This document shows positions 1 through 64,000 of a stretch of 64,000 nucleotides of DNA, in pieces; positions within the stretch are counted from its first letter, which is position 1; every line of letters begins with the position of its first letter. The stretch comes from Escherichia phage BP9. The stretch lies in the sequence record PP488543.1; one strand, given 5' to 3'. Under the pieces are notes generated by a model. It worked only from the letters and a program-made list of their open reading frames with translations, searched no databases and was not told where the DNA came from. The translations under genes were made by a program, and so were the position numbers.

Positions 1-651
1 TATGACAGTGTCGGCATGTACGATCCTCGTGCTGATAAAGATTTTCCAGAGGGTGGTATCGTAGGCGCTATGGCATCCAACGATCCGTCTTACGGTGACA
101 GCTTGCACTTAAAACAGATGCCGGGTGTGATTGCACCATCTCTGACTTTAACTCAGCGCATGGCGATTTGGGAAAACCACGTTAACTTCTATAGAATGAT
201 TAACGGTGTTGGTGCTTTCTGGGAAGGTAAGTGTGCTTCAGGTCAGTATGCAGACGCTATTCGTTTTGCACACTGGATCAAGTTCAGATCTGAAGAATCT
301 ATGTTTGGGTACATGCATCGCCGCTCCAACATGGGTTTAAGCATGAAGATGTCTGATGATGATCTTCCGGTTATCAAGTCTGTCTTGATGAACAACCCAA
401 TCAACACTGGCATTAAGAATGGTGCGATCCTGACAGGTTTCGACGAAGACAATAATGTATTCTACGACCCGATCATTACAGTTCCTAAACGTGCAGAAAT
501 CCCAACTAATCAGTTGGCTGCTCGTGTTCTGGAAGGTGTGAAAGTAGAACTGGTGTATAACAACGCCCTGCACTTCGTTCGTATCCGGATCAACGTCCTT
601 CTGGACAAAGTTGGTTCTAAATCCACCAATGCTGTTGCAATGACTGAATAA
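1..651 (+). CDS. tail structural protein, 5'-truncated at window start (C-terminal ~216 aa; tail sheath or major tail protein)
   Basis: Reading frame is open from base 1 (first ATG at 16 has no upstream in-frame stop). Sits directly upstream of a tube-sized gene, a chaperone pair and the tape measure gene. No diagnostic motif recognised; sheath versus major tail is inferred from gene order. Confidence 0.4.
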   Translation, partial: YDSVGMYDPRADKDFPEGGIVGAMASNDPSYGDSLHLKQMPGVIAPSLTLTQRMAIWENHVNFYRMINGVGAFWEGKCASGQYADAIRFAHWIKFRSEESMFGYMHRRSNMGLSMKMSDDDLPVIKSVLMNNPINTGIKNGAILTGFDEDNNVFYDPIITVPKRAEIPTNQLAARVLEGVKVELVYNNALHFVRIRINVLLDKVGSKSTNAVAMTE

Positions 652-661
652 GGAAGCCTAG

Positions 662-1135
662 ATGGAAACTCAAATTTTAACTCCTTATGCGTATGACCCT
701 AAAAAGGTCAAACTGTATCTGATGCAGCAGCGTGTCACTGGCTTCGCTGCTGACACCAAGATTGTTGTTTCAAGAAACGAAGACAACATTTATCCTCACG
801 TTGGTGTGGATGGTGAAATGTCTGCGGCTCTGTCCCGTAACCAATCTGGTGTTATGACTGTATCTTTGCAGAACACTTCTGTATGGAACGCTTACCTTTC
901 TGACTGGCAGAAACAGGCATCGATCACTGGCCTGGTATTCTTCCCGGTTCTGCTGGAAGGTAGCCAGGGCCCCGGTATTTCCACAATCGGTTGGATCCAG
1001 AAACAGCCTGACCTGACTTACGGAACCGAAGTAGGTCAACTGGACTGGGATATCGGTATTCTGGATGCATGGCTCAACCGTGACAACATCACTGGTGCTC
1101 TCACTGGCCTCGCAGGTCTTGCAGGTATTATCTAA
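662..1135 (+). CDS. putative tail tube protein (157 aa)
   Basis: Size and position between the truncated tail gene and the chaperone/tape-measure genes; followed by a strong intrinsic terminator. Assignment by synteny only. Confidence 0.3.
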   Translation: METQILTPYAYDPKKVKLYLMQQRVTGFAADTKIVVSRNEDNIYPHVGVDGEMSAALSRNQSGVMTVSLQNTSVWNAYLSDWQKQASITGLVFFPVLLEGSQGPGISTIGWIQKQPDLTYGTEVGQLDWDIGILDAWLNRDNITGALTGLAGLAGII

Positions 1136-1153
1136 GGGCACACTTTAGCATAG

Positions 1154-1180
1154 GCCTCACCTTCGGGTGGGGCTTTTTGC
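1154..1180 (+). terminator. rho-independent terminator (8-bp GC stem, UUCG loop, T-run)
   Basis: gcctcacc-ttcg-ggtggggc followed by ttttt, immediately after the stop at 1135. Confidence 0.7.
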
Positions 1181-1225
1181 TTTTATGGTTTTGACACACG
1201 TTCTTGAATTGCTTGAAAGGTTAAA

Positions 1226-1254
1226 TTGACAATGCACCATAATCATGGTAAAAT
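1226..1254 (+). promoter_or_regulatory. sigma70-type promoter with extended -10 (TTGACA-17 bp-TGgTAAAAT)
   Basis: -35 TTGACA at 1226-1231, 17-bp spacer, TG at -15/-14 and TAAAAT at 1249-1254; about 44 bp upstream of the 1298 start. Confidence 0.6.
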
Positions 1255-1297
1255 ACACAAATATGGTGCACAACATGACTAATAAGGATGCTATAAA

Positions 1298-1771
1298 ATG
1301 GCTATAAACTTTAGACCTACAACAGAGATTGATTTAGCAGGGCACAACTTTGTGATCACCCACTGGGGACCGATGAAAGCAATGAAAAATATGCCTAAAA
1401 TCGGTAAGATTGTGGCTGTCCCGCTAGGTGCTATCGGTGGATCTATTATCTCAGGTGGTCAGAATATGGCAGAGGTCCTTCCTACTGCTCTGGCTTACCT
1501 GTTCCAAGAACTTGATGATAACTCTATTGAAGAGTTATTTAAAATTTTGTTCGAAGATATTACCGTAGATGGTGTGGATAAGCTTAACCCGGATGTTGTG
1601 TTTGCAGGGCATCTGCTGGAGATGATTAAGCTGGCAGGTAAGGTTCTGGAGGTTAACTACGGCTGTTTTTTCACACAAGACGGTTTAGGAAGCCTTCTGG
1701 AGATGTTACAGCAGATGGGTATGATTCAGCAGGTGAACAACCTGGATCAGACTCCGGAAGAGCAGGAATAA
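1298..1771 (+). CDS. tail assembly chaperone (lambda G / P2 E-like)
   Basis: 157-aa acidic protein immediately upstream of the tape measure gene, with an overlapping -1 frame ORF and a slippery heptamer at 1666-1672. Confidence 0.55.
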   Translation: MAINFRPTTEIDLAGHNFVITHWGPMKAMKNMPKIGKIVAVPLGAIGGSIISGGQNMAEVLPTALAYLFQELDDNSIEELFKILFEDITVDGVDKLNPDVVFAGHLLEMIKLAGKVLEVNYGCFFTQDGLGSLLEMLQQMGMIQQVNNLDQTPEEQE

Positions 1772-2031
1772 GCAAGGTTGTTGTGAGGGCCAGTGAGTGG
1801 GCAGCCAAGAACAGTTCACTAAACTGGTTCGACTTTCTTTGGTGCAGGGTGCTCAAGAATTTCAAAGGGGAAAATTTTGAATCGCTAAATCTTGCAGATA
1901 TGGCGTATTTCCTGAAGCTCTGTGAGTATCTTGATATCGAAGAATTCCTAGATACCGTCCAAAACAGGGAAATGGAGCGGGAGCAGAAGGCTGCCGCAGC
2001 TGCTGCGAAAGCTAAGCGCAGGAGAGGATAA
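1657..2031 (+). CDS. -1 frame extension ORF of the tail chaperone (GT / E+E'-like frameshift product region)
   Basis: The -1 frame is open from 1657 to the stop at 2031 and overlaps the 3' end of the 1298..1771 gene. T_TTT_TTC at 1666-1672 is a classic X_XXY_YYZ slip site. The track ORF 1783..2031 is the GTG-initiated part of this frame. Confidence 0.5.
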   Translation, partial: LRLFFHTRRFRKPSGDVTADGYDSAGEQPGSDSGRAGISKVVVRASEWAAKNSSLNWFDFLWCRVLKNFKGENFESLNLADMAYFLKLCEYLDIEEFLDTVQNREMEREQKAAAAAAKAKRRRG

Positions 2032-2085
2032 TCTAAGGGCCGGATTCCTTTTCTGGGATCTGGCCCTTTTTATTATGAGGAAACC

Positions 2086-4422
2086 ATGGCTACAAACAAA
2101 ATAGTTGCCACAACAGTCAACAAGATTGGCTTTGAGATAGAGAACTCCTCCTACAAAAAAGCTGTAGAGAAAATTCGCAGTATTGGGAGGGAGTTCAGGA
2201 AACTGGGCGAAGATTTTAACTCAGCCAACCCCATGAGTAGATGGCAGGCGGTAGCTGTTAAAACCCAGCAGACAATGCAGCGGGTTGCCAGACAGCAATC
2301 TCAGGCAAATGCTAAGCTGCACAGGGAGAGCGTAGCACAGGCCAAGAAAGAGGCTGCAGTAAGGGCTGCAATAGAACGTAGGGAGAATGCGAGACGTAAA
2401 CAAGCTGTAGGTAATCTTACCGCTAAAAATCCAGAAATGGCTAGGATGCGTAAGTTCTACCAGCAGCAAGCTAAAGAGGCCAAAAAGGCTGCCAAATCTG
2501 CACCAGTGTCTTACGGTGGTTATAAGGCACCTAAGGCAAGAGTTCTTGCTAACGCCAAGTCTTTCAGATATATTCCAGGCAACCCGAACATGGGTGGGGT
2601 GGCTTCAGATCCTAATCTTGTTAAAGCCCAGACCGCTGCCATGAACCGTTATCACAGACAGCTAAGAAGGGACGGTAAAGCTGGTATGGATAATAGGCTT
2701 ATGTCGGATCGTGAGGCAAGAAGAACCCACCTCTACAACTCCGCGATAAGACTTTCTGCCAAGTATGGTGCCGGATTCCGTGGAAGCTTGCCAGGATACT
2801 CAGAGTTAGAGTCCAGGTTTGCTCGCGGGGAGATGAAAAAGTCAACATTTAACGCCCACTTGTCAGCGCTGCAGTCTGGATTTAAAAGCGCCACCAGCCA
2901 AACGCTTACACTAGGCGATGCCATGAGAGACTTACGTAGATCTGTTATTAATGCAACAGCTGCGTATACAGCTTTTTCTGGATTTGCTGCGGTTAACAGA
3001 TCCGGTCACATGATGGAGGGGGCAAGTGCTGCTCTTACTGCTGTTACTGGAGATCCAAACAAAGCCAACAGTGAGGTTGCGTTTGTCCAGCAAGAGGCTA
3101 TGCGTCTTGGTTTTGATCTCAAATCTGGTCTTCAAGGTTACGCCCAGATGTCGGTAAACGCCAAAAACCAGATGACAAATCAGGAAGTGCATGAGCTGTT
3201 TTCTGCATACTCCCAGTATGCTGCTGCTTATGGTGCTGATGAGGTAAAATATCAGCGCGGTATCATGGCAATCCAGCAGATGCTTGGCAAGGGACAAGTA
3301 ATGTCCGAGGAACTGAAGCAACAGCTTGCTGAAGCATTACCTGGTGCATACGAACCTTTTATCAAGGCCACCAAAGAGGCTTTTGGTCTTTCTGAACTCT
3401 CCATGGATCAGTTCATGGACATGATGAAGAAAGGTGAGGTTAAAACAGCCAAGATCATGAAGTATGTGGCTAAGTACATGAACGAGGCATCTGCAGCTGG
3501 TTATGAAAGAATGCAGAAGTCTAACGTGCTGGCAGAAAACAGACTGAAAACCTTCATTGAACTGACTCGTCAGAAACTGTTCACCCGTTGGTCTGACGAA
3601 CTAACAGAGTTCTATTATACACTAATCCGCACTGGTGAGACTCTGCAATTTGTGTGGGATGCCTCTGGTGATTTTGTTAGCGGGTTTGTGAGAGGCCTTA
3701 ACTGGGTAGTTGGTGAACTAAACAACACTATAGTCAAGATCCGCATGTTTTTCCTTGAATGGGGGATTAAATGGGGATTCATAACAGCTAAGACGAAGGA
3801 ATATTCTGAAGAGCTTCATGACACCTTTAGCTATGCTAGATGGGCAGGGTTTGCTGCTGCCATCATGCTGGTAGTCAACGCCCTAACAAAAGGTTTTGTC
3901 ATGGCATCCATGCTTGTAAAAACCTTTAAATTCCTTAACTCTTTAAGAGGTGCAGCTGGAGCAGCTGGTGTCGCTACTGCAGAAGGATCTGGTGGTGGAG
4001 CTCCGGCAGGAAAAGGTGGAGGTGGCCTCAAGACACCTGGTGGCAAAGTTGGTCTGCTTGGTAAGCTGGGTATTATCGGTACAATATTAAGCGCAGGGGA
4101 ATTATTTAATGACCGTTTCAACCCACTAAGTGAAAGAAATCAGCAGCTGGACACTATCAGCGATATGATTCGCAAAGATATCATATCAGGAGGTAACGGG
4201 TTTGTTAATCCTTTGGACACCTTACCGGGCGGGACTCTTCCGTTGCCAGGTGGCCCCGGTTTTGCTTCTCAATTAAGAACTATGGAAATGCTACCTTTAG
4301 AGATCAGTGATGGGAAAATCACGATTTCAATAGATGAGGGTGAGTTTAACAAAATATTTGATGCAAAACTTGAGTGGGAGAACAATAAAGATATCAACTT
4401 CATGTCTACCGACCTTTGGTAA
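2086..4422 (+). CDS. tail tape measure protein (778 aa)
   Basis: Long alpha-helical, Ala/Lys/Gln-rich N-terminal half; conserved tape-measure motif (GIMAIQQMLGKGQVMSEELKQQLAEALPGAYE); hydrophobic segment and Gly-rich region (GAAGAAGVATAEGSGGGAPAGKGGGG); position after the chaperone pair. Confidence 0.85.
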   Translation: MATNKIVATTVNKIGFEIENSSYKKAVEKIRSIGREFRKLGEDFNSANPMSRWQAVAVKTQQTMQRVARQQSQANAKLHRESVAQAKKEAAVRAAIERRENARRKQAVGNLTAKNPEMARMRKFYQQQAKEAKKAAKSAPVSYGGYKAPKARVLANAKSFRYIPGNPNMGGVASDPNLVKAQTAAMNRYHRQLRRDGKAGMDNRLMSDREARRTHLYNSAIRLSAKYGAGFRGSLPGYSELESRFARGEMKKSTFNAHLSALQSGFKSATSQTLTLGDAMRDLRRSVINATAAYTAFSGFAAVNRSGHMMEGASAALTAVTGDPNKANSEVAFVQQEAMRLGFDLKSGLQGYAQMSVNAKNQMTNQEVHELFSAYSQYAAAYGADEVKYQRGIMAIQQMLGKGQVMSEELKQQLAEALPGAYEPFIKATKEAFGLSELSMDQFMDMMKKGEVKTAKIMKYVAKYMNEASAAGYERMQKSNVLAENRLKTFIELTRQKLFTRWSDELTEFYYTLIRTGETLQFVWDASGDFVSGFVRGLNWVVGELNNTIVKIRMFFLEWGIKWGFITAKTKEYSEELHDTFSYARWAGFAAAIMLVVNALTKGFVMASMLVKTFKFLNSLRGAAGAAGVATAEGSGGGAPAGKGGGGLKTPGGKVGLLGKLGIIGTILSAGELFNDRFNPLSERNQQLDTISDMIRKDIISGGNGFVNPLDTLPGGTLPLPGGPGFASQLRTMEMLPLEISDGKITISIDEGEFNKIFDAKLEWENNKDINFMSTDLW

Positions 4423-4432
4423 TAAACTGTGC

Positions 4433-4458
4433 AGGGGGCTCCGGCCCCCTTTATTTTA
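4433..4458 (+). terminator. rho-independent terminator
   Basis: agggggc-tccg-gccccct hairpin followed by ttattttat, right after the tape measure stop. Confidence 0.65.
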
Positions 4459-4464
4459 TCGGTG

Positions 4465-4493
4465 TTGTAAAAACAGCTATTTTATGATACAAT
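4465..4493 (+). promoter_or_regulatory. sigma70-type promoter with extended -10 (TTGTAA-17 bp-TGaTACAAT)
   Basis: -35 at 4465-4470 and -10 at 4488-4493 with 17-bp spacer and upstream TG. Confidence 0.5.
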
Positions 4494-4526
4494 ATCTAGA
4501 TGGTATCGGAGTGTCCTGGAGAGGTT

Positions 4527-5411
4527 ATGCCAAGCAATATAGTTGATGAAAAAGACCTGTACAAGCCTCAAGAGGTTAAATCTCCAAAGGCTGAAAAGGC
4601 AGAGCAGCAAACTGAAAGCGATGTAAAGTACACTATGTTTGTCAGCGGTCTTAACTATGGTGGTCGCAATACGGAGATGAAGGGTAAAAACTTTACTAAC
4701 GATCTTGCCATTATCTTCGACCAGGTTGAGAACTATTCTTTCAAACATTCTGTTGATAAGACTGATTTTGCAGTGGAAGATAAATCTACCCTGTCAGACC
4801 ACGCTGTAATTAAAGATGGTGTATTTTCTTTTACTGGTAGGGTAAATACATCACCACATATAATCTATGAGCAAAACTACATTGACAGGAATACTGACTC
4901 TAAAAACCCTGCAGCATCTATGCGACCGGGCGCTGCACTGGAGGCTTTGACTGAAATCATTAATAAGCGCCAATTGGTTTCTTTGGTTACCGAGGAAAGA
5001 CTCCTTGAGAACTACATTATAACCAGCCTTTCTGCCAGCAAGTCTGTTGGCGAAGGTGCTGCAATGGTTTTTGATGTAGAGCTTACAGAGTTCCGCACAT
5101 TCTACTTGAACAAGGTTGTTAATGCAACTGTATACAGCAATCCTAAGAAAGTAGGCAAGACCCAACAAAAAGGTGCTGTCAACGACTGTAAGAATGGTAG
5201 TAACGTAGGTAACAAGAGGGACACAGGAGCATTCGCAGACACTGCATCCACAAACGCTGCAGAGGAGTGGCAGCCATACAAATCTATGATGTGGACAGAT
5301 GAAAACGGTGTTACCCAATCGGCTGCGGATTGGTATTATCAGGAATATGGAAGACCTTCTACCATAGTCCCATCTGAGCAGGGAAACTACAACAAAGTTA
5401 ACGGGAAATAA
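4527..5411 (+). CDS. tail/baseplate assembly protein of unknown function (post-tape-measure gene)
   Basis: ATG at 4527 has a GGAGAGG Shine-Dalgarno; the track start at 4500 overlaps the promoter -10 and is unlikely. Occupies the position of LysM/DNA-circulation-type proteins in contractile-tail operons; no motif recognised. Confidence 0.35.
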   Translation: MPSNIVDEKDLYKPQEVKSPKAEKAEQQTESDVKYTMFVSGLNYGGRNTEMKGKNFTNDLAIIFDQVENYSFKHSVDKTDFAVEDKSTLSDHAVIKDGVFSFTGRVNTSPHIIYEQNYIDRNTDSKNPAASMRPGAALEALTEIINKRQLVSLVTEERLLENYIITSLSASKSVGEGAAMVFDVELTEFRTFYLNKVVNATVYSNPKKVGKTQQKGAVNDCKNGSNVGNKRDTGAFADTASTNAAEEWQPYKSMMWTDENGVTQSAADWYYQEYGRPSTIVPSEQGNYNKVNGK

Positions 5412-5423
5412 GGGGAGCGTATA

Positions 5424-5804
5424 ATGGAGCTTAAAGATTGGTGCATAATCACCTTTGTGTGGGACATTGACGGCTTTCCTGATCAAACCATGCGTGTTGT
5501 TTTAGACAACGAAACGTATGAAATGCGTATGCAATGGAATGAGAGGGATGAGTCTTGGTGGTTATCTCTTGGTCCAGTAGGTGACAGCCCTTTAGTAACC
5601 AGAAAAGTAACAGCTTGTCAAGATATCTTAGACGGACTGCATTATAGAGACGATTTACCGAAAGGTAGATTGATGGCACTGTCGTTTAAAGATGATCAAT
5701 ATTGGGGCAGGGTTGGAAGATACAACCTTGGAGCAAGATCCGAGCTACAACTTGTATACGGCACTCCAGTTGATCTTTACAAGGAACAGCAAGGGTTAGA
5801 ATAA
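5424..5804 (+). CDS. small baseplate/tail protein of unknown function (126 aa)
   Basis: Translationally coupled (stop/start overlap at 5804) to the gpD-like hub gene. Confidence 0.3.
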   Translation: MELKDWCIITFVWDIDGFPDQTMRVVLDNETYEMRMQWNERDESWWLSLGPVGDSPLVTRKVTACQDILDGLHYRDDLPKGRLMALSFKDDQYWGRVGRYNLGARSELQLVYGTPVDLYKEQQGLE

Positions 5805-6808
5805 TGGCAGAGTACAGACGTAGAACATGGCGATTATTGTTTGGTCGTCCTGTAGAACATGGCGGTAAATCAAAAACCAATATCCCAAAATCTGTTGAAA
5901 AGAAAGGGGAGAGTGATTCCGGAGTTTATGAAGTTAGCTCAGACACTGGTGCTGCCAATATAGAGTTTGACATACAAAAGGACAATACCAAAGAGCCAAA
6001 CAAAGGTTATGTGACAGTTTACAACCTGTCCGACGATACAGTTAACTATCTGGATATGCATCAGGCTGATGCTCTTGCAGTTATGTTTGAAGCTGGCTAT
6101 GATAATGAGAACCAGTTGATATTCTCCGGAACTGTGGAGTTTGTTGAAGACAGATGGGAAGGTCCTACCAGAAAAACTAAGTTCATCTTTGGGGATGGCA
6201 CTGAGAACATCATTAAGTGCCAAAGCACAAGATCTTATCAGAAAGGCACACCTCTGAACTCTGTGCTTAATGACTTACTGAAGGATATGAACTTGCCAAA
6301 AGGTAGGGTTGTTGGTTTTGGAAACCAGACTTTGCAATACTCTATGGCTTTCTCTGGAAACACTGCAGAGAACCTCCGCAGGTTTGCAAGGCTGACCAAC
6401 TCAACATTTAGCGTTCAGGATGGGGCTTTGTATTGGACCAAGGTTGGAAAAAGGTTCAAAGACTCTGTGTTTGAAATAAGCGCAGAGTCTGGGATGCACG
6501 GATCTCCTACCCCTAAAAACCCAGAACCTGCTAAAAAACGAAAAGCTAAAGCTGCTGCCAAAGGTGGTTCGACATCTAAAAAGAAAAAGAAAAACCCGAG
6601 AGAGGATGTTGGCCTTACTGTAACCACATGCCTTAACGGAGCTATCCTCCCAGAGTCCACTATTTATCTTAAAAGCAAGCAATATACAGGCTTCTATAAG
6701 GTGATCACGGTGCATCATAAGGGCACCATAGAAGGTGGTGATTACACTACAGAGCTTGGCCTTGGGGAAACAGTGGGTGGAGTTGTTGACAAAACTGAGG
6801 AGGTATAA
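5804..6808 (+). CDS. baseplate hub protein, Phage_GPD (P2 gpD / Mu gp44 / gp27-like) family
   Basis: C-terminal signature similar to the P2 gpD terminus (GFYKVITVHHKGTIEGGDYTTELGLGE versus GFKPEID..WIITRVTH..GYQTTLELE); size 334 aa; located upstream of the spike and wedge genes. Confidence 0.55.
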   Translation: MAEYRRRTWRLLFGRPVEHGGKSKTNIPKSVEKKGESDSGVYEVSSDTGAANIEFDIQKDNTKEPNKGYVTVYNLSDDTVNYLDMHQADALAVMFEAGYDNENQLIFSGTVEFVEDRWEGPTRKTKFIFGDGTENIIKCQSTRSYQKGTPLNSVLNDLLKDMNLPKGRVVGFGNQTLQYSMAFSGNTAENLRRFARLTNSTFSVQDGALYWTKVGKRFKDSVFEISAESGMHGSPTPKNPEPAKKRKAKAAAKGGSTSKKKKKNPREDVGLTVTTCLNGAILPESTIYLKSKQYTGFYKVITVHHKGTIEGGDYTTELGLGETVGGVVDKTEEV

Positions 6809-7485
6809 TGGCAATAAATAGGAAAGATGCTGCTGTAAGATCCTTCATAGAAAAAATAATGAGGGACTACCACACCAGTATCAGGGCCAGAGTTGTCAGT
6901 GTAGACTACAGTATCCCTTCTGCATCTGTGCAGCCAATAGCTGAAACCACGTTTGATGACGGAGATGTGGAGAGATACCCCCTTATCTATGACGTTCCAA
7001 TTCAGGTGATGTCTGCAAACAGCGGAAAGGCAAGGTTAACACTTCCTATTAAGGCCGGAGATGTTGTAGGATTGCAGTTTTCAGAGAGGAATGAAAACAA
7101 TAACGACGATCAACAAACTCACGGCCTGTTTCCAGGGTGGGCAATCACCTCCGTTCATTCAGACTCAAACGCTTTACAGATCGATCCTGATAACGTAGAG
7201 TTATGGAATGATAGGGTTTATTTTAAACTGACACCTTCTGGCGATTTTGAGCTTCAGACACCGGGTGGAACATTACGGTGCGACAGCAGCGGGGAGTTTT
7301 CTTTCACTAACGGTGCTGCCAATTTGCGAGCTGCTGTGGATGGAAATATCAGAATGAATGGTGCCACAATAGACCCATCTGGTAGAATTATAACTGCTGC
7401 TGGCGTGGATTTGGATTCATTCTATGCAGAATATAAAGGTCATACCCACTCTTGCCCTGATGGCGAGACAAGTGGACCGCACTAA
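6808..7485 (+). CDS. baseplate central spike protein (P2 gpV / Mu gp45-like, OB-fold plus metal-binding apex)
   Basis: C-terminal GHTHSCPDGETSGPH matches the gpV terminus HTHKHPGDSGGTTGSPL; N-terminal region resembles the gpV OB-fold; start overlaps the hub stop. Confidence 0.7.
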   Translation: MAINRKDAAVRSFIEKIMRDYHTSIRARVVSVDYSIPSASVQPIAETTFDDGDVERYPLIYDVPIQVMSANSGKARLTLPIKAGDVVGLQFSERNENNNDDQQTHGLFPGWAITSVHSDSNALQIDPDNVELWNDRVYFKLTPSGDFELQTPGGTLRCDSSGEFSFTNGAANLRAAVDGNIRMNGATIDPSGRIITAAGVDLDSFYAEYKGHTHSCPDGETSGPH

Positions 7486-7497
7486 TAGAGGGCTTTC

Positions 7498-8214
7498 ATG
7501 GCTACGCTTTATAGTGATATATTGATGGACCCACAGACAGGCGATTTGGCGATAGACAAAGGTCTTGAGTTGATAGATTCAAACCAGGTAAGTCTGCGCC
7601 AGCGCTTGTGGATGAGATTTAATACGTGGAAGGGGAGCTGGTACTTTGACGAGCTGTTTGGCTTCCCTTATATGGACTTTCTCAGCAAGAAGGTCATGAA
7701 GACTGTTCTTGATAACAAGATTATGGAAGTGGCAAGACAAGAGCCGGATGTGCTAAACATCATAAACTTCCAATCTACCATGGATAGAAGATCGAGAACA
7801 TACCAAGCGTTCTTTGAGGTTGTTACCAAAGAGAACGAGATTGTAAGGCTGGCTTTTGTAGGTCTTGATCAGTTCACCTACCCACAGCCTGATTCTGGGA
7901 CAACCTCCCTCTGTGATGATGAGGGTTGGATTAAGTGGGCTAATAAACTGTACTATCTGATCAACTTCAGATTGCCTAGAACCGGAGATGCCACATGGTG
8001 GAACCAGTATGCTGGTCCTGAGATGGAAAACCCGATCCCTGTAGGCTCTCTGTTGACTCAGGATAAAGATCTGCTGATGACTGAGGCAGAACAAACCATT
8101 AACCGCAATACCTGGACGCTTGCTCCAGATGAGCGCGAATACTCTGGTGTTATTGCTACCTCCAATGATGAGGCTATTGCCAACCAGTCTGGTCGTGCTA
8201 TTGATGTTAACTAA
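7498..8214 (+). CDS. baseplate wedge protein, gp25/gpW-like (DUF2634-type) with C-terminal extension
   Basis: N-terminal pattern D..TGDLAIDKG..L..QRLWMRFNTWKGSWYFDELFGFPY resembles the gp25/W family consensus. Confidence 0.45.
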   Translation: MATLYSDILMDPQTGDLAIDKGLELIDSNQVSLRQRLWMRFNTWKGSWYFDELFGFPYMDFLSKKVMKTVLDNKIMEVARQEPDVLNIINFQSTMDRRSRTYQAFFEVVTKENEIVRLAFVGLDQFTYPQPDSGTTSLCDDEGWIKWANKLYYLINFRLPRTGDATWWNQYAGPEMENPIPVGSLLTQDKDLLMTEAEQTINRNTWTLAPDEREYSGVIATSNDEAIANQSGRAIDVN

Positions 8215-8223
8215 GGAGAAATC

Positions 8224-8892
8224 ATGGCTGTAGCTTATCCTACAATACCAATTCCAGATCTTGAAGATGCAGAAACAGTCCTGAGTGATGACTTCTTGGT
8301 TGTCAACCAGACTGATGGGACAAGAAAGGCTAAGATTGACGATGTTGTCAACGATCTTAGCATCACTAAGATAGTCTATTTCACAGAGGGTGGTTATCTT
8401 AAGAGCAAGAAGGACTTTGCTTATGATCCAGAAACTAAGCGCTACTACACGTGGAACGGGGATTATCCTAAAATAATCCTCCCAGACTCCACTGTAGAGG
8501 GTGCTGGGGGTGTGTCTGCAAATGCCTGGTCTGTTTTTGGTGAGCTTGCTGCAACTTCTTCTGGCAGAATAGTTGATTACGGATCTATCGGTGGTCAGCT
8601 TGATATGGATCTTGAAGTTGCGGATACCTTTAAGGTTCGACTAACTTCAAATACCACAATCTCTTTTGAAAATCAAACAGAAGGTCTTGAAGGGGTGGCG
8701 AGAACTATAACCGTATGCATTACTCAGACCTCTGGCGGCAACAAAGTCTATTGGCCAGGTAATGTTAAATGGTCCTACGGAAGAGATCCTATCCTAACAT
8801 TTACAGCTGGTGCAACAGACATTTTCAAGTTGGAAACCTACGACAACGGGTTAACTTGGTACGGGGCACTGATTATCGCAGGAGCTATCTAA
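8224..8892 (+). CDS. short fibre/adaptor protein sharing the N-terminal anchor domain of the long fibre
   Basis: N-terminal ~100 aa (DDFLVVNQTDGTRKAKIDDVV..GGYL..DFAY) are clearly paralogous to the N-terminus of the 11528..15340 fibre (DDYLVVQQPDLTRRVKIGDVV..GGKL..DFAY). Confidence 0.5.
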   Translation: MAVAYPTIPIPDLEDAETVLSDDFLVVNQTDGTRKAKIDDVVNDLSITKIVYFTEGGYLKSKKDFAYDPETKRYYTWNGDYPKIILPDSTVEGAGGVSANAWSVFGELAATSSGRIVDYGSIGGQLDMDLEVADTFKVRLTSNTTISFENQTEGLEGVARTITVCITQTSGGNKVYWPGNVKWSYGRDPILTFTAGATDIFKLETYDNGLTWYGALIIAGAI

Positions 8893-8893
8893 G

Positions 8894-11491
8894 ATGCGTA
8901 TTCAACATAACATTGATAACGTATTTCAGATGATTGAGGGGCACAGGAAGTGCCTCGATAACAACACAGGCATTACCAATCTCCCTACGCAGAACAAGCT
9001 GGTAAACCCTGATGGTCTTATAGCTGCAGGGTGGGCAGGTAATAAGATAAATAATGATTGGGCAATGCATGAGTCCCAAGCTGTGTTGATTCTGGGATAC
9101 ATTGAAGCATACAGGGCATCGAAAAGCGATTTCTATCTGGATAGGGCAAAAGATGCTTGGGAAGCTTACAATAGTCATCTTCTGGGTGCATATGCAGTAG
9201 AAAGTAAAATGCAAAGATTGTCCCACTACCCTCTATCTACAGATGGGGTTCCATCACATGGTGGGTTTAAAGATGTGGTGGTGTCTTTTACCAATGGTAG
9301 AGGAAAAATCCCAGCTGGATCTCCGACATGGGGAGAATACCTGGACAAGGCATTCCAAGCGTATAACGGTGTGTTAGGAAGAAACACGGTAGACTCCGAT
9401 GTTTACGGTGGCACAGATGCTAACCCAGATTGGACAACATCCGGATTAAGTTGGTGGGTTGAGTGGTATATAGCATGGGATGGTAACCGCTATTGGGCTA
9501 ACGGTAGCATAGCCGACAGTGGGCATACGTCTGTAGAGTTCGGCACAATCCAATTACAAGATAAGGGTGTTACAGGAAGCCACAAGGTAACCTATTGTGT
9601 AAGATTACCTCAAGAGCAGGGTGGATCGGTGATACCTGCAGGATCCCCTGTAATTGTGAATCCTATAAACGTGGTTGCAGACAATCAAGCCCCAGAGTTG
9701 GACGGGGAAGAAATGTGGTGTGACGCTTGTTATCAACTCTACACCTTGACAGGTGAGGAAAAGTATTACACCGCGTTTAAACAGTCTTACAACAAGTTGC
9801 TTAATTTCAGTGATATAAACGCCTACGACAAACTGTTTAGAAAGACCACGTTGATTAAGGCACCATTTACAGATGGTGCTTGTCTTGTTGCAGGAACAGT
9901 TCCTGTCATGATCAGGGATAGTGACGGGTATATCAATTTTAGAATGAACGCACGCCAGCCTTGCGAAATAATTCAAAAAGGGACTACATACAAAATAGGC
10001 AGAGATGCTGAAATTGTTATGAATTTCGGAGGAGAAGGGGTTCTGTTCCAGCCACATTTCATCCTTAATGATGGCAACAATAACAAAAAACAGTACAGGA
10101 TAGGTGTTCCTTTTGGAGGTGCAGAGGTAACAGAAATAGTTGCCAAGGTTACTGATTTCGTAGAGGTAGTTGGTAAAGACGGTAATCCGTACCTCTTACC
10201 TAAAGAGGAAAACATTGCCGTGAGCGGTGGTGCCAGTGTTAGTATGCAGTACGATACCGACATTTACAACCACTCTGACAACTTCACCCGTTGTAATATA
10301 GCAAGGGGCAAAGTAACTTTCAATTTTGGAAGAGAGATTTCTTTAAACTCAGTAACTTATCGATCAGATGATGAGATGGTAAGGGTCAAATTTCTTGACA
10401 AAGACAGGTGGTTATGGTATGCTGATCTATATGCCACTAATGGACAATGGATAACAGAAACTCTTACTCTAGGAGATTTCAAACTAGATCCGACACAACC
10501 TCATCACACCGAAGAAGAGATTAAACCTTTCTTTGCTAATCCTAAGGGGCTCACCTCTGTAGATTTCAGCCTAAGCGACAGGCAGATAGGTAATGGCTTG
10601 TTTGACCTATATTGTGTCAACACACTGCCGCAATTTTATATTGCAGATAGAGATGCTTATCTAATCTGGTTTAGCGTATGGATGGCAAGCAAGACAGAAT
10701 CAACCGCTAGGGTTGGCGATTGCTATGTCAGAAACTACAAGCAAGGCGCATACAGGCACACACCGGGTGTGTTCCCTGCCGGAAAGGTGATAGATAAGGA
10801 AAACTATCTCTTAGAGGAAAAGCCAAATTGGCCCTACCCTGGCATGCAATATCCAGCAGTCTACTGCATGGGTGCAGAAAACATAGATCGCCATAGATTG
10901 TCAAATACAATAGGCTTTCTGTATGACGCTCAAGTCTGGTATAATAATACATTTAAGACAGAGGGTCCAGTTGCCTCGCGTTATGTATGGCAGAGAGGTA
11001 ATGAAGGGCTGACTGGTTGGTGGGAGATGGTAGATAACTCTAAACTCCAGTCAAGATCTTTTGTTGCTGCGTGCCGCACAATATATGAGCTCAAGAAACA
11101 TAAAGAACCTGTTGATGAAAGACTATTCCTGTTCTGCCAGAAATGGGCATGGTTCCTCAACAGATTCCAGTCATCTCATTCAGGAAATCTGCCCACAGAC
11201 TTTAACACCTCTGGGGGATATTCTTATCAAGACAGAGGAGACAGGATGTGGGTGGTAGGTGAATGGCTTGCAGGTTGCTGCTGGCTAGGTCTGTGCGGGT
11301 ATTCAGAGACAATACCTCAAATAGATATTGTTGTGGAAGCCTGTGTGAAGCTACTGCAAAAGCACCACTTCATTAATGGGGATAATATTTTAAACGGCTG
11401 CTGGGCAGTTTCTGATCCGGTTGGCTATCACTCTGGCGAAATCCTTCGCGGTCTGGGCCTTTATGCTCAATACCGTGGATTGTACCTTTAA
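8894..11491 (+). CDS. putative virion-associated polysaccharide-degrading protein (alpha/alpha-toroid-like ends with a beta-rich insert), 865 aa
   Basis: Trp/Tyr-rich N- and C-terminal segments reminiscent of (alpha/alpha)6-barrel glycosidases/lyases; located among fibre genes. Weak, composition-based inference. Confidence 0.3.
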   Translation: MRIQHNIDNVFQMIEGHRKCLDNNTGITNLPTQNKLVNPDGLIAAGWAGNKINNDWAMHESQAVLILGYIEAYRASKSDFYLDRAKDAWEAYNSHLLGAYAVESKMQRLSHYPLSTDGVPSHGGFKDVVVSFTNGRGKIPAGSPTWGEYLDKAFQAYNGVLGRNTVDSDVYGGTDANPDWTTSGLSWWVEWYIAWDGNRYWANGSIADSGHTSVEFGTIQLQDKGVTGSHKVTYCVRLPQEQGGSVIPAGSPVIVNPINVVADNQAPELDGEEMWCDACYQLYTLTGEEKYYTAFKQSYNKLLNFSDINAYDKLFRKTTLIKAPFTDGACLVAGTVPVMIRDSDGYINFRMNARQPCEIIQKGTTYKIGRDAEIVMNFGGEGVLFQPHFILNDGNNNKKQYRIGVPFGGAEVTEIVAKVTDFVEVVGKDGNPYLLPKEENIAVSGGASVSMQYDTDIYNHSDNFTRCNIARGKVTFNFGREISLNSVTYRSDDEMVRVKFLDKDRWLWYADLYATNGQWITETLTLGDFKLDPTQPHHTEEEIKPFFANPKGLTSVDFSLSDRQIGNGLFDLYCVNTLPQFYIADRDAYLIWFSVWMASKTESTARVGDCYVRNYKQGAYRHTPGVFPAGKVIDKENYLLEEKPNWPYPGMQYPAVYCMGAENIDRHRLSNTIGFLYDAQVWYNNTFKTEGPVASRYVWQRGNEGLTGWWEMVDNSKLQSRSFVAACRTIYELKKHKEPVDERLFLFCQKWAWFLNRFQSSHSGNLPTDFNTSGGYSYQDRGDRMWVVGEWLAGCCWLGLCGYSETIPQIDIVVEACVKLLQKHHFINGDNILNGCWAVSDPVGYHSGEILRGLGLYAQYRGLYL

Positions 11492-11527
11492 CATAGGGGG
11501 GCTGTTTGCCCCCTTTCAGGAGAAAGA

Positions 11528-14500
11528 ATGGCTGATATTAAAGTTGTCAGAATTGAATCTCTTCCTGCCACTACCGCAGTGACAGAGGATGATTACCTGG
11601 TTGTTCAACAACCAGACCTGACCCGTCGTGTAAAAATTGGCGATGTTGTCCATGTTGATGGGACTGTTTCTCATGTAATCTCCTTTAAGGAAGGTGGTAA
11701 GTTAAACGGCCCAATGGATTTTGCCTACTTCGAAGAGGAAGACCTCTACCTGCGTTGGAAAGGCGAATTTCCGCACACTGTTCCTGCACTATCTTCACCG
11801 TACTCCGATGGCGGGATTACTGACGCTGCATGGATGGTATATACTGACCCGTCCTTAAGGGAGGAGCTGGAATCTACCATTGGCGCATCCATGATCATGA
11901 CAGCCGAAGGGCAGTCTGTCCAGGATGTAATGGATGTTACTGTTCAGACAGCTAACGATGCCAAAGCACTTGCACAGCGTGTAGATTTTGGTACAGTGCA
12001 CACTGTAGGCGATGTTATTCACCTTGATAACTTTGTTGGCCCTGCAGTTATTGAAGAGGGAAGAACTACCAACTACCCTTCTGTAGCAGCTGGTGAAAAA
12101 TTTCTGAACGGTGTGGTATCTCGTCGTGATACTACAACTGTTGATGGTATTTTCCGTGGCGCTACCTCCGGAGCAATGTATACCATTGCAGTAACCAACG
12201 GTGTAGCAACAACAAAAAGAATAGCACTTCGTGATGAATTTAAACGCCTGGAGGCAAACAACCAAACAAGAACAATTATCCGTGCTGGAGATGATTTAAA
12301 CACGGCAGGGTACTTGCAGCTTGATGCAACAGGCCGTTGGGGTATGTGGAACCAACAAACAGCTTCTTGGCAGCCTCTTGCTATAGAGCAGGGCGGCACA
12401 GGGGCTAGAGATGCCGCTGGAATCCGTACCAATATCGGTGCTTTCTATAAGCAACGTGCAGCCCTTGAGCCAAATTTCAATATCAATAACTTGACTGGTA
12501 ATCAGGATGGTATATACTACCAGCCGATGACTGCTTATGCAACTGAGGCAAATGGTTATCCTGCAGGTTCTGGTGCTGGTCACTTGATTGTTTGGCAGAA
12601 CAATGCTAACGGTGGTACAGGTTGTCGTCAGGAATACTATCCATTCTCCAACGTAGATGTTTGGTATTTGAGAACCTATCAGGCCAACACAAATCAGTGG
12701 ACTGCATGGCAGCCGATGGTCAGACCTCGTAACGATGATACCTTTAGAGCGCACATCGGTCTCGGGTCTAGAAACTCCCCTACCTTCGGGCACCTTTACC
12801 TGTCTCAAAGCTCTGCGGATGTTAAGTCAGCATCAGGTATTGTTAACGGAGACAAATACAACGCTGACGGTGTCCTTGAGCATGGGTATAGGATCTACTC
12901 TGAGGTAAGGAACGACAATAAGGCTTGGTTGACAATCCACCTGCACAAAGGTGCAAAAGGATCTGAAACTCATAGATATTTAGGCTTCCGTGAGGATGGG
13001 GTCTTAGATTGTCCTAAATATATGCAGGTTGGTGATCTGAACGGTCAGATGGCAAACTGGGGACTTGGAGAATGGATCCGCAGTTCAGGAGCAGAAAGAG
13101 GTTTCTGGGGATCTAAGAAAGCCGCCAAGATGGTCATCTGGGATGGCGGTATGGACGAGCAAGGTGAAGGAACGCTTGAGTGGGGTGTTTATAACAACCG
13201 GAAAGCCAAATGGGAACCACTACCGATAGCTTGTGGTGGTACCAGTGCCAGGACTGTAGGGGATGCTCAAGCACAATTCAGAATCCCTCTGGCAGCAGGT
13301 ACTAGACCATATGTAAACCTGCCTAGAACTGCAGCTATGCAGGACGGTAAGTATTATCCTATTATCGTCAGAACTGACCCCAACTTTGCAGCAACTATCG
13401 GGACAGATTTAACCATTGTCACCAGATCTTCTTCTGGCGGCGACCCAATGAACTGTGCTACACTACAGTGTCACTACAGAATTGGTGGCTGGACAGACAG
13501 AGGTGATTCTTTCCAAGGGGTTATTAATTTCTACCAAAACGAGAAAGCAATCCTCGGATGTGTATCTCCAACCAGAGGTAAGCAGGAGTATGTTGCATTC
13601 TATGTAGAGGCACGTGCATTCCCTGTTACAGTATATGCTGGCGCTACTGTAATAGAAGTGTCAACCAGGGAGGTTGATTGGCAGGTAGGCAACGTGGAAG
13701 GTAACCAAGATGGTGTCAAGTTCTGTGCTCCTCTGGCATCTGCAGATTTGAGTCTTGCAATCAAAGGTGATGATGTAACAAACACTAGACCTCTGGTTGA
13801 GTTCAAAGGGACATCAGGTTTCTACACTGGTGGTGGAACTATGTGGCACTACCTGGGAACTCCTGAACGCTATGCAGTGATGAGCAAAATGAACATGCCT
13901 AAAGTCGAGCTTTGGGCAGACGGTATTGACTACATTTGTCCTGGTAGTCAGACCACTAGAAAAGCACTGTTCTCTAACGCAGGGTTCCAAGCTGCATCGG
14001 AAGGAACAGAGGATCTGATCAACAACACCTTTACCTCTAAATGTGGTAATGGTGCAAGACTACAAGGCCAGGCAGAGTTCAGATCTACTCCAGAGGCTGG
14101 TCAAGTTATTGTTCGTGATGTTGTAGGCACAGCTCATAGATTCTATAACTTCAACAAAGATGGCACTTTCTCAGCCCCTGGTGGTTTTGTATGTCATACT
14201 GGTGCAGACTGGAACAACCAGTTTGGGCCTAACAACCCTTCTAAAATAATGGCAGGCAATGTCAACGGACCTGAAGGATCGATGGTTGTTGGTGGGTTGT
14301 CTGTGGCGTTTTCTGGAAACTATGCCTTCCAAATGGCTGGTCGCCTTGATCAGTTATACACCAGATCTATCGAGGGTGGTAACCATAGGGCATGGAACAA
14401 AGTTATTCAGCACCGTGGTCAAGGTCTGGGGACAGAAGACCTTAATGACTACGATGGTAGCCGTGAAGGTTTCTATCACCAGGGTTCAAACGCTGACGCA

Positions 14501-15340
14501 CTTGTAATAGCTCGTCACTACCCTGCTCCGTACGCTGGTACGCTGCTTGTTTACAAAAACACAGCCAACAGACCGCAAGGTTGTGTGCAGGAATACATTA
14601 CCTATTTTGGTGACAGATATACTCGTGCTGGTAACTACGTTGGCGATGTCTTTACTTGGGAAGAATGGAGACACGATGCTGGTAAGGGCATTCAGTTAAG
14701 ACCTAATTACACTTTCGGTGAAAACAGTACTCAGCTGGAAATTCATGTTGGTGCTAATGGTCTTCCATCCAACGCCGATAACTTACCTACCAACAATGCT
14801 ATACTCCATTATTGGGGTAACGGCAGTGCAGGGACTCGTCCAAACGTGTTAGAGTTTAAGGTTCTTGACGAGTCTCAATCGGCTTATGTATGGCATTGCG
14901 GTACCTTGCCGGATAAATCAAGATATCTTTCTGTAAACGGTGCTGTGAATTGCACATCTGTCAATCAGAGTTCTGACAGAGATCTGAAAGATAACATAGC
15001 TGTTATTCCTGATGCGTTAGAAGCTATCCGGAAGATGAGGGGTTATACTTACACTCTTAAAGAGAACGGTATGCCTTATGCAGGTGTTATAGCACAAGAA
15101 GTTCTTGAAGCGCTGCCGGAAGCAGTTAGCTCTTTCGTGCAAAGAAAGGAAATCCCAAACCCTGATCAGGATGGAACTCCTTTAATAACAGAGGAAAGAT
15201 TCTACAGCGTGGATTACGCAGCTGTAACAGGCTTGCTTGTCCAGGTTTGCAGGGAACAGGATGATAAAATAACCGCCCTTGAGGAGCAGGTTAAAAAATT
15301 GACAGAGGTTGTTACTGGGTTGCAAGAGAAACTGAAGTAA
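11528..15340 (+). CDS. long tail fibre with C-terminal peptidase S74 intramolecular chaperone domain (1270 aa)
   Basis: C-terminus SDRDLKDNIAVIPDALEAIRKMRGYTYTLKENGMPYAGVIAQEVLEALPEAV...coiled coil is the hallmark autoproteolytic chaperone domain of endosialidases and T5 L-shaped fibres; N-terminal anchor shared with 8224..8892. Confidence 0.8.
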   Translation: MADIKVVRIESLPATTAVTEDDYLVVQQPDLTRRVKIGDVVHVDGTVSHVISFKEGGKLNGPMDFAYFEEEDLYLRWKGEFPHTVPALSSPYSDGGITDAAWMVYTDPSLREELESTIGASMIMTAEGQSVQDVMDVTVQTANDAKALAQRVDFGTVHTVGDVIHLDNFVGPAVIEEGRTTNYPSVAAGEKFLNGVVSRRDTTTVDGIFRGATSGAMYTIAVTNGVATTKRIALRDEFKRLEANNQTRTIIRAGDDLNTAGYLQLDATGRWGMWNQQTASWQPLAIEQGGTGARDAAGIRTNIGAFYKQRAALEPNFNINNLTGNQDGIYYQPMTAYATEANGYPAGSGAGHLIVWQNNANGGTGCRQEYYPFSNVDVWYLRTYQANTNQWTAWQPMVRPRNDDTFRAHIGLGSRNSPTFGHLYLSQSSADVKSASGIVNGDKYNADGVLEHGYRIYSEVRNDNKAWLTIHLHKGAKGSETHRYLGFREDGVLDCPKYMQVGDLNGQMANWGLGEWIRSSGAERGFWGSKKAAKMVIWDGGMDEQGEGTLEWGVYNNRKAKWEPLPIACGGTSARTVGDAQAQFRIPLAAGTRPYVNLPRTAAMQDGKYYPIIVRTDPNFAATIGTDLTIVTRSSSGGDPMNCATLQCHYRIGGWTDRGDSFQGVINFYQNEKAILGCVSPTRGKQEYVAFYVEARAFPVTVYAGATVIEVSTREVDWQVGNVEGNQDGVKFCAPLASADLSLAIKGDDVTNTRPLVEFKGTSGFYTGGGTMWHYLGTPERYAVMSKMNMPKVELWADGIDYICPGSQTTRKALFSNAGFQAASEGTEDLINNTFTSKCGNGARLQGQAEFRSTPEAGQVIVRDVVGTAHRFYNFNKDGTFSAPGGFVCHTGADWNNQFGPNNPSKIMAGNVNGPEGSMVVGGLSVAFSGNYAFQMAGRLDQLYTRSIEGGNHRAWNKVIQHRGQGLGTEDLNDYDGSREGFYHQGSNADALVIARHYPAPYAGTLLVYKNTANRPQGCVQEYITYFGDRYTRAGNYVGDVFTWEEWRHDAGKGIQLRPNYTFGENSTQLEIHVGANGLPSNADNLPTNNAILHYWGNGSAGTRPNVLEFKVLDESQSAYVWHCGTLPDKSRYLSVNGAVNCTSVNQSSDRDLKDNIAVIPDALEAIRKMRGYTYTLKENGMPYAGVIAQEVLEALPEAVSSFVQRKEIPNPDQDGTPLITEERFYSVDYAAVTGLLVQVCREQDDKITALEEQVKKLTEVVTGLQEKLK

Positions 15341-15347
15341 CTGTTTT

Positions 15348-15372
15348 GCCCCCGCTTCGGCGGGGGCTTTTT
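15348..15372 (+). terminator. rho-independent terminator (cccccgc-UUCG-gcggggg + T5)
   Basis: Perfect 7-bp GC stem with ttcg tetraloop and ttttt, 8 bp after the fibre stop. Confidence 0.8.
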
Positions 15373-15379
15373 GTTTGTA

Positions 15380-15408
15380 TTGCGTATTAACTCAAAATCT
15401 GGTAAAAT
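15380..15408 (+). promoter_or_regulatory. sigma70-type promoter with extended -10 (TTGCGT-17 bp-TGgTAAAAT)
   Basis: -35 at 15380-15385, -10 TAAAAT at 15403-15408 with TG at -15/-14; same -10 block as the promoters at 1226 and 21196. Confidence 0.55.
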
Positions 15409-15439
15409 AACTATCATGATTGTTTAACCGGGAGGCACA

Positions 15440-16030
15440 ATGTTTTTATGGGAAAGGCCTAGATACCTTCCAGATATTAGATTGGAGCTGCTGGCAGATA
15501 TTGTTACGTTTAAAAGTCCGTTTACAGGTAAAACGCAAAAAGTAACCTATGCCACACCTAACTGGAAAGGCACTTTGACGGTTTCCAATATCAGCGAGTC
15601 ACAGTTGCTAGAGCTTAAGAGCTTTGTTGATCAGGTGTATAAAGATGGAAACATCTTTCTTATTAAAACTTACGGTCACTCAGTAACAGCTAATGAGCCA
15701 ATCGCCCTCGGGCCTACTGGTAACGATGATTTTTTGAGGACGGTTGGGTGGGAGCCAAACAGAGACATAGCCAGAGCTGGGGATAAAATATCTGTCAATG
15801 ATGAATTGAAAGTGGTAACAGCTCCAGTGCGTAGCGATGGTGTTGGGTCTGCTGTTATAAGCATATCTCCAAGACTTAGAAAACCTATTGCCGCAGGGGA
15901 CACTATGAAGATAATAACTCAATCCCCGAAGGGTAGGTTTCATATCAGAGATATTTATAAAATTAAGCAAAAAGTCGATGCTATGCAAAAAGGGGATAAT
16001 ATAGTTATCAACTTCTTTGAGGATTTCTAA
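15440..16030 (+). CDS. putative distal tail / minor tail protein (lambda M or GTA Dit-like position)
   Basis: First gene of a four-gene unit ending in the lambda J-like gene; assignment by synteny. Confidence 0.3.
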   Translation: MFLWERPRYLPDIRLELLADIVTFKSPFTGKTQKVTYATPNWKGTLTVSNISESQLLELKSFVDQVYKDGNIFLIKTYGHSVTANEPIALGPTGNDDFLRTVGWEPNRDIARAGDKISVNDELKVVTAPVRSDGVGSAVISISPRLRKPIAAGDTMKIITQSPKGRFHIRDIYKIKQKVDAMQKGDNIVINFFEDF

Positions 16031-16135
16031 GATGATCAGAGCGCCATTAGATAATTTATTTCTTGAAAGCTGGAGCTTGATGGTGTTGAGATCTTAATTG
16101 CTGCAAAGCTGGAGCTACCGACAGGAACTGTCAGG

Positions 16136-16582
16136 GTGTGCTCAGGCACTGGTGTTGTAGTAATTGAGGGGCAACATTTTATAGGGATAGGTGGGTCAGC
16201 AACATTAACCGCTGTGTCTGAGAAAGATGCCACCAACTTCGGATCTGTGGTAGCGACATTGAACGGGTTTGATCCTAAGTATGTGGGTGATCTGCTGAAG
16301 ACGGAGTATTCTGGTTGTCGTGCCACGTTGTACATTACCGCTATGGAGAATGGTCTGCCTGTTACAACTAATGGCTTGTTTGACGGCCTTATAACAGATA
16401 TGGCTATTCAGACGGGTGAGAATAGCGCTTTGTCCATATCCATCTCTTCCATCTTCAACAGTTGGTTAAGAGGTTTTCCTTATCGGTACACGGAGGAAAG
16501 CCACAGCTCAAGAAACGATAACGACAGATTTTTTAAATATGTGGATCAGGTGGCGAGCCGCCCGATCATTTGGGAGGTTTAA
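16136..16582 (+). CDS. putative minor tail protein (lambda L / hub-associated position)
   Basis: GTG start at 16136 in the track; the frame is open upstream to about 16055 with a possible TTG start near 16076. Synteny only. Confidence 0.3.
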   Translation: MCSGTGVVVIEGQHFIGIGGSATLTAVSEKDATNFGSVVATLNGFDPKYVGDLLKTEYSGCRATLYITAMENGLPVTTNGLFDGLITDMAIQTGENSALSISISSIFNSWLRGFPYRYTEESHSSRNDNDRFFKYVDQVASRPIIWEV

Positions 16583-17007
16583 TGAGCACACATCCTCGTC
16601 TAGTGGACTGGCAAGAAAGATTGTGGAAAGTGTTTGACGAAGAGGCCACCATACCTTTTGAATGGGGATTCCACGATTGTTGCACCTTTGCAGCTAAGTG
16701 TGTTGATGCCCAATACGGAACAGATTTTCTTTCTAACTTCGAAGGAACGTATAAAACAGAGTTGGAAAGCAAAAGATGGTGCATGCTCCGTTTCAAAACC
16801 ACACACCTGCCTACTATTTTTGATCTCTTTATGACTCGGCTGGATACTCCTAAACAGGTTCAGCGTGGAGATATTGTCATTTTCGAAGGTCTGAACGGCC
16901 TCACCGCTGGTGTGTTCTGGAACAACCAGATTTGGGCGAAAGGTGATAAAGGGGTCTTTATGTTCGATATGAAAGATTCTATCGTTGTTGATGTCTGGAG
17001 GTATTAA
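16570..17007 (+). CDS. NlpC/P60-like cysteine peptidase-fold tail protein (lambda K / GTA phage-NlpC family)
   Basis: FEWGFHDCCTFAAKCVDAQYG contains the His-Asp-Cys arrangement typical of phage tail NlpC/P60 proteins; directly precedes and overlaps the J-like gene. Confidence 0.5.
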   Translation: MGGLMSTHPRLVDWQERLWKVFDEEATIPFEWGFHDCCTFAAKCVDAQYGTDFLSNFEGTYKTELESKRWCMLRFKTTHLPTIFDLFMTRLDTPKQVQRGDIVIFEGLNGLTAGVFWNNQIWAKGDKGVFMFDMKDSIVVDVWRY

Positions 17008-20000
17008 TGCCAATTGCAATGATTGATAACATCGTTGCTTCTGCAAGATCTTCAAGTTATGACTGGAACGCATCCAAGGCAGCTCTGGCTGACAGCCTGA
17101 ACACTGTTACCACCAGAACTCTGGATAAGATTTTTGAGGGTAACAAATCTTACAGAAGTCAGCAAGATAGACAAAAGCTTCTCAGATCTTCTGCTGCACC
17201 CTGCTCTGTAGTGTATGGAAAGACACGCACATCTGGATTGCTTGCGTTTTTGGAGCAGGATAGAGACAAAACCCTCCATTGTGCTATTGTTCTTGCCAAT
17301 CACCCTCTGGAAGGTATAGAAGATATACTTATCGATGGTAATCCTATTTCCTCGTATGGAGATTTGGTATCGTGGGAGTTACATAACGACAGAAAAACGG
17401 CTGATCCTTTCATGGGGACACACTGCCCATCGTGGTCACCAGACATGATAGGTAGAGGGATCAGTTGGCTACGTGCCAGCTTCAAGTTCGACCCTAACAA
17501 GTTTCCTTTTGGGTTGCCAAACGTTACACTCGTTAAGGTTGGTAAAAAATGCTATGATCCTCGTATCAGTAAAGAGGTGTACACCAATAACGCATCCTTG
17601 GTGATCCTGGACTATTTAAGAACGTACCTTAAATGTCCTGACGAAACCATCAACTGGGAGTCCTTTAAGGAGGCTGCCAACATATGCGACGAGGCGGTAA
17701 AAAACGCTGACGGAACCAGTGAGCGACGTTACACCATTAACGGTGAGTTTGACATGGATGAGGCCCCAGCAAGTATTATGGCAGAAATGCTGAAAGCTTG
17801 CGGTGCAGACCTTAGTTATGTTGCTGGTAAGTATGGTTTGCTGGTTGGTGCATACTATGGTCCGGCAACAATGACATTGAGTGAGGACTGTGTCTGTGGT
17901 GAGGTTAAGATCTATCCGGAAGCCTCATTTGACAAAAGATCTAACACAATAACTGGCAGATTCACTAGTCCGACCAAAGGGTATTCTGAAACAGATTTCC
18001 CATCAGTGTTTGTCCCAGAGTGGATAGAGAAGGATGGAGAAAGAAAGATAATCGATATAGACTATCGCTTTGTTACCAGTCCTTATCAAGCTCAACGTGT
18101 TTCTGCAATCTTCTTAAGACGTGCTAGAGCTGGCAGGATTATTGAAGTCACCTGCAATATGCGAGGTTTTAAATTTAAGCCTGGCCGTTACGTTACAATG
18201 AATCTCCCAAGTATTGGTATAGTAGGCCAAGAAATGAGGGTTCTTGAATGGGAGTTCACCAAAAAGGGTGGTGTCAAGGTAAAACTTCGTCAAGATGCTA
18301 AAGAGTGGAATGATGCCACAGGGCAACTTCCGGATTCTGGTGATGTAGATATTCCGATATCTCCATCTGGTGTAGCTCAACCGCAAAACTTCAGATACTC
18401 CGTCCTCCAAGCTGGGGAAATAACTCACGGTGTTCTGGCTTGGGACAACGTTGGGACTTACGCTCAAAATATTGTGCAGGTAAGAAAGAACGGAGAGATT
18501 GTTTGGACAGCACAGACAGTTGAGCAGTTTGTCCGAGTAGAAGGCTTGACCAAAGGGTCATACACAGCAACCGTGGTTGCAACATCTTATAAAGGTGGTG
18601 TATCTCCAGAAGCGTACTGCGAGTTTAACATTCAGGCACCTGAAGCTCCTGTTTCTGTAGAGGTTAAGCAGGGATACTTTGCTATCACCTTGATTCCACA
18701 CAGCAGGGATTTAGCAAGTGTAAGCACCCAGTATGACTTTTGGACATCTGGTATGACAAGGTTGCCCGACACCAGCGATGCAACCGTTACTTCAAACGCC
18801 ACCCGTATGGGTGTTGGTTCAACTTGGACATCCGAAGGTCTGCAGAACGATAAGGTTTATTATTGGTATATTCGAACCACAAACGCTTTTGGTAGCTCTC
18901 AGTTTGTAGAGTGTGCTGCACGCTGCTATACCTCCATTGAGGATTTGATGCCTCAGATAGATGCTGAATTCAAAAAGACAGAAACTTATAAAGAGTTGAT
19001 GAGCACTTTGGATTCCTCTATTGAAGAGGTTGAAAATCGTGTCACAGAACTTAACAGGTACATGGATGGTAGAGTTGACGAGGCTTTTGACCACATGGAA
19101 GGTGAGTTCTCTAGAGTAGACAAGCTGTATGCTCAGTTGGGAGATAGGGTTGGAATATTCATCCAAGAAACCCACGACAACTTCCAGGACGTTAATGGAA
19201 CGCTTACCACTCTAGATCAGAAACTGGTAGCCACTCAGAACAAGTTTGCAGATGATCTTTCTAAAGAAAGTGGCAAGCTTGCTTCTCTAATCCAGACCAC
19301 TAACAAAGCTACAACCGATCTGTTAAATCAGAAAACTGAAGCTTTGGACGAGAAGATTGTTTCAACCAGGGGTGAGTTGGAAGATGCTTTAGCGCAGGAA
19401 AGCTCTGAGCTGAACTCCCTGATTGTATCAACCAATAAAACGACTACAGATCTCCTTAATCGGAAAACCGAGGCTTTAGACAATAAGCTGACGGCAACGA
19501 AAGGTGAGTTGACCAACAATCTGCAGAATGAGAGTGCTAAACTATCGTCCTTGATTGAGTCAACCAACAAATCCACCACTGATCTTCTTAATAAGAAAAC
19601 AGAGGCGTTGGATGAAAAACTGGTTGCTGCACAGGGCGAGTTGACTGAGCAGATCGGAGATGTTGAAAAAGGCTATCTGGCTGGTGATAAGAGCCTAGAG
19701 GGCAAGTTGAATACTCAAAGATCTGAGTTGGATGCGAGCATTCTGAGCACTAACCAGGCCACTGTGGACTTGCTGAACAGAACTTCTGAGACTCTTGACC
19801 AGAAGATTAGCCAGACCAACGCCACAGTGTCCAAAAACTACACCACGCTTGATGGTAAGATAAACACCGCCAAGTCTGATCTTAATACGTTGATTTCTAC
19901 CACCAACAAGGCCACAACTGACCTGTTGAATCAGAAAACGGCAGCTTTGACTGAGCAGTTAACCACTGCTAAAGGGCAGATTACAACCAACACCAATAAT

Positions 20001-21152
20001 ATTACTGGGTTGGACAATAAGCTGACTCAGACGAAGAAAGACTTGTCTGCGAATATTTCTGAAACTAATAACGCCACTGTTGATCTGATTAACGGCACAG
20101 CGTCAGCTATTCGTCAAGAACTTGCTGTTGCTAAGCAGGAGATCATTGATGGTGTTGGCGATGTGTCCGAGATCAGGGCTGCAGTAGCTACAACAGCTAA
20201 GGCTGTGACCGACTTAGAGGGTAAAGTAAATGCTCAGTGGGGTACAAAAATACAGGTAGACTCCGCAGGGAATAAATATGTTGCAGGTATCCAGTTGGGG
20301 ATGGAAGGGTCTGGGGGCCAAGTTCAATCCTACTTCATGGTTAGTGCAAACAATTTTGCGGTATACAATCCTGGCAATGGAACAGCAACCCTTGCTTTCG
20401 CAATCAAGAACAACCAAGCGTTCTTGAAAGACGCTTTTATAGAGAATGGCACGATCTCCTCTGCCAAGATCGCACAAGAAATTTCGTCAAACAACTACGA
20501 TGGCAACGGGTACCATAAATACGGTTGGTATATTAACAAGAACGGGCACGCCCAATTTATGGATGTGTGGGTGAAAGGCAACATCAACGCCAGTTCTGGT
20601 AACTTCACAGGGGCAGTTAACGCCACTAGTGGTACCTTCCGTGGGGATGTTTATGCCAATAATGGTAGCTTTAGAGGCACCATAGATGCAACCGGAGGTA
20701 CCTTCCGTGGTCGTGTAGAAGCTTCTGTTATCCGTGCCAACCAGTTCGAAGGTGCAATTGTTGCACACAGGACTTACGGGGATTGTGCTCCAGTATATAA
20801 CTCTCAGCAAAGGGTTTGCCGTTGGAGGTGGAGATACGTAGATAACGTTTCAGGTCAGGGTAAGAACGTAACATTCTTCTTTAAACTGAACGGTACTCTT
20901 GCCAGCTCCCAACTGAATGCATGGATAGCTGGTCATCAGATCCTTGCTGGCAAGAAGTATTTTAACGACAACAACGGCATGTGTGCGGTAGGGATAACAG
21001 GTCTGGGTGAACAAACTATAGACATTGTTATCGAGATTTACACACCGTGGTCAACGTCGAGCGTGACAGGTGTCACAATCTCCTGTCCCACTGTGATAGT
21101 AAGTCGTTCAAACTCTAGCTTCCAGGGACCTTGGAACGAGTCTCACGACTAA
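17007..21152 (+). CDS. lambda J-like host specificity / central tail fibre protein (1381 aa) with internal coiled-coil repeat insert
   Basis: Segment ILDYLRTYLKCPDETINWESFKEAANICDEAV...RYTINGEFDMDEAPASIMAEMLKACGADL parallels the lambda J Phage-tail_3 core (AWCLWDMLTHPRYGMG...DKWALYVIGQYCDQSV...RITCNAYL). Further matches: APEAPVSVEVKQGYFAITLIPH versus lambda [23 protein letters not shown], and KIQVDSAGNKYVAGIQLGMEGS versus lambda [21 protein letters not shown]. Confidence 0.8.
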   Translation: MPIAMIDNIVASARSSSYDWNASKAALADSLNTVTTRTLDKIFEGNKSYRSQQDRQKLLRSSAAPCSVVYGKTRTSGLLAFLEQDRDKTLHCAIVLANHPLEGIEDILIDGNPISSYGDLVSWELHNDRKTADPFMGTHCPSWSPDMIGRGISWLRASFKFDPNKFPFGLPNVTLVKVGKKCYDPRISKEVYTNNASLVILDYLRTYLKCPDETINWESFKEAANICDEAVKNADGTSERRYTINGEFDMDEAPASIMAEMLKACGADLSYVAGKYGLLVGAYYGPATMTLSEDCVCGEVKIYPEASFDKRSNTITGRFTSPTKGYSETDFPSVFVPEWIEKDGERKIIDIDYRFVTSPYQAQRVSAIFLRRARAGRIIEVTCNMRGFKFKPGRYVTMNLPSIGIVGQEMRVLEWEFTKKGGVKVKLRQDAKEWNDATGQLPDSGDVDIPISPSGVAQPQNFRYSVLQAGEITHGVLAWDNVGTYAQNIVQVRKNGEIVWTAQTVEQFVRVEGLTKGSYTATVVATSYKGGVSPEAYCEFNIQAPEAPVSVEVKQGYFAITLIPHSRDLASVSTQYDFWTSGMTRLPDTSDATVTSNATRMGVGSTWTSEGLQNDKVYYWYIRTTNAFGSSQFVECAARCYTSIEDLMPQIDAEFKKTETYKELMSTLDSSIEEVENRVTELNRYMDGRVDEAFDHMEGEFSRVDKLYAQLGDRVGIFIQETHDNFQDVNGTLTTLDQKLVATQNKFADDLSKESGKLASLIQTTNKATTDLLNQKTEALDEKIVSTRGELEDALAQESSELNSLIVSTNKTTTDLLNRKTEALDNKLTATKGELTNNLQNESAKLSSLIESTNKSTTDLLNKKTEALDEKLVAAQGELTEQIGDVEKGYLAGDKSLEGKLNTQRSELDASILSTNQATVDLLNRTSETLDQKISQTNATVSKNYTTLDGKINTAKSDLNTLISTTNKATTDLLNQKTAALTEQLTTAKGQITTNTNNITGLDNKLTQTKKDLSANISETNNATVDLINGTASAIRQELAVAKQEIIDGVGDVSEIRAAVATTAKAVTDLEGKVNAQWGTKIQVDSAGNKYVAGIQLGMEGSGGQVQSYFMVSANNFAVYNPGNGTATLAFAIKNNQAFLKDAFIENGTISSAKIAQEISSNNYDGNGYHKYGWYINKNGHAQFMDVWVKGNINASSGNFTGAVNATSGTFRGDVYANNGSFRGTIDATGGTFRGRVEASVIRANQFEGAIVAHRTYGDCAPVYNSQQRVCRWRWRYVDNVSGQGKNVTFFFKLNGTLASSQLNAWIAGHQILAGKKYFNDNNGMCAVGITGLGEQTIDIVIEIYTPWSTSSVTGVTISCPTVIVSRSNSSFQGPWNESHD
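19240..20180 (+). repeat. tandem ~40-45-aa coiled-coil repeats (about 6-7 units) inside the J-like gene
   Basis: Recurring unit S(L/I)I.STNK(A/T)TTDLLN.KTEALD.KL....GEL seen repeatedly in the translation, with corresponding DNA periodicity. Confidence 0.7.
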
Positions 21153-21160
21153 CCTTTAAA

Positions 21161-21188
21161 GCCCCGCTTCGGCGGGGTTTATTTTTAT
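21161..21188 (+). terminator. rho-independent terminator (gccccgc-UUCG-gcggggt + T-run)
   Basis: Hairpin with ttcg loop followed by ttatttttat, 9 bp after the J-like stop. Confidence 0.8.
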
Positions 21189-21195
21189 GCTCAGA

Positions 21196-21224
21196 TTGAC
21201 TATTGTTACAAAATTTGGTAAAAT
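21196..21224 (+). promoter_or_regulatory. sigma70-type promoter with extended -10 (TTGACT-17 bp-TGgTAAAAT)
   Basis: -35 TTGACT at 21196-21201, -10 TAAAAT at 21219-21224, TG at -15/-14. Confidence 0.6.
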
Positions 21225-21257
21225 ACCTTGTAGAGATTTTCATACCGGAGGAGTGAC

Positions 21258-22748
21258 GTGGCTAAGTATGGATTGACAGAGGCTGGTTTCGTTATACCAA
21301 CCCTAAATGACCTAATCGTTGAAACTAAGCAAAGCCTGATCCGTGCTTTTGGCGAAAACTTCAACGTACAGAGTAACTCCGTTGCAGATAAGCTGACCAC
21401 TATCTTCAACGAGCGAGAGTATCAACTTATTCTTATGGCAGCATCTGTATACGCATCACAGACGCTGTATGGGGCAGAAGGTATTTACCTAGATGAGCTT
21501 CTTGGAAGACAGGGTATTTACCGAAGAGGCCGTTCTAAATCATCAGGTACCTGCCAGTTGACAATCAACACAACTGTGCCGTACAATATGATTTATGATT
21601 CCAAAACTTATACGCTGGACAGTGGCAACTTTGTTCTTAGCAACGATGTGCAAGTAGCAGGGAATCTTATTGCTCACAGAATAAATGCTCCAGACCTAAG
21701 GATTGGGAAATACAACTTCCAAATTACCAACCAGACAGATGGAAGTATCAAAACAAAAAGCCTGGTTTTAACAGATAAGTCTCTGGACTCTTCTGATTTG
21801 CCAAGCTTTTACGGAGAGATTAAGCAATTCATTGTCGATAATACAACCCTGTTGAACGACGATTTGATTCAGATCGATATGTTGACAGGGACGTTGTGGA
21901 TAGGGTACAATTCAAATCTTGATCAAGTTGGACTTAATAGCAGAGTAGATTTCAGAGTATCCCCGATTGTAGGGGAAAGAACTATCACACTGGATGTTAT
22001 CGCTAACGAGGCTGGTGAGCTGTCAAGAGAAGCAGAAACCGTGACAACAATGTCGCCTACTCCTAGTGGATTTATCAAGCTTACCAACCGAGAAAGATTC
22101 AATGAGGGCAGGGATGTTGAGAAAGACTCAGAGTATCGCTTAAGAGCTTCCAGCACAAAACAGTTAACATCGAAGGCTACCCGTCCTGCAATCCTTAGCG
22201 CTGTAAGCGAGGTAAAAGGTGTTGAGAAAGTGAGAGTGTTCTCCAACAACACCGATAAAACTGATGCTAAAGGTATACCTCCTTACAAGTTCCAAGTGGT
22301 TGTGTTTGGTGGTGCAACGGAGGACATTTGCCAAGCACTTTACCAAACTATAGCCTGTACGAACAGGACTTATGGTAATATTTTCTACGATATCACTACA
22401 TCTGACGGTCAAACTGAAAGAATTTATTACTCCAGGGCAAATACCTACCGCCTAGATGTAAGAATTACCTATTCCGGCGCTGCGCTTTCCACAACCGAAA
22501 AAGATGCCATTGTAGAGGCTCTTTTGCAGGTTGTTAACGGACTTGATGTTGCAGATACGTTGTACAATATCCAATTGGTCGGTGCTGCATCCGCTGCTGT
22601 GTCGATAGGTAGATTTAATAGACTGGTAATTCAAGTTAAACCAGTAGGAGCTTCTGATGAAGCTTACACGACAAACGATATTGTTGCGAACATGACCGAG
22701 GTGTTTGACCTCGACGAAAGTAATATAACTTTCCAACAAACTATTTAA
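21258..22748 (+). CDS. putative baseplate wedge protein (baseplate J / gp6-like)
   Basis: GTG start with GGAGG Shine-Dalgarno. N-terminus MAKYGLTEAGFVIPTLNDL...FGENFNV resembles the N-terminal pattern of baseplate J-family proteins as I recall it; downstream partner of a gpI-like position. Not verified. Confidence 0.4.
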   Translation: MAKYGLTEAGFVIPTLNDLIVETKQSLIRAFGENFNVQSNSVADKLTTIFNEREYQLILMAASVYASQTLYGAEGIYLDELLGRQGIYRRGRSKSSGTCQLTINTTVPYNMIYDSKTYTLDSGNFVLSNDVQVAGNLIAHRINAPDLRIGKYNFQITNQTDGSIKTKSLVLTDKSLDSSDLPSFYGEIKQFIVDNTTLLNDDLIQIDMLTGTLWIGYNSNLDQVGLNSRVDFRVSPIVGERTITLDVIANEAGELSREAETVTTMSPTPSGFIKLTNRERFNEGRDVEKDSEYRLRASSTKQLTSKATRPAILSAVSEVKGVEKVRVFSNNTDKTDAKGIPPYKFQVVVFGGATEDICQALYQTIACTNRTYGNIFYDITTSDGQTERIYYSRANTYRLDVRITYSGAALSTTEKDAIVEALLQVVNGLDVADTLYNIQLVGAASAAVSIGRFNRLVIQVKPVGASDEAYTTNDIVANMTEVFDLDESNITFQQTI

Positions 22749-22759
22749 GGCGGCGAGAT

Positions 22760-23446
22760 ATGGCAGAGATTAAGTCGGATGTTAACCACATCCACACTCT
22801 GCCAGATTTTGTTCAGGGAGGTCTTGACTACCTACCTGGAGATTTTCTGGCTGAGAAGGTTAATTTAGTCACATTCTTAACCGTATACCTTAAAAGGTTG
22901 GAGGATGTTGATAAGATGCTGGTAGGTTTGGCTGAAGGAAGATTGCTTAACAATGCCAGCGGAAGATACCTTGACGAAGTTGGTAATCAATTTGGTATTC
23001 TTAGGAATGGACTTTCAGATGCTGATTTTCGTGCCACACTAATTATTCAGCAGGCCGCAGCATCAAGGGGCGGGACTCGCGAAGATGTCATCTCCACCTT
23101 GCGACAATTGTTCGGAAGAGACAATTTCGATACGTGGAAAGGAGACAACTTCAGGTTTGACATAAATATTAGAAAAACTTGCTTTGACATATTGCAGTCT
23201 ATCGATCAGATCTTAGATATGCTACCATTGCCTTGTCATTTGCGTCTTACAGAATCGCAAGGGCAAGCTTTTGGTTTTGAAGGGGACTCTACAGCTCTTG
23301 GCTTCGGATCGGTGTGGGAAGAAAACCAATTCGGAGTTGGTGGGCTGGCTACTTTGCTGTATGTTCCTGACGTAAGACCTGATTGGGACACCACAACCAT
23401 TTATTGTGAAAGTATTACAGTAAACGCAACTAGACAGGAGGGTTAA
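22760..23446 (+). CDS. baseplate/fibre-associated protein of unknown function (gpI-like position)
   Basis: Position between the putative baseplate J gene and the first distal fibre gene; no motif recognised. Confidence 0.25.
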   Translation: MAEIKSDVNHIHTLPDFVQGGLDYLPGDFLAEKVNLVTFLTVYLKRLEDVDKMLVGLAEGRLLNNASGRYLDEVGNQFGILRNGLSDADFRATLIIQQAAASRGGTREDVISTLRQLFGRDNFDTWKGDNFRFDINIRKTCFDILQSIDQILDMLPLPCHLRLTESQGQAFGFEGDSTALGFGSVWEENQFGVGGLATLLYVPDVRPDWDTTTIYCESITVNATRQEG

Positions 23447-25518
23447 TGGCAACAGCTGTTTTTAAACCTTACCGTGATTACTCTACAATGGCTGCACAGT
23501 TTCATTACCGAACAGTTCAGGATACTGCCGTTCCTGGTAGGGATTATAATCATGTTGAGGGCGATGTAACTATCCCAATTGGGGCAACCAGTATTGAAAT
23601 CCCAGTGGAAATTGTTGACAAATTACCCAACAGGTTACCAAGAAGCTTCTTTATGGAGTTTTCATCAAAATCTCAAGGGGTGATGATTGGGACACAAAGG
23701 GCAAAATGTACAATAGTTTCAGATGAGAATCTTGACAGGATATCTTGGGATACTGTTGAGGAGAGAATGTTTCACCCAAGATATTGGGTTACAACCACCC
23801 AGCAGACTGAAAGTACCTGTATTGTTGCAGATGACAACTGTTGTATTAACCGTTTAGTGTCAAGAACATATGGGGGTATGGCTGGGTGCATTTGGGAAAC
23901 AGTTGACAAGTATGACCATTTCGGTATTGGGTTTGATGATCACTATGAGATGAGAAATACCAAGCTTTGGTTCAGAATGTCAATAACCAATGCCAGCAAC
24001 TTCTCCACTCCTGAAAAGATGATTATGACTGTAGACCTTGTTGATGGCACAATCATCTATGTTCCTTTAGCTCAATATGCTGTCAGCATCTCAGAGGATA
24101 AGAATGTTGCAGAAATTCATATTGATTTTGAGGACTGCGTCGGGATGGACCAGAACAACAACATGATGGGTGTTGATCCTCGGCAGGTGAGAAGGATTTT
24201 AATACCGCTCATGCCTAAAGACTGGGTAAGTAATAGCACAGACCCGAGAACGGAAAATGTAGAGTGCGAGTTGCGCTTAGACCTGCTTCAGCCAGACACA
24301 GGTTGGAAAATGATGCAACTTAACAATATTCAGGTTAAAGAGCACGACGTTGGGATCTGCACTGCATATGACGATATGTGGAACGTATCCCCTTTAAGGG
24401 TGTTGAACAATATCAAGCGTCTGGGCTATACCGGAACCATAAACCATTATGTTGGTATGAGTCATTATTATGACTACACGTGGTCAGGAACCCAATGGTC
24501 TATAAACAGAACAGGGGCGCTAAACGCTGCAGCTTATAAATGGCATGATGATTTTATGTACAATGCCAAACGACATAACTTCGACGTTATGCAGTCTGTA
24601 AGTTTTGAGCTTTACAGCGATGCCTGCCCGTTGGAATGGACCCAAAGAGACTGGAACGATAACTACGCTAAAACAGGGTATACACCTTGTAGCTACCTCC
24701 TGTCTCCAACCATTGAAGAGGGTATGAATTTCCTTACTGCAGTATTTAAGAATTTTGCATCAGCCGCTATGAGAAACAACCTGCCAGTGATTATGCAGGT
24801 TGGTGAACCGTGGTGGTGGTACAATACCGATACTCGTAGACCTTGTATTTATGATTACCCTACAAAACAGGCGTTTTATGATGAGACAGGCGAGTATGCA
24901 TTAGATATTGGGACTATTGACGATCCTAAAACTGGCGGTGTTTACGATAAGTATGTAGCATTTTGTCGTGGTAAGCTTGGCGCTCGTATTGCGGCTATTT
25001 CAAAGGCAATAAAGGCACACGCTGCATCAGCTCAGATGACAGCTCTGCTGTTTTTCCCAACCATTATGGAAACCGAGCTTACGCAAAAGCTTAACCTTGC
25101 TGACCAATATAAAAAGGAAGCAGGTGCTCTTGATTTCTTCTGCACCGAGTGCTACGATTGGGTGATGCAGGGAGGTATTGAAAAGGCAAAAGAGTCTGTA
25201 AACATACCTATCGTTAAGTTAGGTTGGCAACCGTCTGAAATACAATACCTTGCAGGGTTCGTTCCTAGCAAAGAGCTTGCTCCGGTATATGGCTACGACC
25301 CAACCAGGAATTACCAAGAATTCTTATGGAGATGTATCTGCGGAAACATGGCAACTATAGAGTATAGATACCCTGAGGTAAAACAGTATGTGTGGGCATA
25401 CCCGCAAGTAATGTCTGACAGCATTACTGTTACCGCTAGAGATTCTACCGTGCTTCATATGGGGCAGGTTGCTCTGAAAGGGTATGTAGAGGATGTTGTC
25501 CCGCCAGACTTCTCATAA
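23446..25518 (+). CDS. putative tailspike/depolymerase: N-terminal Calx-beta-like domain plus TIM-barrel glycoside-hydrolase-like domain (690 aa)
   Basis: N-terminal DYNHVEGDVTIPIGATSIEIPVEIVD resembles Calx-beta; central/C-terminal region has a GEPWWWY segment reminiscent of the NEP acid/base motif of clan GH-A hydrolases. Confidence 0.35.
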   Translation: MATAVFKPYRDYSTMAAQFHYRTVQDTAVPGRDYNHVEGDVTIPIGATSIEIPVEIVDKLPNRLPRSFFMEFSSKSQGVMIGTQRAKCTIVSDENLDRISWDTVEERMFHPRYWVTTTQQTESTCIVADDNCCINRLVSRTYGGMAGCIWETVDKYDHFGIGFDDHYEMRNTKLWFRMSITNASNFSTPEKMIMTVDLVDGTIIYVPLAQYAVSISEDKNVAEIHIDFEDCVGMDQNNNMMGVDPRQVRRILIPLMPKDWVSNSTDPRTENVECELRLDLLQPDTGWKMMQLNNIQVKEHDVGICTAYDDMWNVSPLRVLNNIKRLGYTGTINHYVGMSHYYDYTWSGTQWSINRTGALNAAAYKWHDDFMYNAKRHNFDVMQSVSFELYSDACPLEWTQRDWNDNYAKTGYTPCSYLLSPTIEEGMNFLTAVFKNFASAAMRNNLPVIMQVGEPWWWYNTDTRRPCIYDYPTKQAFYDETGEYALDIGTIDDPKTGGVYDKYVAFCRGKLGARIAAISKAIKAHAASAQMTALLFFPTIMETELTQKLNLADQYKKEAGALDFFCTECYDWVMQGGIEKAKESVNIPIVKLGWQPSEIQYLAGFVPSKELAPVYGYDPTRNYQEFLWRCICGNMATIEYRYPEVKQYVWAYPQVMSDSITVTARDSTVLHMGQVALKGYVEDVVPPDFS

Positions 25519-25530
25519 TCAGGAGATAAA

Positions 25531-26571
25531 ATGTCAAAACCTAGTTTTCCATTAGAGATTTGGGCAGAGGAGGATCAGGTTCTGCCTAACACCCACAGAC
25601 AGAACAGGCTACGCCCGATTGATGATTTGTGGAGAAAAGGTTGGGATCTTGGTCAAAAGCCCTCATGTGAAGAACTTAACTATATTTTCAATATGCTCGG
25701 AACTTGGGCAAAATACATTGCTGACGAGCAGATCCCCGCTCAAGAAGGCCGTTATCTGGTACGTGATAATAACTTGAGTGATCTTTTGAACATCCCTGTT
25801 GCCCGTAGAAACCTTGGGATTATTACCAAGGAAGAGGCAGACGCCAGGTATGTAAAAGTTACAGGTGATACAATGACAGGCCCGTTGGGTTTGCAACGTA
25901 TCAACTTTAAAGCTGCCGAGACAGATAAGGCTTGGATAGAGACAACTATTGGCCCAGATAAGACAACTCTCGACTTCGGGTTAAGTGATAATATTGGGTC
26001 GTTTGATGATGGTGGTACATCTACAGTAGATGCGTTTCGTTGGAGATTCCAGCCAACTCAGCCGGATATTAATCCAGAGTTCACTTTGATGTACCTTAAC
26101 GCGATCACGGCGAACCGTGCGCTGTTGAAAGTGGTAGGCAATGTTGAAGTTGTCGATAACATGAGGTGCAATAACCTTACTATCAGCAATACAGCAACAT
26201 TCACCAACTGTAATGTGGCTAGTCAGTTGACGGCCGGGTCAGTATATGTTAATGGTGGTGCAAGTTGTGACAGCATGGTTGTAAGAAGTCAGCACTGTGT
26301 TGTCGGTAACAGAAATGTGGTTCGCTCTGTGAACGGAGTGACGGCTAACGGTAACGGTGATGTAACGATCACTATCCCGCAGACAGGTGTGCAAGACATC
26401 AGAATCGGTGCAAGACTTGTTGACGGCGTTTCTGAATCTCCAATTCGCAACGGCTACGTTGTCACAGGCTGGCATTTCGGTGACAAAAAAGAGATGCGTG
26501 GTTCAACCTACTGGGCAGGACCTTTACAAAAACTTGTAAATGGTCAATGGATCACTGTTAATTATGCATAG
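25531..26571 (+). CDS. tail fibre protein with P2 gpH / Mu S-like C-terminal receptor-binding region
   Basis: C-terminus ...GWHFGDKKEMRGSTYWAGPLQKLVNGQWITVNYA parallels the P2 gpH end (...AGWHFYSQ...YINGTWYNVAQV); followed by a Tfa gene. Confidence 0.7.
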   Translation: MSKPSFPLEIWAEEDQVLPNTHRQNRLRPIDDLWRKGWDLGQKPSCEELNYIFNMLGTWAKYIADEQIPAQEGRYLVRDNNLSDLLNIPVARRNLGIITKEEADARYVKVTGDTMTGPLGLQRINFKAAETDKAWIETTIGPDKTTLDFGLSDNIGSFDDGGTSTVDAFRWRFQPTQPDINPEFTLMYLNAITANRALLKVVGNVEVVDNMRCNNLTISNTATFTNCNVASQLTAGSVYVNGGASCDSMVVRSQHCVVGNRNVVRSVNGVTANGNGDVTITIPQTGVQDIRIGARLVDGVSESPIRNGYVVTGWHFGDKKEMRGSTYWAGPLQKLVNGQWITVNYA

Positions 26572-26585
26572 ATCGGAGGACTAGC

Positions 26586-27170
26586 ATGAAAATACTTCAA
26601 GAGTTTAAACTTTACCAACCGGGATCTGGCGAATACCACGCCAACAAGGAAACCAAAGAGCTGACCCCTCAAGAGGTTGAGGATTACACCGCATACACTG
26701 GGTATTTTTTACGTAATGATGATGGCGATTGGTATGTGCAGTCACGAACATTACGACAAGAAAATCCGGGTTGTATCTTCCTACTTGTTGACGAGAAGGG
26801 AATTCTTAAGACATCTACAGAAGAACCTGATGCCTTATGGCCTGCTCCAGGTCTTCGTGTGGTTATCGCCAAAAAAGAAGAGGTACCAGAAAACATTATG
26901 CTTCACCACGACGCTTTGCGTTTAGTTGGTGATGAATTTGTCACAGATAATGAATTCTTTGTTCAACAGGCAGAGGGTGTCATAGAGACAGAACTTGCTT
27001 GGGCTACTGCTAGAATTGGTGCCTATCAAGACATGATTGACCTTGAATATGATCTTACTGATGACCAGAAACGTAACATCAGGGATTTGAAAATGTACAG
27101 GGTAAAACTTCTTGAAATAGATACATCTAAAGCCCCTGACATTTTCTTCCCGGAGCGACCTACCCTCTAA
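26586..27170 (+). CDS. tail fibre assembly chaperone (Tfa / P2 gpG-like)
   Basis: C-terminal block QKRNIRDLKMYRVKLLEIDTSKAPDIFFPERP matches the conserved Tfa terminus (..YR..L..VD...AP.I.WPEKP); immediately downstream of a fibre gene. Confidence 0.7.
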   Translation: MKILQEFKLYQPGSGEYHANKETKELTPQEVEDYTAYTGYFLRNDDGDWYVQSRTLRQENPGCIFLLVDEKGILKTSTEEPDALWPAPGLRVVIAKKEEVPENIMLHHDALRLVGDEFVTDNEFFVQQAEGVIETELAWATARIGAYQDMIDLEYDLTDDQKRNIRDLKMYRVKLLEIDTSKAPDIFFPERPTL

Positions 27171-27181
27171 GAGGAGGTGTT

Positions 27182-27496
27182 GTGGAGTTGGATTTGGCGG
27201 CATTGTACGGTATCTGCATGGGTACCGTTGTCCCGATCTGTGTATGGGCTTTCAACCAGTGGCACACCAAATGGAAAGGCATTTCCAAGAGGCTGGATGA
27301 ACTGGAGAAAGACCTCATCTTAGTGAAAAACAGTATGGTTACAAAAGATAAACTTGATTCCGTTATCGAGACCCGGTTAAGCAAGCTAGAGGCCGATATT
27401 AACGACCTTAAGCAGGATGTCAGGACAGATGTCTCCGGCATCAGAGCTGATGTACAAAAGATTTTGCACATGCTTGTAGAGCATAGTAAAAGGTAA
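27182..27496 (+). CDS. small N-terminally membrane-anchored coiled-coil protein (104 aa), function unknown
   Basis: GTG start after GAGGAGG; hydrophobic N-terminus LAALYGICMGTVVPICVWAF followed by heptad-rich sequence; architecture is i-spanin-like, but no partner lipoprotein was seen. Confidence 0.35.
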   Translation: MELDLAALYGICMGTVVPICVWAFNQWHTKWKGISKRLDELEKDLILVKNSMVTKDKLDSVIETRLSKLEADINDLKQDVRTDVSGIRADVQKILHMLVEHSKR

Positions 27497-27505
27497 ACAA
27501 AGGTC

Positions 27506-27540
27506 AGAACGGAAAGGACTCCGTTCTTGCATTTTGTTCT
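27506..27540 (+). terminator. rho-independent terminator
   Basis: agaacgg-aaaggact-ccgttct hairpin followed by a T-rich tract. Confidence 0.55.
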
Positions 27541-27555
27541 CTAAAGTGTTAAAAT
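27527..27555 (+). promoter_or_regulatory. sigma70-type promoter with extended -10 (TTGCAT-17 bp-TGtTAAAAT)
   Basis: -35 at 27527-27532 overlapping the terminator 3' arm; -10 TAAAAT at 27550-27555 with TG upstream. Confidence 0.5.
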
Positions 27556-27582
27556 AGTTCTAAGGAATTTTCTCAGGAGAAC

Positions 27583-28629
27583 GTGATGACTAAACCAGTT
27601 ATCCCTCTTGATATTTGGGCCAATCAGGATGTTGTGCTTGAAAATACGGGAGAGTTGAATAAATCTCAACCAAAAAAAGAAGAGAGATTGAAAGGTTGGG
27701 ATATGACACAAAGAATGGCATGTGAAGTTGTTAACTTTGAACTTCACATGCTTTCTGCGTGGTTGAAGCATTTAACAGAAGATGTTGTCCCTGGATGGGA
27801 TAATAGATTCTTAAGGGTCACTAATAATCTGGCAGACGTTCCAGACAAAGCTGCTGCACGTCAAGTTCTCAATGTATACTCGCCTGAAGAAATGGATGAC
27901 CTTTATGTTGACAAGACTGGAGACACAATGATCCAGACTCAAACTTTAGGTCTTCAAAGGATCGAGTTTGCATCTGCGTCAACAGACAATGCGGCGATAT
28001 ACACCACCATAACTCCAGACAAGACGATGATGGATTTCTGGATTATGGACAACATCGGTGGTGCTGACGGCACAGACCTTGATGACCCTTCTCACCAAAT
28101 AGACGGTTTCCGTTGGAGATTTCAACCTTCTGGTGGGCAGCCTGTGTTTTCGGCTATGAAGCTCAATGCTATAACTGCCAACCGTGCAAGACTGGCTATC
28201 CAAGGAAATCTTGAATGCAATGATGCAAAAAGCTCCTCTGCAAATGCTAATGCGGTAACGATACCAAGAGCCACTGTTAATGGGCAACAATCCTGCGGCA
28301 GCGCTCAAATAGGTGGAAGAGTAGATTGTAACGATAAAACCGCCAGGGGTCAATATGCAACAGTTGGTGGAAGAAACGTGGTCCGCAGGGTAAATGGTAG
28401 TAGCGCAGATAGCAGTGGTAACCTTACTATTCCTATGCCTAGTAGGGGTGTTGAAGATGTAAGGATAGCAAACCGTTTCAGAACCACCTATAGAGAATCA
28501 AGAGTATACCCTGGGCATGTAATGTGCTCCGGCAATTACGCCTATAAACACCCGTATCAGGGCGACTATTGGACTGGAGCTATTCAAAAATTTGTAAACG
28601 GTCAATGGATCACCATATCTTATGCTTAA
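27583..28629 (+). CDS. tail fibre protein, paralogue of 25531..26571 (P2 gpH-like C-terminus)
   Basis: Shared N-terminal (P(V/S)(I/F)PL(D/E)IWA..D.VL.NT) and C-terminal (YWTGAIQKFVNGQWITISYA) blocks with the upstream fibre; probable ATG start at 27586. Confidence 0.7.
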   Translation: MMTKPVIPLDIWANQDVVLENTGELNKSQPKKEERLKGWDMTQRMACEVVNFELHMLSAWLKHLTEDVVPGWDNRFLRVTNNLADVPDKAAARQVLNVYSPEEMDDLYVDKTGDTMIQTQTLGLQRIEFASASTDNAAIYTTITPDKTMMDFWIMDNIGGADGTDLDDPSHQIDGFRWRFQPSGGQPVFSAMKLNAITANRARLAIQGNLECNDAKSSSANANAVTIPRATVNGQQSCGSAQIGGRVDCNDKTARGQYATVGGRNVVRRVNGSSADSSGNLTIPMPSRGVEDVRIANRFRTTYRESRVYPGHVMCSGNYAYKHPYQGDYWTGAIQKFVNGQWITISYA

Positions 28630-28638
28630 AGAGGGTAA

Positions 28639-28905
28639 ATGAAATTAACTCAGTTTTTATGGGGACTGGTTGCAGCATCTGATGACCCTACAAAAGTGTC
28701 CCAATCTAAGCTATGGTCAAACATAGGCATGGCAGTGATGACTGGGGTGTTTATTCATATGGGGTACAATGATACGCTTCCTGAATGGTATGCGTGGATA
28801 TACGCACCTTCGGTAGCCTGCCCCCAGCTTATTAGCAAATTCATCTCGCTCCGGTGGGGTTGCCAGCACCCTGACCACGTTAAAAACGAAGAGCAAAAAG
28901 CTTAA
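28639..28905 (+). CDS. small putative membrane protein (88 aa), function unknown
   Basis: Hydrophobic segment LWSNIGMAVMTGVFIHMGY and charged C-terminus; occupies the position where a Tfa would be expected but lacks Tfa motifs. Confidence 0.3.
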   Translation: MKLTQFLWGLVAASDDPTKVSQSKLWSNIGMAVMTGVFIHMGYNDTLPEWYAWIYAPSVACPQLISKFISLRWGCQHPDHVKNEEQKA

Positions 28906-28914
28906 GGAGAAATC

Positions 28915-30660
28915 ATGGCGCAAGACATGACAAGCTTCGAGCAGGCGGTAGATCAAGTAATTGTTGATTCTGAACGTTTGCACTTGATTGTCAACGGTAA
29001 CGCTGTGGATGAAGTTGTCGTAGAGGATGGGACCACTATCCCTACGGTACGAAAAGCCATGCTTGACACCCTTTATTTTAAAACGCCACCAATCCCTTGG
29101 GCGTATGGTGCATCCACAACAGTTTTTAACCAGTTGTATGAGTTTAAAGGGGATACAGGCACTCAGTGGTGGTACGCCCCAGCAGCATCAAAATCTAACC
29201 CAGTTAGGATGCCAGCAGATCCTTCACAATCTCCGAACTGGAGATTATATACAGATTCTGCAGTAATGGCAAAATACTACGCAAAACTTAACAGCCCAAG
29301 GTTCGAAGGTGATCCGAGAGCACCTACACCTCCAATGGACGATAAGTCCGAGTCTATAGCAAACACAGAGTTTGTTGTTGACTATGTGGATAGTATATTC
29401 AAAGCCATGGAGGGGATGAAAGTAACTGTAGGGTCTTTGGTAGTGAAAGGTCTTACAGAACTGGCTAACACCATAGTTGGTGGCACCCTTACCATACACG
29501 GGCCTGTTAATGGGGCTGATTCTACTGCACGCTTCAGGAACCTAATCCTTACTGCAAATACTTCTACACTAACTTTTGCGTGGAGCGATCCTAAGCATGC
29601 AGACTGGAGAAGCACAGAGCTGCAACCTCATGAAGTGGTCACCCACAGAGTTATAGCTGACACTATAACTTCTGGGAAACCAGTGGCTAATAACAACGAT
29701 GTGCATTTTGATGGTCTAGGTAATAACTTTTTTGACTACGTGTACATTCGTGGTAATGCCATGAAGGCAGCAACCGAACCGACATTGCAGGTTGATGGGA
29801 CCACCAGGGTTAAGAACCTTGAGGTGACAGGCACCGTTACAGGGATAACCTACTCTGTGGATGGCACCATGATCTACCCTAGCTATATTGAAAGCACAGG
29901 GGATGCACTGATCAATGGGGATTTAGAGGTTGGCGGATCTATAGTCATTCGTGGCACAGCATCTGTTCAGAACATATCTTTAAATACTCTGAGGGTGAAT
30001 GAGCGTGCCACTTTTGAAGGGGAAGGGCTTACTGCCAACAAAGGTGTGATTACCGAGCTGACAGCCACCACTCTAACTGCAACAACTGCAAACTCTGAAA
30101 ACTGCAACGTTACCCGCAACTTGCAGGTAAATGGAGATGTTAGTTTAAACGCAGCAGGTACGGGTACCACCTCTGTTCACAACCTTGAAATATCTGGCAC
30201 GGTGACTGGGTGGCTGCCAGACTTCTCTAATGTCAACTTTGTCTGCAACGGCATTAACTCTAGTGGTAAGATAACCACCTCTCAAGAAATTGAGGCTGGT
30301 AAAACTATTACTGCCCCTACTTTCCACGCAGGGAAGGTAGATTTTGATCTAGAGGAGGTTGACGCATCAGGTGGGACATGGACACCTAACGGGCAGGCCA
30401 GCATGTATGTTGTCCACGCGAAAGGGGATTTTACAATAGGCCAATGGCCTGGAACATCGGCTGAAGATAAACCTTACCCGTTTACTGCAATCATCTATGT
30501 CATTCAAGATGCTGTAGGCCACAACGTGACTTTGCACGATAAATATGCCATACTGTCGGCTACCCCTGTCATTAACAACAAAGCCAACAGCGTTACCTTG
30601 CTACAATTGACATATTGTGGTGTTGGTGATATTGTGGATGTGGTTATTGCACAACGTTAA
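28915..30660 (+). CDS. tail fibre protein (581 aa) with conserved fibre collar motif
   Basis: Motif APTPPMDDKSESIANTEFV matches the widespread fibre shaft motif (for example lambda Stf PTAPTALRGTNNTQIANTAFV); C-terminal region Thr/Gly/Asn-rich and beta-like. Confidence 0.6.
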   Translation: MAQDMTSFEQAVDQVIVDSERLHLIVNGNAVDEVVVEDGTTIPTVRKAMLDTLYFKTPPIPWAYGASTTVFNQLYEFKGDTGTQWWYAPAASKSNPVRMPADPSQSPNWRLYTDSAVMAKYYAKLNSPRFEGDPRAPTPPMDDKSESIANTEFVVDYVDSIFKAMEGMKVTVGSLVVKGLTELANTIVGGTLTIHGPVNGADSTARFRNLILTANTSTLTFAWSDPKHADWRSTELQPHEVVTHRVIADTITSGKPVANNNDVHFDGLGNNFFDYVYIRGNAMKAATEPTLQVDGTTRVKNLEVTGTVTGITYSVDGTMIYPSYIESTGDALINGDLEVGGSIVIRGTASVQNISLNTLRVNERATFEGEGLTANKGVITELTATTLTATTANSENCNVTRNLQVNGDVSLNAAGTGTTSVHNLEISGTVTGWLPDFSNVNFVCNGINSSGKITTSQEIEAGKTITAPTFHAGKVDFDLEEVDASGGTWTPNGQASMYVVHAKGDFTIGQWPGTSAEDKPYPFTAIIYVIQDAVGHNVTLHDKYAILSATPVINNKANSVTLLQLTYCGVGDIVDVVIAQR

Positions 30661-30668
30661 TATATCTG

Positions 30669-30694
30669 ACCGCTCCTGACGGGGCGGTTTTCTT
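30669..30694 (+). terminator. rho-independent terminator
   Basis: ccgctcc-tgac-ggggcgg hairpin followed by ttttctt. Confidence 0.6.
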
Positions 30695-30708
30695 ATCTGG
30701 AGAACACA

Positions 30709-33700
30709 ATGCTTCCAATCCCTTTGCTAAAACTTGGTCGTCATTTCCTCGATAAGAGGGGTGGAGTTAAGGAACTTGCTGTTCTGTCATACCCAATAGA
30801 CAACAGTGACGGTACAAGCACTACAGTAGCCTATGTAAATAGTTTAGCTATACTTTTTGACGACGGTCAACTTAATATTACAGGGTACAACAGGTTCGGG
30901 GAGTGTAGGACTGGGGATCTTGACACGATAAACTACCCTAATGAGGCTGCCTGGAACGTTGATCATGTGTGGAGAGCAGATCGTGCGTTTGTGATCCGAA
31001 CTTTTGATAATCAGTTTTTCTACATCGGCTGTACTGCAGGGCTTATTGGGTCTGATGCTGCAGGCGGTAATGATGTTTGTGTAAGGGAGTGGACACCTCT
31101 TCCTGAACAAATCGTTAAAGGATTGCACCTTGACACCCACCCAGAGCGCCTTGTTGAGGTGATGGGTGGTATTAACAACACCGTCTGGGTTATGGCAGAG
31201 GCAGAAGGTACTGGCATTTTACACCTGTACGGATCTGGTAACAACACCTACGGATCTTTGCATGTGGATAAAAACCAGCATGCAACTCCTGTAAAGATTG
31301 GTGAAACATCGGAAAATCCTGAAACAGGTCCTTGGAAAAACCCAAGCATCAACTGTGAGGTGCATGATAACTCTGTTATTTTCGGCGGTCCTAAAGGTTT
31401 CTGGATTGCGGGATACGACTTTCTGAGAAACAACAGTAGAAACGACCTTGTTTGGCCTCCTGCTCAGATTACTCGTGACGATTTGAGAGGTATTCCTGCA
31501 GATGAGGAGTGGAAAGGGTTCATGTGTGGTCCGAACGGGGCAGTGGTTGTAACACAAAGAATGCACAGACCTGATGACCAGCAACTTGTTAACGTATTCT
31601 ACGGGCAAAACATCTGGGGAGATGATACATGGCGTTCCTTAAATCTTACCTACACCCATGAAGTAATAATGGCGCGTGGGTACGGAACAAGCGGCATTTT
31701 CTTCAATAATGGCACTAAGCAGTACCGTGGATTCTCTCGCAACTTATGTAATGATATTGGTGCACAGTCTGCAAACAATAGCCCTAGGGATAATTTTATC
31801 CACTATCAAGCCCTTGCTACAGCTAAATATGTTGAGCAAAGACTGCCAGTCAGCTGGACAGAGAGTGTTTATTTCCAAGGCATTCACAGAGAAGGTTTTT
31901 TAGGAACTTTTACCGTTGTTAATGGTAAACTTTGGTGGTCAGGTATCCCAAGGGGAAGTTTTGCAGGCTCTAATAACCTGTTTGGCGGCAGACTTAATAG
32001 CCAAGGGTTCACGGAGGTCCCTGAGAATTGGTATAAAAATGTCCCAGTAGATAGTTGGGGTGTTGATGATATTTTCGACGTTAACGGTGTTAGCAGCGTT
32101 AGCAATATCTACATTGGCGACACGGTCAAGATGAAATTGAAGCCTCAGCCAGAGGGGGCTACGTTCATTATTGACAAGATTGAACTGGTAAATGCTGCAG
32201 GTACGGTTGTTACAGATGCAAATTACCAATTCTCTACCAACTGGAACCACGGCGGGGCCAACGAAGTTATTGTTACCCAGTATAACAGGAATGTTAACAG
32301 ACGTGGACTGTACTCCGTAAAAATAACCTATCATGACAAACATGGCACAGGCAGGACCCACACAACAAGGACTTTGAACTGGAACACTATTGTCCCTGCG
32401 TATCCGTCTGATGGTAAATGGCATACTGTCGGTAGAAACAAACAGTTCCATGTTAATGACACTGTATACTTTGGACTAAATGCGGCCCAGCCTGCAGTAG
32501 AAGGGGATACATCGTATATGGTCAGACTCCATAGAATGGATGCTGGGTCAGTAACCTATGATGTTACCCAAGAGATTTATAATCAGCGACGAAATACCTA
32601 TGATAACTTGGTGCAGACACAGGCCCTATGGGAGTTCAACCCAAACGGAAGGGGTGGTAAAATGTTGCAGGTCAACGAACAAAACGGGACATCGTTGACT
32701 GTTCACGAACACCCAAACCCTTGGCCTGATCCTGGAAAACCTAACTCTGGTGCTCGTACACTAAAAATTGTCAGCCATGACGTAGGATATTTCGGAATAC
32801 GCTGGGAAGCCACAGTAAGATATGCCGACGGGACAACAAACAATATAGGGATTACCCTTGGTGGCACCAGTGAGAATAACTCGCTGAAAATTGCCTACAC
32901 TCCTAGAGGTATTTCTATTGATAATATGGATGTTGTTCGCAACGGTTACGGGGATGTGAACATCAAAGTTACTCTTGGTGAACATCTTGGCGGGGAAAGG
33001 ATCATCATGTATGCCTTTGATCATGACCCTCGCACCAACGGAACATATGCAGACCAGGCGTGGAGCTACCTGATAAGCGCACCTGAGCCAAATACCAAAG
33101 AATTCTACTACGGTATGAAGCGAGATGTGTGCAAGAAAACAGGGACACATGACTGGATTGCGATCTGTGTTAAAGATGAACGTACCGCTTGGAACGAGCC
33201 TGTTAACAGATGGTTCATAGGTATTCCCACCCGAAGTGATAAATACGTTGAAGAATACATTGTGTGCATGGGCGGCACCAACCTTAATATGTGTTGGAAC
33301 GGGGATGCAAACAACAAATACTCTGATTATGACTATATGCGGGACTATTCTTGCAATCAGTGGTTTAACCAACCTGGATATGCTGATCGACAGGCAAGAG
33401 TGAATCCTGCAATCTTTACAGATACGCAGGTTTTCTTGACAAAACAGGCCAACGAGGTTCAGACCTTCAAGAACAAATACGACCCTAACAAGTGGTTTTA
33501 TAACTGTTATGGCGCATTTTTCTGGGGTCCTGGGGAACTACCTGGCGGGGGATCTTGCTTCGAGTCTGCAACTTACGCCAGTGACTACATCATGGGGCAG
33601 GTTAAGAAGTATAAGATAATCCCCGGCCCTGAAACTTTGGGCAATGCCGTTGACCCTTATATCGTCATGACTGCGCTGAGATCAAACATGGATGGGACAT

Positions 33701-36345
33701 CCATGTCTATGCAAATCCCAGTAACAAATGGGTACAAACGTGTTGTAATGATCATTAAGTGCGACCTAATAGGTAAACAAGTTCTTGCGGAAAACGGTAC
33801 CTCCACACATCCTTTTGAGATCGCTCTACACTATCAGTTTGCTGACTCGCCTTTTGCAGGTGATAAGAGAATATCTGATACAGATACACAGCGTTGTAAG
33901 AAGGTGTTGTTAGGTGCAGGTTGGTGGTGGTATGAATTTGATTTAACAGACAAATTCACCGACACGTCAAAAGTTGTAACGGGTCTTCGCCTAGACCTTG
34001 GCGAGAACATGCATAAAGCTGTTTGTGATGGCACCTATGGTGATCCTACAGTATATCTAAAGTATGTCTCTTTTGAGCATCCGGAAGATGTTGTTTACGG
34101 TCCAAAACTGAGATTGTTTGGCAGTTGGATTGCAAAAGACAGGGTAGGCATGGGTAAAAAGGTAAGAGGGTTCTTAGTTGATGCAGGAACAGAGGACATG
34201 CTGGTTAATGCAGTATGGCCTGAATTGCCCGGCACTCAGTGGGATAACTCTGCCAAATCTATAAACTGGTTCAACATTCACAGGGCTATGTGGACCACTA
34301 ACTGCTACTTGTGGAGAGAGCTTAACGATCAGGCTTTTGGCTTCAGCAACGGCAGAAGGATGGCAATCATTTGCTGGACAACGCTGCAAAGGTGCTATGA
34401 CCATGACTACGAGATTGGCGGTAGGGCATGGAAAAATATCAGGGATAGAATCATAACCAATTTTGCAGACGACAACGGAGGTGGAGCACATAACTTCGGC
34501 ACAAGTAGACTTATTCACTTGAATGGGTCATCTGCATATAAGAAAGAGGGTTATTCTGGGTCTATGATCGAGTGGGGTCTGGTGAAAGATGCTCGCGTAT
34601 TGATGGGTCAACAACTTGCTGCTGCAATAGGACCTAACGCAGTGCAGTCTGTTAAACCAGCGTGGTTCGATATCCCAATATGGTCATCTGGAACACCAGG
34701 AACTGCGGCAATCAACCCTACCACTGGGGATCTGGAAATCTCTTGGGAGGACTTAAAGCAGGTTGGTGGCTGGGATAAGACTGGGTACCAAGTGCAATGG
34801 TGGAGATCTGACGGATCGTTAGCGGCTGATGAGTTTGTTAAGGACAATTTCTACACTATGTCCTCTGCAAAAGCACAGCAATTGTTTGGTCAAGCAACTC
34901 CGTCAACGATCACTATGTCTATGTGCTGTAAAGATACCAGGACTGGAGCTCTGGGGCCAAGGGTTGCTAAAGTTTTCTCAGGTATTAAGTGGAATCTTCC
35001 TGTTCAAAGTGTTTCATGGAAGCAAATAGGTGATAACAAGCTACTGGTTACTCCTGCCTGCCAGTTCAACGCAACTCTCAACGTTGACCCAGCTGTTGCA
35101 GCAAACTCGGCTAGAGCTTCTGACTTCTCTGTGTCTAACACTGCCATGGCAGATGTGAGAAAGATTGACACACTGAATGCCAGAATTACCTGTAAAAACA
35201 CTTATGGCACATTCCAGATCATCAACAACTTTACAGATGTTGATTCTAAGGCAGTGAGGACAGCCAGCCAGACTATGCAGTTAGGCACTCTGGCATACTC
35301 TGCACTGATCACTGAACAGTCTCCTACCCTTCAGGGTGGGGGTGTTGGTAAGTTGATTACAACTCCTGTATGGAAGCCAAATGAGTGGGTTGTATTCGAT
35401 TTGACTGTGGACTTCTCCAGTGATAATAACTGGACATGGGTAAGGAATTGTTTGTCACAGCTGATGGGTGGCCCAAACTCCATTAGTGATAGCCATGACT
35501 CTACTGACCCGAGTGTGTTCCAGGTTGGTAAAACTCACCCAGAAACTGGGGCACAGTTGCCTGACAGGAAGTATGCTTTGGTTTGCATCTCCAACGGCAA
35601 GGCAGATGTAACCTTCTCAGGGACACACACATATAACGGCACTTACAACTTCTCTAAAAAGTACAGCCTCAAGGCAGGTAACATTGTAGACGAGGTTGGT
35701 GCGTTGTATAATCCGGGAAACGGGATAGGGATTGTAGGTGGTAAACTGCAGATGCAGGAACCTTCTATTACCCCTTCCAATGTGCCAGGAATCAGAAAGA
35801 CTTGGGAAAGTAGTAATACCAACATTGCAACAGTGGATGCCACCACAGGATTGGTAACATTTAAAGCTACTGGGAATGTCACCATAAAGTTTGTAGTTAC
35901 AGATGATGCAGGGCGCAAAACGTCTTCAACATCTTTTACTGTCAAACAGATGGCACCGCAGTGGAGAATGTGGATAGGTACAGCAACAAACGGGGCATAC
36001 CCTAATCCGGCAGGTACTTCTGGTATGAAGACTTTCTCTACAAGCAAACCGATGGAGTACGGCAGCGGTCCTAAGGTAGGGCAGATGGTGTACTTTGGTG
36101 CGTATATTCCTGAAATTATAGGGCTTCCGAGAAGTCAGCTTCAGTTGCTGTTTGGGGCTGGTGTTGACGATCTTGCCACTTTCGGGTATAGCGACAACAT
36201 CGAGGCTGCAAGGAGTTCAGGATGGGTAGGGTTCAGAATGGAGTCTGGAAAGGAAGGCAGGATTCTAGGGACAGCCTCTATAGGTGTTATGTTCCCTGGT
36301 GACCAGCAGTATCGTCTAGAAGCCTACGCAACCTTTTCTCGTTAA
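30709..36345 (+). CDS. giant virion-associated protein (1878 aa) with N-terminal RCC1-like beta-propeller repeats and a C-terminal Big_2 Ig-like domain
   Basis: RCC1-like repeats (ITGYNRFGECRTGD, YGSGNNTYGSLH); Big_2-like segment VPGIRKTWESSNTNIATVDATTGLVTFKATGNVTIKFVVTDDAGRKTSSTSFTV; last gene of the fibre cluster before a bidirectional terminator. Confidence 0.5.
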   Translation: MLPIPLLKLGRHFLDKRGGVKELAVLSYPIDNSDGTSTTVAYVNSLAILFDDGQLNITGYNRFGECRTGDLDTINYPNEAAWNVDHVWRADRAFVIRTFDNQFFYIGCTAGLIGSDAAGGNDVCVREWTPLPEQIVKGLHLDTHPERLVEVMGGINNTVWVMAEAEGTGILHLYGSGNNTYGSLHVDKNQHATPVKIGETSENPETGPWKNPSINCEVHDNSVIFGGPKGFWIAGYDFLRNNSRNDLVWPPAQITRDDLRGIPADEEWKGFMCGPNGAVVVTQRMHRPDDQQLVNVFYGQNIWGDDTWRSLNLTYTHEVIMARGYGTSGIFFNNGTKQYRGFSRNLCNDIGAQSANNSPRDNFIHYQALATAKYVEQRLPVSWTESVYFQGIHREGFLGTFTVVNGKLWWSGIPRGSFAGSNNLFGGRLNSQGFTEVPENWYKNVPVDSWGVDDIFDVNGVSSVSNIYIGDTVKMKLKPQPEGATFIIDKIELVNAAGTVVTDANYQFSTNWNHGGANEVIVTQYNRNVNRRGLYSVKITYHDKHGTGRTHTTRTLNWNTIVPAYPSDGKWHTVGRNKQFHVNDTVYFGLNAAQPAVEGDTSYMVRLHRMDAGSVTYDVTQEIYNQRRNTYDNLVQTQALWEFNPNGRGGKMLQVNEQNGTSLTVHEHPNPWPDPGKPNSGARTLKIVSHDVGYFGIRWEATVRYADGTTNNIGITLGGTSENNSLKIAYTPRGISIDNMDVVRNGYGDVNIKVTLGEHLGGERIIMYAFDHDPRTNGTYADQAWSYLISAPEPNTKEFYYGMKRDVCKKTGTHDWIAICVKDERTAWNEPVNRWFIGIPTRSDKYVEEYIVCMGGTNLNMCWNGDANNKYSDYDYMRDYSCNQWFNQPGYADRQARVNPAIFTDTQVFLTKQANEVQTFKNKYDPNKWFYNCYGAFFWGPGELPGGGSCFESATYASDYIMGQVKKYKIIPGPETLGNAVDPYIVMTALRSNMDGTSMSMQIPVTNGYKRVVMIIKCDLIGKQVLAENGTSTHPFEIALHYQFADSPFAGDKRISDTDTQRCKKVLLGAGWWWYEFDLTDKFTDTSKVVTGLRLDLGENMHKAVCDGTYGDPTVYLKYVSFEHPEDVVYGPKLRLFGSWIAKDRVGMGKKVRGFLVDAGTEDMLVNAVWPELPGTQWDNSAKSINWFNIHRAMWTTNCYLWRELNDQAFGFSNGRRMAIICWTTLQRCYDHDYEIGGRAWKNIRDRIITNFADDNGGGAHNFGTSRLIHLNGSSAYKKEGYSGSMIEWGLVKDARVLMGQQLAAAIGPNAVQSVKPAWFDIPIWSSGTPGTAAINPTTGDLEISWEDLKQVGGWDKTGYQVQWWRSDGSLAADEFVKDNFYTMSSAKAQQLFGQATPSTITMSMCCKDTRTGALGPRVAKVFSGIKWNLPVQSVSWKQIGDNKLLVTPACQFNATLNVDPAVAANSARASDFSVSNTAMADVRKIDTLNARITCKNTYGTFQIINNFTDVDSKAVRTASQTMQLGTLAYSALITEQSPTLQGGGVGKLITTPVWKPNEWVVFDLTVDFSSDNNWTWVRNCLSQLMGGPNSISDSHDSTDPSVFQVGKTHPETGAQLPDRKYALVCISNGKADVTFSGTHTYNGTYNFSKKYSLKAGNIVDEVGALYNPGNGIGIVGGKLQMQEPSITPSNVPGIRKTWESSNTNIATVDATTGLVTFKATGNVTIKFVVTDDAGRKTSSTSFTVKQMAPQWRMWIGTATNGAYPNPAGTSGMKTFSTSKPMEYGSGPKVGQMVYFGAYIPEIIGLPRSQLQLLFGAGVDDLATFGYSDNIEAARSSGWVGFRMESGKEGRILGTASIGVMFPGDQQYRLEAYATFSR

Positions 36346-36354
36346 CAAGGGGTA

Positions 36355-36389
36355 AATAAAAAGGGGCCGTTTGGCCCCTTTCTTTTTAT
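36355..36389. terminator. bidirectional intrinsic terminator between convergent gene blocks
   Basis: aggggcc-gttt-ggcccct hairpin flanked by an A-run upstream and a T-run downstream; lies between the 36345 stop (+) and the 36392 stop (-). Confidence 0.75.
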
Positions 36390-36391
36390 AG

Positions 36392-36592
36392 TTAGTAATA
36401 CTCCCAACATGCCCCATCTTCAGACGGCTTGACGCGCTTACCTTTATGGTCAACATAGGTATAGCCACAACCTTCACAAATAACAGGTGCTGCATAGCCT
36501 TCCTTCCACTGATCCTCAGTGATCAGACCTTCCAAATCTTTGCAGTCAAAGCCAAACAACTCTTCAGAGCAATCTTTACAAAAATCAGCCAT
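36392..36592 (-). CDS. small zinc-ribbon protein (66 aa)
   Basis: Two CxxC pairs (CKDC ... CEGC). Confidence 0.4.
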   Translation of the reverse strand: MADFCKDCSEELFGFDCKDLEGLITEDQWKEGYAAPVICEGCGYTYVDHKGKRVKPSEDGACWEYY

Positions 36593-36595
36593 TTC

Positions 36596-37042
36596 TCAGT
36601 CCTCGCATTTAACAAATTTTTCTACAGATCCACCAAGCACAGCTTGTTGTTTGATGGCACTTTCTTCATCATAGTGGATAGACTTATGTTCCGTACCTCC
36701 AAACTTACCTGTGTGGAAGGTGTGCACCCAAATCTCTTTAGGAAGGGATTTATTCTCTTCTTCCACCAACTCCCACATTCCCCATAAGTGATCTGTGATA
36801 TCTCTGATGAAATATCCCTCGCCGAGGTTTGTATTCACACTATAAGCTGATTCGTGATTTCCACAAATATAACGGAAGGCTGTGTACTCTTTACCTGGTG
36901 TGAAGTGAGTGTCCATTAGTATAGCTGTTAAAGAATAAGGGTCTCGAAAGCCCAAGAACTTTAGTTTAACAATTTCGACATTTACATCTGCAAGATTGTT
37001 CATGACGATCTCCTCTGTTTGGTTGGTGAGATAATCATACAT
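36596..37042 (-). CDS. hypothetical protein (148 aa)
   Basis: ORF tightly packed in the minus-strand block; contains a GNHE tetrapeptide but no other phosphoesterase motifs. Confidence 0.35.
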   Translation of the reverse strand: MYDYLTNQTEEIVMNNLADVNVEIVKLKFLGFRDPYSLTAILMDTHFTPGKEYTAFRYICGNHESAYSVNTNLGEGYFIRDITDHLWGMWELVEEENKSLPKEIWVHTFHTGKFGGTEHKSIHYDEESAIKQQAVLGGSVEKFVKCED

Positions 37043-37167
37043 AGATCTGATGTTGGAGTCAAGCTTAATTTTAAACGATTTTGGGGAGGTATTTTGTTCA
37101 GGAGGGTAATCACATAGGGTAGGACAATTTATGAAGGCACAGGCCTCGTTTGAGGCCTTAAAATCGA

Positions 37168-37548
37168 TTATGACACTTTGACGTAACGCTCTGACAGAGC
37201 TGGAAAGCCAAAAGCAGTACCTATACTACCGTATGCTACCCACCATTGAAGTTCATCGTGACACCATTTTCCGATCAGGAAGGTGCTGGGGTAGCGGGTC
37301 AGTATTTTGGCATAAGCTTTAGGGTCTGCATCTTCTGGGATAATGATACTTGGAACATCTTTGTTATGACCACAGCAGCAGTTTAGAGTTTTCAATCCTG
37401 CCGCCCATAGACTCATGATAGGCTTAGCCATGCACTTATCAAGGCACACACGTTTTTTGCCGTCACGGAGCTTTTTAGGCACATCAACGATAACATTTTG
37501 ATGCTTGGCACCTTTCACTTTCCAATTATAGGATTTACACTTGCACAT
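37168..37548 (-). CDS. Cys-rich hypothetical protein (126 aa)
   Basis: Multiple Cys/His (CKCK, CLDKC, CCCGH, WCH), probably metal-binding; family not recognised. Confidence 0.35.
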   Translation of the reverse strand: MCKCKSYNWKVKGAKHQNVIVDVPKKLRDGKKRVCLDKCMAKPIMSLWAAGLKTLNCCCGHNKDVPSIIIPEDADPKAYAKILTRYPSTFLIGKWCHDELQWWVAYGSIGTAFGFPALSERYVKVS

Positions 37549-37754
37549 TTAATCAGTCTCCATCTAGAAAGCAATACTTTACTTAAAATCTTTGTCACCT
37601 ATTACGATTGCACGAATCCACTCATTGTGATGTTCAATGGCGGCAAGGCGTAACATAATGCAGTGATTGTCATTACTAAACACGGTGCGGTAAGCTTTAG
37701 CAGCACCATGATATAACTTCCACATCAGGTAATGATATCTTCGCCTCATAGCTC

Positions 37755-38226
37755 TTACTCCGGTTCAGGATCTGGGTAATCTTCAATAATAAAGGGCCAT
37801 CCGTTCCGCTTAGCCTCAGACTTATACTCAATCTCCTTCATTGCAAACTCTAACTGATTCTTAGCCGGAATACATGCCGGAGAATCATCAATCCAGATGT
37901 CTGGGTAGATATCAAACTGCGCCAGATAGGCTGCCTTCTGAACACCTCCAGTATAAAACACACCAACATCAAGCTCCTTGCGCCAATACTCAATGTCTAC
38001 ATTGTCTTGAGTAATGAATCGGAAAGTCACAAGGTAGACTGTCCACCCCCTCCTTCTTCAGATCCCTGATCAGGCGGGAGAAGATGAAAGGGCTCGCATT
38101 AAATGTTCCATCAAAGTCAATGGCAATGATGTGTGTGCCGTGGCGTGTCTCATATGGATTGCTTGTGGTAAGATTGCTGTAGTTAAAAGGGACCTCTTCC
38201 CCGCAGTAGCTGTAGTCCATATTCAC
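37755..38226 (-). pseudogene. HAD-superfamily 5'(3')-deoxyribonucleotidase-like phosphatase, split by a frameshift at a homopolymer run
   Basis: Track ORFs 37990..38226 (N-terminal part with the HAD motif IIAIDFDGTF) and 37755..38030 (C-terminal part with IWIDDSP) overlap in different frames. Removing one base from the C5 run at about 38046-38050 (G5 on the coding strand) gives one continuous ~157-aa HAD protein reading ...LKKEGWTVYLVTFR.... Confidence 0.6.
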
Positions 38227-38498
38227 ACCTTCTCGTTGATAAATTTACGGGCGGTTTGGTGAGTTGTTTCTGCTGTCTTCAGAATGATATTAATTTTATC
38301 GTCAAGATCATTCATCTCAGCAGTTAATTCAGGAATCTCTCCGGCATGCATGGTGAAATCATACATAGACATGCCAAGGATCTCATTGATTCGGCGGTTG
38401 CATTCTGCAGCACGCTGGTTCATTTTCCAAGCCAACACCAGAGCCTCTTGCGTAGCCTCCAGTGCAAAGTCTAATACGTCAGCTTCTTCTTTCGTCAT
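38223..38498 (-). CDS. hypothetical protein (91 aa)
   Basis: ORF in the co-directional block; stop/start overlap with the neighbouring gene. Confidence 0.35.
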   Translation of the reverse strand: MTKEEADVLDFALEATQEALVLAWKMNQRAAECNRRINEILGMSMYDFTMHAGEIPELTAEMNDLDDKINIILKTAETTHQTARKFINEKV

Positions 38499-38553
38499 CT
38501 CAGTCTCTCTTGTTGTATTGTTAGTAGGTGCATGAACACCTTATATCTCACTT

Positions 38554-39120
38554 TTATTCAAACTGCAATAGCAAGTCCACCACCGCGCTAGGTCTGTCAA
38601 CAAATTCCCCAGGTCCACATGCCCACAGAGGGTATCCGTCCACATACCGCCAAATCCAACCTGCAGTGTGGAGTTCGAGCAGGGCAGTACCGTCCTTACT
38701 GTCAACCACTCTTTCCCACAGTGTTGGGCAGCGAAGCTTGAGAATCGGATCACCTCCCTTATACCCGTCCATGTAGATACCCATTGCAAAGTTCAGCATC
38801 ATCTTTTTGTGCACTGATCTCTTACTGAGGGTGCTCATCACTTCCTCTTTGTGAATGTTTGTAAGCTTCTCTTTGGCTACCTGCAGATCGTTGCAACCAT
38901 TGTTCAGCAGATCTTCCAGACACTTGATCCGGAGGTCGTGAATGTCTTTGTCGTGTACCGTTGGCACAGGGTCGTAGCGGTATAGCACTGTTGATACAAG
39001 GTTGCTCGGGTGTGGGTCTGACAGCAACCCATAACCCCAATACTCTTCTGTATCTGAAAGGACAAGACACCCAATGTCTCTGTCAAGCTTTCCTGTGTTG
39101 TAAGCCACATTGACCGCCAT
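38554..39120 (-). CDS. hypothetical protein (188 aa)
   Basis: ORF in the co-directional block; no motif recognised. Confidence 0.4.
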   Translation of the reverse strand: MAVNVAYNTGKLDRDIGCLVLSDTEEYWGYGLLSDPHPSNLVSTVLYRYDPVPTVHDKDIHDLRIKCLEDLLNNGCNDLQVAKEKLTNIHKEEVMSTLSKRSVHKKMMLNFAMGIYMDGYKGGDPILKLRCPTLWERVVDSKDGTALLELHTAGWIWRYVDGYPLWACGPGEFVDRPSAVVDLLLQFE

Positions 39121-39122
39121 GA

Positions 39123-39368
39123 CTATAGCTCCACTAGCAAAGTGCTTTCAAAGTGCCGTTCATGCAGACCGTTGTAAGGGACCACTTCCACAACACCATC
39201 ACGGACATACGGGGCCATCATAGTGGTATAATCTCCAAACGGGTTGGTATTGTCACTAACCACAACCACCTTCTGCCCTTCCTTGGCAGAGTGCCAAATA
39301 GATCTACACTTCATCAGGTGTTCGAGAGCTCCAGGTAAAATTTTGTTACGTTCTTTACGGGTCTTCAT
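39123..39368 (-). CDS. hypothetical protein (81 aa)
   Basis: ORF in the co-directional block. Confidence 0.3.
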   Translation of the reverse strand: MKTRKERNKILPGALEHLMKCRSIWHSAKEGQKVVVVSDNTNPFGDYTTMMAPYVRDGVVEVVPYNGLHERHFESTLLVEL

Positions 39369-39814
39369 AACAGATATAGCTCCTTATGAAAGTGGTCTTT
39401 TAATTTCTCACTGAGAAACTTCTTGATACCTTCCTCTAAAGTGTTTTCGATGTAGTCCAGCTTAACTGCTTCGATGGACATATCATAGATCGCCAGCTCT
39501 AAGCTGTCAAGTCCCATCATAGCATGAACCATAAGATTTTCATCTTCAGATACATTCAGGGGACTTCCTATAACATCTGTAGGTAGGATAGTTTCCCAAT
39601 TATTCTGAGTGGTAGTTCTCCCACCATCCACTTTACGGCGCAGTTCGAAGGTGTTCTTAGTGTAGAACACTTCATAAGAAACGATACGACTATCGCTCTC
39701 ATAATAAACGAAGTTCAGGTAGGAGCCTAGCCGCAGTCGGCAAACTTCTACCCCAAACCATTGTTTCTTATAAGAATTCAGGCTAATGCTGTCGCATTCA
39801 CGCTTGCTCAACAC
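39365..39814 (-). CDS. hypothetical protein (149 aa)
   Basis: ORF in the co-directional block; 4-bp overlap with the downstream gene. Confidence 0.4.
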   Translation of the reverse strand: MLSKRECDSISLNSYKKQWFGVEVCRLRLGSYLNFVYYESDSRIVSYEVFYTKNTFELRRKVDGGRTTTQNNWETILPTDVIGSPLNVSEDENLMVHAMMGLDSLELAIYDMSIEAVKLDYIENTLEEGIKKFLSEKLKDHFHKELYLL

Positions 39815-39830
39815 GGCTATCTCCTTTTTG

Positions 39831-40064
39831 TTAATCTTCGTAAATCAGGATTTCTGCTTTAGGTTTTCGTGCTTTCAAGTCCAGCTCTATCCAGTGCACC
39901 ATAGCTGTTTCAAGAAAAACAGCTTGGATGCATCCGTCCTCAGCGTGCCCCACCAACATAACAAGATCTTCACCTTCGTCATCTGCATCACGAACATACA
40001 GAATATCTCCAGATTCAAAGTCTTTCACAACCTGATTGCTGGATAATTTACGAATTTTTGCCAT
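39831..40064 (-). CDS. hypothetical protein (77 aa)
   Basis: ORF in the co-directional block. Confidence 0.3.
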   Translation of the reverse strand: MAKIRKLSSNQVVKDFESGDILYVRDADDEGEDLVMLVGHAEDGCIQAVFLETAMVHWIELDLKARKPKAEILIYED

Positions 40065-40065
40065 A

Positions 40066-40329
40066 TCAGAAACCCTCTAAAAAGCTCTTGTAGAAAACAA
40101 TCTCAGTATCAACACCAGTCACGATCTTGTCGTTCCGGATTTCATCGGTAAGATAGGTGTCAAAACGCAGAACCTGTGTGGTGTTGTCACACATCCACTC
40201 AGCTGTGACCATTGCGAAAATCTTAGCATCTTCATTATCTGGTGTGAATGTTACCACCTCGCCGCATTTAAACTTTTCGATAGGTTGCGTGTTAGCTTTC
40301 GGTTCTGCAATAGTGATTTTCGTGGTCAT
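40066..40329 (-). CDS. hypothetical protein (87 aa)
   Basis: ORF in the co-directional block. Confidence 0.3.
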   Translation of the reverse strand: MTTKITIAEPKANTQPIEKFKCGEVVTFTPDNEDAKIFAMVTAEWMCDNTTQVLRFDTYLTDEIRNDKIVTGVDTEIVFYKSFLEGF

Positions 40330-40595
40330 TACTCTTCCTCCATAGTTTCACCAAATACTTCGATACGAGCATCGAGCTCGGTTGCTTTCAGCTCCCCAAC
40401 AAAATCTTTTAGTTCTTTCTCATCCAGATCGTAAGCCCACACACAAGAAGAACATGCAGATTTCACAATCAGCAGCGTAGATACACGACCTGACTCTGTG
40501 ATCATGCTCACAATGGTCCCCACAGGGAACGTGTTGATAGCTTTTTTAACTGGACGTTCAGCTTTAATTACTACCTCTGTTGCCATAAATAACAT
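40329..40595 (-). CDS. hypothetical protein (88 aa)
   Basis: ORF in the co-directional block. Confidence 0.3.
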   Translation of the reverse strand: MLFMATEVVIKAERPVKKAINTFPVGTIVSMITESGRVSTLLIVKSACSSCVWAYDLDEKELKDFVGELKATELDARIEVFGETMEEE

Positions 40596-40601
40596 CCTCT
40601 C

Positions 40602-42083
40602 TTACTTAGCGTACTCGATTAATTCCACAGTTTTACCAAAGCTAGGGATATAATTTTTATTATACCCTTCGGTGAGAACCCATAAAGTATCGTACTTTTT
40701 CCACTTGTTGTCAACAGCCTTTTGTTCAAAGTTATGCTCAAAGTATAGGTCGGTCAGGACGATGACATCTTTTGCATTTGGTATGTTGGCATCCAGATAC
40801 TCGAACACGCAAGCAGCTGTTGTGCCCCATGTTGAGTGGACCTCATAGTTGATCATTTCGTCTATGTTGCCGCGAGTATATACTTTAACCTCTCCGACTT
40901 CAGTTGACCAACAGAACATTGTAACCTTAAACTCTTTATACAGATTGCACAATCCGGTGATTTCATTGAACATTTTCTTTAAAGTTCTTTGAGAGATCGA
41001 GCCAGAAACGTCTAAAGCTACCACAATATCTATGGTGTTTTCCGGATTACGACCAGGAACAATAACGTGCTGGTTCTTGTTTATAGCCCCAACTTTTCGC
41101 ATTGTGCTGGTCAAAGACCCAGATCGGCGACCAGGTTTTCTGTAGGTCAGTTCGGCCTTTCGTTTAGACAACATGCGTTGCTTAATGATGTCTATATAGT
41201 TGATTACAGGCTTACCTCTGTTCTTGACAAACTCACGCACCGCCTCGGGGCAACGACCTCCGGAAGCTTGCATTGCTGCTTCCAGCATGTCACCAGAGTC
41301 TTGCATGGCCTGATCTTTATCAGATTGGCTGATTACAGGTTGTGGCTGATCATACCCCATAGCCTTTCCAAGATCATCGCTGGTGCCACCGTTCCCACTC
41401 ATGTGATCATCGGTTTGTCGCTTATCCCCTTGAGAGTTCTCACCTTTACCGCTCTTACTTTTACCGTTATTCTGATCTCTTTGCTTATCAAGAACCGCAT
41501 AGACGTTCTCAGCAATCCATCCATGAAACCTCATGTCGCAGTAGCAGCTGGCTAAGAAACCAAAAGGCTTACCTTTCACGAACGTAGTGCTTTTCCCCTT
41601 CGGGAAGAAAACACAGGGAGGCTTGCTAAAGTCAACCACAAGACCTGTGTTGATAACATGATCACAAGCAATATTAAACAGTTCCGGCTCGAAGCTTTTA
41701 CCACGGACCAGGTGATCACAGATAATATGCCCCACCTCGTGTGACAGAAGAAAAGCCACCTCTTTCACAGATTTGGGAGAATAGAAAACCTCAGCCATCT
41801 CAAACTGTTCGTCAGTTAGAGAAGCCTTAAGAATAGCCTTGCGTTCATCAGCCAATCCCATAATGAACTCAGGGCTGTAATAGATGCGTTTATGGTCGGT
41901 TGCCATGGTGGAGCACCATGTGTGGTTTTCTACGAACTGCAATCCTGACAGCAGTGTGCCATAAAACGGCAGCTTTTCAAGGAGATACATACGTGCAGCC
42001 TGCAACATTCTCAGGGCATCATCTTTCTGTGAGGCAATGATTTCTGAACTTCTGCTATCCATTAAAACTCCAGAAGGGGCCAA
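40602..42083 (-). CDS. VWA-domain protein with N-terminal zincin-like (HExxH) domain (DUF2201-type), 493 aa
   Basis: HEVGH metallopeptidase motif (LLSHEVGHIICDH) in the N-terminal half and a MIDAS motif (IVVALDVSGSIS) in the C-terminal half. Confidence 0.7.
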   Translation of the reverse strand: MAPSGVLMDSRSSEIIASQKDDALRMLQAARMYLLEKLPFYGTLLSGLQFVENHTWCSTMATDHKRIYYSPEFIMGLADERKAILKASLTDEQFEMAEVFYSPKSVKEVAFLLSHEVGHIICDHLVRGKSFEPELFNIACDHVINTGLVVDFSKPPCVFFPKGKSTTFVKGKPFGFLASCYCDMRFHGWIAENVYAVLDKQRDQNNGKSKSGKGENSQGDKRQTDDHMSGNGGTSDDLGKAMGYDQPQPVISQSDKDQAMQDSGDMLEAAMQASGGRCPEAVREFVKNRGKPVINYIDIIKQRMLSKRKAELTYRKPGRRSGSLTSTMRKVGAINKNQHVIVPGRNPENTIDIVVALDVSGSISQRTLKKMFNEITGLCNLYKEFKVTMFCWSTEVGEVKVYTRGNIDEMINYEVHSTWGTTAACVFEYLDANIPNAKDVIVLTDLYFEHNFEQKAVDNKWKKYDTLWVLTEGYNKNYIPSFGKTVELIEYAK

Positions 42084-42095
42084 TGGCCCCTGTCA

Positions 42096-43151
42096 TTATT
42101 TAACGTGTTTGAAAATACCTGCCAACTCGGTCATTGTCATGCGGGTGGTCTTCATAAGATCTGTCATAGCTTTCTCCATAATTGGAGATACTACCATAAA
42201 GTTACCCTTGGTGAAACCTTTATTCCAGTCGGTCACTAATAGTGGTTTAAGTCCGACCCCGAGACGCTCACCAGTTAAAGCACAACATTTTCGAATGTAC
42301 GTGCTCTTAAATTGACTGAATGACAGATCAACTTTCATACCTGCATCGTAGAACGTCTGACAATAGAAAGTGTAAGCTTTGGCAATCTCAACATCGTCAG
42401 GCAGTGCAGGAACCTCTTCTGTGAGCTCTTCTTCGTCCCCTTGAGGCTCTTTTTCCTCTTCGTAAGCCTGTTGCGCCACTTCTTTAATCTCCTCTGCTGC
42501 AGGCTCGTTTACAATGTCAGAAATGTGCTTGTTGGCTCCACGGTTAGCCATGAAGTTTTTAAAATCCTGCATTGGTGACATATCTTCCTCCCATTCTTCG
42601 TCAAAGAGTGCCAGTTTATCCTCTTCCGTCCCATATTGCAAGATGAAATCTTCAAAAGTGTAATCACCTTTCAATTTCTCCATGCGCTCTTCGCTCAGGT
42701 GGAGCATCATCTGCTGGACAATTTTTCGATCAGTTTTGTCTTTAATCAAGATTGCGGTCTTTTTATCTACCAGGCAGTCTTTCAGAGAGTTACACCTCAA
42801 TCCTACCACACAACAGTTATCAATTGCGTAAGGACCTTCATCATCTATCCGCTCCAGAGATGGGTAGAAAGGATTCCCCAGCCCGTTTTCATCTGTGTAC
42901 ATGTCGAAAGGTATAAGGGTATAGTCGCATACCCCCTCTCCTAAAAGTTTTTTACCAAATAGGAGGTATTCTTCCCATGACAGGTTGAACTCTATATCCC
43001 GTTTCCGTGCATTATTCTGTTTGCGTCTATATTTTTTGAGCAGGCGCTCTAACTCTTCTGGTGTATAATATTTTTCAAGATTCATGAGTTGTCTCTTGTG
43101 CTCTGTAGGTGAAGAAATCTTATCAAGTGCCTCAACAGATGTCAACCTCAA
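42096..43151 (-). CDS. hypothetical protein (351 aa) with acidic linker
   Basis: TTG start at 43151 in the track; first gene of the minus-strand block, read from a divergent promoter region; no family recognised. Confidence 0.4.
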   Translation of the reverse strand: MRLTSVEALDKISSPTEHKRQLMNLEKYYTPEELERLLKKYRRKQNNARKRDIEFNLSWEEYLLFGKKLLGEGVCDYTLIPFDMYTDENGLGNPFYPSLERIDDEGPYAIDNCCVVGLRCNSLKDCLVDKKTAILIKDKTDRKIVQQMMLHLSEERMEKLKGDYTFEDFILQYGTEEDKLALFDEEWEEDMSPMQDFKNFMANRGANKHISDIVNEPAAEEIKEVAQQAYEEEKEPQGDEEELTEEVPALPDDVEIAKAYTFYCQTFYDAGMKVDLSFSQFKSTYIRKCCALTGERLGVGLKPLLVTDWNKGFTKGNFMVVSPIMEKAMTDLMKTTRMTMTELAGIFKHVK

Positions 43152-43158
43152 AAACGTG

Positions 43159-43187
43159 TTGACTTTACCCTAAATCCACGATATAGT
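43159..43187 (+). promoter_or_regulatory. sigma70-type promoter (TTGACT-17 bp-TATAGT) for the plus-strand accessory block
   Basis: -35 at 43159-43164, -10 at 43182-43187 in the divergent intergenic region; AGGAG Shine-Dalgarno precedes the ATG at 43228. Confidence 0.5.
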
Positions 43188-43227
43188 GCACCCATTCGAA
43201 AGAAAACGAACACAGGAGTACTTAATC

Positions 43228-44127
43228 ATGGCAAATCTTAACAGCTTTAGCACTCGGTGGAAACAAGATATCACAACCAATCTCTCAGCAGGCGATATCC
43301 TTTCTGCAATTTACGAGGCTTTGGATGATAAAGCTACTTCAAAAGCGGTTTGTACCAACCCACTAATTCCTGTAGTGATGAAGGTTATTGAGCGTAGATT
43401 GGTATCTGGGTCTGATAAGTGGACATATTTAGATAATGAAGGACACACCTATTCCAATGGGTACGTCGATATAAAAGTAGAATACGCGGTATCATACCGC
43501 CGGAGCGGTTCTGTAACTTTCAACTTCTCTGGAGGTTTTCGATCTCTGGCTACCTCACCTTTTGTTTCCTCAGAGGAGAAGTATGAGCTTCCATTTCTTT
43601 GGATGATGGCTAACGCGACAGGAAAAACCCCCGTTAGCATCCGAGTAAAATACAACTACAACGGATCTAGTAAGATCTATGCCGAGAGTGTCTCAGCAAG
43701 TTTTTATTTTGTGATGGGGGATGGAATCCTCAAACATATAAAGATGTGCGATATGCATGATGTTATAAATGAAGTGACTGATAAGAATGTTCTGGTGAAG
43801 GATCTCAACAATTTTTATACACCCGGAGACTATTACGTCAGCCGTCCACTGTGCATCTTTAATGCCGCACACCCTCTAGGTGAGTATTTGATCGCCAATA
43901 GCGATATTGCCAATAACCGCTTCGAGGTAGCAAGAGTACAGAATGAGGTATTGACATCTTGCAAGAGCGGTGATAAGTTTACCGAAGAAGAGATGGGTGT
44001 TTTAGAAATGATGGGATATAAGTGTAGCCTTTGGGTAGATGAGGTGTTTAATGATTGCATCTATGGACAGGATATTTACCCATTAAAGAAGTATACTGAT
44101 TCCAGTTTAATTTACGCGGAGATTTGA
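43228..44127 (+). CDS. hypothetical protein (300 aa)
   Basis: ATG at 43228 with AGGAG Shine-Dalgarno; the track start at 43186 overlaps the promoter -10. Confidence 0.45.
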   Translation: MANLNSFSTRWKQDITTNLSAGDILSAIYEALDDKATSKAVCTNPLIPVVMKVIERRLVSGSDKWTYLDNEGHTYSNGYVDIKVEYAVSYRRSGSVTFNFSGGFRSLATSPFVSSEEKYELPFLWMMANATGKTPVSIRVKYNYNGSSKIYAESVSASFYFVMGDGILKHIKMCDMHDVINEVTDKNVLVKDLNNFYTPGDYYVSRPLCIFNAAHPLGEYLIANSDIANNRFEVARVQNEVLTSCKSGDKFTEEEMGVLEMMGYKCSLWVDEVFNDCIYGQDIYPLKKYTDSSLIYAEI

Positions 44128-44402
44128 CTATGATGAAGTCATGTGGTAGTGTATATTATGTTGGTGAGAATGTTCAGGCAGATAGTGTGTGGAAATCCAT
44201 TAAGTCCACCACCGATGATGCCTTTCTGAGCGGGTTATGCTTTCCCAGCCCAGGGGACACTCTCCCTTACCCTGGAGATTTTGTTGTCAACAAGATGGAC
44301 GGTTATACCGTGTGCCTGATGGTTGAAAAAATCTTTTTAGACACTAGACACAATCACCGTCTTGTGTTAAAATTTCAAGAATGTAAAATGACAATTGCCT
44401 AA
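44124..44402 (+). CDS. hypothetical protein (92 aa)
   Basis: 4-bp start/stop overlap with the upstream gene. Confidence 0.35.
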   Translation: MTMMKSCGSVYYVGENVQADSVWKSIKSTTDDAFLSGLCFPSPGDTLPYPGDFVVNKMDGYTVCLMVEKIFLDTRHNHRLVLKFQECKMTIA

Positions 44403-44415
44403 GGAGACCTTGCCG

Positions 44416-44772
44416 ATGTCTAAAGTTACTTATCGTGCAGCTATTTACTGCAATGAACACCCAATCTATAATGATGGTCACTGCCTTTTTAAAGAAAATC
44501 AATTGGGCTGTATTGTCCTCCCTGATGAAGGTGAAGGTTATCTGATTGCGTTGACAGGGTTTGAACCTGAAGCTCTGGAAACCAATCTTGACTACCTGGT
44601 AGAAGAGGGTGCTGCAGACCTGGTTGCCAATGGCCTATCCGTAAGCCTTGATGAAGTGGAGCGCTTCATGGGCAATTACCGTGTAGTGCGTGAGTTTACT
44701 ATCGAGGTGGAAACTCCAGAGTGGGGTAGCACTGAAACTAATGCCGAAGAAAAAGAAGAGGAGGTAGAATAA
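44416..44772 (+). CDS. hypothetical acidic protein (118 aa)
   Basis: ATG at 44416 preceded by TAAGGAGA; the track start at 44395 is less likely. Confidence 0.4.
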   Translation: MSKVTYRAAIYCNEHPIYNDGHCLFKENQLGCIVLPDEGEGYLIALTGFEPEALETNLDYLVEEGAADLVANGLSVSLDEVERFMGNYRVVREFTIEVETPEWGSTETNAEEKEEEVE

Positions 44773-45029
44773 TGAAAGTGCAGATCTTGACTAATGCCGA
44801 GAAGATGTTTATTGAAGATACACCTTTTGAAGCTGGTGAGCTACAGTTCGTTTATTTTGTTGACTTAGATAAGGTGTTCCCTGCACTGAATCTGGGTCTG
44901 GATGAAGTTCCTCATAAGGTTTTGTGCCAAGTTGTTCGTGCCTTAGCGGCAGAGGGGGAGTTCCACACCCTTCAAGATATCCAGACCTACGGGTATCTTG
45001 AACTACAACGAGAAGAAGAGGTGGACTGA
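44772..45029 (+). CDS. hypothetical protein (85 aa)
   Basis: Stop/start overlap with the upstream gene. Confidence 0.35.
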   Translation: MKVQILTNAEKMFIEDTPFEAGELQFVYFVDLDKVFPALNLGLDEVPHKVLCQVVRALAAEGEFHTLQDIQTYGYLELQREEEVD

Positions 45030-45031
45030 TA

Positions 45032-45412
45032 ATGGCTCAGTGGAAGACAACAGTTGACCTTCATGATCAGTGGTTAGGACGCATCACTGAAGACGGGAAG
45101 TTAGTTGAGTGGGACAATAAGCATGTTAGCGAGTTGGCAAGTATTGTGGCTGGCAAGTTACGATCCAAGTTCCCTGAACAACTGGATCCTGATAGTTCAA
45201 AGTTCGATCCTGAGTTGGAGGATGTTGTATACTACTTCGACACCGTGGATGACTACGATGCGTGGTTTGCAGCACGGGAGCTTTACCCACAAGGATCTGC
45301 TATGCGCCAGATGGAAGAAGATTATCCTCCGTGCGAGCAATTCAATAGTGCAATGACTTGCCTCTACGATTGGGCAGATAAGAACCTTGTCTGGATTCGG
45401 ACTGCATTTTAG
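45032..45412 (+). CDS. hypothetical protein (126 aa)
   Basis: Tightly packed ORF. Confidence 0.4.
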   Translation: MAQWKTTVDLHDQWLGRITEDGKLVEWDNKHVSELASIVAGKLRSKFPEQLDPDSSKFDPELEDVVYYFDTVDDYDAWFAARELYPQGSAMRQMEEDYPPCEQFNSAMTCLYDWADKNLVWIRTAF

Positions 45413-45456
45413 TGGGCAGGAATGGCGGCAAGGATGCTGCTTAAGGAGTAGTAGAG

Positions 45457-45726
45457 ATGTTATACCAGCAATATGAACTTCGTGCAGAAAAAGAGTTAAA
45501 TTTTGACAAAGATATTCACAGATATTATTATGGGAAAGTTAGAGGGCAAGCAAGAAAGTGTACTCCAACACTCTTTTATGCCAGCAGACGACTAGCGCCA
45601 GAAGAGGCAACAGCAGAAAGGGTTGCGTACAACTGGAGAGTCACGTATGATATTGACAGATCCGATGTGATATCTGTTTTGGAAAACTTTGAAAACACTT
45701 ACACACAAGTAGAGGACTTTTACTAA
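45457..45726 (+). CDS. hypothetical protein (89 aa)
   Basis: Tightly packed ORF whose stop overlaps the ATPase start. Confidence 0.35.
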   Translation: MLYQQYELRAEKELNFDKDIHRYYYGKVRGQARKCTPTLFYASRRLAPEEATAERVAYNWRVTYDIDRSDVISVLENFENTYTQVEDFY

Positions 45727-46910
45727 TGTCAAGAAACGTATTTGAAAGTGGTCAAATCACTGTCCGTGAGTTGCCAGCTATCATTCAGTTTGCCCAGCGT
45801 CATAACCGATCTGTCCTGATTTTAGGACCAATGGGTGTGGGAAAGAGCCAGGTGATGAAGCAGATCGCAGACAATATGTTCGGTGAGCGAGATGACAACT
45901 TGGTTGACGTGCGGTTGTCAGATAAAGATCCTGCCGACTTATCTGGGCTACCTATCCCTGTAGAAGCGGATGGAACTACACGTACAGTGTTTGCAATTCC
46001 AGAATTTTGGCCTGCGGATCCTGGCTGGAGCGGAATTATCTTTCTGGATGAGCTCACTCATGCAGATAACTACCTGCAAAAGGTTGCAATGCAAATTATG
46101 CTCGACCACAAGTGCGGTACCTATGCATTCCCTAAAGGTTCTGTTTTTGTGGCTGCTGGTAACCGTTCTACAGATGGTGCGGTTCTTTCGGCGCTCGAAG
46201 CCCCTCTGGCTAACCGTTTTATCATTGTAGAAGTTACAAGCAATGCAGAGGTGTTTATTGAGGACTACGCATTCCTTAATGGGGTGCACTCCTCTGTAAT
46301 TGGATATTTGAAAAGAGTTCCATCAGCTATCGATAATTATGAGGCTATGGCTGAGATTAATTGTCCATCTTTTGCCACACCACGATCTTGGGTTGCTGCA
46401 TCTGACATCTTGCACGATTTTGACAGCGGTATTATTTCTGACGCTATGGCCCGTGTTCTTCTGCAAGGTGCTGTTGGTCACACTGCAGCGGTAGAGATCT
46501 GGACTTACCACATCAAGAAACGTAACTTACCGGAAATCGGTCGGATTATGGCAGGAGGTTGCAAAGAATATGTAGGTCCTAAACAGCCAGACATCTTGTG
46601 GATTCTTGGATCTGAAGGTTGTATCGCTATTCGTAATATGATGGAAAATGCAAGTATCTCCGACGAAGATCTTGTTAGCTGTGTGGCAAACTTCCTCGAT
46701 TTCCTTTGGGAAAATTTCAAGGACGAGAACCGAGATTTTGTATTCTCAGTCTTTATGGCGATGATGAAACCTAATGCCTTAGGAAATGCCTTGCTTATCG
46801 GTAAAGGGCGTGACAAGATTGTTGCTCAGCTGATCAAAGCATACCCAAACCTAATGAAGATTGTAAAAGAGTTTGGTGAAGAGTTTAGCGCCATTTTGGC
46901 TAAAGCTTGA
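45726..46910 (+). CDS. MoxR-type AAA+ ATPase (AAA_5 family)
   Basis: Walker A LILGPMGVGKSQ, Walker B IIFLDELTHA, sensor region VFVAAGNRSTDGA..LANRF typical of MoxR/RavA-like ATPases. Confidence 0.8.
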   Translation: MSRNVFESGQITVRELPAIIQFAQRHNRSVLILGPMGVGKSQVMKQIADNMFGERDDNLVDVRLSDKDPADLSGLPIPVEADGTTRTVFAIPEFWPADPGWSGIIFLDELTHADNYLQKVAMQIMLDHKCGTYAFPKGSVFVAAGNRSTDGAVLSALEAPLANRFIIVEVTSNAEVFIEDYAFLNGVHSSVIGYLKRVPSAIDNYEAMAEINCPSFATPRSWVAASDILHDFDSGIISDAMARVLLQGAVGHTAAVEIWTYHIKKRNLPEIGRIMAGGCKEYVGPKQPDILWILGSEGCIAIRNMMENASISDEDLVSCVANFLDFLWENFKDENRDFVFSVFMAMMKPNALGNALLIGKGRDKIVAQLIKAYPNLMKIVKEFGEEFSAILAKA

Positions 46911-46919
46911 GGAGGTTGT

Positions 46920-47300
46920 ATGGCTAAAGTAGGTAAGCGGGGAAACTACTTGGTAGTATTGACCGAGGAGCCGGAGAAGGAGTACGAATGCAGCTCCACT
47001 TGCGTGATCGATATCCGAGAAAAAGATGTAGATGAAATCTGGTTTGAAATATTAGACGCTTGCGACAGCAGTGATTATTTCTTCATCTATGTCAACGATA
47101 AAGCCGGGTTCTTCCATGACGACGGAGAGTTGCCGTATGAAATCTATGAGCTTGTAGAGGCTTGCCATCGTGGAGATGCGGAGTTGTTTGGCTTACGGCT
47201 GAAAAGCGGTAAATTCTTCTATCAAGATGAGTGCATGAATCTTCATAACTTTGTAGAGGGAACTTGCAACGATGGAGAGATTTTGGTACACTACGATTAA
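46920..47300 (+). CDS. hypothetical acidic protein (126 aa)
   Basis: ORF followed by a strong terminator. Confidence 0.4.
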   Translation: MAKVGKRGNYLVVLTEEPEKEYECSSTCVIDIREKDVDEIWFEILDACDSSDYFFIYVNDKAGFFHDDGELPYEIYELVEACHRGDAELFGLRLKSGKFFYQDECMNLHNFVEGTCNDGEILVHYD

Positions 47301-47311
47301 TTTCTAAGACA

Positions 47312-47340
47312 CCCCCGCTTCGGCGGGGATTTTCTATTTG
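47312..47340 (+). terminator. rho-independent terminator (ccccgc-UUCG-gcgggg + T-rich)
   Basis: Same hairpin core as the terminators at 15348 and 21161. Confidence 0.75.
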
Positions 47341-47348
47341 GAGTTATT

Positions 47349-47849
47349 GTGAAAATTAAGATCTTTGCTATTATTTTGAGCGCACTTTTATCGCTGCCTG
47401 TTGTTGCAGCACCAAAACAAAAAGTATATCATACTTGCAAGCCATCGGATACTAAGGAAAACATTCTGGCATGCAATATCTACAGGGAAGCTAGAGGAGA
47501 TGGCACGATGGGTATGCTGGCATCTGGGTTTGCCACCCTAAACAGGAAATCTCATCCCAAATACCCGGACACTATAAGAAAGATTGTCTACCAACCTAAT
47601 CAGTTTTCGTGGACAACCTACGGCAAAACTTTTAAGGTGACAGAAAAAGATTCATGGGATCACGCTAAAAGTCTTGCAAAGATGCTTCTAAAGGTCTATA
47701 ATAACAACCATGTTGCATACATGGCTATGGATATAACAGGTGGAGCAACACACTACCATACGACCAAAGTACGACCGAAATGGGCAAAAAAGATGCAGAG
47801 GACAGCTCAATTCGGGAGTCATATCTACTACAAGGAGCGCAATAAATGA
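47349..47849 (+). CDS. secreted cell-wall hydrolase, SleB/CwlJ (Hydrolase_2) family, with N-terminal signal peptide
   Basis: GTG start after GGAG. Signal peptide MKIKIFAIILSALLSLPVVAAP. Conserved block NIYREARGDGTMGMLASGFATLNRKSHPKYPDTIRKIVYQPNQFSW matches the SleB-family consensus (..EARGE..GQ.AVA.V..NR..S..FP.T...VVFQP.QFS). Confidence 0.7.
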   Translation: MKIKIFAIILSALLSLPVVAAPKQKVYHTCKPSDTKENILACNIYREARGDGTMGMLASGFATLNRKSHPKYPDTIRKIVYQPNQFSWTTYGKTFKVTEKDSWDHAKSLAKMLLKVYNNNHVAYMAMDITGGATHYHTTKVRPKWAKKMQRTAQFGSHIYYKERNK

Positions 47850-49828
47850 TTGTAAACAGTAATGAAACTAAAGCAGTGCTAACTGGAAATATGGAGGTCA
47901 CCAGGGGCTCAATTTCTCTGAACAAAGAGACTTTTGGGCTAATCATTAAAGGGATTTACGAAGATAAGGTGCTGGCAAGCTGCCGTGAACCAATCTTCAA
48001 TGCTGTGGACTCTCATGTTGAGTCTGGACGGGGTGATGTACCGATCATCATTCACTCTCCTACAGACCTTGAACCATACTTCTTTGTGCAGGACGTTGGA
48101 TTAGGCATGTCAGAAGAGATGGTCCGCAACACTTTCATGAACCTCGGAGAGTCAACCAAGCGCAACAGCAACGCTCTGGTGGGTAATAAAGGTGTTGGTT
48201 CAAAGGCCCCGTTCAGCATGGTGGACACTTTCGATGTGATCAGTGTACACAATGGTGTTGAAAGCACATATCTATTGTTCTTGGATCAGGGTATCCCAAA
48301 CGTTACCAAAATCCGCGAGCGGAAGACCGAAGAGCACAATGGGGTAAAAGTTCAGTTCCATGTTAAGAAAGAGCATGTTCTGAAATATCGCACTGCTATT
48401 GCATCATGCCTACGCTATGCAAAGTTTCCGTTTACCGTTACCGATCCTATGACCAATAAGATGCTGGAAGGTGACAAGGTTGAGGCGCAGTATCGCTACG
48501 AGAAAGATGGTTGGAAAATGACCATCCTAAAGGGCTATACCAGCTCTGACGAGAGTCGCGTGGTAATGGGTCACCAACCTTACCGTTCTAAGTTCCTGGA
48601 GACATTAACAGACTACCCTGCAATCTGTGTAGAGATCCCTATCGGGGATTGCAATATTAACCCTGGGCGCGAATGGACCATAGAGGGGCACGACGATGGT
48701 GGATTCCAAGAGCGGTTGGAGGCTTTTGTCAAAGAGGGTATCCGTCTTCGTGGGGCAGAAGTTGTTGCGGAATTGGAGACAGCAAAAACATCCTCAGAAG
48801 CACGTGAGATGATGAAGAACAGTGGAGTGTTCGGGCACATCTTCGGTAAGAATTTTATGTGGGACCGATGGGAAGAGACAGGACTAGGAAGTTTGGGAGA
48901 TTGTGAGATCTTCGCTGGCGGCTTAAATAAAGGCCGCATAGGTTACGCCTGCTACGGAAAGTCGGAGTTCTTACGAGGGGTCTACTTAGTGTTTAACGAC
49001 GGAGACGGCAAATATAACCGAAATAAGTGTAACTACTTAAGCGAGATCACCGGACGCAACGTTTTCTATTGCCGTAACACGGATTTGGTGGAAGAGTTTA
49101 AAGAAGCGGCACACCACCCGTTCTTTGCAGATACGGTCAAATTGTTATCAGAGCTTCCTCGCCGACCTGTGAAGAAAGGTGAAACCAAAACTCGTTACGA
49201 GCCAGGCTATTGGGTTAAAAAACTTGAGAAGGATGGTTACTTCCGTCGTGAGCGTATTACTAAGGCAGAGTTCAGGAAGATTAAGCACTGCATTCCTTAT
49301 GAGGGTGATATCCAACGTGGAAGTTGTTGGCTGGGACAGCTGAGTAACATCTACCAGCAAAATTATGACCGTGTGCGTGCGGCACTCCAGATTCCTGAAG
49401 GGGAAGATCTGTACCTAGTATCAGAATCTCGTCTGCTTTGGACTGATCCTGATTGCCAGTATGTTACAGAGAAGAATGTGGAACATTTGTTGAAAGAGGA
49501 CGCCTGGAAATTCTTACTGACTCGCGCAGCAAATGAAACTTCATATGACAGCCTGTATAGACAATTAGGGAAAATTATTCCCATGCAAGATTTTGGAAAT
49601 TATCGGCCACATTTCCACAAGTGGGAAGGTAACACCGCGTGGAAGCACAGTGAGCTAAATCATCGTGCCAAAATCTTAATCGCCAACCGAGTTAAATGCG
49701 GGAAGGCCTATATTGCAAGATTGGAAAAGAAATACCCACTTTTGAAGCATGTAGGCTTGAAATATTGGGACACTCCTGCTATGATTGAATACCGTGAACT
49801 GATCGATACAAAGAATAACATCAAATAA
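47846..49828 (+). CDS. GHKL (Bergerat-fold) ATPase-domain protein, possibly rIIA-like (660 aa)
   Basis: N-box FNAVDSHVESG, G1 box VQDVGLGMS and G2 box GNKGVGSKAPF in the N-terminal 150 aa; start overlaps the hydrolase stop (ATGA). The rIIA relationship is an inference from domain architecture. Confidence 0.55.
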   Translation: MIVNSNETKAVLTGNMEVTRGSISLNKETFGLIIKGIYEDKVLASCREPIFNAVDSHVESGRGDVPIIIHSPTDLEPYFFVQDVGLGMSEEMVRNTFMNLGESTKRNSNALVGNKGVGSKAPFSMVDTFDVISVHNGVESTYLLFLDQGIPNVTKIRERKTEEHNGVKVQFHVKKEHVLKYRTAIASCLRYAKFPFTVTDPMTNKMLEGDKVEAQYRYEKDGWKMTILKGYTSSDESRVVMGHQPYRSKFLETLTDYPAICVEIPIGDCNINPGREWTIEGHDDGGFQERLEAFVKEGIRLRGAEVVAELETAKTSSEAREMMKNSGVFGHIFGKNFMWDRWEETGLGSLGDCEIFAGGLNKGRIGYACYGKSEFLRGVYLVFNDGDGKYNRNKCNYLSEITGRNVFYCRNTDLVEEFKEAAHHPFFADTVKLLSELPRRPVKKGETKTRYEPGYWVKKLEKDGYFRRERITKAEFRKIKHCIPYEGDIQRGSCWLGQLSNIYQQNYDRVRAALQIPEGEDLYLVSESRLLWTDPDCQYVTEKNVEHLLKEDAWKFLLTRAANETSYDSLYRQLGKIIPMQDFGNYRPHFHKWEGNTAWKHSELNHRAKILIANRVKCGKAYIARLEKKYPLLKHVGLKYWDTPAMIEYRELIDTKNNIK

Positions 49829-49838
49829 GGAGACCAAG

Positions 49839-50738
49839 ATGATTTTCATCTACGAACATTTCAAAACCCGTAAAGAAGCAAGAGACCGCCGTGCAGAACT
49901 TGAGAAGAAGGGTTTCATATGTGCCATTGAGAAAGGCGACACAACCTGGACACTGGCAGTTGGTGCCCCAGAGTTGTTCGATCCTGACCGTGACAGCGTC
50001 TGCTACACCCGTGAAGATTTTGAAACCCGCGAAGAGGCCCGTTTATTTCGATACGGTCTGGAAGATAACGGTAAGTACGCCATGATCTTAGATTTAGGCG
50101 AAGGGTCCGTTAAACGTTGGGGCGTGGTATACCCACTGTGTGTTGTTCATGGTGTGGGGTTCACTGGGGTAGCAATCAAGTCAGAAGAACCTTTAGTAGA
50201 AGTCAAAGATCCGGTGCTGGAGGTGGTGAGCAGTGTATCTCAGCAACAGACTCGAAGTATTGAGCCTTTGGTAGTTATTTGTGGGGAACTCCTCCAGATC
50301 ACCTGCAACGAAGGCATTTTTGAAATTCGCCGCAGTGAAAGTGAGGAAGTTTACCAGAAAGTCTTCGACCATATCTCTGTCCAGAAATATGACGAGGCAA
50401 TTGGTGAAATCCTTGTCTGGTTGGAACGCAAGAATGAGTTCACTACACTTGCAGACAACCTGATCATGAAAGATGGTAAGCTCTACTACTACGGTGTAGA
50501 GATGCGATCCACCATTGCAAAGAAAATTGAGAAAGATTATGCAGACGGAACACTAGATGACCGCTATGTGAAATTCCTAGTTCGCCTGCTACGCAATCCT
50601 TCTGCAAAATCTGTAAACATGCTCTACGATTTTATGCAGGCCAACGATATCCAGCTTGCAGAAGATGGTCGAATCATTTGCTACAAAGGAGTTCATTTTC
50701 CATCGTTTTTTTGCCGAGCAGGAGCTGGAGTTCTTTAA
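49839..50738 (+). CDS. hypothetical protein with two N-terminal repeats; 3' end replaced by IS2 sequence (possible rIIB-like partner, unverified)
   Basis: Repeats [19 protein letters not shown] / [18 protein letters not shown]; the last ~17 codons are encoded by IS2-derived DNA (IS2 homology begins at about 50688), so the native C-terminus is lost. Confidence 0.4.
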
Positions 50739-50976
50739 TCTGCTTCATGGCAGCAGCAAGTTCAGAGGCAGGAACGACCTGTTCTCCTGCGGCCACAGCA
50801 GTAAGACTTCCCTCCTGGTATTGCTTGCGCCAGAGAAATAACTGGCTGGCTGCCACACCGTGTTGCCGGGCAACAAGGGAGACCGTCATTCCCGGTTCAA
50901 AGCTCTGCTGAACAATAGCGATCTTTTCCTGTGTAGTACGCCGTCTGCGTTTCTCCGGTCCTAAGACATCAATCAT
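50674..50976 (-). pseudogene. insC: truncated IS2 insC (orfA) reading out of the IS fragment into phage DNA
   Basis: InsC N-terminal ~96 aa are intact, then the frame runs across the junction at about 50688 and terminates at 50674. Confidence 0.8.
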
Positions 50977-51067
50977 CTGCTCTCCAATGACTAGTCTAAA
51001 AACTAGTATTAAGACTATCACTTATTTAAGTGATATTGGTTGTCTGGAGATTCAGGGGGCCAGTCTA
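50688..51067 (-). mobile_element. IS2 fragment (left inverted repeat plus 5' part of insC/orfA), truncated internally
   Basis: Reverse complement matches the IS2 left end TAGACTGGCCCCCTGAATCTCCAGACAACCAATATCACTTAAATAAGTGATAG... and the start of InsC ([84 protein letters not shown]..); only ~380 bp of the 1.3-kb element is present. Confidence 0.9.
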
Positions 51068-51386
51068 TATTCCACGCTGTACTGCAGTGATGAATGGAGT
51101 ATCTTCTGATCTTATCGGTTCAAATTCGTTTCAGGTAAACCCATCTATTTTTCACAAACATACTAGTTCAATCGATGTCAATAATGGAATTCATTCTATG
51201 GCATACGATAATCACATGGCCTCTGGTAACATTGCAGAAACTGAAATATCTGAACTTACTCAGGATATTGTATCTAAAATAAAACTTGGTTATGCAAGTG
51301 AAACGACTTCTGGAGTTGATGTTGTTATTGCCAGAGTGCAGGTTATTTTTGATGGATTAACATCATCTGGAGTTTGCAGGAAATAA
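51068..51386 (+). CDS. 3' remnant of a gene interrupted by the IS2 insertion (product unknown)
   Basis: The frame is open across the IS2 end at 51067; the encoded C-terminal ~100 aa are Gly/Ser/Asn-rich; no family recognised. Confidence 0.3.
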
Positions 51387-51549
51387 ATTTTGGCAACTAA
51401 TAAACCGCCTTACATTTATGGTTGTTTATGAATATTGTCATCAAAAACCAATGAATTGATAGTTATTTCAGAATATCTGATGGTTAAACATATATGGTTT
51501 GTTGTGTGTGGTGAGCTGTAAGTGAAGAGGTTCGATATGTACAAAAAAA

Positions 51550-51966
51550 ATGGTGTGTGCTATGTCGGTTAACATAACAACTGAGTCTTTAAATCAATGG
51601 CTTAGTGTGAGCTCTCTTGCTGCGGTTATCGTAGGCGTTCCGCCAGAGGTGGCGCTCGGTGCTCTTGCTGGCGCGGTAATTTTTGTTACCTCTGCGGTAG
51701 AGTATCCAATTCGTCGTCGCGTACTCTTGTCGATGCTCAGCTTTCTCTGCGGACTTCTTTTCTACAAACCAGCAGCATCAATTCTTATCGGCATAGCCAG
51801 CCTGATCCCTACCATCACGCAGGACTCTTTTGAAAAAGGTATTGTTTTCTCTGCTGGCGCATTCGTGTCAGCAATTGTCGCTGTGCGTATTGGTATATGG
51901 CTCTACCACCGTTCAGACAATCCACGCGATTTAATTCCGGGGAGAAAAGACGATGGTAACGCATGA
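51550..51966 (+). CDS. putative holin (multi-pass membrane protein, 138 aa)
   Basis: 3-4 predicted transmembrane helices; first gene of a cassette containing endolysin and spanins; alternative in-frame start at codon 5. Confidence 0.5.
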   Translation: MVCAMSVNITTESLNQWLSVSSLAAVIVGVPPEVALGALAGAVIFVTSAVEYPIRRRVLLSMLSFLCGLLFYKPAASILIGIASLIPTITQDSFEKGIVFSAGAFVSAIVAVRIGIWLYHRSDNPRDLIPGRKDDGNA

Positions 51967-52261
51967 GTTTTTTTTGCTTATCACCAATGCAGTTATTTGT
52001 ACTGGCATAGCAATTCGCGTTGTCACATTCCGGCGTAACGGATCTCAACACCGAAGATGGGGTGGGTGGATTGCTTATTTCCTGATTGTTGCTGCGGCCA
52101 GTATTCCTGTTCGTGTCGTTTATGCAATCTGGTTACGCACGCCAATGGCTGTGGATTTATCTGAGGTCATTATCAACGCTGTCATGCTTGCTGCGGTTAT
52201 TAAAACGCGCGGTAACGTCGTTCAGATTTTCAAAATAACGAGGTCTAAACATGGAGATTAA
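51953..52261 (+). CDS. putative second lysis membrane protein (holin/antiholin-like, 102 aa)
   Basis: Three hydrophobic helices; overlaps the holin stop and the endolysin start. Confidence 0.45.
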
Positions 52262-52880
52262 ACAATTCCAGCGAGCTGCTGGTATTAGAGAGGCGCTGGC
52301 CGCTCGCTGGTTCTCGCATATAACTTCTGCGATGAAAGAGTTTGGTATCAGCAAAGCAGAGGATCAGGCAATGTTTATTGCTCAGGTCGGGCATGAATCT
52401 GTGGGCTTCACCAGATTGCAGGAGAATTTCAACTACAGTGTCAGCGGTCTGGCTAACTTCGTTCGGGCTGGGCGTCTCACTCAGGGGCAGGCTAATGCAC
52501 TGGGTCGCCGTGCTGGTGAACCACCATTGCCACTCGAGCGCCAGCGAGCGATCGCCAATCTGGTGTACAGCAAACGCATGGGGAACAATTCCCCTGGTGA
52601 CGGCTGGAATTACCGAGGCCGTGGACTTATCCAGATTACCGGTTTGAATAACTATCGTGACTGCGGAAACGGCCTGAAAGTGGACCTGCTGGAGAATCCT
52701 GAACTGTTAGCGCAGGACGAATATGCGGCTCGTAGCGCGGCGTGGTTCTTCTCCAGCAAAGGTTGCATGAAGTATACCGGCGATATTGCACGTGTAACTT
52801 TGATTATCAATGGTGGCAGGAACGGCATCGACGACCGGAGAGCGCGGTACATCACTGCCAGTAAGGTGCTGGCGGTATGA
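52251..52880 (+). CDS. endolysin, glycoside hydrolase family 19 (chitinase-like lysozyme)
   Basis: GH19 signatures ([12 protein letters not shown] ... [16 protein letters not shown]) in a lysis-cassette context. Confidence 0.8.
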
Positions 52881-53359
52881 TCTGGGCATTCGTAAAAGCA
52901 TACTGGAAACAGTTGCTTATCGTGGCGGTGCTTGCTGTTCTGGTCATATCAGGGGTTGTTGCCTGGAATGTACACGGTAGTCGTCAGTACGACGCCGGGT
53001 ATGCACAGGCGAAAGAAGACCGCAAAACCGAAGATGAGAGAGTTCGTCAGCACTACGAACAGGAGAAATCGATCAATGAACGTGAAGCGCAGCAGAGGAT
53101 CGACCAGGCGCGCAATGATGCTCTTGATGCTGCCGCTCGCGCTGGCCGGTTGCAGCAACAGCTCGTTGCCATCCGTGAGCAGCTCAGGCAGTATAACGCC
53201 ATTGTCGGCGCTGGGACGTCAGCCGCAGACACCGGAGTTTTGCTTGCCGACGTGCTCAGTAAATCTCTCGAGAGAAACAGACAACTGGCAGAGTATGCTG
53301 ACCGGGCAGCCGAAGCCGGAAGAGTCTGTGAAAAACAGTACGACACCCTGACCAGATAG
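52877..53359 (+). CDS. Rz: i-spanin (Rz-like)
   Basis: N-terminal transmembrane segment ([18 protein letters not shown]) followed by coiled-coil periplasmic domain; contains an embedded lipoprotein gene in another frame. Confidence 0.65.
53076..53351 (+). CDS. Rz1: o-spanin (Rz1-like outer-membrane lipoprotein) embedded within Rz
   Basis: ATG at 53076 preceded by AGGAGAAATCGATCA; lipobox LALAGC ([30 protein letters not shown]), Pro-rich mature part; entirely inside the Rz gene in a different frame. Confidence 0.7.
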   Translation: MNVKRSRGSTRRAMMLLMLPLALAGCSNSSLPSVSSSGSITPLSALGRQPQTPEFCLPTCSVNLSRETDNWQSMLTGQPKPEESVKNSTTP

Positions 53360-53532
53360 CATGGCATTTTTCATGGTACTGATTTCCGGTGACGGTATAT
53401 AAAACGGTACGGTAAAAATTGAGATTTGGAAAAATGTTATCACTCAATTGGTTATGGTATCCGTAAATAATTGAGTGGGAATGATTAACAGCTAACTCAT
53501 AGCAAATCATTCCTATTCAGATGCTAACTCAA

Positions 53533-53566
53533 CCCTCTGTTTTTGCAGAGGGTTTTTGTTTTTATG
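53533..53566 (+). terminator. rho-independent terminator downstream of the lysis cassette
   Basis: ccctctg-tttttg-cagaggg hairpin followed by tttttgtttttat. Confidence 0.6.
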
Positions 53567-53676
53567 TATTCATTTCTATTCACTCTACACCATATTTTTC
53601 GGCGGTACAGGTGACGGTATTACCTTAAAGGTATACTCTCATACCGTCATGAAAATGGTTTCTATATGGGTGAATT

Positions 53677-54933
53677 GTGCTTACCGATACAAAATTAAAA
53701 AACCTCAAGCCGCAGGACAAACTGTACAAGGTCTCCGACCGTGACGGGCTGTATGTAGCTGTGCTTACGTCAGGCACGGTCTCGTTTCGCTATGACTACC
53801 GTATCAACGGTCGCCGCGAAACACTGGTAATCGGGCAGTATGGGCGTGACGGTATCAGCCTGGCAGAAGCGCGAGAAGAACTGATTGCTGCAAAGAAGCT
53901 GCTTAAAGCAGGCCAGTCACCGGCTGCGGCTAAACGTGACGGTATCAAAAAGATTCGTGGTGCCGAGACGTTTGCGGTACATACCGACAGTTATATGAAA
54001 CACGTCATCCTGGCTGACAGTACCCGCGCAATGAAGCAGGCGGTGATCGACCGTGACATACTTCCGGTTCTTGGCAACAAAATGATGGCTGAAATTACCA
54101 CATCGATGGTTCGTGATTTGTGTGACCGGATTGTCGAACGCGGTGGTCGGGCAACAGCAGTACAGGCCAGGGAGATCATCAGCAGCGTATACCGTCACGC
54201 CAATGACCGTGGTCATGGTTTGTTTAATCCTGCGGCTGACATTAAACCTTCGTCTATCGCCATATTTAAACCACGAGAGCGAACACTGACACCAGAAGAA
54301 ATTGGCCTGTTCTTCCGCACGCTGGATGCCATTGGTGCTATGGGCACTATGAAAATGGCTTTAAAGCTGGTGCTTATCACTATGGTTCGTAAAGGCGAAT
54401 TCACCAATGCAACGTGGGATGAAATAGATTTTAAAAAATGGACATGGACAATTCCTTCAGACCGCATGAAGGGAAGCCGGGCGCACGTTATTTACCTGCC
54501 TAAACAGGCACAGGATATATTGGTTGGGTTGCAGATGTGCGCTGGTGGAAGTGAATATCTGGTTCCTGGTCGTTACAATTTCCGGAAGCCATTATCTAAT
54601 GCCGCGCTGAACTCTCTGATCGACAGAACGGTGAAAATAATAAATGAAGATGGTGAGCATATTCAGGGCTTCACCGTACACGATATGCGCCGTACAGCCA
54701 GTACGTTGTTGCATGAGGCTGGTTATCCTTCAGACTGGATTGAAAAGGCGCTGGCACATGAGCAGAAAGGTGTGCGCGCCGTATATAACAAAGCGGAATA
54801 CGCCAGACAGCGCGCCTGGATGTTGCAGCAGTGGGCCGATATGATTGATTCCTGGATTAACGGGGAGCATACGGATCTGATTCCGTTCTCCCCGTCGAAG
54901 TTTGAGAGGTGGATGGAAGACAGTAATAAATAA
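53677..54933 (+). CDS. int: tyrosine integrase, P4-like family
   Basis: N-terminus MLTDTKLKNLKPQDKLYKVSDRDGLYVAVLTSGTVSFRYDYRINGRRETLVIGQYG is the classic P4-type integrase arm-binding domain; the C-terminal catalytic region contains HDMRRT and a tyrosine near the end (RAVYNKAEY). Confidence 0.9.
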   Translation: MLTDTKLKNLKPQDKLYKVSDRDGLYVAVLTSGTVSFRYDYRINGRRETLVIGQYGRDGISLAEAREELIAAKKLLKAGQSPAAAKRDGIKKIRGAETFAVHTDSYMKHVILADSTRAMKQAVIDRDILPVLGNKMMAEITTSMVRDLCDRIVERGGRATAVQAREIISSVYRHANDRGHGLFNPAADIKPSSIAIFKPRERTLTPEEIGLFFRTLDAIGAMGTMKMALKLVLITMVRKGEFTNATWDEIDFKKWTWTIPSDRMKGSRAHVIYLPKQAQDILVGLQMCAGGSEYLVPGRYNFRKPLSNAALNSLIDRTVKIINEDGEHIQGFTVHDMRRTASTLLHEAGYPSDWIEKALAHEQKGVRAVYNKAEYARQRAWMLQQWADMIDSWINGEHTDLIPFSPSKFERWMEDSNK

Positions 54934-54935
54934 TT

Positions 54936-55595
54936 CTATCCTTCCTGGACTTTGGTAAGCGTCAGATTTCCGCAGAACACTGCGCCGGTGTCGATGTACA
55001 TCTGGTTTGCATACACCAGTGGGTGATGTGCTGGCGTATGACCGAAGATGAACAAATCGGCACCGGTTATCTCCGAGACAATACCGTCCTGCGCGTCGCT
55101 AACCCGCTCACGATTCCATATCACCATTTCTTCTGGTACTGGCTTATCGAATGCGTATTCGTTGTGCGGGTAGTCTGCGTGACAGATGACGACCTTCTTA
55201 TTGCCGGTAACCAGTTCGATAATCATCGGGAGGTTGGTAATCTTTGGCAGAAGGTATTTGAGTTGCACATCCTGCTCAGAATCAAGTTGGTGCCACCATC
55301 CACCGCCGTTTGACATCCAATGTCCGAAACTTCCGCCGTTGACCAGTGCATCCAGCATCATCTGCTCATGGTTGCCACGAACAGCTCGGAACCACGGCAT
55401 AGTAATCAAATCCAGGCATTCGACGTTTTCAGCGCCGCGGTCAACAAGGTCACCAACGGAAATAAGTAAATCGCGCGCCGGGTCGAATGAAACTTTGTCG
55501 AGTTCGTTCATCAGCAGCGTGTAGCACCCATGCAGATCGCCGACGACGAAGATATTGCACCAGTCAGCACCATTGATGCGTTGATATAGGTTCAT
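54936..55595 (-). CDS. Ser/Thr protein phosphatase (lambda NinI / PP-lambda-like metallophosphatase)
   Basis: Metallophosphatase motifs GDLHGC, GDLVDRG, GNHE. The probable start is the internal Met ([12 protein letters not shown]) at about 55595, giving ~219 aa and a 4-bp overlap with the upstream gene; the track ORF extends to 55715. Confidence 0.85.
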
Positions 55596-56242
55596 GCTGC
55601 ACGCTCCCGCCCCTGGTTGTCTATTGGTGACACCGGAGCATTGCTGAATGCATTTGTTAATCCGCCAATATCCAACGCGTATCCAGGGTGTAGTTGCACT
55701 ACCGGGTCTTCGCACTGATTACCCCAAACATCGAAGCCATGAGACGTCTGGCGGGCGAACAGTTCAATGCGAGAAACATCGCCTAACAATTGCACAAGTT
55801 TTTCACGAACGACATCTGGTTTTCTTGAATGCTCAAGCCGCGGTGCGGTAAATGCCTGAACGATCCCTGCATTAATGCGTGGAGGTAGTTTTCCCTTTAC
55901 TGCAAACAGGCAATCTTCACTATTGGCGCGAGTCATGTGTCCCATACCCATAACCAGTTTATCTGGTTGTCGACTACCACATTTTATCCACGTGAAGCCC
56001 TTCATCGTCATCAGACGAAATCCCCAGGCTTCAACAACTTTTAGTGCTTCGAGTGGTTGTGTTGGCACCCACCACATGGCCAACAGACAGTTTTCATCGG
56101 CCAAATCCCACACAGGAAGGCGGCAGATATCCAGCACACTCATAACCGGATATTTAAAACCGGCACCGCGATTACCATCTGCGGCTTTGTCCCGGTATAC
56201 CCAGGGTGGATCTGCATAGATTAGCGTGTATTTCTTAGTCAT
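55592..56242 (-). CDS. MT-A70 family N6-adenine DNA methyltransferase (orphan, no cognate nuclease seen)
   Basis: Catalytic DPPW motif ([10 protein letters not shown]) and the MT-A70 fold pattern. Confidence 0.8.
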
Positions 56243-56534
56243 AAACCACCCCGCAACATCCTATGCCGCTATAGTCGCCACGGCGAAGGCCGTTACCTTT
56301 TGTGATACATTGGTCCCTGCGAACCGCGATCCTTGCACGCTCAACATCACCAGAAGCAACATCCATACACTTAAGCCAAAGGTGAGCGGCAATGCGGAAC
56401 TGTCCTTTTTTCTCTCTTTCAATTGCGCGTTTTTCGAACTCTATCGCCGCAGGAGTAACGGCGACAATCTTTGACGGACTGCGCATTGAAACCTTGTTCA
56501 TGTGATATTTTTCAAGTCGGCTTAACTTTCTCAC
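56235..56534 (-). CDS. hypothetical early protein (99 aa)
   Basis: ORF in the leftward early operon overlapping the methyltransferase start; no family recognised. Confidence 0.35.
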   Translation of the reverse strand: MRKLSRLEKYHMNKVSMRSPSKIVAVTPAAIEFEKRAIEREKKGQFRIAAHLWLKCMDVASGDVERARIAVRRDQCITKGNGLRRGDYSGIGCCGVVYD

Positions 56535-56643
56535 TTAATCCAACCCTCTCTGAAAATTAATGCCAGCAGATAAAGCCATGCTGAAACAGAGGCCAGGAAT
56601 AAGTACCATCCTGACCATTTGCTCCAGTGCCTTAGCAGCACAC

Positions 56644-56892
56644 TCATGCAGCGTTGCTCACAGGACGATATACACGTTGCTGAACAGGAGGCTTTTTACC
56701 CTGGAACTCTGCCGGGCTTGCTGCCTGACGTTCATCAAGCCAACGCTCAACTTCATCACGGTTCCATGCGCAGCGTTTGTCAGTGATATACCAGCGTTTA
56801 GGAAATTCCCCTGCGCGCTCCATGCGGTCGATAGTGCTCCATGACAGTGGCACCACCGCCAGGAGTTCCTTCTTACCTAATGCACCTTTCAT
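56644..56892 (-). CDS. AlpA-family transcriptional regulator / putative excisionase
   Basis: MerR-like helix-turn-helix (..ELLAVVPLSWSTIDRMERAGEFPKRWYITDKRCAWNRDEVERWL) typical of AlpA/Xis proteins that accompany P4-type integrases. Confidence 0.6.
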   Translation of the reverse strand: MKGALGKKELLAVVPLSWSTIDRMERAGEFPKRWYITDKRCAWNRDEVERWLDERQAASPAEFQGKKPPVQQRVYRPVSNAA

Positions 56893-56941
56893 AAATACCT
56901 CTCTTGGTTGCAGTGCGGCGCGCGTGGCGCCGCGGTGGTGG

Positions 56942-57910
56942 TTACATAGATGTTTCGTTTAATTCTTCCCGACGAACGCTGTAAACGTCGGTGGCTTTTG
57001 CCAGCAGTTCGTCATCATCTGAAAGTTTTTGTGCAATGTATTTGTAAGCTTTATCCAGTTCGGAGACAGTGCTGTAATTCATCGCTGCGCTGGTAAAGGC
57101 CATCAGCATTTCTTCTGGATCACGGCTATCCGCTTTACGCGTTTGCTCATCAGGCTTTTTCACTTGTTTAGCGTTGATCAGACTGTTCATTCCCGCAGCA
57201 GTGGTCGTTTGCGGAGTAATGTCTCGCTCAACGCGCGGTGCCGTTTCCTGTAATTCGTCTGGTGTGTAGACGCCCATGATTACGTCAGGACAGTGCAAGC
57301 GAGACCAGCGTTTTGTCGCAAGGTATGCGAGTTGTTGTTTCGGATCACTGGCCCAAAGTGTGGAGTTTCTTACCTGTGCTTGAGATAGCATTAACTCAAG
57401 CACTCGAGGTTGATCCTCGCCCTTCATGGTTGCCCATACGCGAACACCGCAGCCTTCTTCGTCTTTTAGAGTCCAGCCTGGTGCAATATATGGATTGCCG
57501 TTTTTGGATGTTTTCTCAACAAACTTACCGATCACGCGTTCCCACGGCCCGAACCACTCGTAGTTGATGCGATCTTTTGTTGGCGACATCGTTGAGATAA
57601 CTGCGTTTACTAATTGGGCTTCATAACCTAGCGTGCCGTTCACAACATGGGTTTTCTGAGCCACGGCAAACGGGTTCATTCCCCACTGCGCAGCCTGCAT
57701 TGCCACGGCCATGCAATCAGCTGGTTTCCCGGCGAGGTGCGCCGGTACCGTTACGCGGCTTTGCGCCATTACCTCGGCGAATTTCATCAGTTGGTTCAAG
57801 CCGTCTGGGCTGAAAATAGTTGCAGCAGTTCCAGCGATTGCTGTGTCTACTGGTGCGTTGATGTTTGCGATGTCGTTGCTCATATGTACATATCCTGTTT
57901 GCGTGCCCAC
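56942..57910 (-). CDS. RecT/Red-beta-family single-strand annealing protein
   Basis: Domain order and conserved C-terminal block (QQLAYLATKRWSRLHCPDVIMGVYTPDELQE) resemble RecT; overlaps the upstream exonuclease gene as in recET/red operons; probable ATG start at about 57883. Confidence 0.55.
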   Translation of the reverse strand: MGTQTGYVHMSNDIANINAPVDTAIAGTAATIFSPDGLNQLMKFAEVMAQSRVTVPAHLAGKPADCMAVAMQAAQWGMNPFAVAQKTHVVNGTLGYEAQLVNAVISTMSPTKDRINYEWFGPWERVIGKFVEKTSKNGNPYIAPGWTLKDEEGCGVRVWATMKGEDQPRVLELMLSQAQVRNSTLWASDPKQQLAYLATKRWSRLHCPDVIMGVYTPDELQETAPRVERDITPQTTTAAGMNSLINAKQVKKPDEQTRKADSRDPEEMLMAFTSAAMNYSTVSELDKAYKYIAQKLSDDDELLAKATDVYSVRREELNETSM

Positions 57911-58701
57911 TCAGGGCGTTTAATGATTTCCACACCGCCCCATTCATCATTGATGCGGCATTCGTGATAGGTATTCAGATCCCGGCGGAACAGAGCGTGC
58001 CCGGCATCGACATCCTGCGCATCCAGCTCGAACACGCGTACCGGATACCGACCACAATCAATGCTTTCGCTCACGGCAAGAAAGAAAAAACCATGCGGCT
58101 GACCAGTAACCCTCATTGCGCCTTCGCGGTACATTGCGTCCTGCACGTGGTAGCGGAATTCCTCGATGTGGCGTGCAAAACGGTCCATATCTGCAACCTT
58201 TTTCACGTCGACGATCACGTTGTGCTCGTTCAGCCATTTGTCTGGACGAATTCGGCACAACTCACCCGTCTCTTCATCGTTCCAGTACATTGACGCTTCG
58301 CAGTAACCAGGTGCTTCCAACATCCAGCGTGCAGCCGGGTGAGCCATTGTGCTATCACGCATCAGCTCCAGTTTTCGCCACTGCTCGACATCAAGTACCG
58401 TAATACCCATATCCGCCACATCACGAAGAAATGCTTCTTCGTCAGCTTTACCTTGTTTTGTCCGACGATCGAATTTCGGTGAAACGATGAAGCGTTTGTC
58501 GAATTCTCCAGGTTCCAGAAGCAGACAGTGCAATGCGGTTCCCATATCCAGTGCAGACTTTTTCTCTTCGTCTTCTGGTGCTGCCTGAACCCATTTAAGA
58601 AGCGCCGGATTCTTGGCAACCATGTCAAGTTGCGACTTACTCACGCCGTCACCGGCGTGGTAGTCTTCGTTGCTGATGCCGAAATAAATTCCCGGTTTCA
58701 T
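57880..58701 (-). CDS. PD-(D/E)XK-family phage exonuclease (YqaJ/RecE-like recombination exonuclease)
   Basis: Catalytic motif arrangement (..CRIRPDKW..VIVDVKKV..) and genomic pairing with a RecT-like gene. Confidence 0.55.
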   Translation of the reverse strand: MKPGIYFGISNEDYHAGDGVSKSQLDMVAKNPALLKWVQAAPEDEEKKSALDMGTALHCLLLEPGEFDKRFIVSPKFDRRTKQGKADEEAFLRDVADMGITVLDVEQWRKLELMRDSTMAHPAARWMLEAPGYCEASMYWNDEETGELCRIRPDKWLNEHNVIVDVKKVADMDRFARHIEEFRYHVQDAMYREGAMRVTGQPHGFFFLAVSESIDCGRYPVRVFELDAQDVDAGHALFRRDLNTYHECRINDEWGGVEIIKRPEWARKQDMYI

Positions 58702-59012
58702 GCCGCGTCCTTCTGTCCATCAAGCTGATCCGCCAGATCCCAGCGGGCGATAATTGCCATTGCCTCTCGCCGGTAGGCATCCATTAGTTCTTCGAACTCA
58801 GGGCTGTCTTTAGCGGCCTCCAGCACTTCCTGACGAACGCCTTTGCCTGTTACAACGTCAAAAGTTGAGGCCAGTTGATGAAGCCGGATACTCTCAATCA
58901 GTTCGACTTGTCGGTCATATAGCTGTTCTGACAGGCGGTAGTCCTTGTCGAATGCCAGCATGATTTTTTGAAGATTTTTCTGCTGATTAACGTTCATTAT
59001 CAGCCCTCCCAT
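58698..59012 (-). CDS. hypothetical early protein (104 aa)
   Basis: ORF in the leftward early operon, at the position held by gam/kil-type genes in lambda; no motif recognised. Confidence 0.35.
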   Translation of the reverse strand: MGGLIMNVNQQKNLQKIMLAFDKDYRLSEQLYDRQVELIESIRLHQLASTFDVVTGKGVRQEVLEAAKDSPEFEELMDAYRREAMAIIARWDLADQLDGQKDAA

Positions 59013-59171
59013 ATCTCGTTATCGTTGGCCACATCGCGAGCTTCTTTGCTGACGAAAGCCCACTTAATGCCTTCCTGTAAGGTGCGGAACTTCCAGCTCA
59101 TGAATCCGCATGCAGTAACGCAGTACCAACCGTTGATGATTTTCCACTGCATAACTTGTTACCTCGGTCTG

Positions 59172-59186
59172 TTACCGTTGAGGTAA
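59172..59186. promoter_or_regulatory. operator half-site pair TTACC-N5-GGTAA (leftward early promoter region)
   Basis: TTACCgttgaGGTAA; an extra TTACC half-site lies 9 bp upstream. Confidence 0.5.
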
Positions 59187-59232
59187 TGATTATGCGTATT
59201 TGGTTTGGTGTCAATAGATATGAGTTAAAAAA

Positions 59233-59249
59233 ATTACCCTTAAGGTAAT
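59233..59249. promoter_or_regulatory. 17-bp operator ATTACC-N5-GGTAAT (leftward early promoter region)
   Basis: ATTACCcttaaGGTAAT, perfect inverted half-sites, located between the repressor terminator and the leftward early genes. Confidence 0.6.
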
Positions 59250-59260
59250 TGTGTAGACAA

Positions 59261-59283
59261 TAAAAAAGCCGCCAGAAGGCGGC
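59261..59283 (-). terminator. rho-independent terminator of the repressor gene
   Basis: On the minus strand gccgcc-ttct-ggcggc followed by a U-run (the plus strand shows AAAAAA then gccgcc-agaa-ggcggc), 20-45 bp downstream of the repressor stop. Confidence 0.7.
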
Positions 59284-59305
59284 TTACTTACTGAAAAATA
59301 TGATT

Positions 59306-59890
59306 TTATTGTTTGTTTTTTTCGTTCTGGTTGATGACAAATTCAATGTAACTTTCGATCTTTGCTTTCTCGGTTTCGGGTAACAATGCGTAGCGCGAGC
59401 GGTCATAGTTGATGGTCGCAGGGTCGTGCGGGTGAATCAGTAATTCATAGCCGTGACGCCCGAATGCGGATGCAACATTCTCCAGGGTGGAAATGGAAAC
59501 GCTGACCTCATTGTTTAACAGGCGGCTGATTGTCACCTGGGCGACGCCGGATGCGCGGTGAAGTTTTCCCTGTGTTGAAAGGTCGCGGCTTTCGCTCATC
59601 CAGCGTTCCAGGTTGTGAGCCGCCAGCTGACCAATGTCGCTTGGGCCGACAGGCTGAAAACCTTCCTGAGAAAGCGAGCGATCGATATCAAGCCAGTTAC
59701 GGGGTTTATTGGCGGCAGCTTCAATTTTTCGCGCAACCTGGTCGCCGATAACCTTCTTGCCAAGAGCCCAGCGGTTTACCAGATTTGCCTGAGTTCCAAG
59801 TTTTTCTGCCATCCGCGTCTGAACACCATTGAATTCACGGTCGATCAAGTCGTTGAGATTTTGCCTGCGGACGTCCTGGATACTTTTCAT
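59306..59890 (-). CDS. CI-like repressor with helix-turn-helix domain(s) and no recognisable LexA/S24 peptidase domain
   Basis: Divergent from a cro-like gene; helix-turn-helix segment QTRMAEKLGTQANLVNRWALGKKVIGDQVARKI and a second HTH-like segment ASGVAQVTISRLLNNEVSVSISTLENVASAF; operators on both sides. Confidence 0.6.
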   Translation of the reverse strand: MKSIQDVRRQNLNDLIDREFNGVQTRMAEKLGTQANLVNRWALGKKVIGDQVARKIEAAANKPRNWLDIDRSLSQEGFQPVGPSDIGQLAAHNLERWMSESRDLSTQGKLHRASGVAQVTISRLLNNEVSVSISTLENVASAFGRHGYELLIHPHDPATINYDRSRYALLPETEKAKIESYIEFVINQNEKNKQ

Positions 59891-59944
59891 TTTCTGGAAA
59901 ATCGCCTCGTATATGAATCAGTAGATGATTCAATTTAAAGCAAT

Positions 59945-59961
59945 ATTACCCAACAGGTAAA
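59945..59961. promoter_or_regulatory. 17-bp operator ATTACC-N5-GGTAAA in the divergent repressor/cro control region
   Basis: ATTACCcaacaGGTAAA, 55 bp from the repressor start. Confidence 0.6.
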
Positions 59962-59990
59962 TGCACCCCATAGGTAACTATCCTTGATTT

Positions 59991-60019
59991 TTGTTACCTT
60001 ATGGGTGAATATTTATTAT
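59991..60019 (+). promoter_or_regulatory. putative rightward early promoter (TTGTTA-17 bp-TATTAT) with overlapping operator TTACC-N5-GGTGA
   Basis: -35 at 59991-59996, -10 at 60014-60019; the imperfect operator at 59994-60008 lies in the spacer; cro-like ATG at 60045. Confidence 0.45.
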
Positions 60020-60044
60020 CTGAAATAAATATCAGGCAATAGCT

Positions 60045-60275
60045 ATGAGCGATAACGGACATTTCGATTTCAAAAAGCACTGGCTTGCACTTACTCCGGA
60101 TGAGCGTGAAGCCTTCGCACAGGAAGCCGGAACGACGAGTCACTATATCCAGACTCACTTAACAGGTAAGCGCAAAATGCCAGGTAAAGTATTGATGAAT
60201 GGGCTTTTTAAAGCCTGTAAAACAAGACAATGGCTGCGCTCAAAAGCAGAACTGGCATACTTCTTCTACTCATGA
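60045..60275 (+). CDS. Cro-like / YdaS-like small DNA-binding regulator (76 aa)
   Basis: Small basic protein transcribed divergently from the repressor, in the canonical cro position. Confidence 0.5.
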   Translation: MSDNGHFDFKKHWLALTPDEREAFAQEAGTTSHYIQTHLTGKRKMPGKVLMNGLFKACKTRQWLRSKAELAYFFYS

Positions 60276-60425
60276 TATCCAGCCACAACCCTCTGTAGAC
60301 CGCCACCCGGCGGTCTTTTCATATCTATTCGCACCTCAAAGGTAATAAAAAACCAAATCTGGTTGATCTTTTTTTTGTGTCAGCACAAAATGACCGTAAT
60401 CCCAATACTAATAACAGGGCTTACC

Positions 60426-60626
60426 ATGGAAATCATTACACGTATTGATGCCGCAAAGCGCGGACTTAAACGCTACTACACCGGAAAACCATGTAAGCAC
60501 GGACATGACAGTGAACGTTGGGTTTACAACGGACACTGTGTTGAGTGCACCATGGAATCAAACCGTCGCATCAGGGCTGAGATTAAGCAGATCATGATTA
60601 ATTCCTCCCCACAACATTCAAGCTGA
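60426..60626 (+). CDS. small zinc-binding protein in the cII position (about 66 aa from the internal ATG)
   Basis: CKHGHDSERWVYNGHCVEC Cys/His cluster; the track ORF starts at 60363 but its N-terminus is hydrophobic junk-like, so the internal Met is preferred. Confidence 0.4.
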   Translation: MEIITRIDAAKRGLKRYYTGKPCKHGHDSERWVYNGHCVECTMESNRRIRAEIKQIMINSSPQHSS

Positions 60627-60641
60627 TAGCGGAGATTAATC

Positions 60642-61433
60642 ATGAGCAGACATGCAACAGATTGGGCCTGGGAGACAGATCCAGGTAGCTCATCATTAAA
60701 GCTCATACTGCTCTCGATGGCTGACAGAGCCGATGAATATAACCTCTGCTACCCCAGCATAGAACGCCTCGTTAAAGACACTTGCCTGAATAAAAAAACC
60801 GTGCAGGCCGGGCTTATATCGCTCATGAAAATGGGGCTTATTTCAGATACCGGAGAGAGAAAGGGAGCGACAAAAAGAGTGCGGGTTTTCTCTCTTAATA
60901 TAACCAAAAACGGGAACATTAAAGGCAACCGGGAGGGGGGCAATGAACCCGAAAACGGTAATGTTACCGAAAACGGGAATATACCCAAAAACGGGATGTT
61001 GAATGATCCCAAAAACGGGATCCAGAACCAGTCATATAACCAGTCATTTAACCAAGAGAGGGAGAGCAGGACAAAAAACGGGGATTCTGTGCCTCATGAC
61101 CCCGACGCAAACAACGCCGTGATGAATAACTTTGTTCCTCCTGGTGGGCCAGGGCAATTAGGCAAATTTGTCATGCATGAACAATGGCAGCCATCAGATG
61201 ACTTTCTTCGGAAAAGCTCATTGCAGGGGATCTACCTGGACAGTCTGCCAACGGCACAGGAACTTGCAGAGTTCAGAATTTACTGGATGGCTGAGGGTAA
61301 GGCATACCATCAGGCACAGTGGGAGCAGAAGCTGGCAAGGCGGCTGCAGATTAGCAGACAGAAGCAATCAACATTACCTGATAACAACGTTCCGCACTGG
61401 AACAGCCCTGAAGCATGGGAGGATTTCTTGTGA
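60642..61433 (+). CDS. replication initiator / replisome organiser (lambda O-like) containing the putative origin
   Basis: N-terminal winged-helix pattern like lambda O; six AAAACGG(G/T)AA iterons lie inside the gene; directly followed by a lambda P homologue. Confidence 0.65.
   Translation: MSRHATDWAWETDPGSSSLKLILLSMADRADEYNLCYPSIERLVKDTCLNKKTVQAGLISLMKMGLISDTGERKGATKRVRVFSLNITKNGNIKGNREGGNEPENGNVTENGNIPKNGMLNDPKNGIQNQSYNQSFNQERESRTKNGDSVPHDPDANNAVMNNFVPPGGPGQLGKFVMHEQWQPSDDFLRKSSLQGIYLDSLPTAQELAEFRIYWMAEGKAYHQAQWEQKLARRLQISRQKQSTLPDNNVPHWNSPEAWEDFL
60906..61088. repeat. iteron array (six copies of about cc.aAAAACGG(G/T)AA), candidate origin of replication
   Basis: Copies begin near 60906, 60951, 60968, 60986, 61011 and 61073, inside the O-like gene, followed by an A/T-richer stretch with ccagtcat repeats. 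Confidence 0.6.
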
Positions 61434-62215
61434 ACAACGTTTTTACCGCGATACAAAACCGTGACGGAGAAGCCCTTTCTCGCATGTCAGGTTATGAGCA
61501 TCAGTACGTCAACAATGACAATGTGGTGAACATGTCAGCAGAGAGGCTTGTTGATGCCCTTTTTAAACAGCTGAAACAACTGTTTCCGGCGGCAGTGGTA
61601 ACCAACCTGAAGACGCCAGAGCAGGAAGTTGCTGCAAAACAGCAGTGGATTGCTGCGTTTGCCGAAGGGGGGATCCGAACCCGTGAACAGGTTTCTGCTG
61701 GTATGCGCCACGCCCGCGCCAGTGAATCTCCGTTCTGGCCGTCTCCAGGGCAATTTATCAAGTGGTGCAAAGACAGCAAGATGGTTCTTGGCGTCACCAT
61801 TGACGATGTGATGGCGGAGTTTCACCGGTACAGCAAGGAAAAAAGTTTATATCCTGGTGGTCCCGAAAGATTCCCGTGGCGACATCCGGTTATGTACTGG
61901 GTCGTATGTGATACCCGCCGCGCAATGTATCAGCGCCAGCTTAGCGAGATTGAGGTTGAGAAACACGCACGCAGGCTGCTCGATGATTGGGCGAAAAAGG
62001 TGGCTTCCGGACAGCAGATACCCGATCCGGTGATCAGCATACAGGCAAAGCCAGAACCCATGAGTACGCCTCCGGACACAGGGAGAGACGTTTACCATCC
62101 ACCAGGGCGAAGTTTCGGGTGCATGCCTAACGCCGCCACCCTTGGGGGAATAACACCGGCGCAGTGGCTGATGGAGGAATACAGGCGGGGAAAGGCGGCA
62201 GGATTTATCAAGTAA
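61415..62215 (+). CDS. P: replication protein P homologue (DnaB helicase loader)
   Basis: Strong similarity to lambda P: AAFAEGGIRTREQVSAGMRHARASESPFWPSPGQFIKWCKD versus lambda LAFRENGITTMEQVNAGMRVARRQNRPFLPSPGQFVAWCREE. Confidence 0.85.
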   Translation: MGGFLVNNVFTAIQNRDGEALSRMSGYEHQYVNNDNVVNMSAERLVDALFKQLKQLFPAAVVTNLKTPEQEVAAKQQWIAAFAEGGIRTREQVSAGMRHARASESPFWPSPGQFIKWCKDSKMVLGVTIDDVMAEFHRYSKEKSLYPGGPERFPWRHPVMYWVVCDTRRAMYQRQLSEIEVEKHARRLLDDWAKKVASGQQIPDPVISIQAKPEPMSTPPDTGRDVYHPPGRSFGCMPNAATLGGITPAQWLMEEYRRGKAAGFIK

Positions 62216-62220
62216 TACCA

Positions 62221-62240
62221 GCGCGATAGCGCATTTTTTT
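62221..62240 (+). terminator. rho-independent terminator after the P-like gene
   Basis: gcgc-gata-gcgc hairpin followed by attttttt, beginning 6 bp after the P stop. Confidence 0.5.
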
Positions 62241-62245
62241 ACGTC

Positions 62246-62274
62246 TTGATAATTACCTGTTGGGTAATAAAATA
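62246..62274 (+). promoter_or_regulatory. repressor-gated promoter: TTGATA -35, 17-bp operator ATTACCtgttgGGTAAT as the spacer, AAAATA -10
   Basis: The 17-bp palindromic operator (62252-62268) exactly fills the spacer between the -35 (62246-62251) and -10 (62269-62274) hexamers. Confidence 0.55.
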
Positions 62275-62313
62275 TTCTAAAATCTATTGATTTCGTGTCT
62301 TATGTGGTTTTTA

Positions 62314-62330
62314 ATTACCTTAGAGGTAAA
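62314..62330. promoter_or_regulatory. second operator ATTACC-N5-GGTAAA overlapping the Shine-Dalgarno of the 62333 gene
   Basis: ATTACCttagaGGTAAA ends 2 bp before the ATG at 62333; the GAGG ribosome-binding site is inside the operator. Confidence 0.55.
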
Positions 62331-62332
62331 TC

Positions 62333-62680
62333 ATGAGAAAACAGATACAGGCTCTTGGTCGACTCAAAACAGGCCAGATGAACAAAACAGAATCTGCGTA
62401 TTGCCAGCACCTTGAGCAGCGTAAACGTGCAGGGGAAATCGCCTGGTATCGATTCGAGGGTATTAAGCTGCGGTTAGCTGACAACACGTTCTATACGCCC
62501 GATTTCGCTGTGATGCTCGCCACCGGAGAGATGGAACTGCACGAAGTGAAAGGGGGATTCTGGACCGACGACGCCAGGGTGAAAACCAAAGTAGCCGCAG
62601 ATCAGTATCCGTTCCGAATCATCGGGGTAACGGTTAAACCAAAGAAAGCAGGTGGCGGCTGGAACATCGAAGAGTTCTGA
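62333..62680 (+). CDS. DUF1064-like PD-(D/E)XK nuclease-fold protein (115 aa)
   Basis: Pattern ..MNKTESAYCQHLEQRKRAGEIAWYRFE..L.LA..TFYTPDFAV....ELHEVKGG....AR.KTKVAADQYP matches the DUF1064 layout with a PD..E.K core. Confidence 0.5.
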   Translation: MRKQIQALGRLKTGQMNKTESAYCQHLEQRKRAGEIAWYRFEGIKLRLADNTFYTPDFAVMLATGEMELHEVKGGFWTDDARVKTKVAADQYPFRIIGVTVKPKKAGGGWNIEEF

Positions 62681-62741
62681 ATCGACGATCTTTTTAGTTA
62701 TCAATGTAATCAATAAGTTATGTGGATAAGCGAGGGTAAAG

Positions 62742-63278
62742 ATGGAAAGTAATATCAAAGGGTTAGTTTCCGCCGGGCATGAGATGGCTTCGGAACTGAA
62801 AGCTGAATGTGGTGCCGTTGATATGCGTAGTGTGGCAAAGCTGCTCAGCGATTTGGCAACGCAACTGGAAGTGCAACTGGTGCGTGCTAATGCGCTGGCA
62901 GCGGAGAGTGCGGGGCTGAAGTCTGCGCACCCTCAACCATTCGGACATGAGATGATGAAGGCTCTTGATGCGTATGAGAAGCATCAGGATGAAGTGCCAG
63001 AGACTGGAATGCTCAATGCATTTTTCATCTTGCGCGACAGCATCCGTGTTGACACCCCAGCCACCGACGCTTTCCTGGCTGAAGTACGGGCGCAGGGCGT
63101 GGATGCTGCTATAGAAGCTGCAAAAAATCTGGTGGCCCAAGAATATGAGTATAAGGATTTCAAAGCGGCGCAGAGTGATTGCTGTATGCACCCTGGTTCA
63201 GACCTGGTAGGGAAGGTTGAAATGACTGAGTGGTTAGTTGACTTTGCTGCCCAGCTTCGCAAAGGAGGCAACCAGTGA
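62742..63278 (+). CDS. hypothetical protein (178 aa)
   Basis: ORF in the rightward operon; 4-bp overlap with the downstream gene. Confidence 0.4.
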   Translation: MESNIKGLVSAGHEMASELKAECGAVDMRSVAKLLSDLATQLEVQLVRANALAAESAGLKSAHPQPFGHEMMKALDAYEKHQDEVPETGMLNAFFILRDSIRVDTPATDAFLAEVRAQGVDAAIEAAKNLVAQEYEYKDFKAAQSDCCMHPGSDLVGKVEMTEWLVDFAAQLRKGGNQ

Positions 63279-63826
63279 GCGAAATTAATTACCAGGCACT
63301 GCGTGAGGCGGCGGAACGTGCAATTCCAGCAATGGAACGCCTGTTAATGTTGCCAGCTGATGATGATTTGTTAAGTGAACAGGAACTTAAAGATTACGGT
63401 GTGGATATTGATGCGCTCAACGCCTTCAAATTTCTGGCCGGACCAGAAACCGTGCTGGCACTACTGGATGAACGGGAAAGGAACCAGCAATACATCAAAT
63501 CCCGCGACCAGGAGAACGAGGATATTGCGCTAACGGTAGGGAAGTTGCGCGTTGAGCTGGAAGCAGCAAAATCAAAACTCAACGAGCAGCGTGAGTATTA
63601 CGAAGGTGTTATCTCTGATGGGAGTAAGCGCATAGCAGAGTTAGAAAGTGGTTCTCAGGCACAAAAGTTAGTTGAAGCAATCATTGTTGCGATAGAAAAC
63701 GAACAGGAACGTCTTTTTGATGAAGATTACCTAATGGATTCGAAAGAATGCATTGACGTAATTCGTGAAGAAGTAAAGCGATGGGATGATTCCCGCGCCG
63801 CTGGCATTGGCATCAAAGGAGAGTGA
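63275..63826 (+). CDS. ead/Ea22-like coiled-coil protein (183 aa)
   Basis: N-terminus MSEINYQALREAAERA resembles the Ea22-family start as I recall it; acidic coiled-coil rest. Confidence 0.4.
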   Translation: MSEINYQALREAAERAIPAMERLLMLPADDDLLSEQELKDYGVDIDALNAFKFLAGPETVLALLDERERNQQYIKSRDQENEDIALTVGKLRVELEAAKSKLNEQREYYEGVISDGSKRIAELESGSQAQKLVEAIIVAIENEQERLFDEDYLMDSKECIDVIREEVKRWDDSRAAGIGIKGE

Positions 63827-63828
63827 TA

Positions 63829-64000
63829 TGGCAACTTTGACAAAAAAAGAACAAGCATGGTTGAGCGAATTACAGGACGTTCTTGATCGCTGCCCATCAC
63901 CGAAAAAAATTGGTTTTTACACCATTGGCGATAAAAGCATTTACCTGTATGACCTGCGCCGCATGGATGAAATCATGGAGGCTCTTGATAATCGTTCGTC
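63829..64000 (+). CDS. hypothetical protein, 3'-truncated at window end
   Basis: ATG at 63829 (MATLTKKEQAWLSELQDVLDRCPSPKK...) with the frame open to the window edge. Confidence 0.35.

Follow-up and report, generated by a model that had tools for sequence, protein, structure and literature searches.

Hairpin terminators paired with putative late promoters in the structural gene block of the rV5-like Escherichia phage BP9

The regulatory signals of rV5-like phages were described by Kropinski et al. (2013, Virol J 10:76; PMC3606486), who reported a putative late-promoter motif, TggTAaAAtA, upstream of late genes 27-66 of phage rV5 (Table S4C) and found no homologs of gp33, gp45 or gp55 in that phage. 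Two T4 systems are also related to such signals. T4 late promoters consist of the motif TATAAATA, lack a -35 element and depend on gp55, gp33 and gp45. In the PeSLs (promoter-early stem-loops) of T4-type phages, an intergenic stem-loop acting as terminator or attenuator is combined with a sigma70-like promoter and a Shine-Dalgarno sequence; these units carry early promoters, are numerous, are conserved over ~100 bp between copies, lie in hyperplastic ORFan regions, coincide with the ends of indels and form mini-circles (Arbiol et al. 2010, PMC2839356; Comeau et al. 2014, PMC4122927). A literature search for transcriptomic or start-site data on Vequintavirus or Vequintavirinae returned nothing relevant.

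In this study, we analysed a 64-kb stretch of phage BP9 (hereafter the window), which belongs to Vequintavirus and represents an rV5-like E. coli myophage, ~95% identical to rV5 over positions 1-19087. An earlier note on this DNA had proposed that five intergenic gaps each hold a hairpin followed by a promoter. The results bore this out in all five gaps, with every pair (cassette) on the + strand and hairpin z-scores of -3.0 to -5.9 against shuffles (energies below are in kcal/mol). Sites 1 to 5 correspond to the putative, MEME-derived late promoters P051, P048, P040, P036 and P030 of Table S4 of Kropinski et al. (PMC3606486), and the hairpins of sites 1, 2 and 3 to its terminators t052, t049 and t041; the same table also lists t050, t028, t026/27 and t003, the last being a hairpin at 47313. 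The Table S4C promoter sequences match sites 1 to 5 of the window apart from single-base strain differences, and the elements are also annotated independently in the GenBank records of rV5, HdK5 and Gotham. The putative terminators and promoters of the gaps have thus been on record since 2013, so that the sequence-level picture is not new and the finding itself adds nothing new. That study differs from the present one in listing promoters and terminators in separate tables without describing their pairing; the hairpins of sites 4 and 5 are absent from its tables, and conservation in other genera and the -35 TTG are unreported there. The additions made here are two cassettes conserved across genera, a consistent -35 TTG, and gaps that are more conserved than their flanks.

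At site 1, the hairpin (1152-1175, + strand; t052; dG -16.9) lies 3' of the tail tube gene 662-1135, is annotated in HdK5 and Gotham, and is built from the stem AGGCCTCACC/GGTGGGGCTT, a TTCG loop and the tail TTTGCTTTTA. Its stem-loop, CTCACC-TTCG-GGTGGG, has a stem of its own and only the loop in common with the core shared by other hairpins of the window. The promoter (1226-1255, + strand; P051; TTGACA-17-TGGTAAAATA) scored 11/12 plus TG in our scan, is annotated as 'Sigma70-type promoter; P51' in DQ832317, and precedes the tail assembly chaperone gene 1298-1771, whose product matches Pfam Phage_TAC_15. At the same junction in distant relatives the hairpin was present and the promoter absent, making the site 1 promoter genus-specific. 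A candidate operator, an 8-bp inverted repeat TGCACCAT-N22-ATGGTGCA bracketing the -10 element of site 1, was rejected on the grounds that its left arm varies without compensation in three relatives.

Site 2 follows the tape-measure gene and combines a hairpin (4433-4450, + strand; t049; GGGGGC-TCCG-GCCCCC with a T tail; dG -16.1) with a promoter (4465-4494, + strand; P048; TTGTAA-17-TGATACAATA, -10 element TACAAT) upstream of the tail tube initiator and baseplate genes, which start at 4527. At site 3, the hairpin (15348-15367, + strand; t041; GCCCCCGC-TTCG-GCGGGGGC followed by TTTTTGTTTG; dG -19.9) precedes a promoter (15380-15409, + strand; P040; TTGCGT-17-TGGTAAAATA) that heads a lambda-J-like tail-tip module at 15440-21152, the large protein of which matches Pfam Phage_Tail_Tip and Ig_J_second. 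The site 4 hairpin (21159-21180, + strand; AAGCCCCGC-TTCG-GCGGGGTTT followed by ATTTTTATG; dG -16.5) is annotated in HdK5 and Gotham, and its promoter (21196-21225, + strand; P036; TTGACT-17-TGGTAAAATA) lies upstream of the baseplate-J-like gene 21258-22748. Site 5 carries a weak hairpin (27506-27527, + strand; AGAACGG(A)-loop-(T)CCGTTCT; dG -13.1), whose 3' arm overlaps the -35 element of the promoter (27527-27556, + strand; P030; TTGCAT-17-TGTTAAAATA). With an AU-richer stem, four GC pairs and an interrupted T tail, this hairpin is marginal as an intrinsic terminator, and ARNold made no terminator call for it in HdK5 or Gotham. The promoter precedes the second short tail fibre gene (27586-28629), which is 43% identical to its paralog 25531-26571 and is absent from PVP-SE1.

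Taken across the sites, each cassette opens with a hairpin that runs into a T-rich tail and continues with a promoter-like site, read on the coding (+) strand, and the hairpins start 4-17 nt past the stop codons of the upstream + strand ORFs. Between the + strand genes of 1-36345, no gaps other than those of the five sites reach 77 nt. To judge by their make-up, the elements resemble intrinsic terminators, each with a sigma70-type extended -10 promoter behind it. An Rfam scan of the whole window at gathering thresholds returned no family, which indicates that the leaders are not known riboswitches or RNA elements.

The pattern TTG-N17-TGNTAMAAT matched exactly five times on both strands of the window, and these matches are sites 1 to 5. 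Shuffled sequences gave a mean of 0.15 matches and none of 100 shuffles reached five, a statistic that is only indicative because the pattern was written after the sites had been seen. The extended -10 element reads TGGTAAAAT in sites 1, 3 and 4, TGATACAAT in site 2 and TGTTAAAAT in site 5, so that TG stands one base upstream of a TAnnnT hexamer in every case. The -35 hexamers are TTGACA, TTGTAA, TTGCGT, TTGACT and TTGCAT, with 17-bp spacing throughout; the near-consensus TTGAC. that had been proposed for all of them holds for sites 1 and 4 and fails for sites 2, 3 and 5. A TTG exactly 17 bp upstream of the -10 element was found in 8/8 rV5 late promoters and in most orthologs, and TGn in all; in PVP-SE1 and CB7V, the TTG is missing from the -35 position of the baseplate-J promoter. 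Position 3 of the hexamer in this late class is A in six promoters and C in two, never T, an invariant A directly follows the hexamer, and the class is confined to the structural block.

These figures bear on whether the promoter-like sites could be chance matches in AT-rich spacers behind genuine terminators, with the structural block read as one long read-through transcript. A generic promoter scan did find no excess of sites over shuffles (39 vs 32.0 and 43 vs 35.8), and TGNTAAAAT taken alone was only about two-fold enriched (7 vs 3.3). Against this stand the five matches to the composite pattern where 0.15 are expected, and the placement of the sites: all five are intergenic, on the coding strand, with -10 elements ending 30-43 nt ahead of a start codon. 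The sites are, moreover, near-invariant within the genus and kept at syntenic junctions across genera whose proteins are 50-60% identical. We consider a chance origin extremely improbable.

Several hairpins in the window are not followed by a promoter. A strong one (2035-2068, + strand; rV5 t050; dG -26.1) separates the chaperone genes from the tape-measure gene 2086-4422, in a 54-nt gap (2032-2085) that holds the hairpin and a ribosome-binding site and nothing else. Another (30668-30689, + strand; rV5 t028; dG -15.3; also in HdK5 and Gotham) precedes the 5.6-kb fibre gene 30709-36345, and its gap (30661-30708) likewise contains only the hairpin and a ribosome-binding site. The hairpin GGGGGGC-TGTT-TGCCCCC with a TTTC tail (11497-11514, + strand; dG -15.7) lies between two lateral fibre genes; it abuts a ribosome-binding site and is marginal as an intrinsic terminator given its short tail. 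A bidirectional terminator (36360-36381; rV5 t026/t027; dG -16.6) marks the convergent end of the structural block. Finally, the hairpin CCCCGC-TTCG-GCGGGG with the tail ATTTTCTATTT (47313-47328, + strand; t003; dG -13.5) lies in the non-structural region ahead of a gene at 47349, with no late-type promoter after it. A GC-rich stem-loop followed by a U-rich tract, the anatomy of an intrinsic terminator, was found at sites 1 to 4 and at 2035, 30668, 36360 and 47313 (dG -13.5 to -26.1).

The core CCCCGCTTCGGCGGGG occurs exactly three times in the window, at 15350, 21162 and 47313. The earlier note had placed this core in three of the gaps and had also seen it recur in the non-structural region, at 47312. 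The recurrence was confirmed, at 47313, and this is the third copy; among the five gaps the core is present in two, sites 3 and 4. The CCCCGC-TTCG-GCGGGG core was also found in at least 120 unrelated viral contigs, with a T tail in 98/125 copies. The recurring hairpin is a generic terminator.

The reading that we prefer, with a probability of roughly 75%, is that the five gaps hold rho-independent terminators and putative late promoters already described for rV5-like phages, read by the host RNA polymerase. The host enzyme would transcribe the structural genes from left to right; at each gap the GC-rich hairpin and U-tract would stop part of the incoming transcription, and re-initiation would follow 12-50 nt downstream at a TTG-N17-TGnTAAAATA promoter with a partial -35 element, an extended -10 element and an A-rich -10 hexamer, giving a leader of roughly 24-37 nt. 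We infer that termination and initiation actually take place at the sites. Each terminator-promoter pair may thereby reset the transcript level between gene sets required in differing amounts, namely sheath and tube, chaperones, tape measure, baseplate and fibres, the J-like tip module, baseplate J and fibres, and the second short fibre. The tape-measure gene (2086) and the 5.6-kb fibre gene (30709) have a hairpin before them and no promoter, and so would be expressed by read-through only; the hairpins at 2035 and 30668 must therefore leak. The terminators would thus act as leaky attenuators rather than as insulators. Of the proposal that tail, baseplate and fibre genes form separate host-RNA-polymerase units, the host polymerase is retained, with no phage polymerase or sigma factor annotated in a close relative (whole genome) or in rV5 60-100 kb, while 'separate' is too strong in view of the promoter-less terminators before 2086 and 30709.

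The gaps are well conserved. Across 10 genomes they were 98.3% identical, compared with 96.3% for the flanking coding DNA (Fisher P = 5e-21, the 10 genomes not being independent of one another), which points to purifying selection on the gaps. Site 4 was virtually invariant in 14 genomes, its gap being 99.7% identical across the 10, and at site 5 the relatives kept the stem and varied in the loop. More distant relatives were reached through the chaperone protein and by tblastn against a phage collection; an IMG/VR scan with the baseplate-J protein returned three near-identical loci only. At the junction after the tape-measure gene (site 2), the hairpin was kept in PVP-SE1, CB7V, IMG/VR relatives and ESCO5, a phage of the sister subfamily whose cassette has a different stem sequence, and promoter orthologs of the form TGnTA(A/C)AAT were found in PVP-SE1, CB7V and ESCO5. 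Additionally, a terminator followed by TGATAAAATA was kept upstream of the orthologous baseplate-J gene in PVP-SE1 and CB7V. Proteins in these two phages are only 51-60% identical to those of the window, and the cassettes still stand at syntenic junctions. The motif TGnTAAAATA is conserved from Vequintavirus to Seunavirus and Certrevirus, with a related form in Stephanstirmvirinae.

The factor that reads this motif would be sigma70, and the promoters would be used late in infection. Two observations sit uneasily with this. Being close to the sigma70 consensus, the promoters of sites 1 and 4 should be active from the onset of infection, at odds with the label 'late'; and the features of the late class that go beyond what sigma70 needs, namely the absence of T at hexamer position 3, the invariant A and the restriction to the structural block, count against a sigma70 reading. 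TGnTAAAATA could instead be a phage-specific late promoter, read by host core polymerase or sigma70 holoenzyme modified by a phage-encoded factor, in functional analogy with T4 gp55/gp33 or with AsiA-type sigma appropriation. Such a system would account for the confinement of the motif and for its two base preferences, and it agrees with the systematically different early promoters, in which TTGACA is perfect and the TATAAT-like -10 element varies (Kropinski 2013, Table S4A), with the 3' half AAATA, which that study noted to be the same as in TATAAATA (PMC3606486), and with the missing -35 TTG at the baseplate-J promoter of PVP-SE1 and CB7V. In addition, the phage encodes a putative anti-sigma factor, an Srd-like 'anti-sigma' protein (42096-43151, - strand) that might be involved; a Pfam scan of it gave no match. 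The TTG at 17-bp spacing in 8/8 rV5 late promoters would be superfluous in a -35-independent system. TGn followed by TAnAAT is the sigma70 extended -10 consensus, which also weighs against a dedicated late factor. By annotation, no homolog of gp55, gp33 or gp45 and no phage RNA polymerase or sigma factor gene was found in the whole genome of Bas59, a close relative with careful annotation, or in rV5 60-100 kb, which makes host RNA polymerase a reasonable reading. On balance we think a phage-modified polymerase unlikely, and the narrower claim that TGnTAAAATA is the recognition site of a phage-encoded late transcription factor redirecting host RNA polymerase is slightly more doubtful still; if true, it would mean a late-gene switch distinct from T4 gp55, gp33 and gp45.

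We also considered whether the pairs are mobile regulatory cassettes in the sense of the T4-type PeSLs, that is, repeated sites of homologous recombination that move modules in and out of the structural region; the earlier note had said that they look like portable module boundaries and had suggested testing whether recombination breakpoints coincide with them. Identity profiles against 10 genomes were segmented, the resulting mosaic junctions were clustered, and junctions within 60 nt were counted as close to a cassette. The results showed one clean case, in which a swapped fibre C-terminus and an extra 333-nt ORF give way, precisely at the left edge of cassette 3 (15343), to renewed homology with four relatives; an identity change point was also seen at 21117-21126, ~35 nt ahead of cassette 4. 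Overall, only 2 of 46 junction clusters fell within 60 nt of the five cassettes (1.2 expected, P = 0.33), and 40/46 lay inside fibre ORFs, so that a coincidence is seen at 15343 but no enrichment, and the mosaic junctions are located mostly inside the fibre genes rather than at the cassettes. As mobility would predict, PVP-SE1 and CB7V lack both the J-like module that lies between cassettes 3 and 4 and the duplicated gene for a short fibre behind cassette 5, and sites 3 and 4 have the hairpin core in common and are 71% identical over 45 nt (families D2 and D7). Outside the motifs, however, the cassettes do not align: only functional motifs are common to them, the mean column identity of the five is 48%, and the invariant columns lie almost all in the hairpin and the TG/-10 motif. 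The non-motif identity of sites 3 and 4 (22/45) is no outlier among late-promoter pairs (mean 14.4, sd 3.7; top pair P064-P056, 23), and the core is a generic one. With this non-motif identity inside the range of other pairs and such a hairpin, we rejected the candidate explanation that cassettes 3 and 4 are duplicates flanking an inserted J-like module. There are, finally, only five copies, none of them in a hyperplastic ORFan region. Mobility of the cassettes therefore appears quite improbable, and leaky termination with re-initiation by host polymerase is the reading that we retain.

Phages of the rV5 type have been isolated widely and find use in work on E. coli biocontrol and therapy, where a correct map of transcription units aids annotation and engineering, for example the swapping of fibre modules with expression kept intact. 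Our additions are modest: they develop what was a MEME motif into a promoter class that is well supported and can be tested, through the two cross-genus cassettes, the -35 TTG, the necessary leak of terminators and the absence of a link to recombination junctions.

Compared with known systems, the promoters resemble sigma70 extended -10 promoters of E. coli in having TG one base before TAnAAT, a 17-bp spacer and a partial or full TTGACA, and they differ in the invariant A after the hexamer, the avoidance of T at position 3 and the restriction to the late block. Like PeSLs, the cassettes are intergenic units in which a stem-loop is joined by a sigma70-like promoter and a Shine-Dalgarno sequence, and for the cassettes as for PeSLs (PMC2839356; PMC4122927) it has been proposed that they supply gene modules with their own transcription signals. 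Unlike PeSLs, they number five, lie in the late tail, baseplate and fibre block among known structural genes rather than carrying early promoters and flanking ORFans in hyperplastic regions, are similar at the level of motifs instead of over ~100 bp (48% mean column identity; non-motif 14.4/45), and show no enrichment of indel or replacement end-points (2/46, P = 0.33). With T4 late promoters they share an A-rich -10-type motif upstream of virion genes, identical in its 3' half AAATA; in contrast to the -35-less TATAAATA, the motif here is TGnTAAAATA with the -35 TTG kept. In rV5, the same elements occupy orthologous positions in a phage that is ~95% identical; Kropinski et al. (2013, PMC3606486) leaned towards a T4-late-like interpretation of them, whereas the -35 evidence of the present analysis favours sigma70.

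When 1-20000 and 19000-37000 were searched by megablast in the phage collection, over 100 Escherichia Vequintavirus genomes matched at 93-97% identity, among them rV5 (DQ832317), whose reverse strand 30451-49544 corresponds to 1-19087. Genes were labelled from the annotated relative EduardKellenberger/Bas59, RefSeq FFH2 and Pfam. Read along the + strand of 1-36345, the genes run in this order: tail sheath (its end only) and tail tube (662-1135); tail assembly chaperone (Phage_TAC_15, 1298-1771) with a small ORF; tape measure (2086-4422); tube initiator, baseplate hub, spike and the pair of lateral fibres (4527-15340); the lambda-J-like tip module (Phage_Tail_Tip, Ig_J_second; 15440-21152); baseplate-J-like protein, fibres and fibre chaperone (21258-27496); second short fibre and glycosidase fibre (27586-30660); and the 5.6-kb intimin-domain fibre (30709-36345). 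Genes 25531-26571 and 27586-28629 encode paralogous short tail fibres (43% amino-acid identity, E = 7e-96), the latter with a promoter to itself (site 5) and missing in PVP-SE1. At 16066-16069, GAAAG replaces the GAAAAG of rV5, EduardKellenberger and YN3. This 1-nt A-run deletion frameshifts the rV5 gp39-like tail/baseplate gene (start 16032), giving a stop at ~16095, and the ORF picks up in another frame at 16136-16582; the deletion reflects a homopolymer sequencing error or else a genuine pseudogene. At 19296-19958, within the lambda-J-like fibre gene, a 60-nt unit occurs in five tandem-like copies (60-80% identical; spacings 132, 132, 186 and 153 nt), inside a segment (~19000-20100) replaced or missing in most relatives.

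The earlier note had described recurring hairpin-promoter cassettes in at least five intergenic gaps of this block. In all five gaps that it listed, a T-tailed hairpin (tail T-rich) precedes a promoter-like site: site 1 (hairpin 1152-1175, dG -16.9 kcal/mol; promoter TTGACA-17-TGGTAAAATA, 1226-1255), site 2 (4433-4450, -16.1 kcal/mol; TTGTAA-17-TGATACAATA, 4465-4494), site 3 (15348-15367, -19.9 kcal/mol; TTGCGT-17-TGGTAAAATA, 15380-15409), site 4 (21159-21180, -16.5 kcal/mol; TTGACT-17-TGGTAAAATA, 21196-21225) and site 5 (27506-27527, -13.1 kcal/mol; TTGCAT-17-TGTTAAAATA, 27527-27556). The hairpin energies lay 3.0 to 5.9 sd below shuffles. Several details required correction. The core CCCCGCTTCGGCGGGG, assigned to three gaps, occurs exactly at 15350, 21162 and 47313, so only two of the five gaps carry it; of the five sites, just 1 and 4 have TTGAC at -35; and the GC hairpin attributed to every gap is weak at site 5, where the ARNold-based annotations of HdK5 and Gotham call no terminator.

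The pattern TTG-N17-TGNTAMAAT matched five times in the 64 kb, both strands scanned, at sites 1-5 only, against 0.15 expected, a figure that is indicative only because the pattern was derived from these sites. Their placement gives support independent of this count: between + strand genes, no gap other than theirs reaches 77 nt, all five lie on the coding strand, and their -10 elements end 30-43 nt upstream of start codons with Shine-Dalgarno sequences. TGNTAAAAT by itself was enriched just about two-fold (7 vs 3.3 expected), and a generic promoter scan showed no enrichment of promoter-like sites. A perfect 8-bp inverted repeat, TGCACCAT-N22-ATGGTGCA (1233-1270), is centred on the site 1 -10 and could be an operator; its left arm varies in three relatives with no compensating changes.

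Eight intergenic gaps were 98.3% identical to the window, versus 96.3% for 400-nt coding flanks, across ten genus-level genomes whose non-independence makes the P value too favourable. At site 4, the 105-nt gap was essentially invariant in 14 sequences, and at site 5 the loop varied while the stem was kept. In other genera, where the proteins are just 51-60% identical, the arrangement persists at the corresponding gene junctions. Behind the tape-measure gene, PVP-SE1 carries GGGGCTTCGGCCCC-T8...TGATAAAAT and Pectobacterium CB7V GGGGCTTCGGCCCC...TGCTAAAATA; the IMG/VR relatives L009-L016 share the arrangement there and L018 has a weaker variant. Before the baseplate-J gene, PVP-SE1 and CB7V both carry a hairpin plus TGATAAAATA. 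ESCO5, from the sister subfamily Stephanstirmvirinae, has CCTCGCTTCGGCGGGG-T6...TTGACA-17-TGTTACAATA after the tape-measure gene, its stem different in sequence yet in the same position. The site 1 promoter is genus-specific, and in distant relatives the ~70-nt gap there holds a hairpin alone. Gap conservation and the cross-genus junctions suggest that the hairpin-promoter elements are functional.

Both the literature and GenBank already describe these elements. Kropinski et al. (2013, PMC3606486) applied MEME to regions upstream of rV5 late genes 27-66, obtained the motif TggTAaAAtA in eight copies and likened it to the T4 late motif TATAAATA. Their Table S4C lists P051, P048, P040, P036 and P030, whose sequences are those of sites 1-5 apart from single-base strain differences, and Table S4D lists terminators t052, t050, t049, t041, t028, t026/27 and t003, of which t003 corresponds to the hairpin at 47313. 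Across this stretch the GenBank entry of rV5 marks P51 plus three terminators, that of HdK5 marks terminators at sites 1-4, 2035 and 30668, and that of Gotham marks a PhagePromoter promoter at every one of the five sites, with ARNold terminators at four of them. Our literature search found no transcript mapping for rV5-like phages or Vequintavirinae. For Certrevirus, the CB7 paper reports no promoter type beyond the early sigma70-type one, so the late motif shared across genera may have gone unreported until now. Beyond the window, one more promoter of the late type, absent from Table S4C (TTGCAA-17-TGnTAAAATA), lies within the portal gene 3' end, upstream of the prohead protease, and is conserved between rV5 (locus L001, 5195-5224) and CB7V (L020, 226-255). 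At rV5 P064 (L001 3522-3600, also outside) the order is reversed: promoter TTGCCA-17-TGGTACAATA precedes the hairpin terminator t064ABC by ~20 nt, ahead of the portal gene, and the hairpin would sit in the transcript leader.

Four further hairpins in the block, at 2035 (-26.1 kcal/mol), 11497, 30668 and 36360 (bidirectional), have no promoter behind them. The strongest of the region (2035-2068) precedes the tape-measure gene in a 54-nt gap, and that at 30668 precedes the last fibre gene in a 48-nt gap, so that, judged from this layout, both genes would have to be expressed via read-through. The hairpins are thus best viewed as putative attenuators, which jointly with the promoters would fix relative transcript levels. 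Of the proposal that the tail, baseplate and fibre genes form separate host-polymerase units, the punctuation of the late block by predicted terminator-promoter pairs stands, and strict separation does not. The 11497 hairpin, GGGGGGCTGTTTGCCCCC (-15.7 kcal/mol), is stable and lies in the 36-nt gap between the two lateral fibre genes (11492-11527), with a short TTTC tail only, directly adjoining an AGGAG ribosome-binding site; 12 genomes keep it, and its role could be that of an attenuator or of an element coupling translation. FFH2 (L026, 6314-6699) has a 385-nt gap in place of the 48-nt one at ~30660-30710, and its BLAST matches overlap at 30515-30842, which suggests a local duplication or insertion at this terminator.

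Annotation of the complete Bas59 genome, and of rV5 60-100 kb, names neither an RNA polymerase nor a sigma gene, so host polymerase is a reasonable assumption. We aligned eight late promoters (the five window sites, rV5 P064 and P056, and the portal-internal one), and TTG lay exactly 17 bp upstream of the -10 in all eight, as in most orthologs. Together with TGn, a -35 TTG at this spacing is the sigma70 extended -10 architecture, which argues against a phage factor redirecting host polymerase. Room for such a factor is left by an invariant A after the hexamer, A or C but never T at hexamer base 3, restriction of late-class sites to the structural block, and lack of TTG in the baseplate-J promoter of PVP-SE1 and CB7V. 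Kropinski's candidate, the Srd-like gp11 (42096-43151, minus strand), had no Pfam hit. We regard involvement of a phage factor in late promoter recognition as unlikely and retain recognition by the host sigma70 polymerase as the probable reading.

The suggestion that the cassettes are portable module boundaries proved overstated. Ten relatives were aligned to 1-37000, and their identity was profiled and segmented, giving 46 junction clusters. Recombination junctions were not enriched at cassettes: two clusters fell within 60 nt of one, versus 1.2 expected (P = 0.33), and 40 lay within fibre ORFs, which make up 60% of the region. The large replacements (14469-15343, ~19000-20100 and 30850-36000) each had at least one end in a fibre gene. 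The sole clean coincidence was 15343, where Gotham, CarlMeissner, FFH2 and APECc02 carry a different fibre C-terminus and an extra 333-nt ORF ending exactly at the start of cassette 3. Cassettes 3 and 5 head gene sets missing in PVP-SE1 and CB7V (the J-like module and the duplicated short-fibre gene). Compared with each other, the five cassettes share only functional motifs. Sites 3 and 4 look alike (families D2 and D7), but their non-motif identity (22/45) did not stand out from that of other pairs of late promoters (mean 14.4, sd 3.7, of 45), and a duplication was rejected as unsupported. The hairpin core is generic, with exact matches at no fewer than 120 IMG/VR loci, none homologous to the window, and a T tail after 98 of 125 copies among the matches listed. 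YN3 (L028) is ~100% identical to the window from ~18270 to ~27900 and 94-97% elsewhere, which points to recent exchange of a 9.6-kb block; both its ends lie inside genes. Among described elements, PeSLs of T4-type phages (PMC2839356, PMC4122927) come nearest; the rV5 cassettes lack three of their defining features, namely ~100-bp conservation between copies, location in hyperplastic early regions and coincidence with junctions.

What the first reader, a model, noticed from the sequence alone, without database searches (positions are those of the whole stretch)
1298..2031. Predicted -1 programmed ribosomal frameshift in the tail chaperone gene
The chaperone ORF contains T_TTT_TTC at 1666-1672 in the X_XXY_YYZ register, and the -1 frame is open from 1657 to 2031. 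A -1 slip would fuse the first ~125 residues of the chaperone to a ~120-aa extension ending in a basic tail (KAAAAAAKAKRRRG). This matches the conserved G/GT-type frameshift found upstream of tape measure genes.
Basis: seen in the sequence. Interest (0 to 1): 0.5.

Follow-up and report, generated by a model that had tools for sequence, protein, structure and literature searches.

The report
Tail chaperone −1 frameshift, rV5-like phage
The tail assembly chaperone gene of this rV5-like E. coli phage very probably makes a second, longer protein when ribosomes slip back one base at a conserved TTTTTTC; this trick is well known in phage tail genes but is left out of the public annotations I checked for this phage group.

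Summary
T_TTT_TTC lies at 1666-1672 in the X_XXY_YYZ register of the chaperone ORF (1298-1771). The −1 frame is open from 1657 to 2031. A −1 slip gives a 244-aa fusion (125 + 119 aa).

The window is a Vequintavirus (rV5-like myophage). The ORF is a Pfam Phage_TAC_15 chaperone lying between the tail tube and tape measure genes.

I fetched 18 diverged relatives from several genera of Vequintavirinae and Stephanstirmvirinae, plus Aeromonas and Rheinheimera phages.
- 17 keep T_TTT_TTC in register at the same codon.
- The Rheinheimera phage has G_GGA_AAG three codons downstream instead.
- In all 18 the −1 frame opens just upstream of the heptamer and runs about 100-130 codons to just before the tape measure gene.
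- In six of them no start codon precedes the conserved C-terminal domain, so only a frameshift can make that domain whole.

Citrobacter phage Moogle carries the same heptamer in the same Pfam family, and there the frameshift is already annotated.

I found no significant or conserved downstream RNA structure. An upstream GGAGG may stimulate slipping, but this is unproven.

Verdict: a real but ordinary G/GT-type −1 programmed frameshift, and a new member of a known kind. No protein data exist.

The parts
662..1135 (+). Tail tube gene (157 aa), upstream neighbour of the chaperone
   Evidence: Pfam PF11681 KPP10_Orf10 structural protein, E 7e-9. Annotated as tail tube or virion structural protein in near-identical phages. 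Identified as the tube protein gp52 in rV5 virions.
1152..1175 (+). Terminator-like hairpin after the tube gene
   Evidence: 10-bp stem followed by a T run.
1226..1254 (+). Sigma-70-type promoter for the chaperone unit
   Evidence: TTGACA, 17-nt spacer, TAAAAT, 11 of 12 matches, with TG before the −10 hexamer. The rV5 RefSeq record annotates the equivalent site as promoter P51.
1298..1771 (+). Short chaperone form (TAC-N): 0-frame ORF, 157 aa
   Evidence: Pfam PF21822 Phage_TAC_15, E 2.3e-23, residues 15-129. PHROG 3840 tail assembly chaperone, E 5e-69.
1648..1652 (+). GGAGG, 13 nt upstream of the heptamer: a possible Shine-Dalgarno-like stimulator (unproven)
   Evidence: Position. The same GGAGG at the same 13-nt spacing is present in phage Moogle. 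A core of at least 4 nt is present in about 12 of 20 relatives (read). It is confounded with the conserved L-E-V coding. The excess of GAG codons gives p = 0.06.
1666..1672 (+). Slippery heptamer T_TTT_TTC, the predicted −1 shift site
   Evidence: In register with the 0 frame. The codons NNT TTT TTC are invariant in 18 of 18 sequences that carry the heptamer, while neighbouring wobble positions vary. The leading T comes from three different codons: TGT (Cys), CCT (Pro) and AGT (Ser).
1672..2031 (+). −1 frame extension: 119 codons plus stop. It comprises an RRFRK motif, a Gly/Ser/Pro-rich linker, a conserved C-terminal domain of about 70 aa and a basic tail. The predicted fusion CDS is join(1298..1672,1672..2031), 244 aa
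   Evidence: tblastn aligns the extension from its first residue in relatives of 50-60% identity.
1783..2031 (+). 82-aa GTG ORF, annotated in databases as a separate hypothetical protein; it is the C-terminal part of the extension
   Evidence: PHROG 10409, unknown function. Annotated as a hypothetical protein in NC_041869. The GTG is not conserved in relatives.
2035..2068 (+). Terminator-like hairpin between the chaperone unit and the tape measure gene
   Evidence: 14-bp stem followed by a T run. Annotated as a rho-independent terminator in rV5.
2086..4422 (+). Tape measure protein gene (778 aa), downstream neighbour
   Evidence: Pfam PF20155 TMP_3, E 1.6e-18.

Best explanation
This is a G/GT-type −1 programmed ribosomal frameshift in the tail assembly chaperone gene of an rV5-like myophage.

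Most ribosomes read 1298-1771 and make the 157-aa chaperone. A minority slip at U_UUU_UUC (1666-1672), when the two tRNA-Phe sit on UUU (P site) and UUC (A site). Both tRNAs re-pair one base back, on UUU UUU. Translation then continues from CAC at 1672 in the −1 frame to the stop at 2029-2031.

The product is a 244-aa protein. Its first 125 residues are the chaperone domain. These are followed by a flexible Gly/Ser/Pro-rich linker, a conserved C-terminal domain of about 70 aa, and a basic tail.

By analogy with lambda gpG/gpGT, both forms would coat the tape measure protein. The C-terminal domain of the rare long form would recruit the tail tube protein to start tube polymerisation. Neither form would remain in the virion.

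Shown here: the heptamer, its register, the frame structure, membership of a chaperone family, the gene order, and deep conservation of the site and of the open −1 frame. Inferred: that slipping really occurs, how often, that it is ribosomal, and what the two products do.
For: 1. Register and frames are as stated.

2. The ORF belongs to Pfam Phage_TAC_15 (E 2e-23), and the heptamer sits at the end of the domain match. The gene lies between the tube and tape measure genes.

3. In 17 of 18 relatives T_TTT_TTC is in register at the equivalent codon. These span Avuna-, Seuna-, Mydo-, Certre- and Henunavirus, Stephanstirmvirinae and an Aeromonas Plateaulakevirus. Rheinheimera phage Barba5A has lost the T run but has G_GGA_AAG three codons downstream.

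4. In all 18 the −1 frame opens 3-93 nt upstream of the site (3-45 nt in the 17 T_TTT_TTC phages) and then runs 93-128 codons. It carries 7-18 stops in the 90-140 codons upstream. The +1 frame is closed. The chance that the overlap alone stays open under codon shuffling is 0.05-0.7 per phage.

5. The heptamer codons are invariant 18 of 18 while flanking synonymous sites vary. The window's own Phe codon usage is 86 TTT to 65 TTC. The leading T comes from Cys, Pro or Ser codons. The final C is invariant although the −1 codon it begins encodes His, Gln or Arg.

6. The extension is conserved as protein from its first residues (the RFR motif) onwards.

7. In KB57, F2M1E, PcCB7V, PBES02, pEa_SNUABM_55 and phiA009 the first ATG, GTG or TTG of the −1 ORF lies inside the conserved C-terminal domain. 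Gene callers start these ORFs at scattered positions.

8. Phage Moogle's chaperone is in the same Pfam family (E 7.5e-20) and is 24% identical to this one (E 8e-7). It has the same heptamer after ...NFGSFF, and its record carries a joined frameshift CDS.

9. In E. coli, UUN A-site codons and all-pyrimidine heptamers are among the shift-prone motifs (PMC4066793).

10. A 2025 paper reports the same conserved −1 frameshift, with a GTTTTT motif, in the related Vandenendeviridae and Andersonviridae (PMC12846349).
Against: - There is no protein, ribosome-profiling or reporter evidence for any rV5-like phage. The rV5 paper does not mention a frameshift.
- No significant or conserved RNA structure lies downstream of the site. 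Fold z-scores are −1.3, +0.9 and −0.7, and the consensus fold energies are −0.3 and −4.5 kcal/mol. Efficiency may therefore be low. As I recall, the lambda site also works without such a structure.
- In this phage a GTG (1783) with a weak AAGG 5 nt upstream could start the C-terminal domain independently.
- Part of the nucleotide conservation around the site is forced by coding in two frames.
- No natural in-frame fusion of the chaperone with the C-terminal domain turned up among 1.84 billion representative proteins.
Confidence: 0.88

Rival explanations
1. There is no frameshift. The region 1783-2031 is a separate small gene, translated from its own GTG or by reinitiation after the chaperone stop 12 nt upstream. 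The open −1 frame across the overlap is incidental.
For: A GTG at 1783 is preceded by AAGG at a spacing of 5 nt. Several public records annotate it as a separate hypothetical protein. PHROGs treats it as a separate family.
Against: The GTG is not conserved. In six relatives no start codon exists before or at the start of the conserved domain. Annotated starts are scattered. The −1 frame is open and protein-conserved from the heptamer onward in all 18 relatives. This rival also cannot explain why TTT TTC and the preceding wobble T are invariant.
Confidence: 0.04
2. The same 244-aa fusion is made by transcriptional slippage rather than by ribosomes. RNA polymerase adds one extra U in the T6 run, and the edited mRNA is read normally.
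For: The site is a homopolymeric T6 run. Inserting one U gives exactly the same protein, so protein data alone cannot separate the two mechanisms (direct reasoning).
Against: - From my own knowledge, not tested here: T6 is shorter than the runs usually used for productive polymerase slippage in bacteria, which are about 8-9.
- The final base is invariantly C in 18 of 18 sequences, although a seventh T would lengthen the run.
- Barba5A has replaced the run with G_GGA_AAG, a ribosomal slippery heptamer that has no long homopolymer.
- The run always sits in the exact ribosomal register.
Confidence: 0.05
3. Both routes operate in this phage: a −1 frameshift makes the fusion, and the GTG at 1783 additionally yields a free C-terminal domain.
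For: A GTG with a weak Shine-Dalgarno sequence lies 12 nt after the chaperone stop, which would suit termination-reinitiation. Start codons occur at similar positions in some relatives, for example Av-05, SSE121 and W70.
Against: There is no conserved start across the family. No function is known for a free T-like domain. As I recall from the lambda literature, the balance of gpG to gpGT matters for tail assembly.
Confidence: 0.12

Closest known systems
Lambda gpG/gpGT and the conserved tail assembly chaperone frameshift of dsDNA phages (Levin et al. 1993 and Xu et al. 2004, as cited in PMC5009743)
   Same: Two overlapping ORFs lie between the major tail (tube) gene and the tape measure gene. 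[quoted passage not shown] The second ORF is in the −1 frame and has no conserved start. The expected outcome is a short major product and a long minor product. The relative Barba5A uses G_GGA_AAG, which I recall as lambda's heptamer.
   Different: The heptamer here is T_TTT_TTC. The chaperone belongs to a different sequence family (Pfam PF21822), and the C-terminal domain has no detectable similarity to any named family. The host phage is a contractile-tailed myovirus. The chaperone unit has its own promoter and is flanked by terminators.
Tape measure chaperone of Citrobacter phage Moogle (Ounavirinae, Felix O1-like), annotated with a translational frameshift (KM236239; PMC4319497)
   Same: Same Pfam family PF21822 (E 7.5e-20). 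24% identity over the full length (E 8e-7). The same T_TTT_TTC at the homologous ...N[FY]G[SC]FF position. The same GGAGG 13 nt upstream. A −1 extension of 93 aa running up to the tape measure gene.
   Different: Homology of the C-terminal domains is not established: BLASTP finds nothing, and hhalign gives E 0.008 with a probability of 5%. The phages belong to different subfamilies. Moogle's frameshift is annotated; that of the rV5-like phages is not.
Conserved −1 frameshift with a GTTTTT motif in the chaperone genes of Vandenendeviridae (Pakpunavirus, phage Adele) and Andersonviridae (PMC12846349, 2025)
   Same: The same comparative argument applies: the downstream 'hypothetical protein' is really the C-terminal domain of the long chaperone form, the −1 frame is never interrupted, and a poly-T motif is conserved at the 3' end of the short form. 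The window reads TGTTTTTTC, which contains GTTTTT.
   Different: The passages I read test Vandenendeviridae and Andersonviridae, not Vequintavirinae or Stephanstirmvirinae. In Stephanstirmvirinae the motif is CCCTTTTTTC, with no G.
T7 gene 10A/10B and P2 gpE/E+E' frameshifts on U-rich heptamers (from my own knowledge; the T7 case is cited)
   Same: A −1 slip of tRNA-Phe on a UUU-containing heptamer in an E. coli phage structural or assembly gene. P2 is also a myophage chaperone case.
   Different: Different genes and protein families, and not identical heptamers (G_GUU_UUC in T7, T_TTT_TTG in P2, as I recall). None of this was tested here.

Membership tests
G/GT-type tail assembly chaperone −1 programmed frameshift | The gene pair lies between the major tail (tube) gene and the tape measure gene | tested here: met
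   Tube 662-1135, chaperone 1298-1771, extension to 2031, tape measure 2086-4422. The order is the same in all 18 relatives and in Moogle.
G/GT-type tail assembly chaperone −1 programmed frameshift | The upstream ORF is a tail assembly chaperone | tested here: met
   Pfam PF21822 Phage_TAC_15, E 2.3e-23, above the curated cut-off (83.6 against 22 bits). PHROG 3840, E 5e-69. No solved relative by sequence.
G/GT-type tail assembly chaperone −1 programmed frameshift | [quoted passage not shown] | tested here: met
   T_TTT_TTC at 1666-1672, codons 123-125 of 157. It is the only in-register heptamer in the ORF.
G/GT-type tail assembly chaperone −1 programmed frameshift | The downstream ORF is in the −1 frame, open from the shift site, and lacks its own conserved start codon | tested here: met
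   The −1 frame is open 1657-2031. The GTG at 1783 is not conserved, and six relatives have no start before the conserved domain.
G/GT-type tail assembly chaperone −1 programmed frameshift | The arrangement is conserved among diverged relatives despite sequence divergence | tested here: met
   17 of 18 relatives keep T_TTT_TTC and one has G_GGA_AAG. The −1 frame is open in all. Chaperone identity falls to about 30%.
G/GT-type tail assembly chaperone −1 programmed frameshift | Short and long products are both made, at a low long-to-short ratio | not testable with these tools
   This needs western blotting or mass spectrometry of infected cells, or a reporter assay.
G/GT-type tail assembly chaperone −1 programmed frameshift | Both products are needed for tail assembly and are absent from mature virions | not testable with these tools
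   Only indirect support: the text of the rV5 proteome paper names gp49, gp52 and gp53 among the virion proteins but not gp50 or gp51. I did not open its supplementary table.
dnaX/IS-type stimulated −1 frameshift (upstream Shine-Dalgarno-like element plus downstream hairpin or pseudoknot) | A Shine-Dalgarno-like sequence about 10-14 nt upstream of the heptamer (spacing recalled from Larsen et al. 1994) | tested here: inconclusive
   GGAGG at 1648-1652, 13 nt upstream, and identical in Moogle. A core of at least 4 nt is present in only about 12 of 20 relatives. It is confounded with the L-E-V codons. The excess of GAG codons gives p = 0.06.
dnaX/IS-type stimulated −1 frameshift (upstream Shine-Dalgarno-like element plus downstream hairpin or pseudoknot) | A stable RNA structure 5-9 nt downstream of the heptamer | tested here: not met
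   Fold z-scores of −1.3, +0.9 and −0.7. No conserved or covarying helix in two alignments of relatives. Pseudoknots were not searched.
Programmed transcriptional slippage | A long homopolymeric A or T run (typically 8 or more) whose length, not its reading-frame register, is what is conserved | tested here: not met
   The run is T6, ended by an invariant C. Barba5A replaces it with GGGAAAG. The length threshold comes from my own knowledge.

The most novel reading that the evidence does not exclude
The shift may be boosted by pairing between the translating ribosome's 16S rRNA and the in-gene GGAGG 13 nt upstream of the heptamer, rather than by a 3' RNA structure. That element sits at the identical distance in the window and in the distantly related phage Moogle. 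If so, this would be a dnaX-like Shine-Dalgarno stimulator embedded in a conserved L-E-V/A coding motif, setting the ratio of short to long chaperone. Lineages that lack it, such as Certrevirus, would then frameshift less or use another stimulator.
Probability: 0.2. Interest if true: 0.4.

Novelty: new member of a known kind. Interest (0 to 1): 0.25.

Why it matters
The main use is to correct annotation. The rV5-like and phAPEC8-like records I inspected, out of several hundred that match, either list the downstream ORF as an unrelated 'hypothetical protein' or omit it. PHROGs files it as a family of unknown function. It should be annotated as the C-terminal domain of the long chaperone form, join(1298..1672,1672..2031).

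The result also shows that one shift site, T_TTT_TTC after ...N-Y/F-G-x-F-F, has been kept since before Vequintavirinae, Stephanstirmvirinae and the Felix O1-like phages diverged. One lineage swapped it for G_GGA_AAG. That is a clear example of selection acting on the decoding event itself rather than on the sequence.

For phage engineering and therapy, where rV5-like phages are widely used, recoding or codon-optimising this gene would silently remove the long form and probably block tail assembly.

It does not change the understanding of frameshifting or of tail assembly.

Tried and rejected
1. Downstream stimulatory RNA structure. Three folds of the window and two alignment folds of relatives gave nothing significant or conserved. 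Pseudoknots could not be tested.

2. Natural in-frame fusions of the chaperone with the C-terminal domain.
- The word-indexed search found only 3 short proteins.
- The exhaustive search of 1.84 billion representatives found 17 hits. The phage hits are all fragments of 43-102 aa that start at different points, and none is a fusion of about 245 aa.

3. Five long hits in that exhaustive search are DUF285/leucine-rich-repeat proteins. I judged this to be similarity of periodic leucine patterns, not homology.

4. Solved structures by sequence: none for either part. I did not run structure prediction, because it does not bear on whether the frameshift occurs and because alignments built from GenBank relatives cannot be submitted.

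5. Homology of the C-terminal domain to Moogle's: BLASTP found nothing and hhalign was marginal. This stays open.

6. Literature on a frameshift in rV5, PVP-SE1, phAPEC8 or Vequintavirus. Nothing specific was found. The library covers only open-access papers, so an earlier report cannot be excluded.

7. Publicly annotated joined CDS in rV5-like or Stephanstirmvirinae phages: none in the 22 records inspected.

8. Statistical support for the upstream GGAGG: the codon-choice test is not significant.

9. Chance explanation: rejected.

Full report
**What the window is**

Region 1100-2200 is 100% identical to Escherichia phage VB-EcoM-WM. It is 95-99% identical to more than 100 rV5-like phages of the genus Vequintavirus.

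The local gene order is as follows:
- end of the tail sheath gene (to 651);
- tail tube gene (662-1135);
- a 157-aa ORF (1298-1771);
- an 82-aa GTG ORF (1783-2031);
- tape measure gene (2086-4422, Pfam TMP_3);
- baseplate genes downstream.

The 157-aa ORF is a tail assembly chaperone. It matches Pfam PF21822 Phage_TAC_15 with E 2.3e-23 over residues 15-129. It matches PHROG 3840 with E 5e-69.

**Checking the observation**

- Positions 1664-1672 read TGT TTT TTC in the frame of the ORF, so T_TTT_TTC at 1666-1672 is in the X_XXY_YYZ register.
- The −1 frame has a TAA at 1654-1656, is open from 1657, and stops at 2029-2031.
- The +1 frame across the chaperone stop is closed.
- A −1 slip joins 125 residues (...VLEVNYGCFF) to 119 residues (HTRRFRK...KAAAAAAKAKRRRG), giving 244 aa.

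The heptamer by itself is unremarkable: there are 8 copies in the window against 16 expected from shuffles. The configuration is unusual. I examined 74 in-register heptamers in all ORFs of at least 100 aa on both strands. Only two have a −1 extension of at least 100 codons. The other is a shadow ORF antisense to the 1270-aa gene at 11528-15340.

**Comparative evidence**

tblastn with the chaperone found 490 phage records. tblastn with the −1 extension found 355. The extension aligns from its very first residue in relatives of only 50-60% identity. So the part of the −1 frame that overlaps the chaperone gene is conserved as protein.

I fetched 18 diverged loci:
- Vequintavirinae genera Avuna-, Seuna-, Mydo-, Certre- and Henunavirus, plus unclassified members;
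- Stephanstirmvirinae (Justusliebigvirus, and unclassified or phAPEC8-like members);
- Aeromonas phage phiA009;
- Rheinheimera phage Barba5A.

The results were as follows.

a. Site conservation. 17 of 18 have T_TTT_TTC in register at the homologous position, ...N-Y-G/S/K-C/P/S-F-F.

b. Site turnover. Barba5A has lost the T run (C-L-T in place of C-F-F). It carries G_GGA_AAG three codons downstream.

c. Frame structure. In every locus the −1 frame opens 3-93 nt upstream of the site (3-45 nt in the 17 T_TTT_TTC phages). It runs 93-128 codons to just before the tape measure gene. The same frame has 7-18 stops in the 90-140 codons upstream. The +1 frame is always closed.

d. Nucleotide-level selection. 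The three codons of the heptamer are invariant in the 18 sequences that carry it, counting the window. Neighbouring wobble positions vary freely, for example TAC/TAT at 12:6. The leading T is supplied by three different codons: TGT (Cys), CCT (Pro) and AGT (Ser). The last base is always C, although the −1 codon it begins encodes His, Gln or Arg. Phe codon usage in the window's structural genes is balanced, 86 TTT to 65 TTC.

e. Architecture of the extension. It has a conserved x-R-F-R motif right after the slip, a variable Gly/Ser/Pro-rich linker, a conserved domain of about 70 aa (SSLxW[YF]D[YF]L...LLKLNEYLDIEEF), and a mostly basic tail.

f. Start codons. In KB57, F2M1E, PcCB7V, PBES02, pEa_SNUABM_55 and phiA009 the first ATG, GTG or TTG of the −1 ORF lies inside that conserved domain. 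Independent initiation cannot produce the whole domain there. The window's GTG at 1783 is not conserved.

Codon shuffling of the overlap gives a chance of 0.05-0.7 per phage that the −1 frame stays open. Over roughly a dozen diverged lineages this makes chance negligible, though the lineages are not fully independent.

**A homologue with an annotated frameshift**

[quoted passage not shown] Its record carries a two-piece joined CDS.
- Its short chaperone form belongs to the same Pfam family (E 7.5e-20).
- It is 24% identical to the window protein over its full length (E 8e-7).
- It has T_TTT_TTC in register after ...ANFGSFF, with a 93-codon −1 extension.

The site is therefore older than the split between Felix O1-like and rV5-like phages. 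A 2025 paper makes the same comparative case for a conserved −1 frameshift, with a GTTTTT motif, in Vandenendeviridae and Andersonviridae (PMC12846349).

**Mechanism**

The best explanation is tandem −1 slippage of two tRNA-Phe, from UUU UUC to U UUU UU. In E. coli, UUN A-site codons and all-pyrimidine heptamers are among the more shift-prone motifs (PMC4066793).

I found no downstream stimulatory structure.
- Fold z-scores are −1.3, +0.9 and −0.7.
- Alignment folds of relatives show no conserved helix.
- Pseudoknots were not examined.

As I recall, the lambda G/GT site also needs no such structure, so this absence does not argue against the frameshift.

A GGAGG lies at 1648-1652, 13 nt upstream of the heptamer. 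Moogle has the same pentamer at the same distance. This resembles the Shine-Dalgarno-like stimulator of dnaX; the spacing rule is from memory. However, the motif falls in conserved L-E-V codons and is absent from several lineages. Its codon-choice signal is not significant, p = 0.06. It remains a hypothesis.

**Function**

Function is inferred from the lambda paradigm (PMC5009743). The abundant short form and the chaperone part of the long form bind the tape measure protein. The extra domain of the rare long form recruits the tube protein. Neither stays in the virion. In agreement, the text of the rV5 proteome paper names gp49 (tape measure), gp52 (tube) and gp53 (sheath) among the virion proteins, but not gp50 or gp51.

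**Rival explanations**

1. Separate gene from GTG 1783. This is contradicted by the lack of a conserved start, by protein conservation from the heptamer onward, and by the invariance of the heptamer.

2. Transcriptional slippage on T6. It would give the same protein. It is disfavoured by the short run, by the invariant terminal C, and by Barba5A's GGGAAAG.

3. Both routes together in this phage. This cannot be excluded.

**State of annotation and literature**

None of the 22 rV5-like and Stephanstirmvirinae records I inspected annotates a joined CDS. The downstream ORF is either a 'hypothetical protein' with an arbitrary start or is missing. PHROGs lists it as a family of unknown function.

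The rV5 RefSeq record annotates ORF50 as a 122-aa protein beginning at a CTG equivalent to window 1663. That is the slip site itself, and the ORF overlaps gp051 by 109 nt. The long −1 ORF was therefore noticed, but it was not interpreted as a frameshift product. The rV5 paper does not mention frameshifting. Full-text searches found no report for rV5-, PVP-SE1- or phAPEC8-like phages. The library covers only open-access papers.

**Verdict**

This is a textbook-type tail chaperone −1 frameshift, strongly supported by comparative genomics and homologous to an already annotated case. It is new only in that it is neither annotated nor, in the papers I could search, described for this phage group. 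Experimental confirmation is lacking. Interest is low to moderate.

Noticed in passing
window 1152-1175, 1226-1254, 2035-2068: The chaperone unit looks like its own small transcription unit. A terminator-like hairpin follows the tube gene. A near-consensus sigma-70 promoter (TTGACA, 17-nt spacer, TAAAAT with TG) precedes the chaperone. A second strong terminator-like hairpin lies between the extension ORF and the tape measure start. rV5 RefSeq annotates the same promoter (P51) and terminator. A terminator between the chaperone and tape measure genes differs from my recollection of lambda, where G, T and H are read from one late transcript.
   Followed up: partly
L023 (NC_011041 rV5) 792-1160, equivalent to window 1663-2031: The rV5 reference genome annotates ORF50 (gp050, 122 aa) from a non-canonical CTG that lies exactly at the slip site, overlapping the chaperone gene by 109 nt. 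This is an annotation artefact of the unrecognised frameshift. Other records start the same ORF at various ATG, GTG or TTG codons, or omit it.
   Followed up: yes
search hits H4-H8, H31, H37, H44 (MG0656xx records): More than 20 unannotated GenBank records named 'Campylobacter phage' (host Campylobacter jejuni) are about 99% identical to this E. coli rV5-like phage across the region. Others match phAPEC8-like phages. These look like mislabelled or contaminant genomes rather than true Campylobacter phages.
   Followed up: no
window 1672-2028 translated, residues about 32-88: The conserved C-terminal domain gives weak multi-copy matches (E 4e-6 to 8e-4) to large DUF285/BspA-type leucine-rich-repeat proteins in the representative-protein search. 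This is probably similarity of periodic Leu/Phe patterns, but it hints that the domain may be a short repeat-like alpha/beta unit.
   Followed up: partly
L017 (Rheinheimera phage Barba5A) 1818-1824 and 2120-2758: Barba5A has swapped the T_TTT_TTC site for G_GGA_AAG three codons downstream. It also has a reverse-strand 'putative DNA binding protein' gene inserted between the chaperone extension and the tape measure gene, which breaks the usual adjacency.
   Followed up: partly
L004, L005, L013-L015, L018 (Stephanstirmvirinae) at the slip site: These phages have CCC TTT TTT C. This offers two overlapping in-register heptamers, C_CCT_TTT and T_TTT_TTC, both leading into the same −1 ORF.
   Followed up: no
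window 12073-12432, minus strand: This is the only other in-register heptamer in the window (TTTAAAT) with a −1 extension longer than 100 codons. It lies in a shadow ORF antisense to the 1270-aa plus-strand gene at 11528-15340, so it is almost certainly meaningless.
   Followed up: yes

Follow-up and report, generated by a model that had tools for sequence, protein, structure and literature searches.

Contractile baseplates and siphovirus tail tips

The contractile baseplates of phiTE (PDB 9cuy/9mjn) and phi92 (PDB 21vq) have the same gene set and order as the backbone described here, running from tube initiator through plug, hub, spike, sheath initiator and wedge 2 to wedge 1, and their solved chains match the baseplate proteins here directly in sequence. 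In the phi92 structure, the spike tip is an iron-bound piercing apex, and the phiTE paper describes the other members of the subfamily as not studied structurally. Relatives of phiTE (Certrevirus CR8) and of phi92 (Justusliebigvirus, Phapecoctavirus) are without the four-gene cassette that is the subject of this report.

In siphoviruses, a module encoded directly after the tape-measure gene closes the non-contractile tail. The Queuovirinae (Seuratvirus GottfriedDienst Bas21; Nonagvirus-like JenK1) possess four collinear genes of nearly equal sizes to those of the cassette, with 32-50% identity; in BLASTP, cassette genes 1-4 matched the post-tape-measure genes of GottfriedDienst in the same order with 32, 40, 45 (the DUF6950 protein) and 50% identity. 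In PY54 and in siphoviruses of Vibrio, Pseudomonas and Roseobacter, the tape-measure gene is likewise followed by four genes in this order, and the last three genes occur in this order in Acinetobacter phage Loki. The RcGTA-type tips (g12-g15) and siphophages R4C and JBD30 also have a four-gene layout with similar sizes. In contrast to the Queuovirinae module, the cassette is separated from the upstream tape-measure gene by 11 kb and lies within contractile-baseplate genes, and, unlike in the lambda and T5 tips, tape measure and tube are not associated with it.

The rV5-like tail region and its cassette

The analysed stretch (the window) comprises 64,000 nucleotides of Escherichia phage BP9 (PP488543.1), and the region in Table 1 holds the ordinary tail and baseplate genes of an rV5-like (Vequintavirus) contractile-tail coliphage. 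Positions 5000 to 24000 align with over 110 sequenced myovirus records of the genus Vequintavirus (rV5-like) at 93-96% nucleotide identity, and the gene order including the cassette is identical in the genus (rV5, FV3, Murica, BASEL Bas48-59; >110 GenBank records), where the labels 'tip attachment protein J', 'central tail fiber J' and 'distal tail protein' are already present. A first-pass annotation, made from the letters alone, had described two tail architectures side by side, with an inner block of lambda M/L/K/J type, as a combination unrecognised from described enterobacterial phages. The open reading frames it named are all present at the coordinates it gave, and all four inner genes are homologous to and collinear with siphovirus tip genes; its claim of novelty fails because a well-described genus has exactly this gene order. 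The two-architecture combination is confirmed as real, yet it is not new. In the literature searched, neither an explicit description of the cassette nor a Vequintavirus structure was found.

Table 1. Tail, baseplate and cassette features of the window (residue numbers refer to the J-like protein)
Feature	Position	Strand	Basis
Tail sheath gene, 3' end (window starts inside the gene)	16..651	+	Alignment to annotated relatives
Tail tube protein	662..1135	+	Tail tube annotation at the matching EduardKellenberger position
Tape measure protein; no other in the region	2086..4422	+	Pfam TMP_3 1.6e-18
Contractile-tail tube initiator (phi92 gp135 counterpart)	4500..5411	+	Pfam Dit_like 7e-23
Baseplate plug/spacer, Pam3 gp18-like (phi92 gp136 counterpart)	5424..5804	+	Pfam Pam3_gp18 2.9e-18
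Baseplate hub, gpD/gp27-like	5804..6808	+	phiTE hub 9cuy_X 7e-110; phi92 gp137 7e-51
Central spike, P2 gpV/phi92-type	6808..7485	+	Pfam PF18352 spike N-terminal domain 1e-9
Sheath initiator, gp25-like	7498..8214	+	PDB 9mjn_d6 (phiTE) 5e-61; phi92 gp139 5.5e-15; phrog_120 1e-20
Three fibre/tailspike genes (222, 865 and 1270 aa), variable slot	8224..15340	+	Tail_spike_N and Peptidase_S74 chaperone domains
Intrinsic terminator (15348-15367) and promoter-like TGGTAAAATA (15400-15409), upstream of the cassette	15348..15409	+	
Cassette gene 1: distal tail protein (Dit), T5 pb9 type	15440..16030	+	
Cassette gene 2: hub protein, lambda gpL/DUF2163 type; frameshifted	16033..16582	+	
Cassette gene 3: DUF6950 protein, lambda K position	16570..17007	+	Pfam DUF6950 2.7e-33
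Cassette gene 4: J-like hub-plus-fibre protein, 1381 aa, lambda J/T5 pb3 type	17007..21152	+	
J-like protein, hub core	about residues 50-460		
J-like protein, FN3/Ig domains	about residues 460-650		
J-like protein, repeat-containing coiled coil	about residues 650-1060		
J-like protein, tail-tip fibre domain	residues 1059-1199		
J-like protein, genus-specific C-terminal domain	about residues 1220-1381		
Intrinsic terminator (21159-21180) and TGGTAAAATA (21216-21225), upstream of the wedge genes	21159..21225	+	
Baseplate wedge 2, Baseplate_J family	21258..22748	+	9cuy_T 3e-158; phi92 gp145 9e-56; Pfam Baseplate_J
Baseplate wedge 1 (phi92 gp146 counterpart)	22760..23446	+	phrog_4056 baseplate protein 3e-103; phi92/phiTE gene order

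The first-pass annotation had suggested looking for a sheath gene, and the 3' end of one was found at the start of the window, at the position of the annotated sheath of EduardKellenberger and of the 'similar to tail sheath' feature of NHEP1. Certrevirus and Seunavirus myoviruses have the same backbone proteins, from sheath and tube to tube initiator, hub, spike, sheath initiator and wedges, at 50-70% identity; the spike has 60% identity to the annotated Seunavirus baseplate spike, and wedge 1 has 64% to its Seunavirus counterpart. The rV5 tail tube, gp52, was detected in virions by mass spectrometry. The gene order at the tube initiator agrees with phi92 and phiTE, and similarity between this protein and the profile of the cassette Dit was not detectable. 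The gpD-like hub, the gpV-like spike and the possible baseplate J that had been proposed from the letters are all borne out by the matches in Table 1, while the proposed gp25/W-like wedge protein is indeed gp25-like, but it is a sheath initiator and not a wedge subunit.

Related genera carry accessory fibres in the slot that separates the sheath initiator from the wedges, and the first two of the three slot fibre genes here are homologous to genes of Seunavirus, Phapecoctavirus and Justusliebigvirus. The sheath-initiator gene of Certrevirus directly adjoins the wedge genes. For 20 kb to each side of the wedge gene, the cassette was absent from Certrevirus, Seunavirus, Phapecoctavirus and Justusliebigvirus. 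These genera all share the baseplate genes, and among such backbone relatives the cassette is restricted to the genus Vequintavirus. The cassette genes have dN/dS values of 0.00-0.08, with hub, spike and wedge in the same range, and are under strong purifying selection.

The cassette was also predicted to be a self-contained transcription unit, in agreement with the duplicated terminator/promoter regions at its two ends. The terminators share the core CCCGCTTCGGCGGG, which occurs three times in the window against 0 expected, and each is followed by TGGTAAAATA and then by a ribosome-binding site. The two intergenic regions (99 and 105 nt) have 71 identical positions (~70%), about 9 sd above shuffles.

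The cassette proteins

The predicted Dit-like gene order ahead of the J-like gene was found, in that the first protein has the fold of pb9 from the T5 tail tip (pb9 and pb3; PDB 4jmq, 7zhj) and only a weaker match to gpM; it is of the two-domain pb9 type, in contrast to the 109-aa gpM type of lambda. The second protein has the lambda gpL fold. UniRef gives the name DUF2163 to some of its homologues, two of which have a weak match to PF09931 ('baseplate hub N-terminal attachment domain'), a further likeness to the RcGTA-type tips; at 183 aa, however, it falls ~100 residues short of the JBD30 (272) and R4C (267) hub proteins. Its gene is broken by a 1-nt deletion near 16066, which is found in the source phage alone and in none of 116 related records, and the frame past the deletion has no amino-acid change against a relative, the pattern to be expected if the mutation is very recent or is an error of sequencing. 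The third gene starts at ATG 16583 in the annotation of relatives. Its product had been taken for an NlpC/P60-like tail protein, a label that did not stand: the Pfam search gave DUF6950 and no NLPC_P60 hit, the Cys motif is kept (F..WG..DC..F is invariant), but the conserved His is missing at the expected position. The alignment to the C40 region of lambda K is weak, whereas gpK itself is a recognisable C40 peptidase. Of the lambda set gpM, gpL, gpK, gpI and gpJ, no gpI homologue was seen in the cassette.

The 1381-aa protein is J-like as proposed. Used as a profile, its N-terminal half aligns with residues 192-843 of lambda J (probability 99.8%, E 1.3e-27), the hub core, FN3 domains and tip-fibre domain of lambda J (lambda tail tip, PDB 8iyk) are all matched, and the hub core matches T5 pb3 (2e-22). 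The Pfam domains are Ig_J, Ig_J_second and Phage_Tail_Tip; Phage-tail_3 scored 13 bits, under the Pfam threshold of 23, the alignments to lambda J and T5 pb3 notwithstanding. No chain of the phiTE and phi92 PDB entries matches the protein. Compared with the Queuovirinae J-like proteins, identity is 50-57% in the hub core and again in the tip-fibre domain; the protein here differs in having a longer coiled coil and unrelated last ~160 residues. Outside the coiled coil, the protein is 96-100% conserved across the genus, C-terminus included, which speaks against its taking part in variable host range. The allele has 1381 aa here and in NHEP1, against 1279 aa in rV5 and EduardKellenberger. In the BASEL annotation, this protein is called a lateral tail fibre.

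The J-like protein of rV5, gp37, was detected in virions by mass spectrometry with 4 peptides (5 spectra), only one of which, from the hub core, is fully tryptic with a strong score. The rV5 set comprises only 19 proteins, and gp38-40 as well as the hub and spike were undetected in it; gp36/gp45 of rV5 are baseplate proteins.

Origin and role of the cassette

We consider it fairly probable that the cassette encodes a siphovirus tip complex that was acquired horizontally and now serves a contractile baseplate as an additional, conserved adhesin fibre. A Vequintavirus ancestor would have taken up the complete cassette, from a donor resembling present-day Queuovirinae, in the slot between the sheath-initiator and wedge genes. 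Whether brought in with the cassette or gained by it, the duplicate of the local terminator and late-promoter region would let the cassette be transcribed as its own late unit. By analogy with siphoviruses, the four proteins would assemble into a Dit ring that a trimeric L/J cone closes; a coiled-coil fibre of ~60-70 nm would project from this cone, with a conserved receptor-binding tip at its end. This sub-assembly would sit at the baseplate periphery as one of the extra fibre sets of the genus, and would serve as an adhesin for a conserved host-surface receptor rather than as a tube-closing tip. A Dit hexamer normally requires a tail tube with its tape measure as a seat, and a second gene for either of these was not seen, which counts against a Dit ring on the baseplate.

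The first-pass annotation had offered two histories, of which the recruitment of the J-like protein onto a contractile baseplate fits the evidence. The other, a phage that is basically a siphovirus, or a siphovirus-derived tip, with acquired hub, spike and wedge proteins, could appeal to the complete siphovirus tip set in the cassette; it was rejected as having next to no probability, since the sheath and the full backbone are shared with cassette-less Certrevirus and Seunavirus myoviruses, a contractile-type tube initiator and not the cassette follows the tape-measure gene, and the rV5 tail is contractile by electron microscopy (PMC3606486). Hardly any chance is left either for an assembly chimera or contamination by a co-isolated siphovirus, for which the mixed architecture itself speaks and nothing further. 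More than 110 genomes, each sequenced independently, have the same junctions, and single alignments run across the whole 19 kb; the cassette does not differ from its surroundings in G+C content, and its proteins are only 32-57% identical to any siphovirus, so that this explanation was rejected as well.

It is also improbable that the complex is axial, its central fibre lying below or around the spike and acting in penetration as in siphoviruses. Dit rings and J/pb3 cones are by homology axial and tube-closing, and the automated label 'central tail fiber J' points the same way; however, the axis is already filled by the conserved tube initiator, hub and spike, like in the phiTE and phi92 structures, and the genes of these three are as strongly constrained as the cassette. 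We know of no phage structure that shows axial stacking of this kind. In phiTE, moreover, the C-terminus of the single tape measure is buried in the hub/spike. A possible, if rather unlikely, alternative is that the J-like protein alone is used as a fibre, with Dit, hub and DUF6950 proteins as assembly helpers or carried-over non-virion genes. Lambda K is not known as a part of the virion, gp37 is the only cassette product seen in rV5 virions, and the hub protein may be dispensable if the frameshift is real and the phage viable. However, the rV5 mass spectrometry was too shallow even for the baseplate hub and spike, the frameshift is private to the source sequence with an unchanged frame downstream, and the three small cassette genes are kept in more than 110 genomes under the constraint given above.

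For the favoured reading of an extra adhesin fibre, rV5 micrographs offer a point of comparison in thin fibres about 70 nm long (PMC3606486). By our own estimate, this length roughly fits the ~410 coiled-coil residues and the tip domains of the J-like protein; the fibres could equally be attributed to other large fibre proteins.

Tail and baseplate genes of a Vequintavirus locus

A megablast search with window positions 5000-24000 matched 127 phage records, 111 of which covered at least 80% of this region at 90-99% identity. Nearly all are from Escherichia phages that belong to Vequintavirus, the genus of rV5-like myoviruses. The gene tables of two annotated relatives, EduardKellenberger (Bas59) and NHEP1, agree with the window gene for gene and in the same order. 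Judged by identity and gene order, the tail and baseplate locus is assigned to Vequintavirus. The contractile tail of rV5 has been shown by electron microscopy (PMC3606486), and the rV5 sheath and tube proteins have been found in virions. The matches also included 18 GenBank records named 'Campylobacter phage' (MG065635-MG065690), which are unannotated, are about 95% identical to the Vequintavirus locus and mostly give Campylobacter jejuni as host; these names and host labels look doubtful.

The contractile baseplate genes (4500-8214 and 21258-23446) lie on either side of fibre genes and of an inner block of four genes, here called the cassette. The structure papers of phi92 and phiTE, two contractile phages with solved baseplates, describe exactly a tube initiator, plug/spacer, hub, spike, sheath initiator and two wedge proteins. 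A hub with gpV-type spike, a gp25-like initiator, J/I-type wedge proteins and upstream sheath and tube genes, the parts of a simple contractile baseplate of the Mu/P2/phi92/phiTE type, are all found here (table); the window encodes a phiTE/phi92-type contractile baseplate. The hub, spike and baseplate J calls of the first-pass annotation were right. Its 'gp25/W-like wedge' is gp25-like and is more precisely the sheath initiator, not a wedge protein, and the sheath gene for which it wished the upstream region to be inspected is present, the window beginning within it.

Features of the tail and baseplate locus with the matches on which they are assigned
Feature	Position	Basis or remark
Tail sheath, 3' part	16-651	Alignment to annotated relatives; window starts inside gene
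Tube	662-1135	Alignment to annotated relatives; followed by chaperone genes
Tape measure	2086-4422	Pfam TMP_3
Tube-initiator position	4500-5411	Pfam Dit_like
Plug/spacer position	5424-5804	Pfam Pam3_gp18
Hub	5804-6808	phiTE chain 9cuy_X, 7e-110; also phi92 gp137
Spike		PF18352, 1e-9
Sheath initiator	7498-8214	phiTE 9mjn_d6, 5e-61; also phi92 gp139
Intrinsic terminator, strong	15348-15367	Before cassette
Dit (cassette gene 1)	15440-16030	BLASTP, Seuratvirus GottfriedDienst counterpart: 32%, E 8e-30
Hub protein, gpL-type (gene 2)	16033-16582	BLASTP, same phage: 40%, E 2e-48
DUF6950 (gene 3)	16570-17007	BLASTP, same phage: 45%, E 2e-46
J-like (gene 4)	17007-21152	BLASTP, same phage: 50%, E 0
Intrinsic terminator, strong	21159-21180	After cassette
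Wedge 2	21258-22748	phiTE 9cuy_T, 3e-158; phi92 gp145; Pfam Baseplate_J
Wedge 1	22760-23446	PHROG family phrog_4056 and gene order

The sheath initiator is longer here (238 residues) than in the phiTE chain (177) or in phi92 (211), and its structure matches cover residues 1-175 only. The phiTE counterpart joins the long-fibre helical bundle with its C-terminus, so fibres could dock at the additional C-terminal part found here.

The first-pass annotation had held the meeting of two tail architectures in one locus to be an unrecognised combination, a view it was ready to give up for a well-described genus with this gene order. The order is standard for Vequintavirus, a genus described since 2013, and the claim of novelty falls. 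As a sequence feature the locus is already known: a well-known genus normally has its genes in this order, the sequences are deposited, and some of the genes are annotated, with database names like 'tip attachment protein J', 'central tail fiber J' or 'distal tail protein'. The literature searched holds no statement that the four cassette genes make up one siphovirus tip complex, no Vequintavirus structure and no structural placement of the cassette proteins. The O177 'proteomics' paper is without mass spectrometry, the BASEL paper calls it unclear which gene makes which fibre in these phages, and the phiTE paper describes other subfamily members as lacking any structural study. The remaining interest is a structural question.

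Siphovirus relatives of the four-gene cassette

When residues 1-498 of the J-like protein were searched by tblastn, Vequintaviruses matched at >95% identity and all further matches were to siphoviruses: Queuovirinae (50-57%), PY54 (44%) and phages of Serratia, Providencia, Vibrio, Pseudomonas, Acinetobacter and Roseobacter. In the Seuratvirus GottfriedDienst, four genes of 194, 194, 144 and 1040 codons come after the tape-measure gene; they are the counterparts of the cassette genes, and the alignment of the two J-like proteins spans the N-terminal core as well as the tip-fibre domain. The same four genes stand right after the tape measure in PY54, Vibrio phage 1.056.O, Pseudomonas phage PSA-2T and Roseobacter phage CRP-823, and Acinetobacter phage Loki has cassette-type genes 2-4 in matching order. 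The 128-kb Vibrio phage River4, considered as a large-genome carrier of the cassette, proved to be a T5-like siphovirus. A Dit fold, a gpL-type hub and a J/pb3 core with FN3 and tip fibre, the components of a siphovirus tip complex (lambda M-L-K-I-J or T5 pb9-pb3), are all found in the cassette. Its position is not that of siphoviruses, where the tip genes lie right behind the tape-measure gene and the complex closes a non-contractile tube; here the tape-measure gene precedes the contractile baseplate genes instead, and the cassette starts only after three fibre genes and a terminator.

The J-like protein carries the Pfam domains Ig_J, Ig_J_second and Phage_Tail_Tip. Against Phage-tail_3 it scored 13 bits (cut-off 23), and its homologues at 44-50% identity do carry that domain. 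A profile of 16 J-like sequences matched T5 pb3 (2e-22) and, in hhalign, lambda J residues 192-843 (probability 99.8%, E 1.3e-27). By these profile matches and the Phage-tail_3 domain of the homologues the core of that family is present; its absence, which the first pass had named as grounds for refutation, is thereby contradicted. Residues ~650-1060 (window 18950-20190) form a coiled coil of six repeats of ~44-55 residues with the pattern S.I..TN..T.DLLN.KTEALD.KL, and this is the sole part that varies between Vequintavirus alleles (1279 vs 1381 residues); in the DNA of the gene, a run of Tandem Repeats Finder gave no repeats. The final 160 residues are conserved within the genus and found one weak siphovirus match only in the phage collection beyond it.

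For the other three proteins, sequence searches of the PDB with single sequences and small profiles gave nothing convincing (the best was a T5-like Dit, E 0.16), and fold comparison was therefore used. The Dit and hub fold matches fell on the GTA-like siphophage R4C, and some hub-protein homologues carry the UniRef name DUF2163, the family name of the RcGTA g13-type hub protein; a likeness of the cassette to the RcGTA g12-g15 tail tip, in which such a hub stands beside a Dit and a large g15-type protein, is possible. In hhalign, the cassette Dit profile was unrelated to the phage's own tube initiator and matched the Dit of a T5-like Vibrio phage weakly, and the Dit and hub-protein profiles gave no match to the lambda gpM and gpL sequences. 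A Pfam scan placed none of 35 Dit-family homologues in a curated family and found PF09931, weakly, in two of 39 hub-family homologues (best E 0.005). In BP9 the gpL-type hub gene is frameshifted by a 1-nt deletion in an A run near 16066 (GAAAAG to GAAAG), which is shared by 0 of 116 related phage records. The downstream frame has zero amino-acid changes relative to EduardKellenberger, which makes the frameshift either a sequencing error or a mutation of very recent date.

For gene 3, DUF6950 was the sole Pfam match, even at E up to 10. The gene 3 protein has an invariant F..WG..DC..F motif, and a conserved His was sought at the NlpC/P60 position and found absent. The Cys motif and QRGDV fall on the C40 region of lambda K in hhalign, weakly (E 0.025, probability 2%). 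On these alignments the label 'NlpC/P60-like' is plausible but unproven. In the mechanical ORF list the gene begins with TTG at 16570, so that it overlaps the preceding gene; annotated relatives start it at an ATG equivalent to 16583.

Transcription, distribution and maintenance of the cassette

The two terminators flanking the cassette have a common core, CCCGCTTCGGCGGG, which occurs in three copies in the window against 0 expected, and each is followed by TGGTAAAATA and then by a ribosome-binding site. The flanking intergenic regions (99 and 105 nt) share 71 identical positions, ~9 standard deviations above shuffled controls. Taken together, these features make the cassette a separate late transcription unit with its regulatory region duplicated at the borders, which agrees with the self-contained unit proposed in the first pass. 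A single element of like design, a hairpin followed by TGATAAAATA, precedes the wedge gene in Seunavirus and Certrevirus. Elsewhere in the window, a third exact copy of CCCGCTTCGGCGGG lies at 47314-47327, remote from the tail genes, and a third copy of TGGTAAAATA at 1246-1255, between the tube and chaperone genes; these extra copies suggest shared consensus elements of the phage terminators and late promoters.

All cassette and baseplate proteins were compared by local tblastn with loci of 31-42 kb that have the wedge gene at their centre. Baseplate proteins were found in Seunavirus at 59-70% identity, in Certrevirus at 46-57%, and in Phapecoctavirus and Justusliebigvirus at 24-39%, and the four cassette proteins had no match at E <=1e-3 in these loci of the four genera. 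The Seuratvirus locus, in turn, is without any baseplate gene of this set. In Certrevirus CR8 the sheath-initiator gene adjoins the wedge gene, and in Seunavirus, Phapecoctavirus and Justusliebigvirus the slot is occupied by fibre or tailspike genes only. Within this comparison the cassette is genus-specific. Its G+C equals that of its surroundings, so the transfer was not recent.

When the window, EduardKellenberger and NHEP1 were compared in pairs, dN/dS lay at 0.00-0.03 for the J core, Dit and the hub protein, at 0.02-0.06 for the J C-terminus and at 0.03-0.08 for DUF6950; the baseplate hub, spike, sheath initiator and wedge proteins gave 0.00-0.02. The J-like protein of rV5, gp37 (1279 aa, COG4733), was detected by virion mass spectrometry with four peptides in the supplementary table, including the well-scored tryptic GYSETDFPSVFVPEWIEK from the hub core, and its HHpred matches in the rV5 paper were hub structures of the Mu gp44 type. 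It is the only cassette product with such backing. The missing of the others (gp38-40) says little, because the rV5 virion set comprises 19 proteins only and missed the baseplate hub and spike too. An estimate of copy number from the rV5 spectral counts was too noisy and was dropped. The dN/dS values and the virion peptides are evidence that the cassette is in use. It is a siphovirus tip set that has been transplanted, is intact and is kept by selection, in its own terminator-promoter unit.

Possible place of the cassette proteins and neighbouring fibres

Two histories had been offered: recruitment of the J-like protein as an additional fibre on a contractile baseplate, or a siphovirus tip that acquired hub, spike and wedge proteins. 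The observation itself is confirmed, and its interpretation is right in part: the evidence supports the first history and does not support an origin of the phage as a siphovirus. Since all four partners stayed together, the recruited proteins probably still build an L/J cone that closes a Dit ring, and a thin fibre would be made up of the coiled coil (~410 residues, roughly 60 nm by our own estimate) and the tip domains. The axis is occupied by the conserved tube initiator, hub and spike, and in phiTE the C-terminus of the single tape measure is buried in the hub/spike; off-axis attachment, as one of the accessory fibre sets, is therefore most likely. The BASEL label of the J-like protein, 'lateral tail fiber protein with fibronectin type III domain', accords with this placement. 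rV5 has five to six thin fibres of 70 nm (PMC3606486), and the cassette complex may correspond to these. The conserved J-like C-terminus suggests a conserved rather than variable receptor. We consider it possible, with the odds somewhat against it, that the whole siphovirus tip complex (Dit ring, gpL-type hub, J-type cone and fibre) assembles without tube or tape measure and is mounted on the baseplate periphery as a fibre unit, probably in several copies. If true, a complete axial tip machine would have been put to use as a side appendage, which to our knowledge is seen in no solved phage tail.

The rV5-like phages are among the most often isolated coliphages and, because of their broad host recognition, are therapy candidates. 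Read as one transplanted tip complex, the four genes offer an assignment of one fibre set that is concrete and can be tested, they are a clean case of a multi-protein module exchanged between tail types, and they direct attention to a conserved adhesin with possible use in engineering.

Right after the wedge genes, the gene at 23446-25518 encodes the Pfam domains that mark the 'non-contractile tail sheath' protein of phage N4: a TIM barrel (1.9e-79), the N-terminal domain and Calx-beta. For the homologous deacetylase fibre of these myoviruses, a 2026 preprint reports a link to a surface polysaccharide receptor (NGR). Phapecoctavirus and Justusliebigvirus have the homologue before the wedge genes, in contrast to its position after them here. 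Further on, two paralogous short-tail-fibre genes surround a gene for a lambda-type fibre assembly chaperone (Pfam Caudo_TAP) at 25531-26571, 26586-27170 and 27583-28629. The two fibre genes correspond to rV5 gp33 and gp30, which the rV5 paper describes as T4 gp12-like, and the sister genera apparently have one such gene instead of the two found here.
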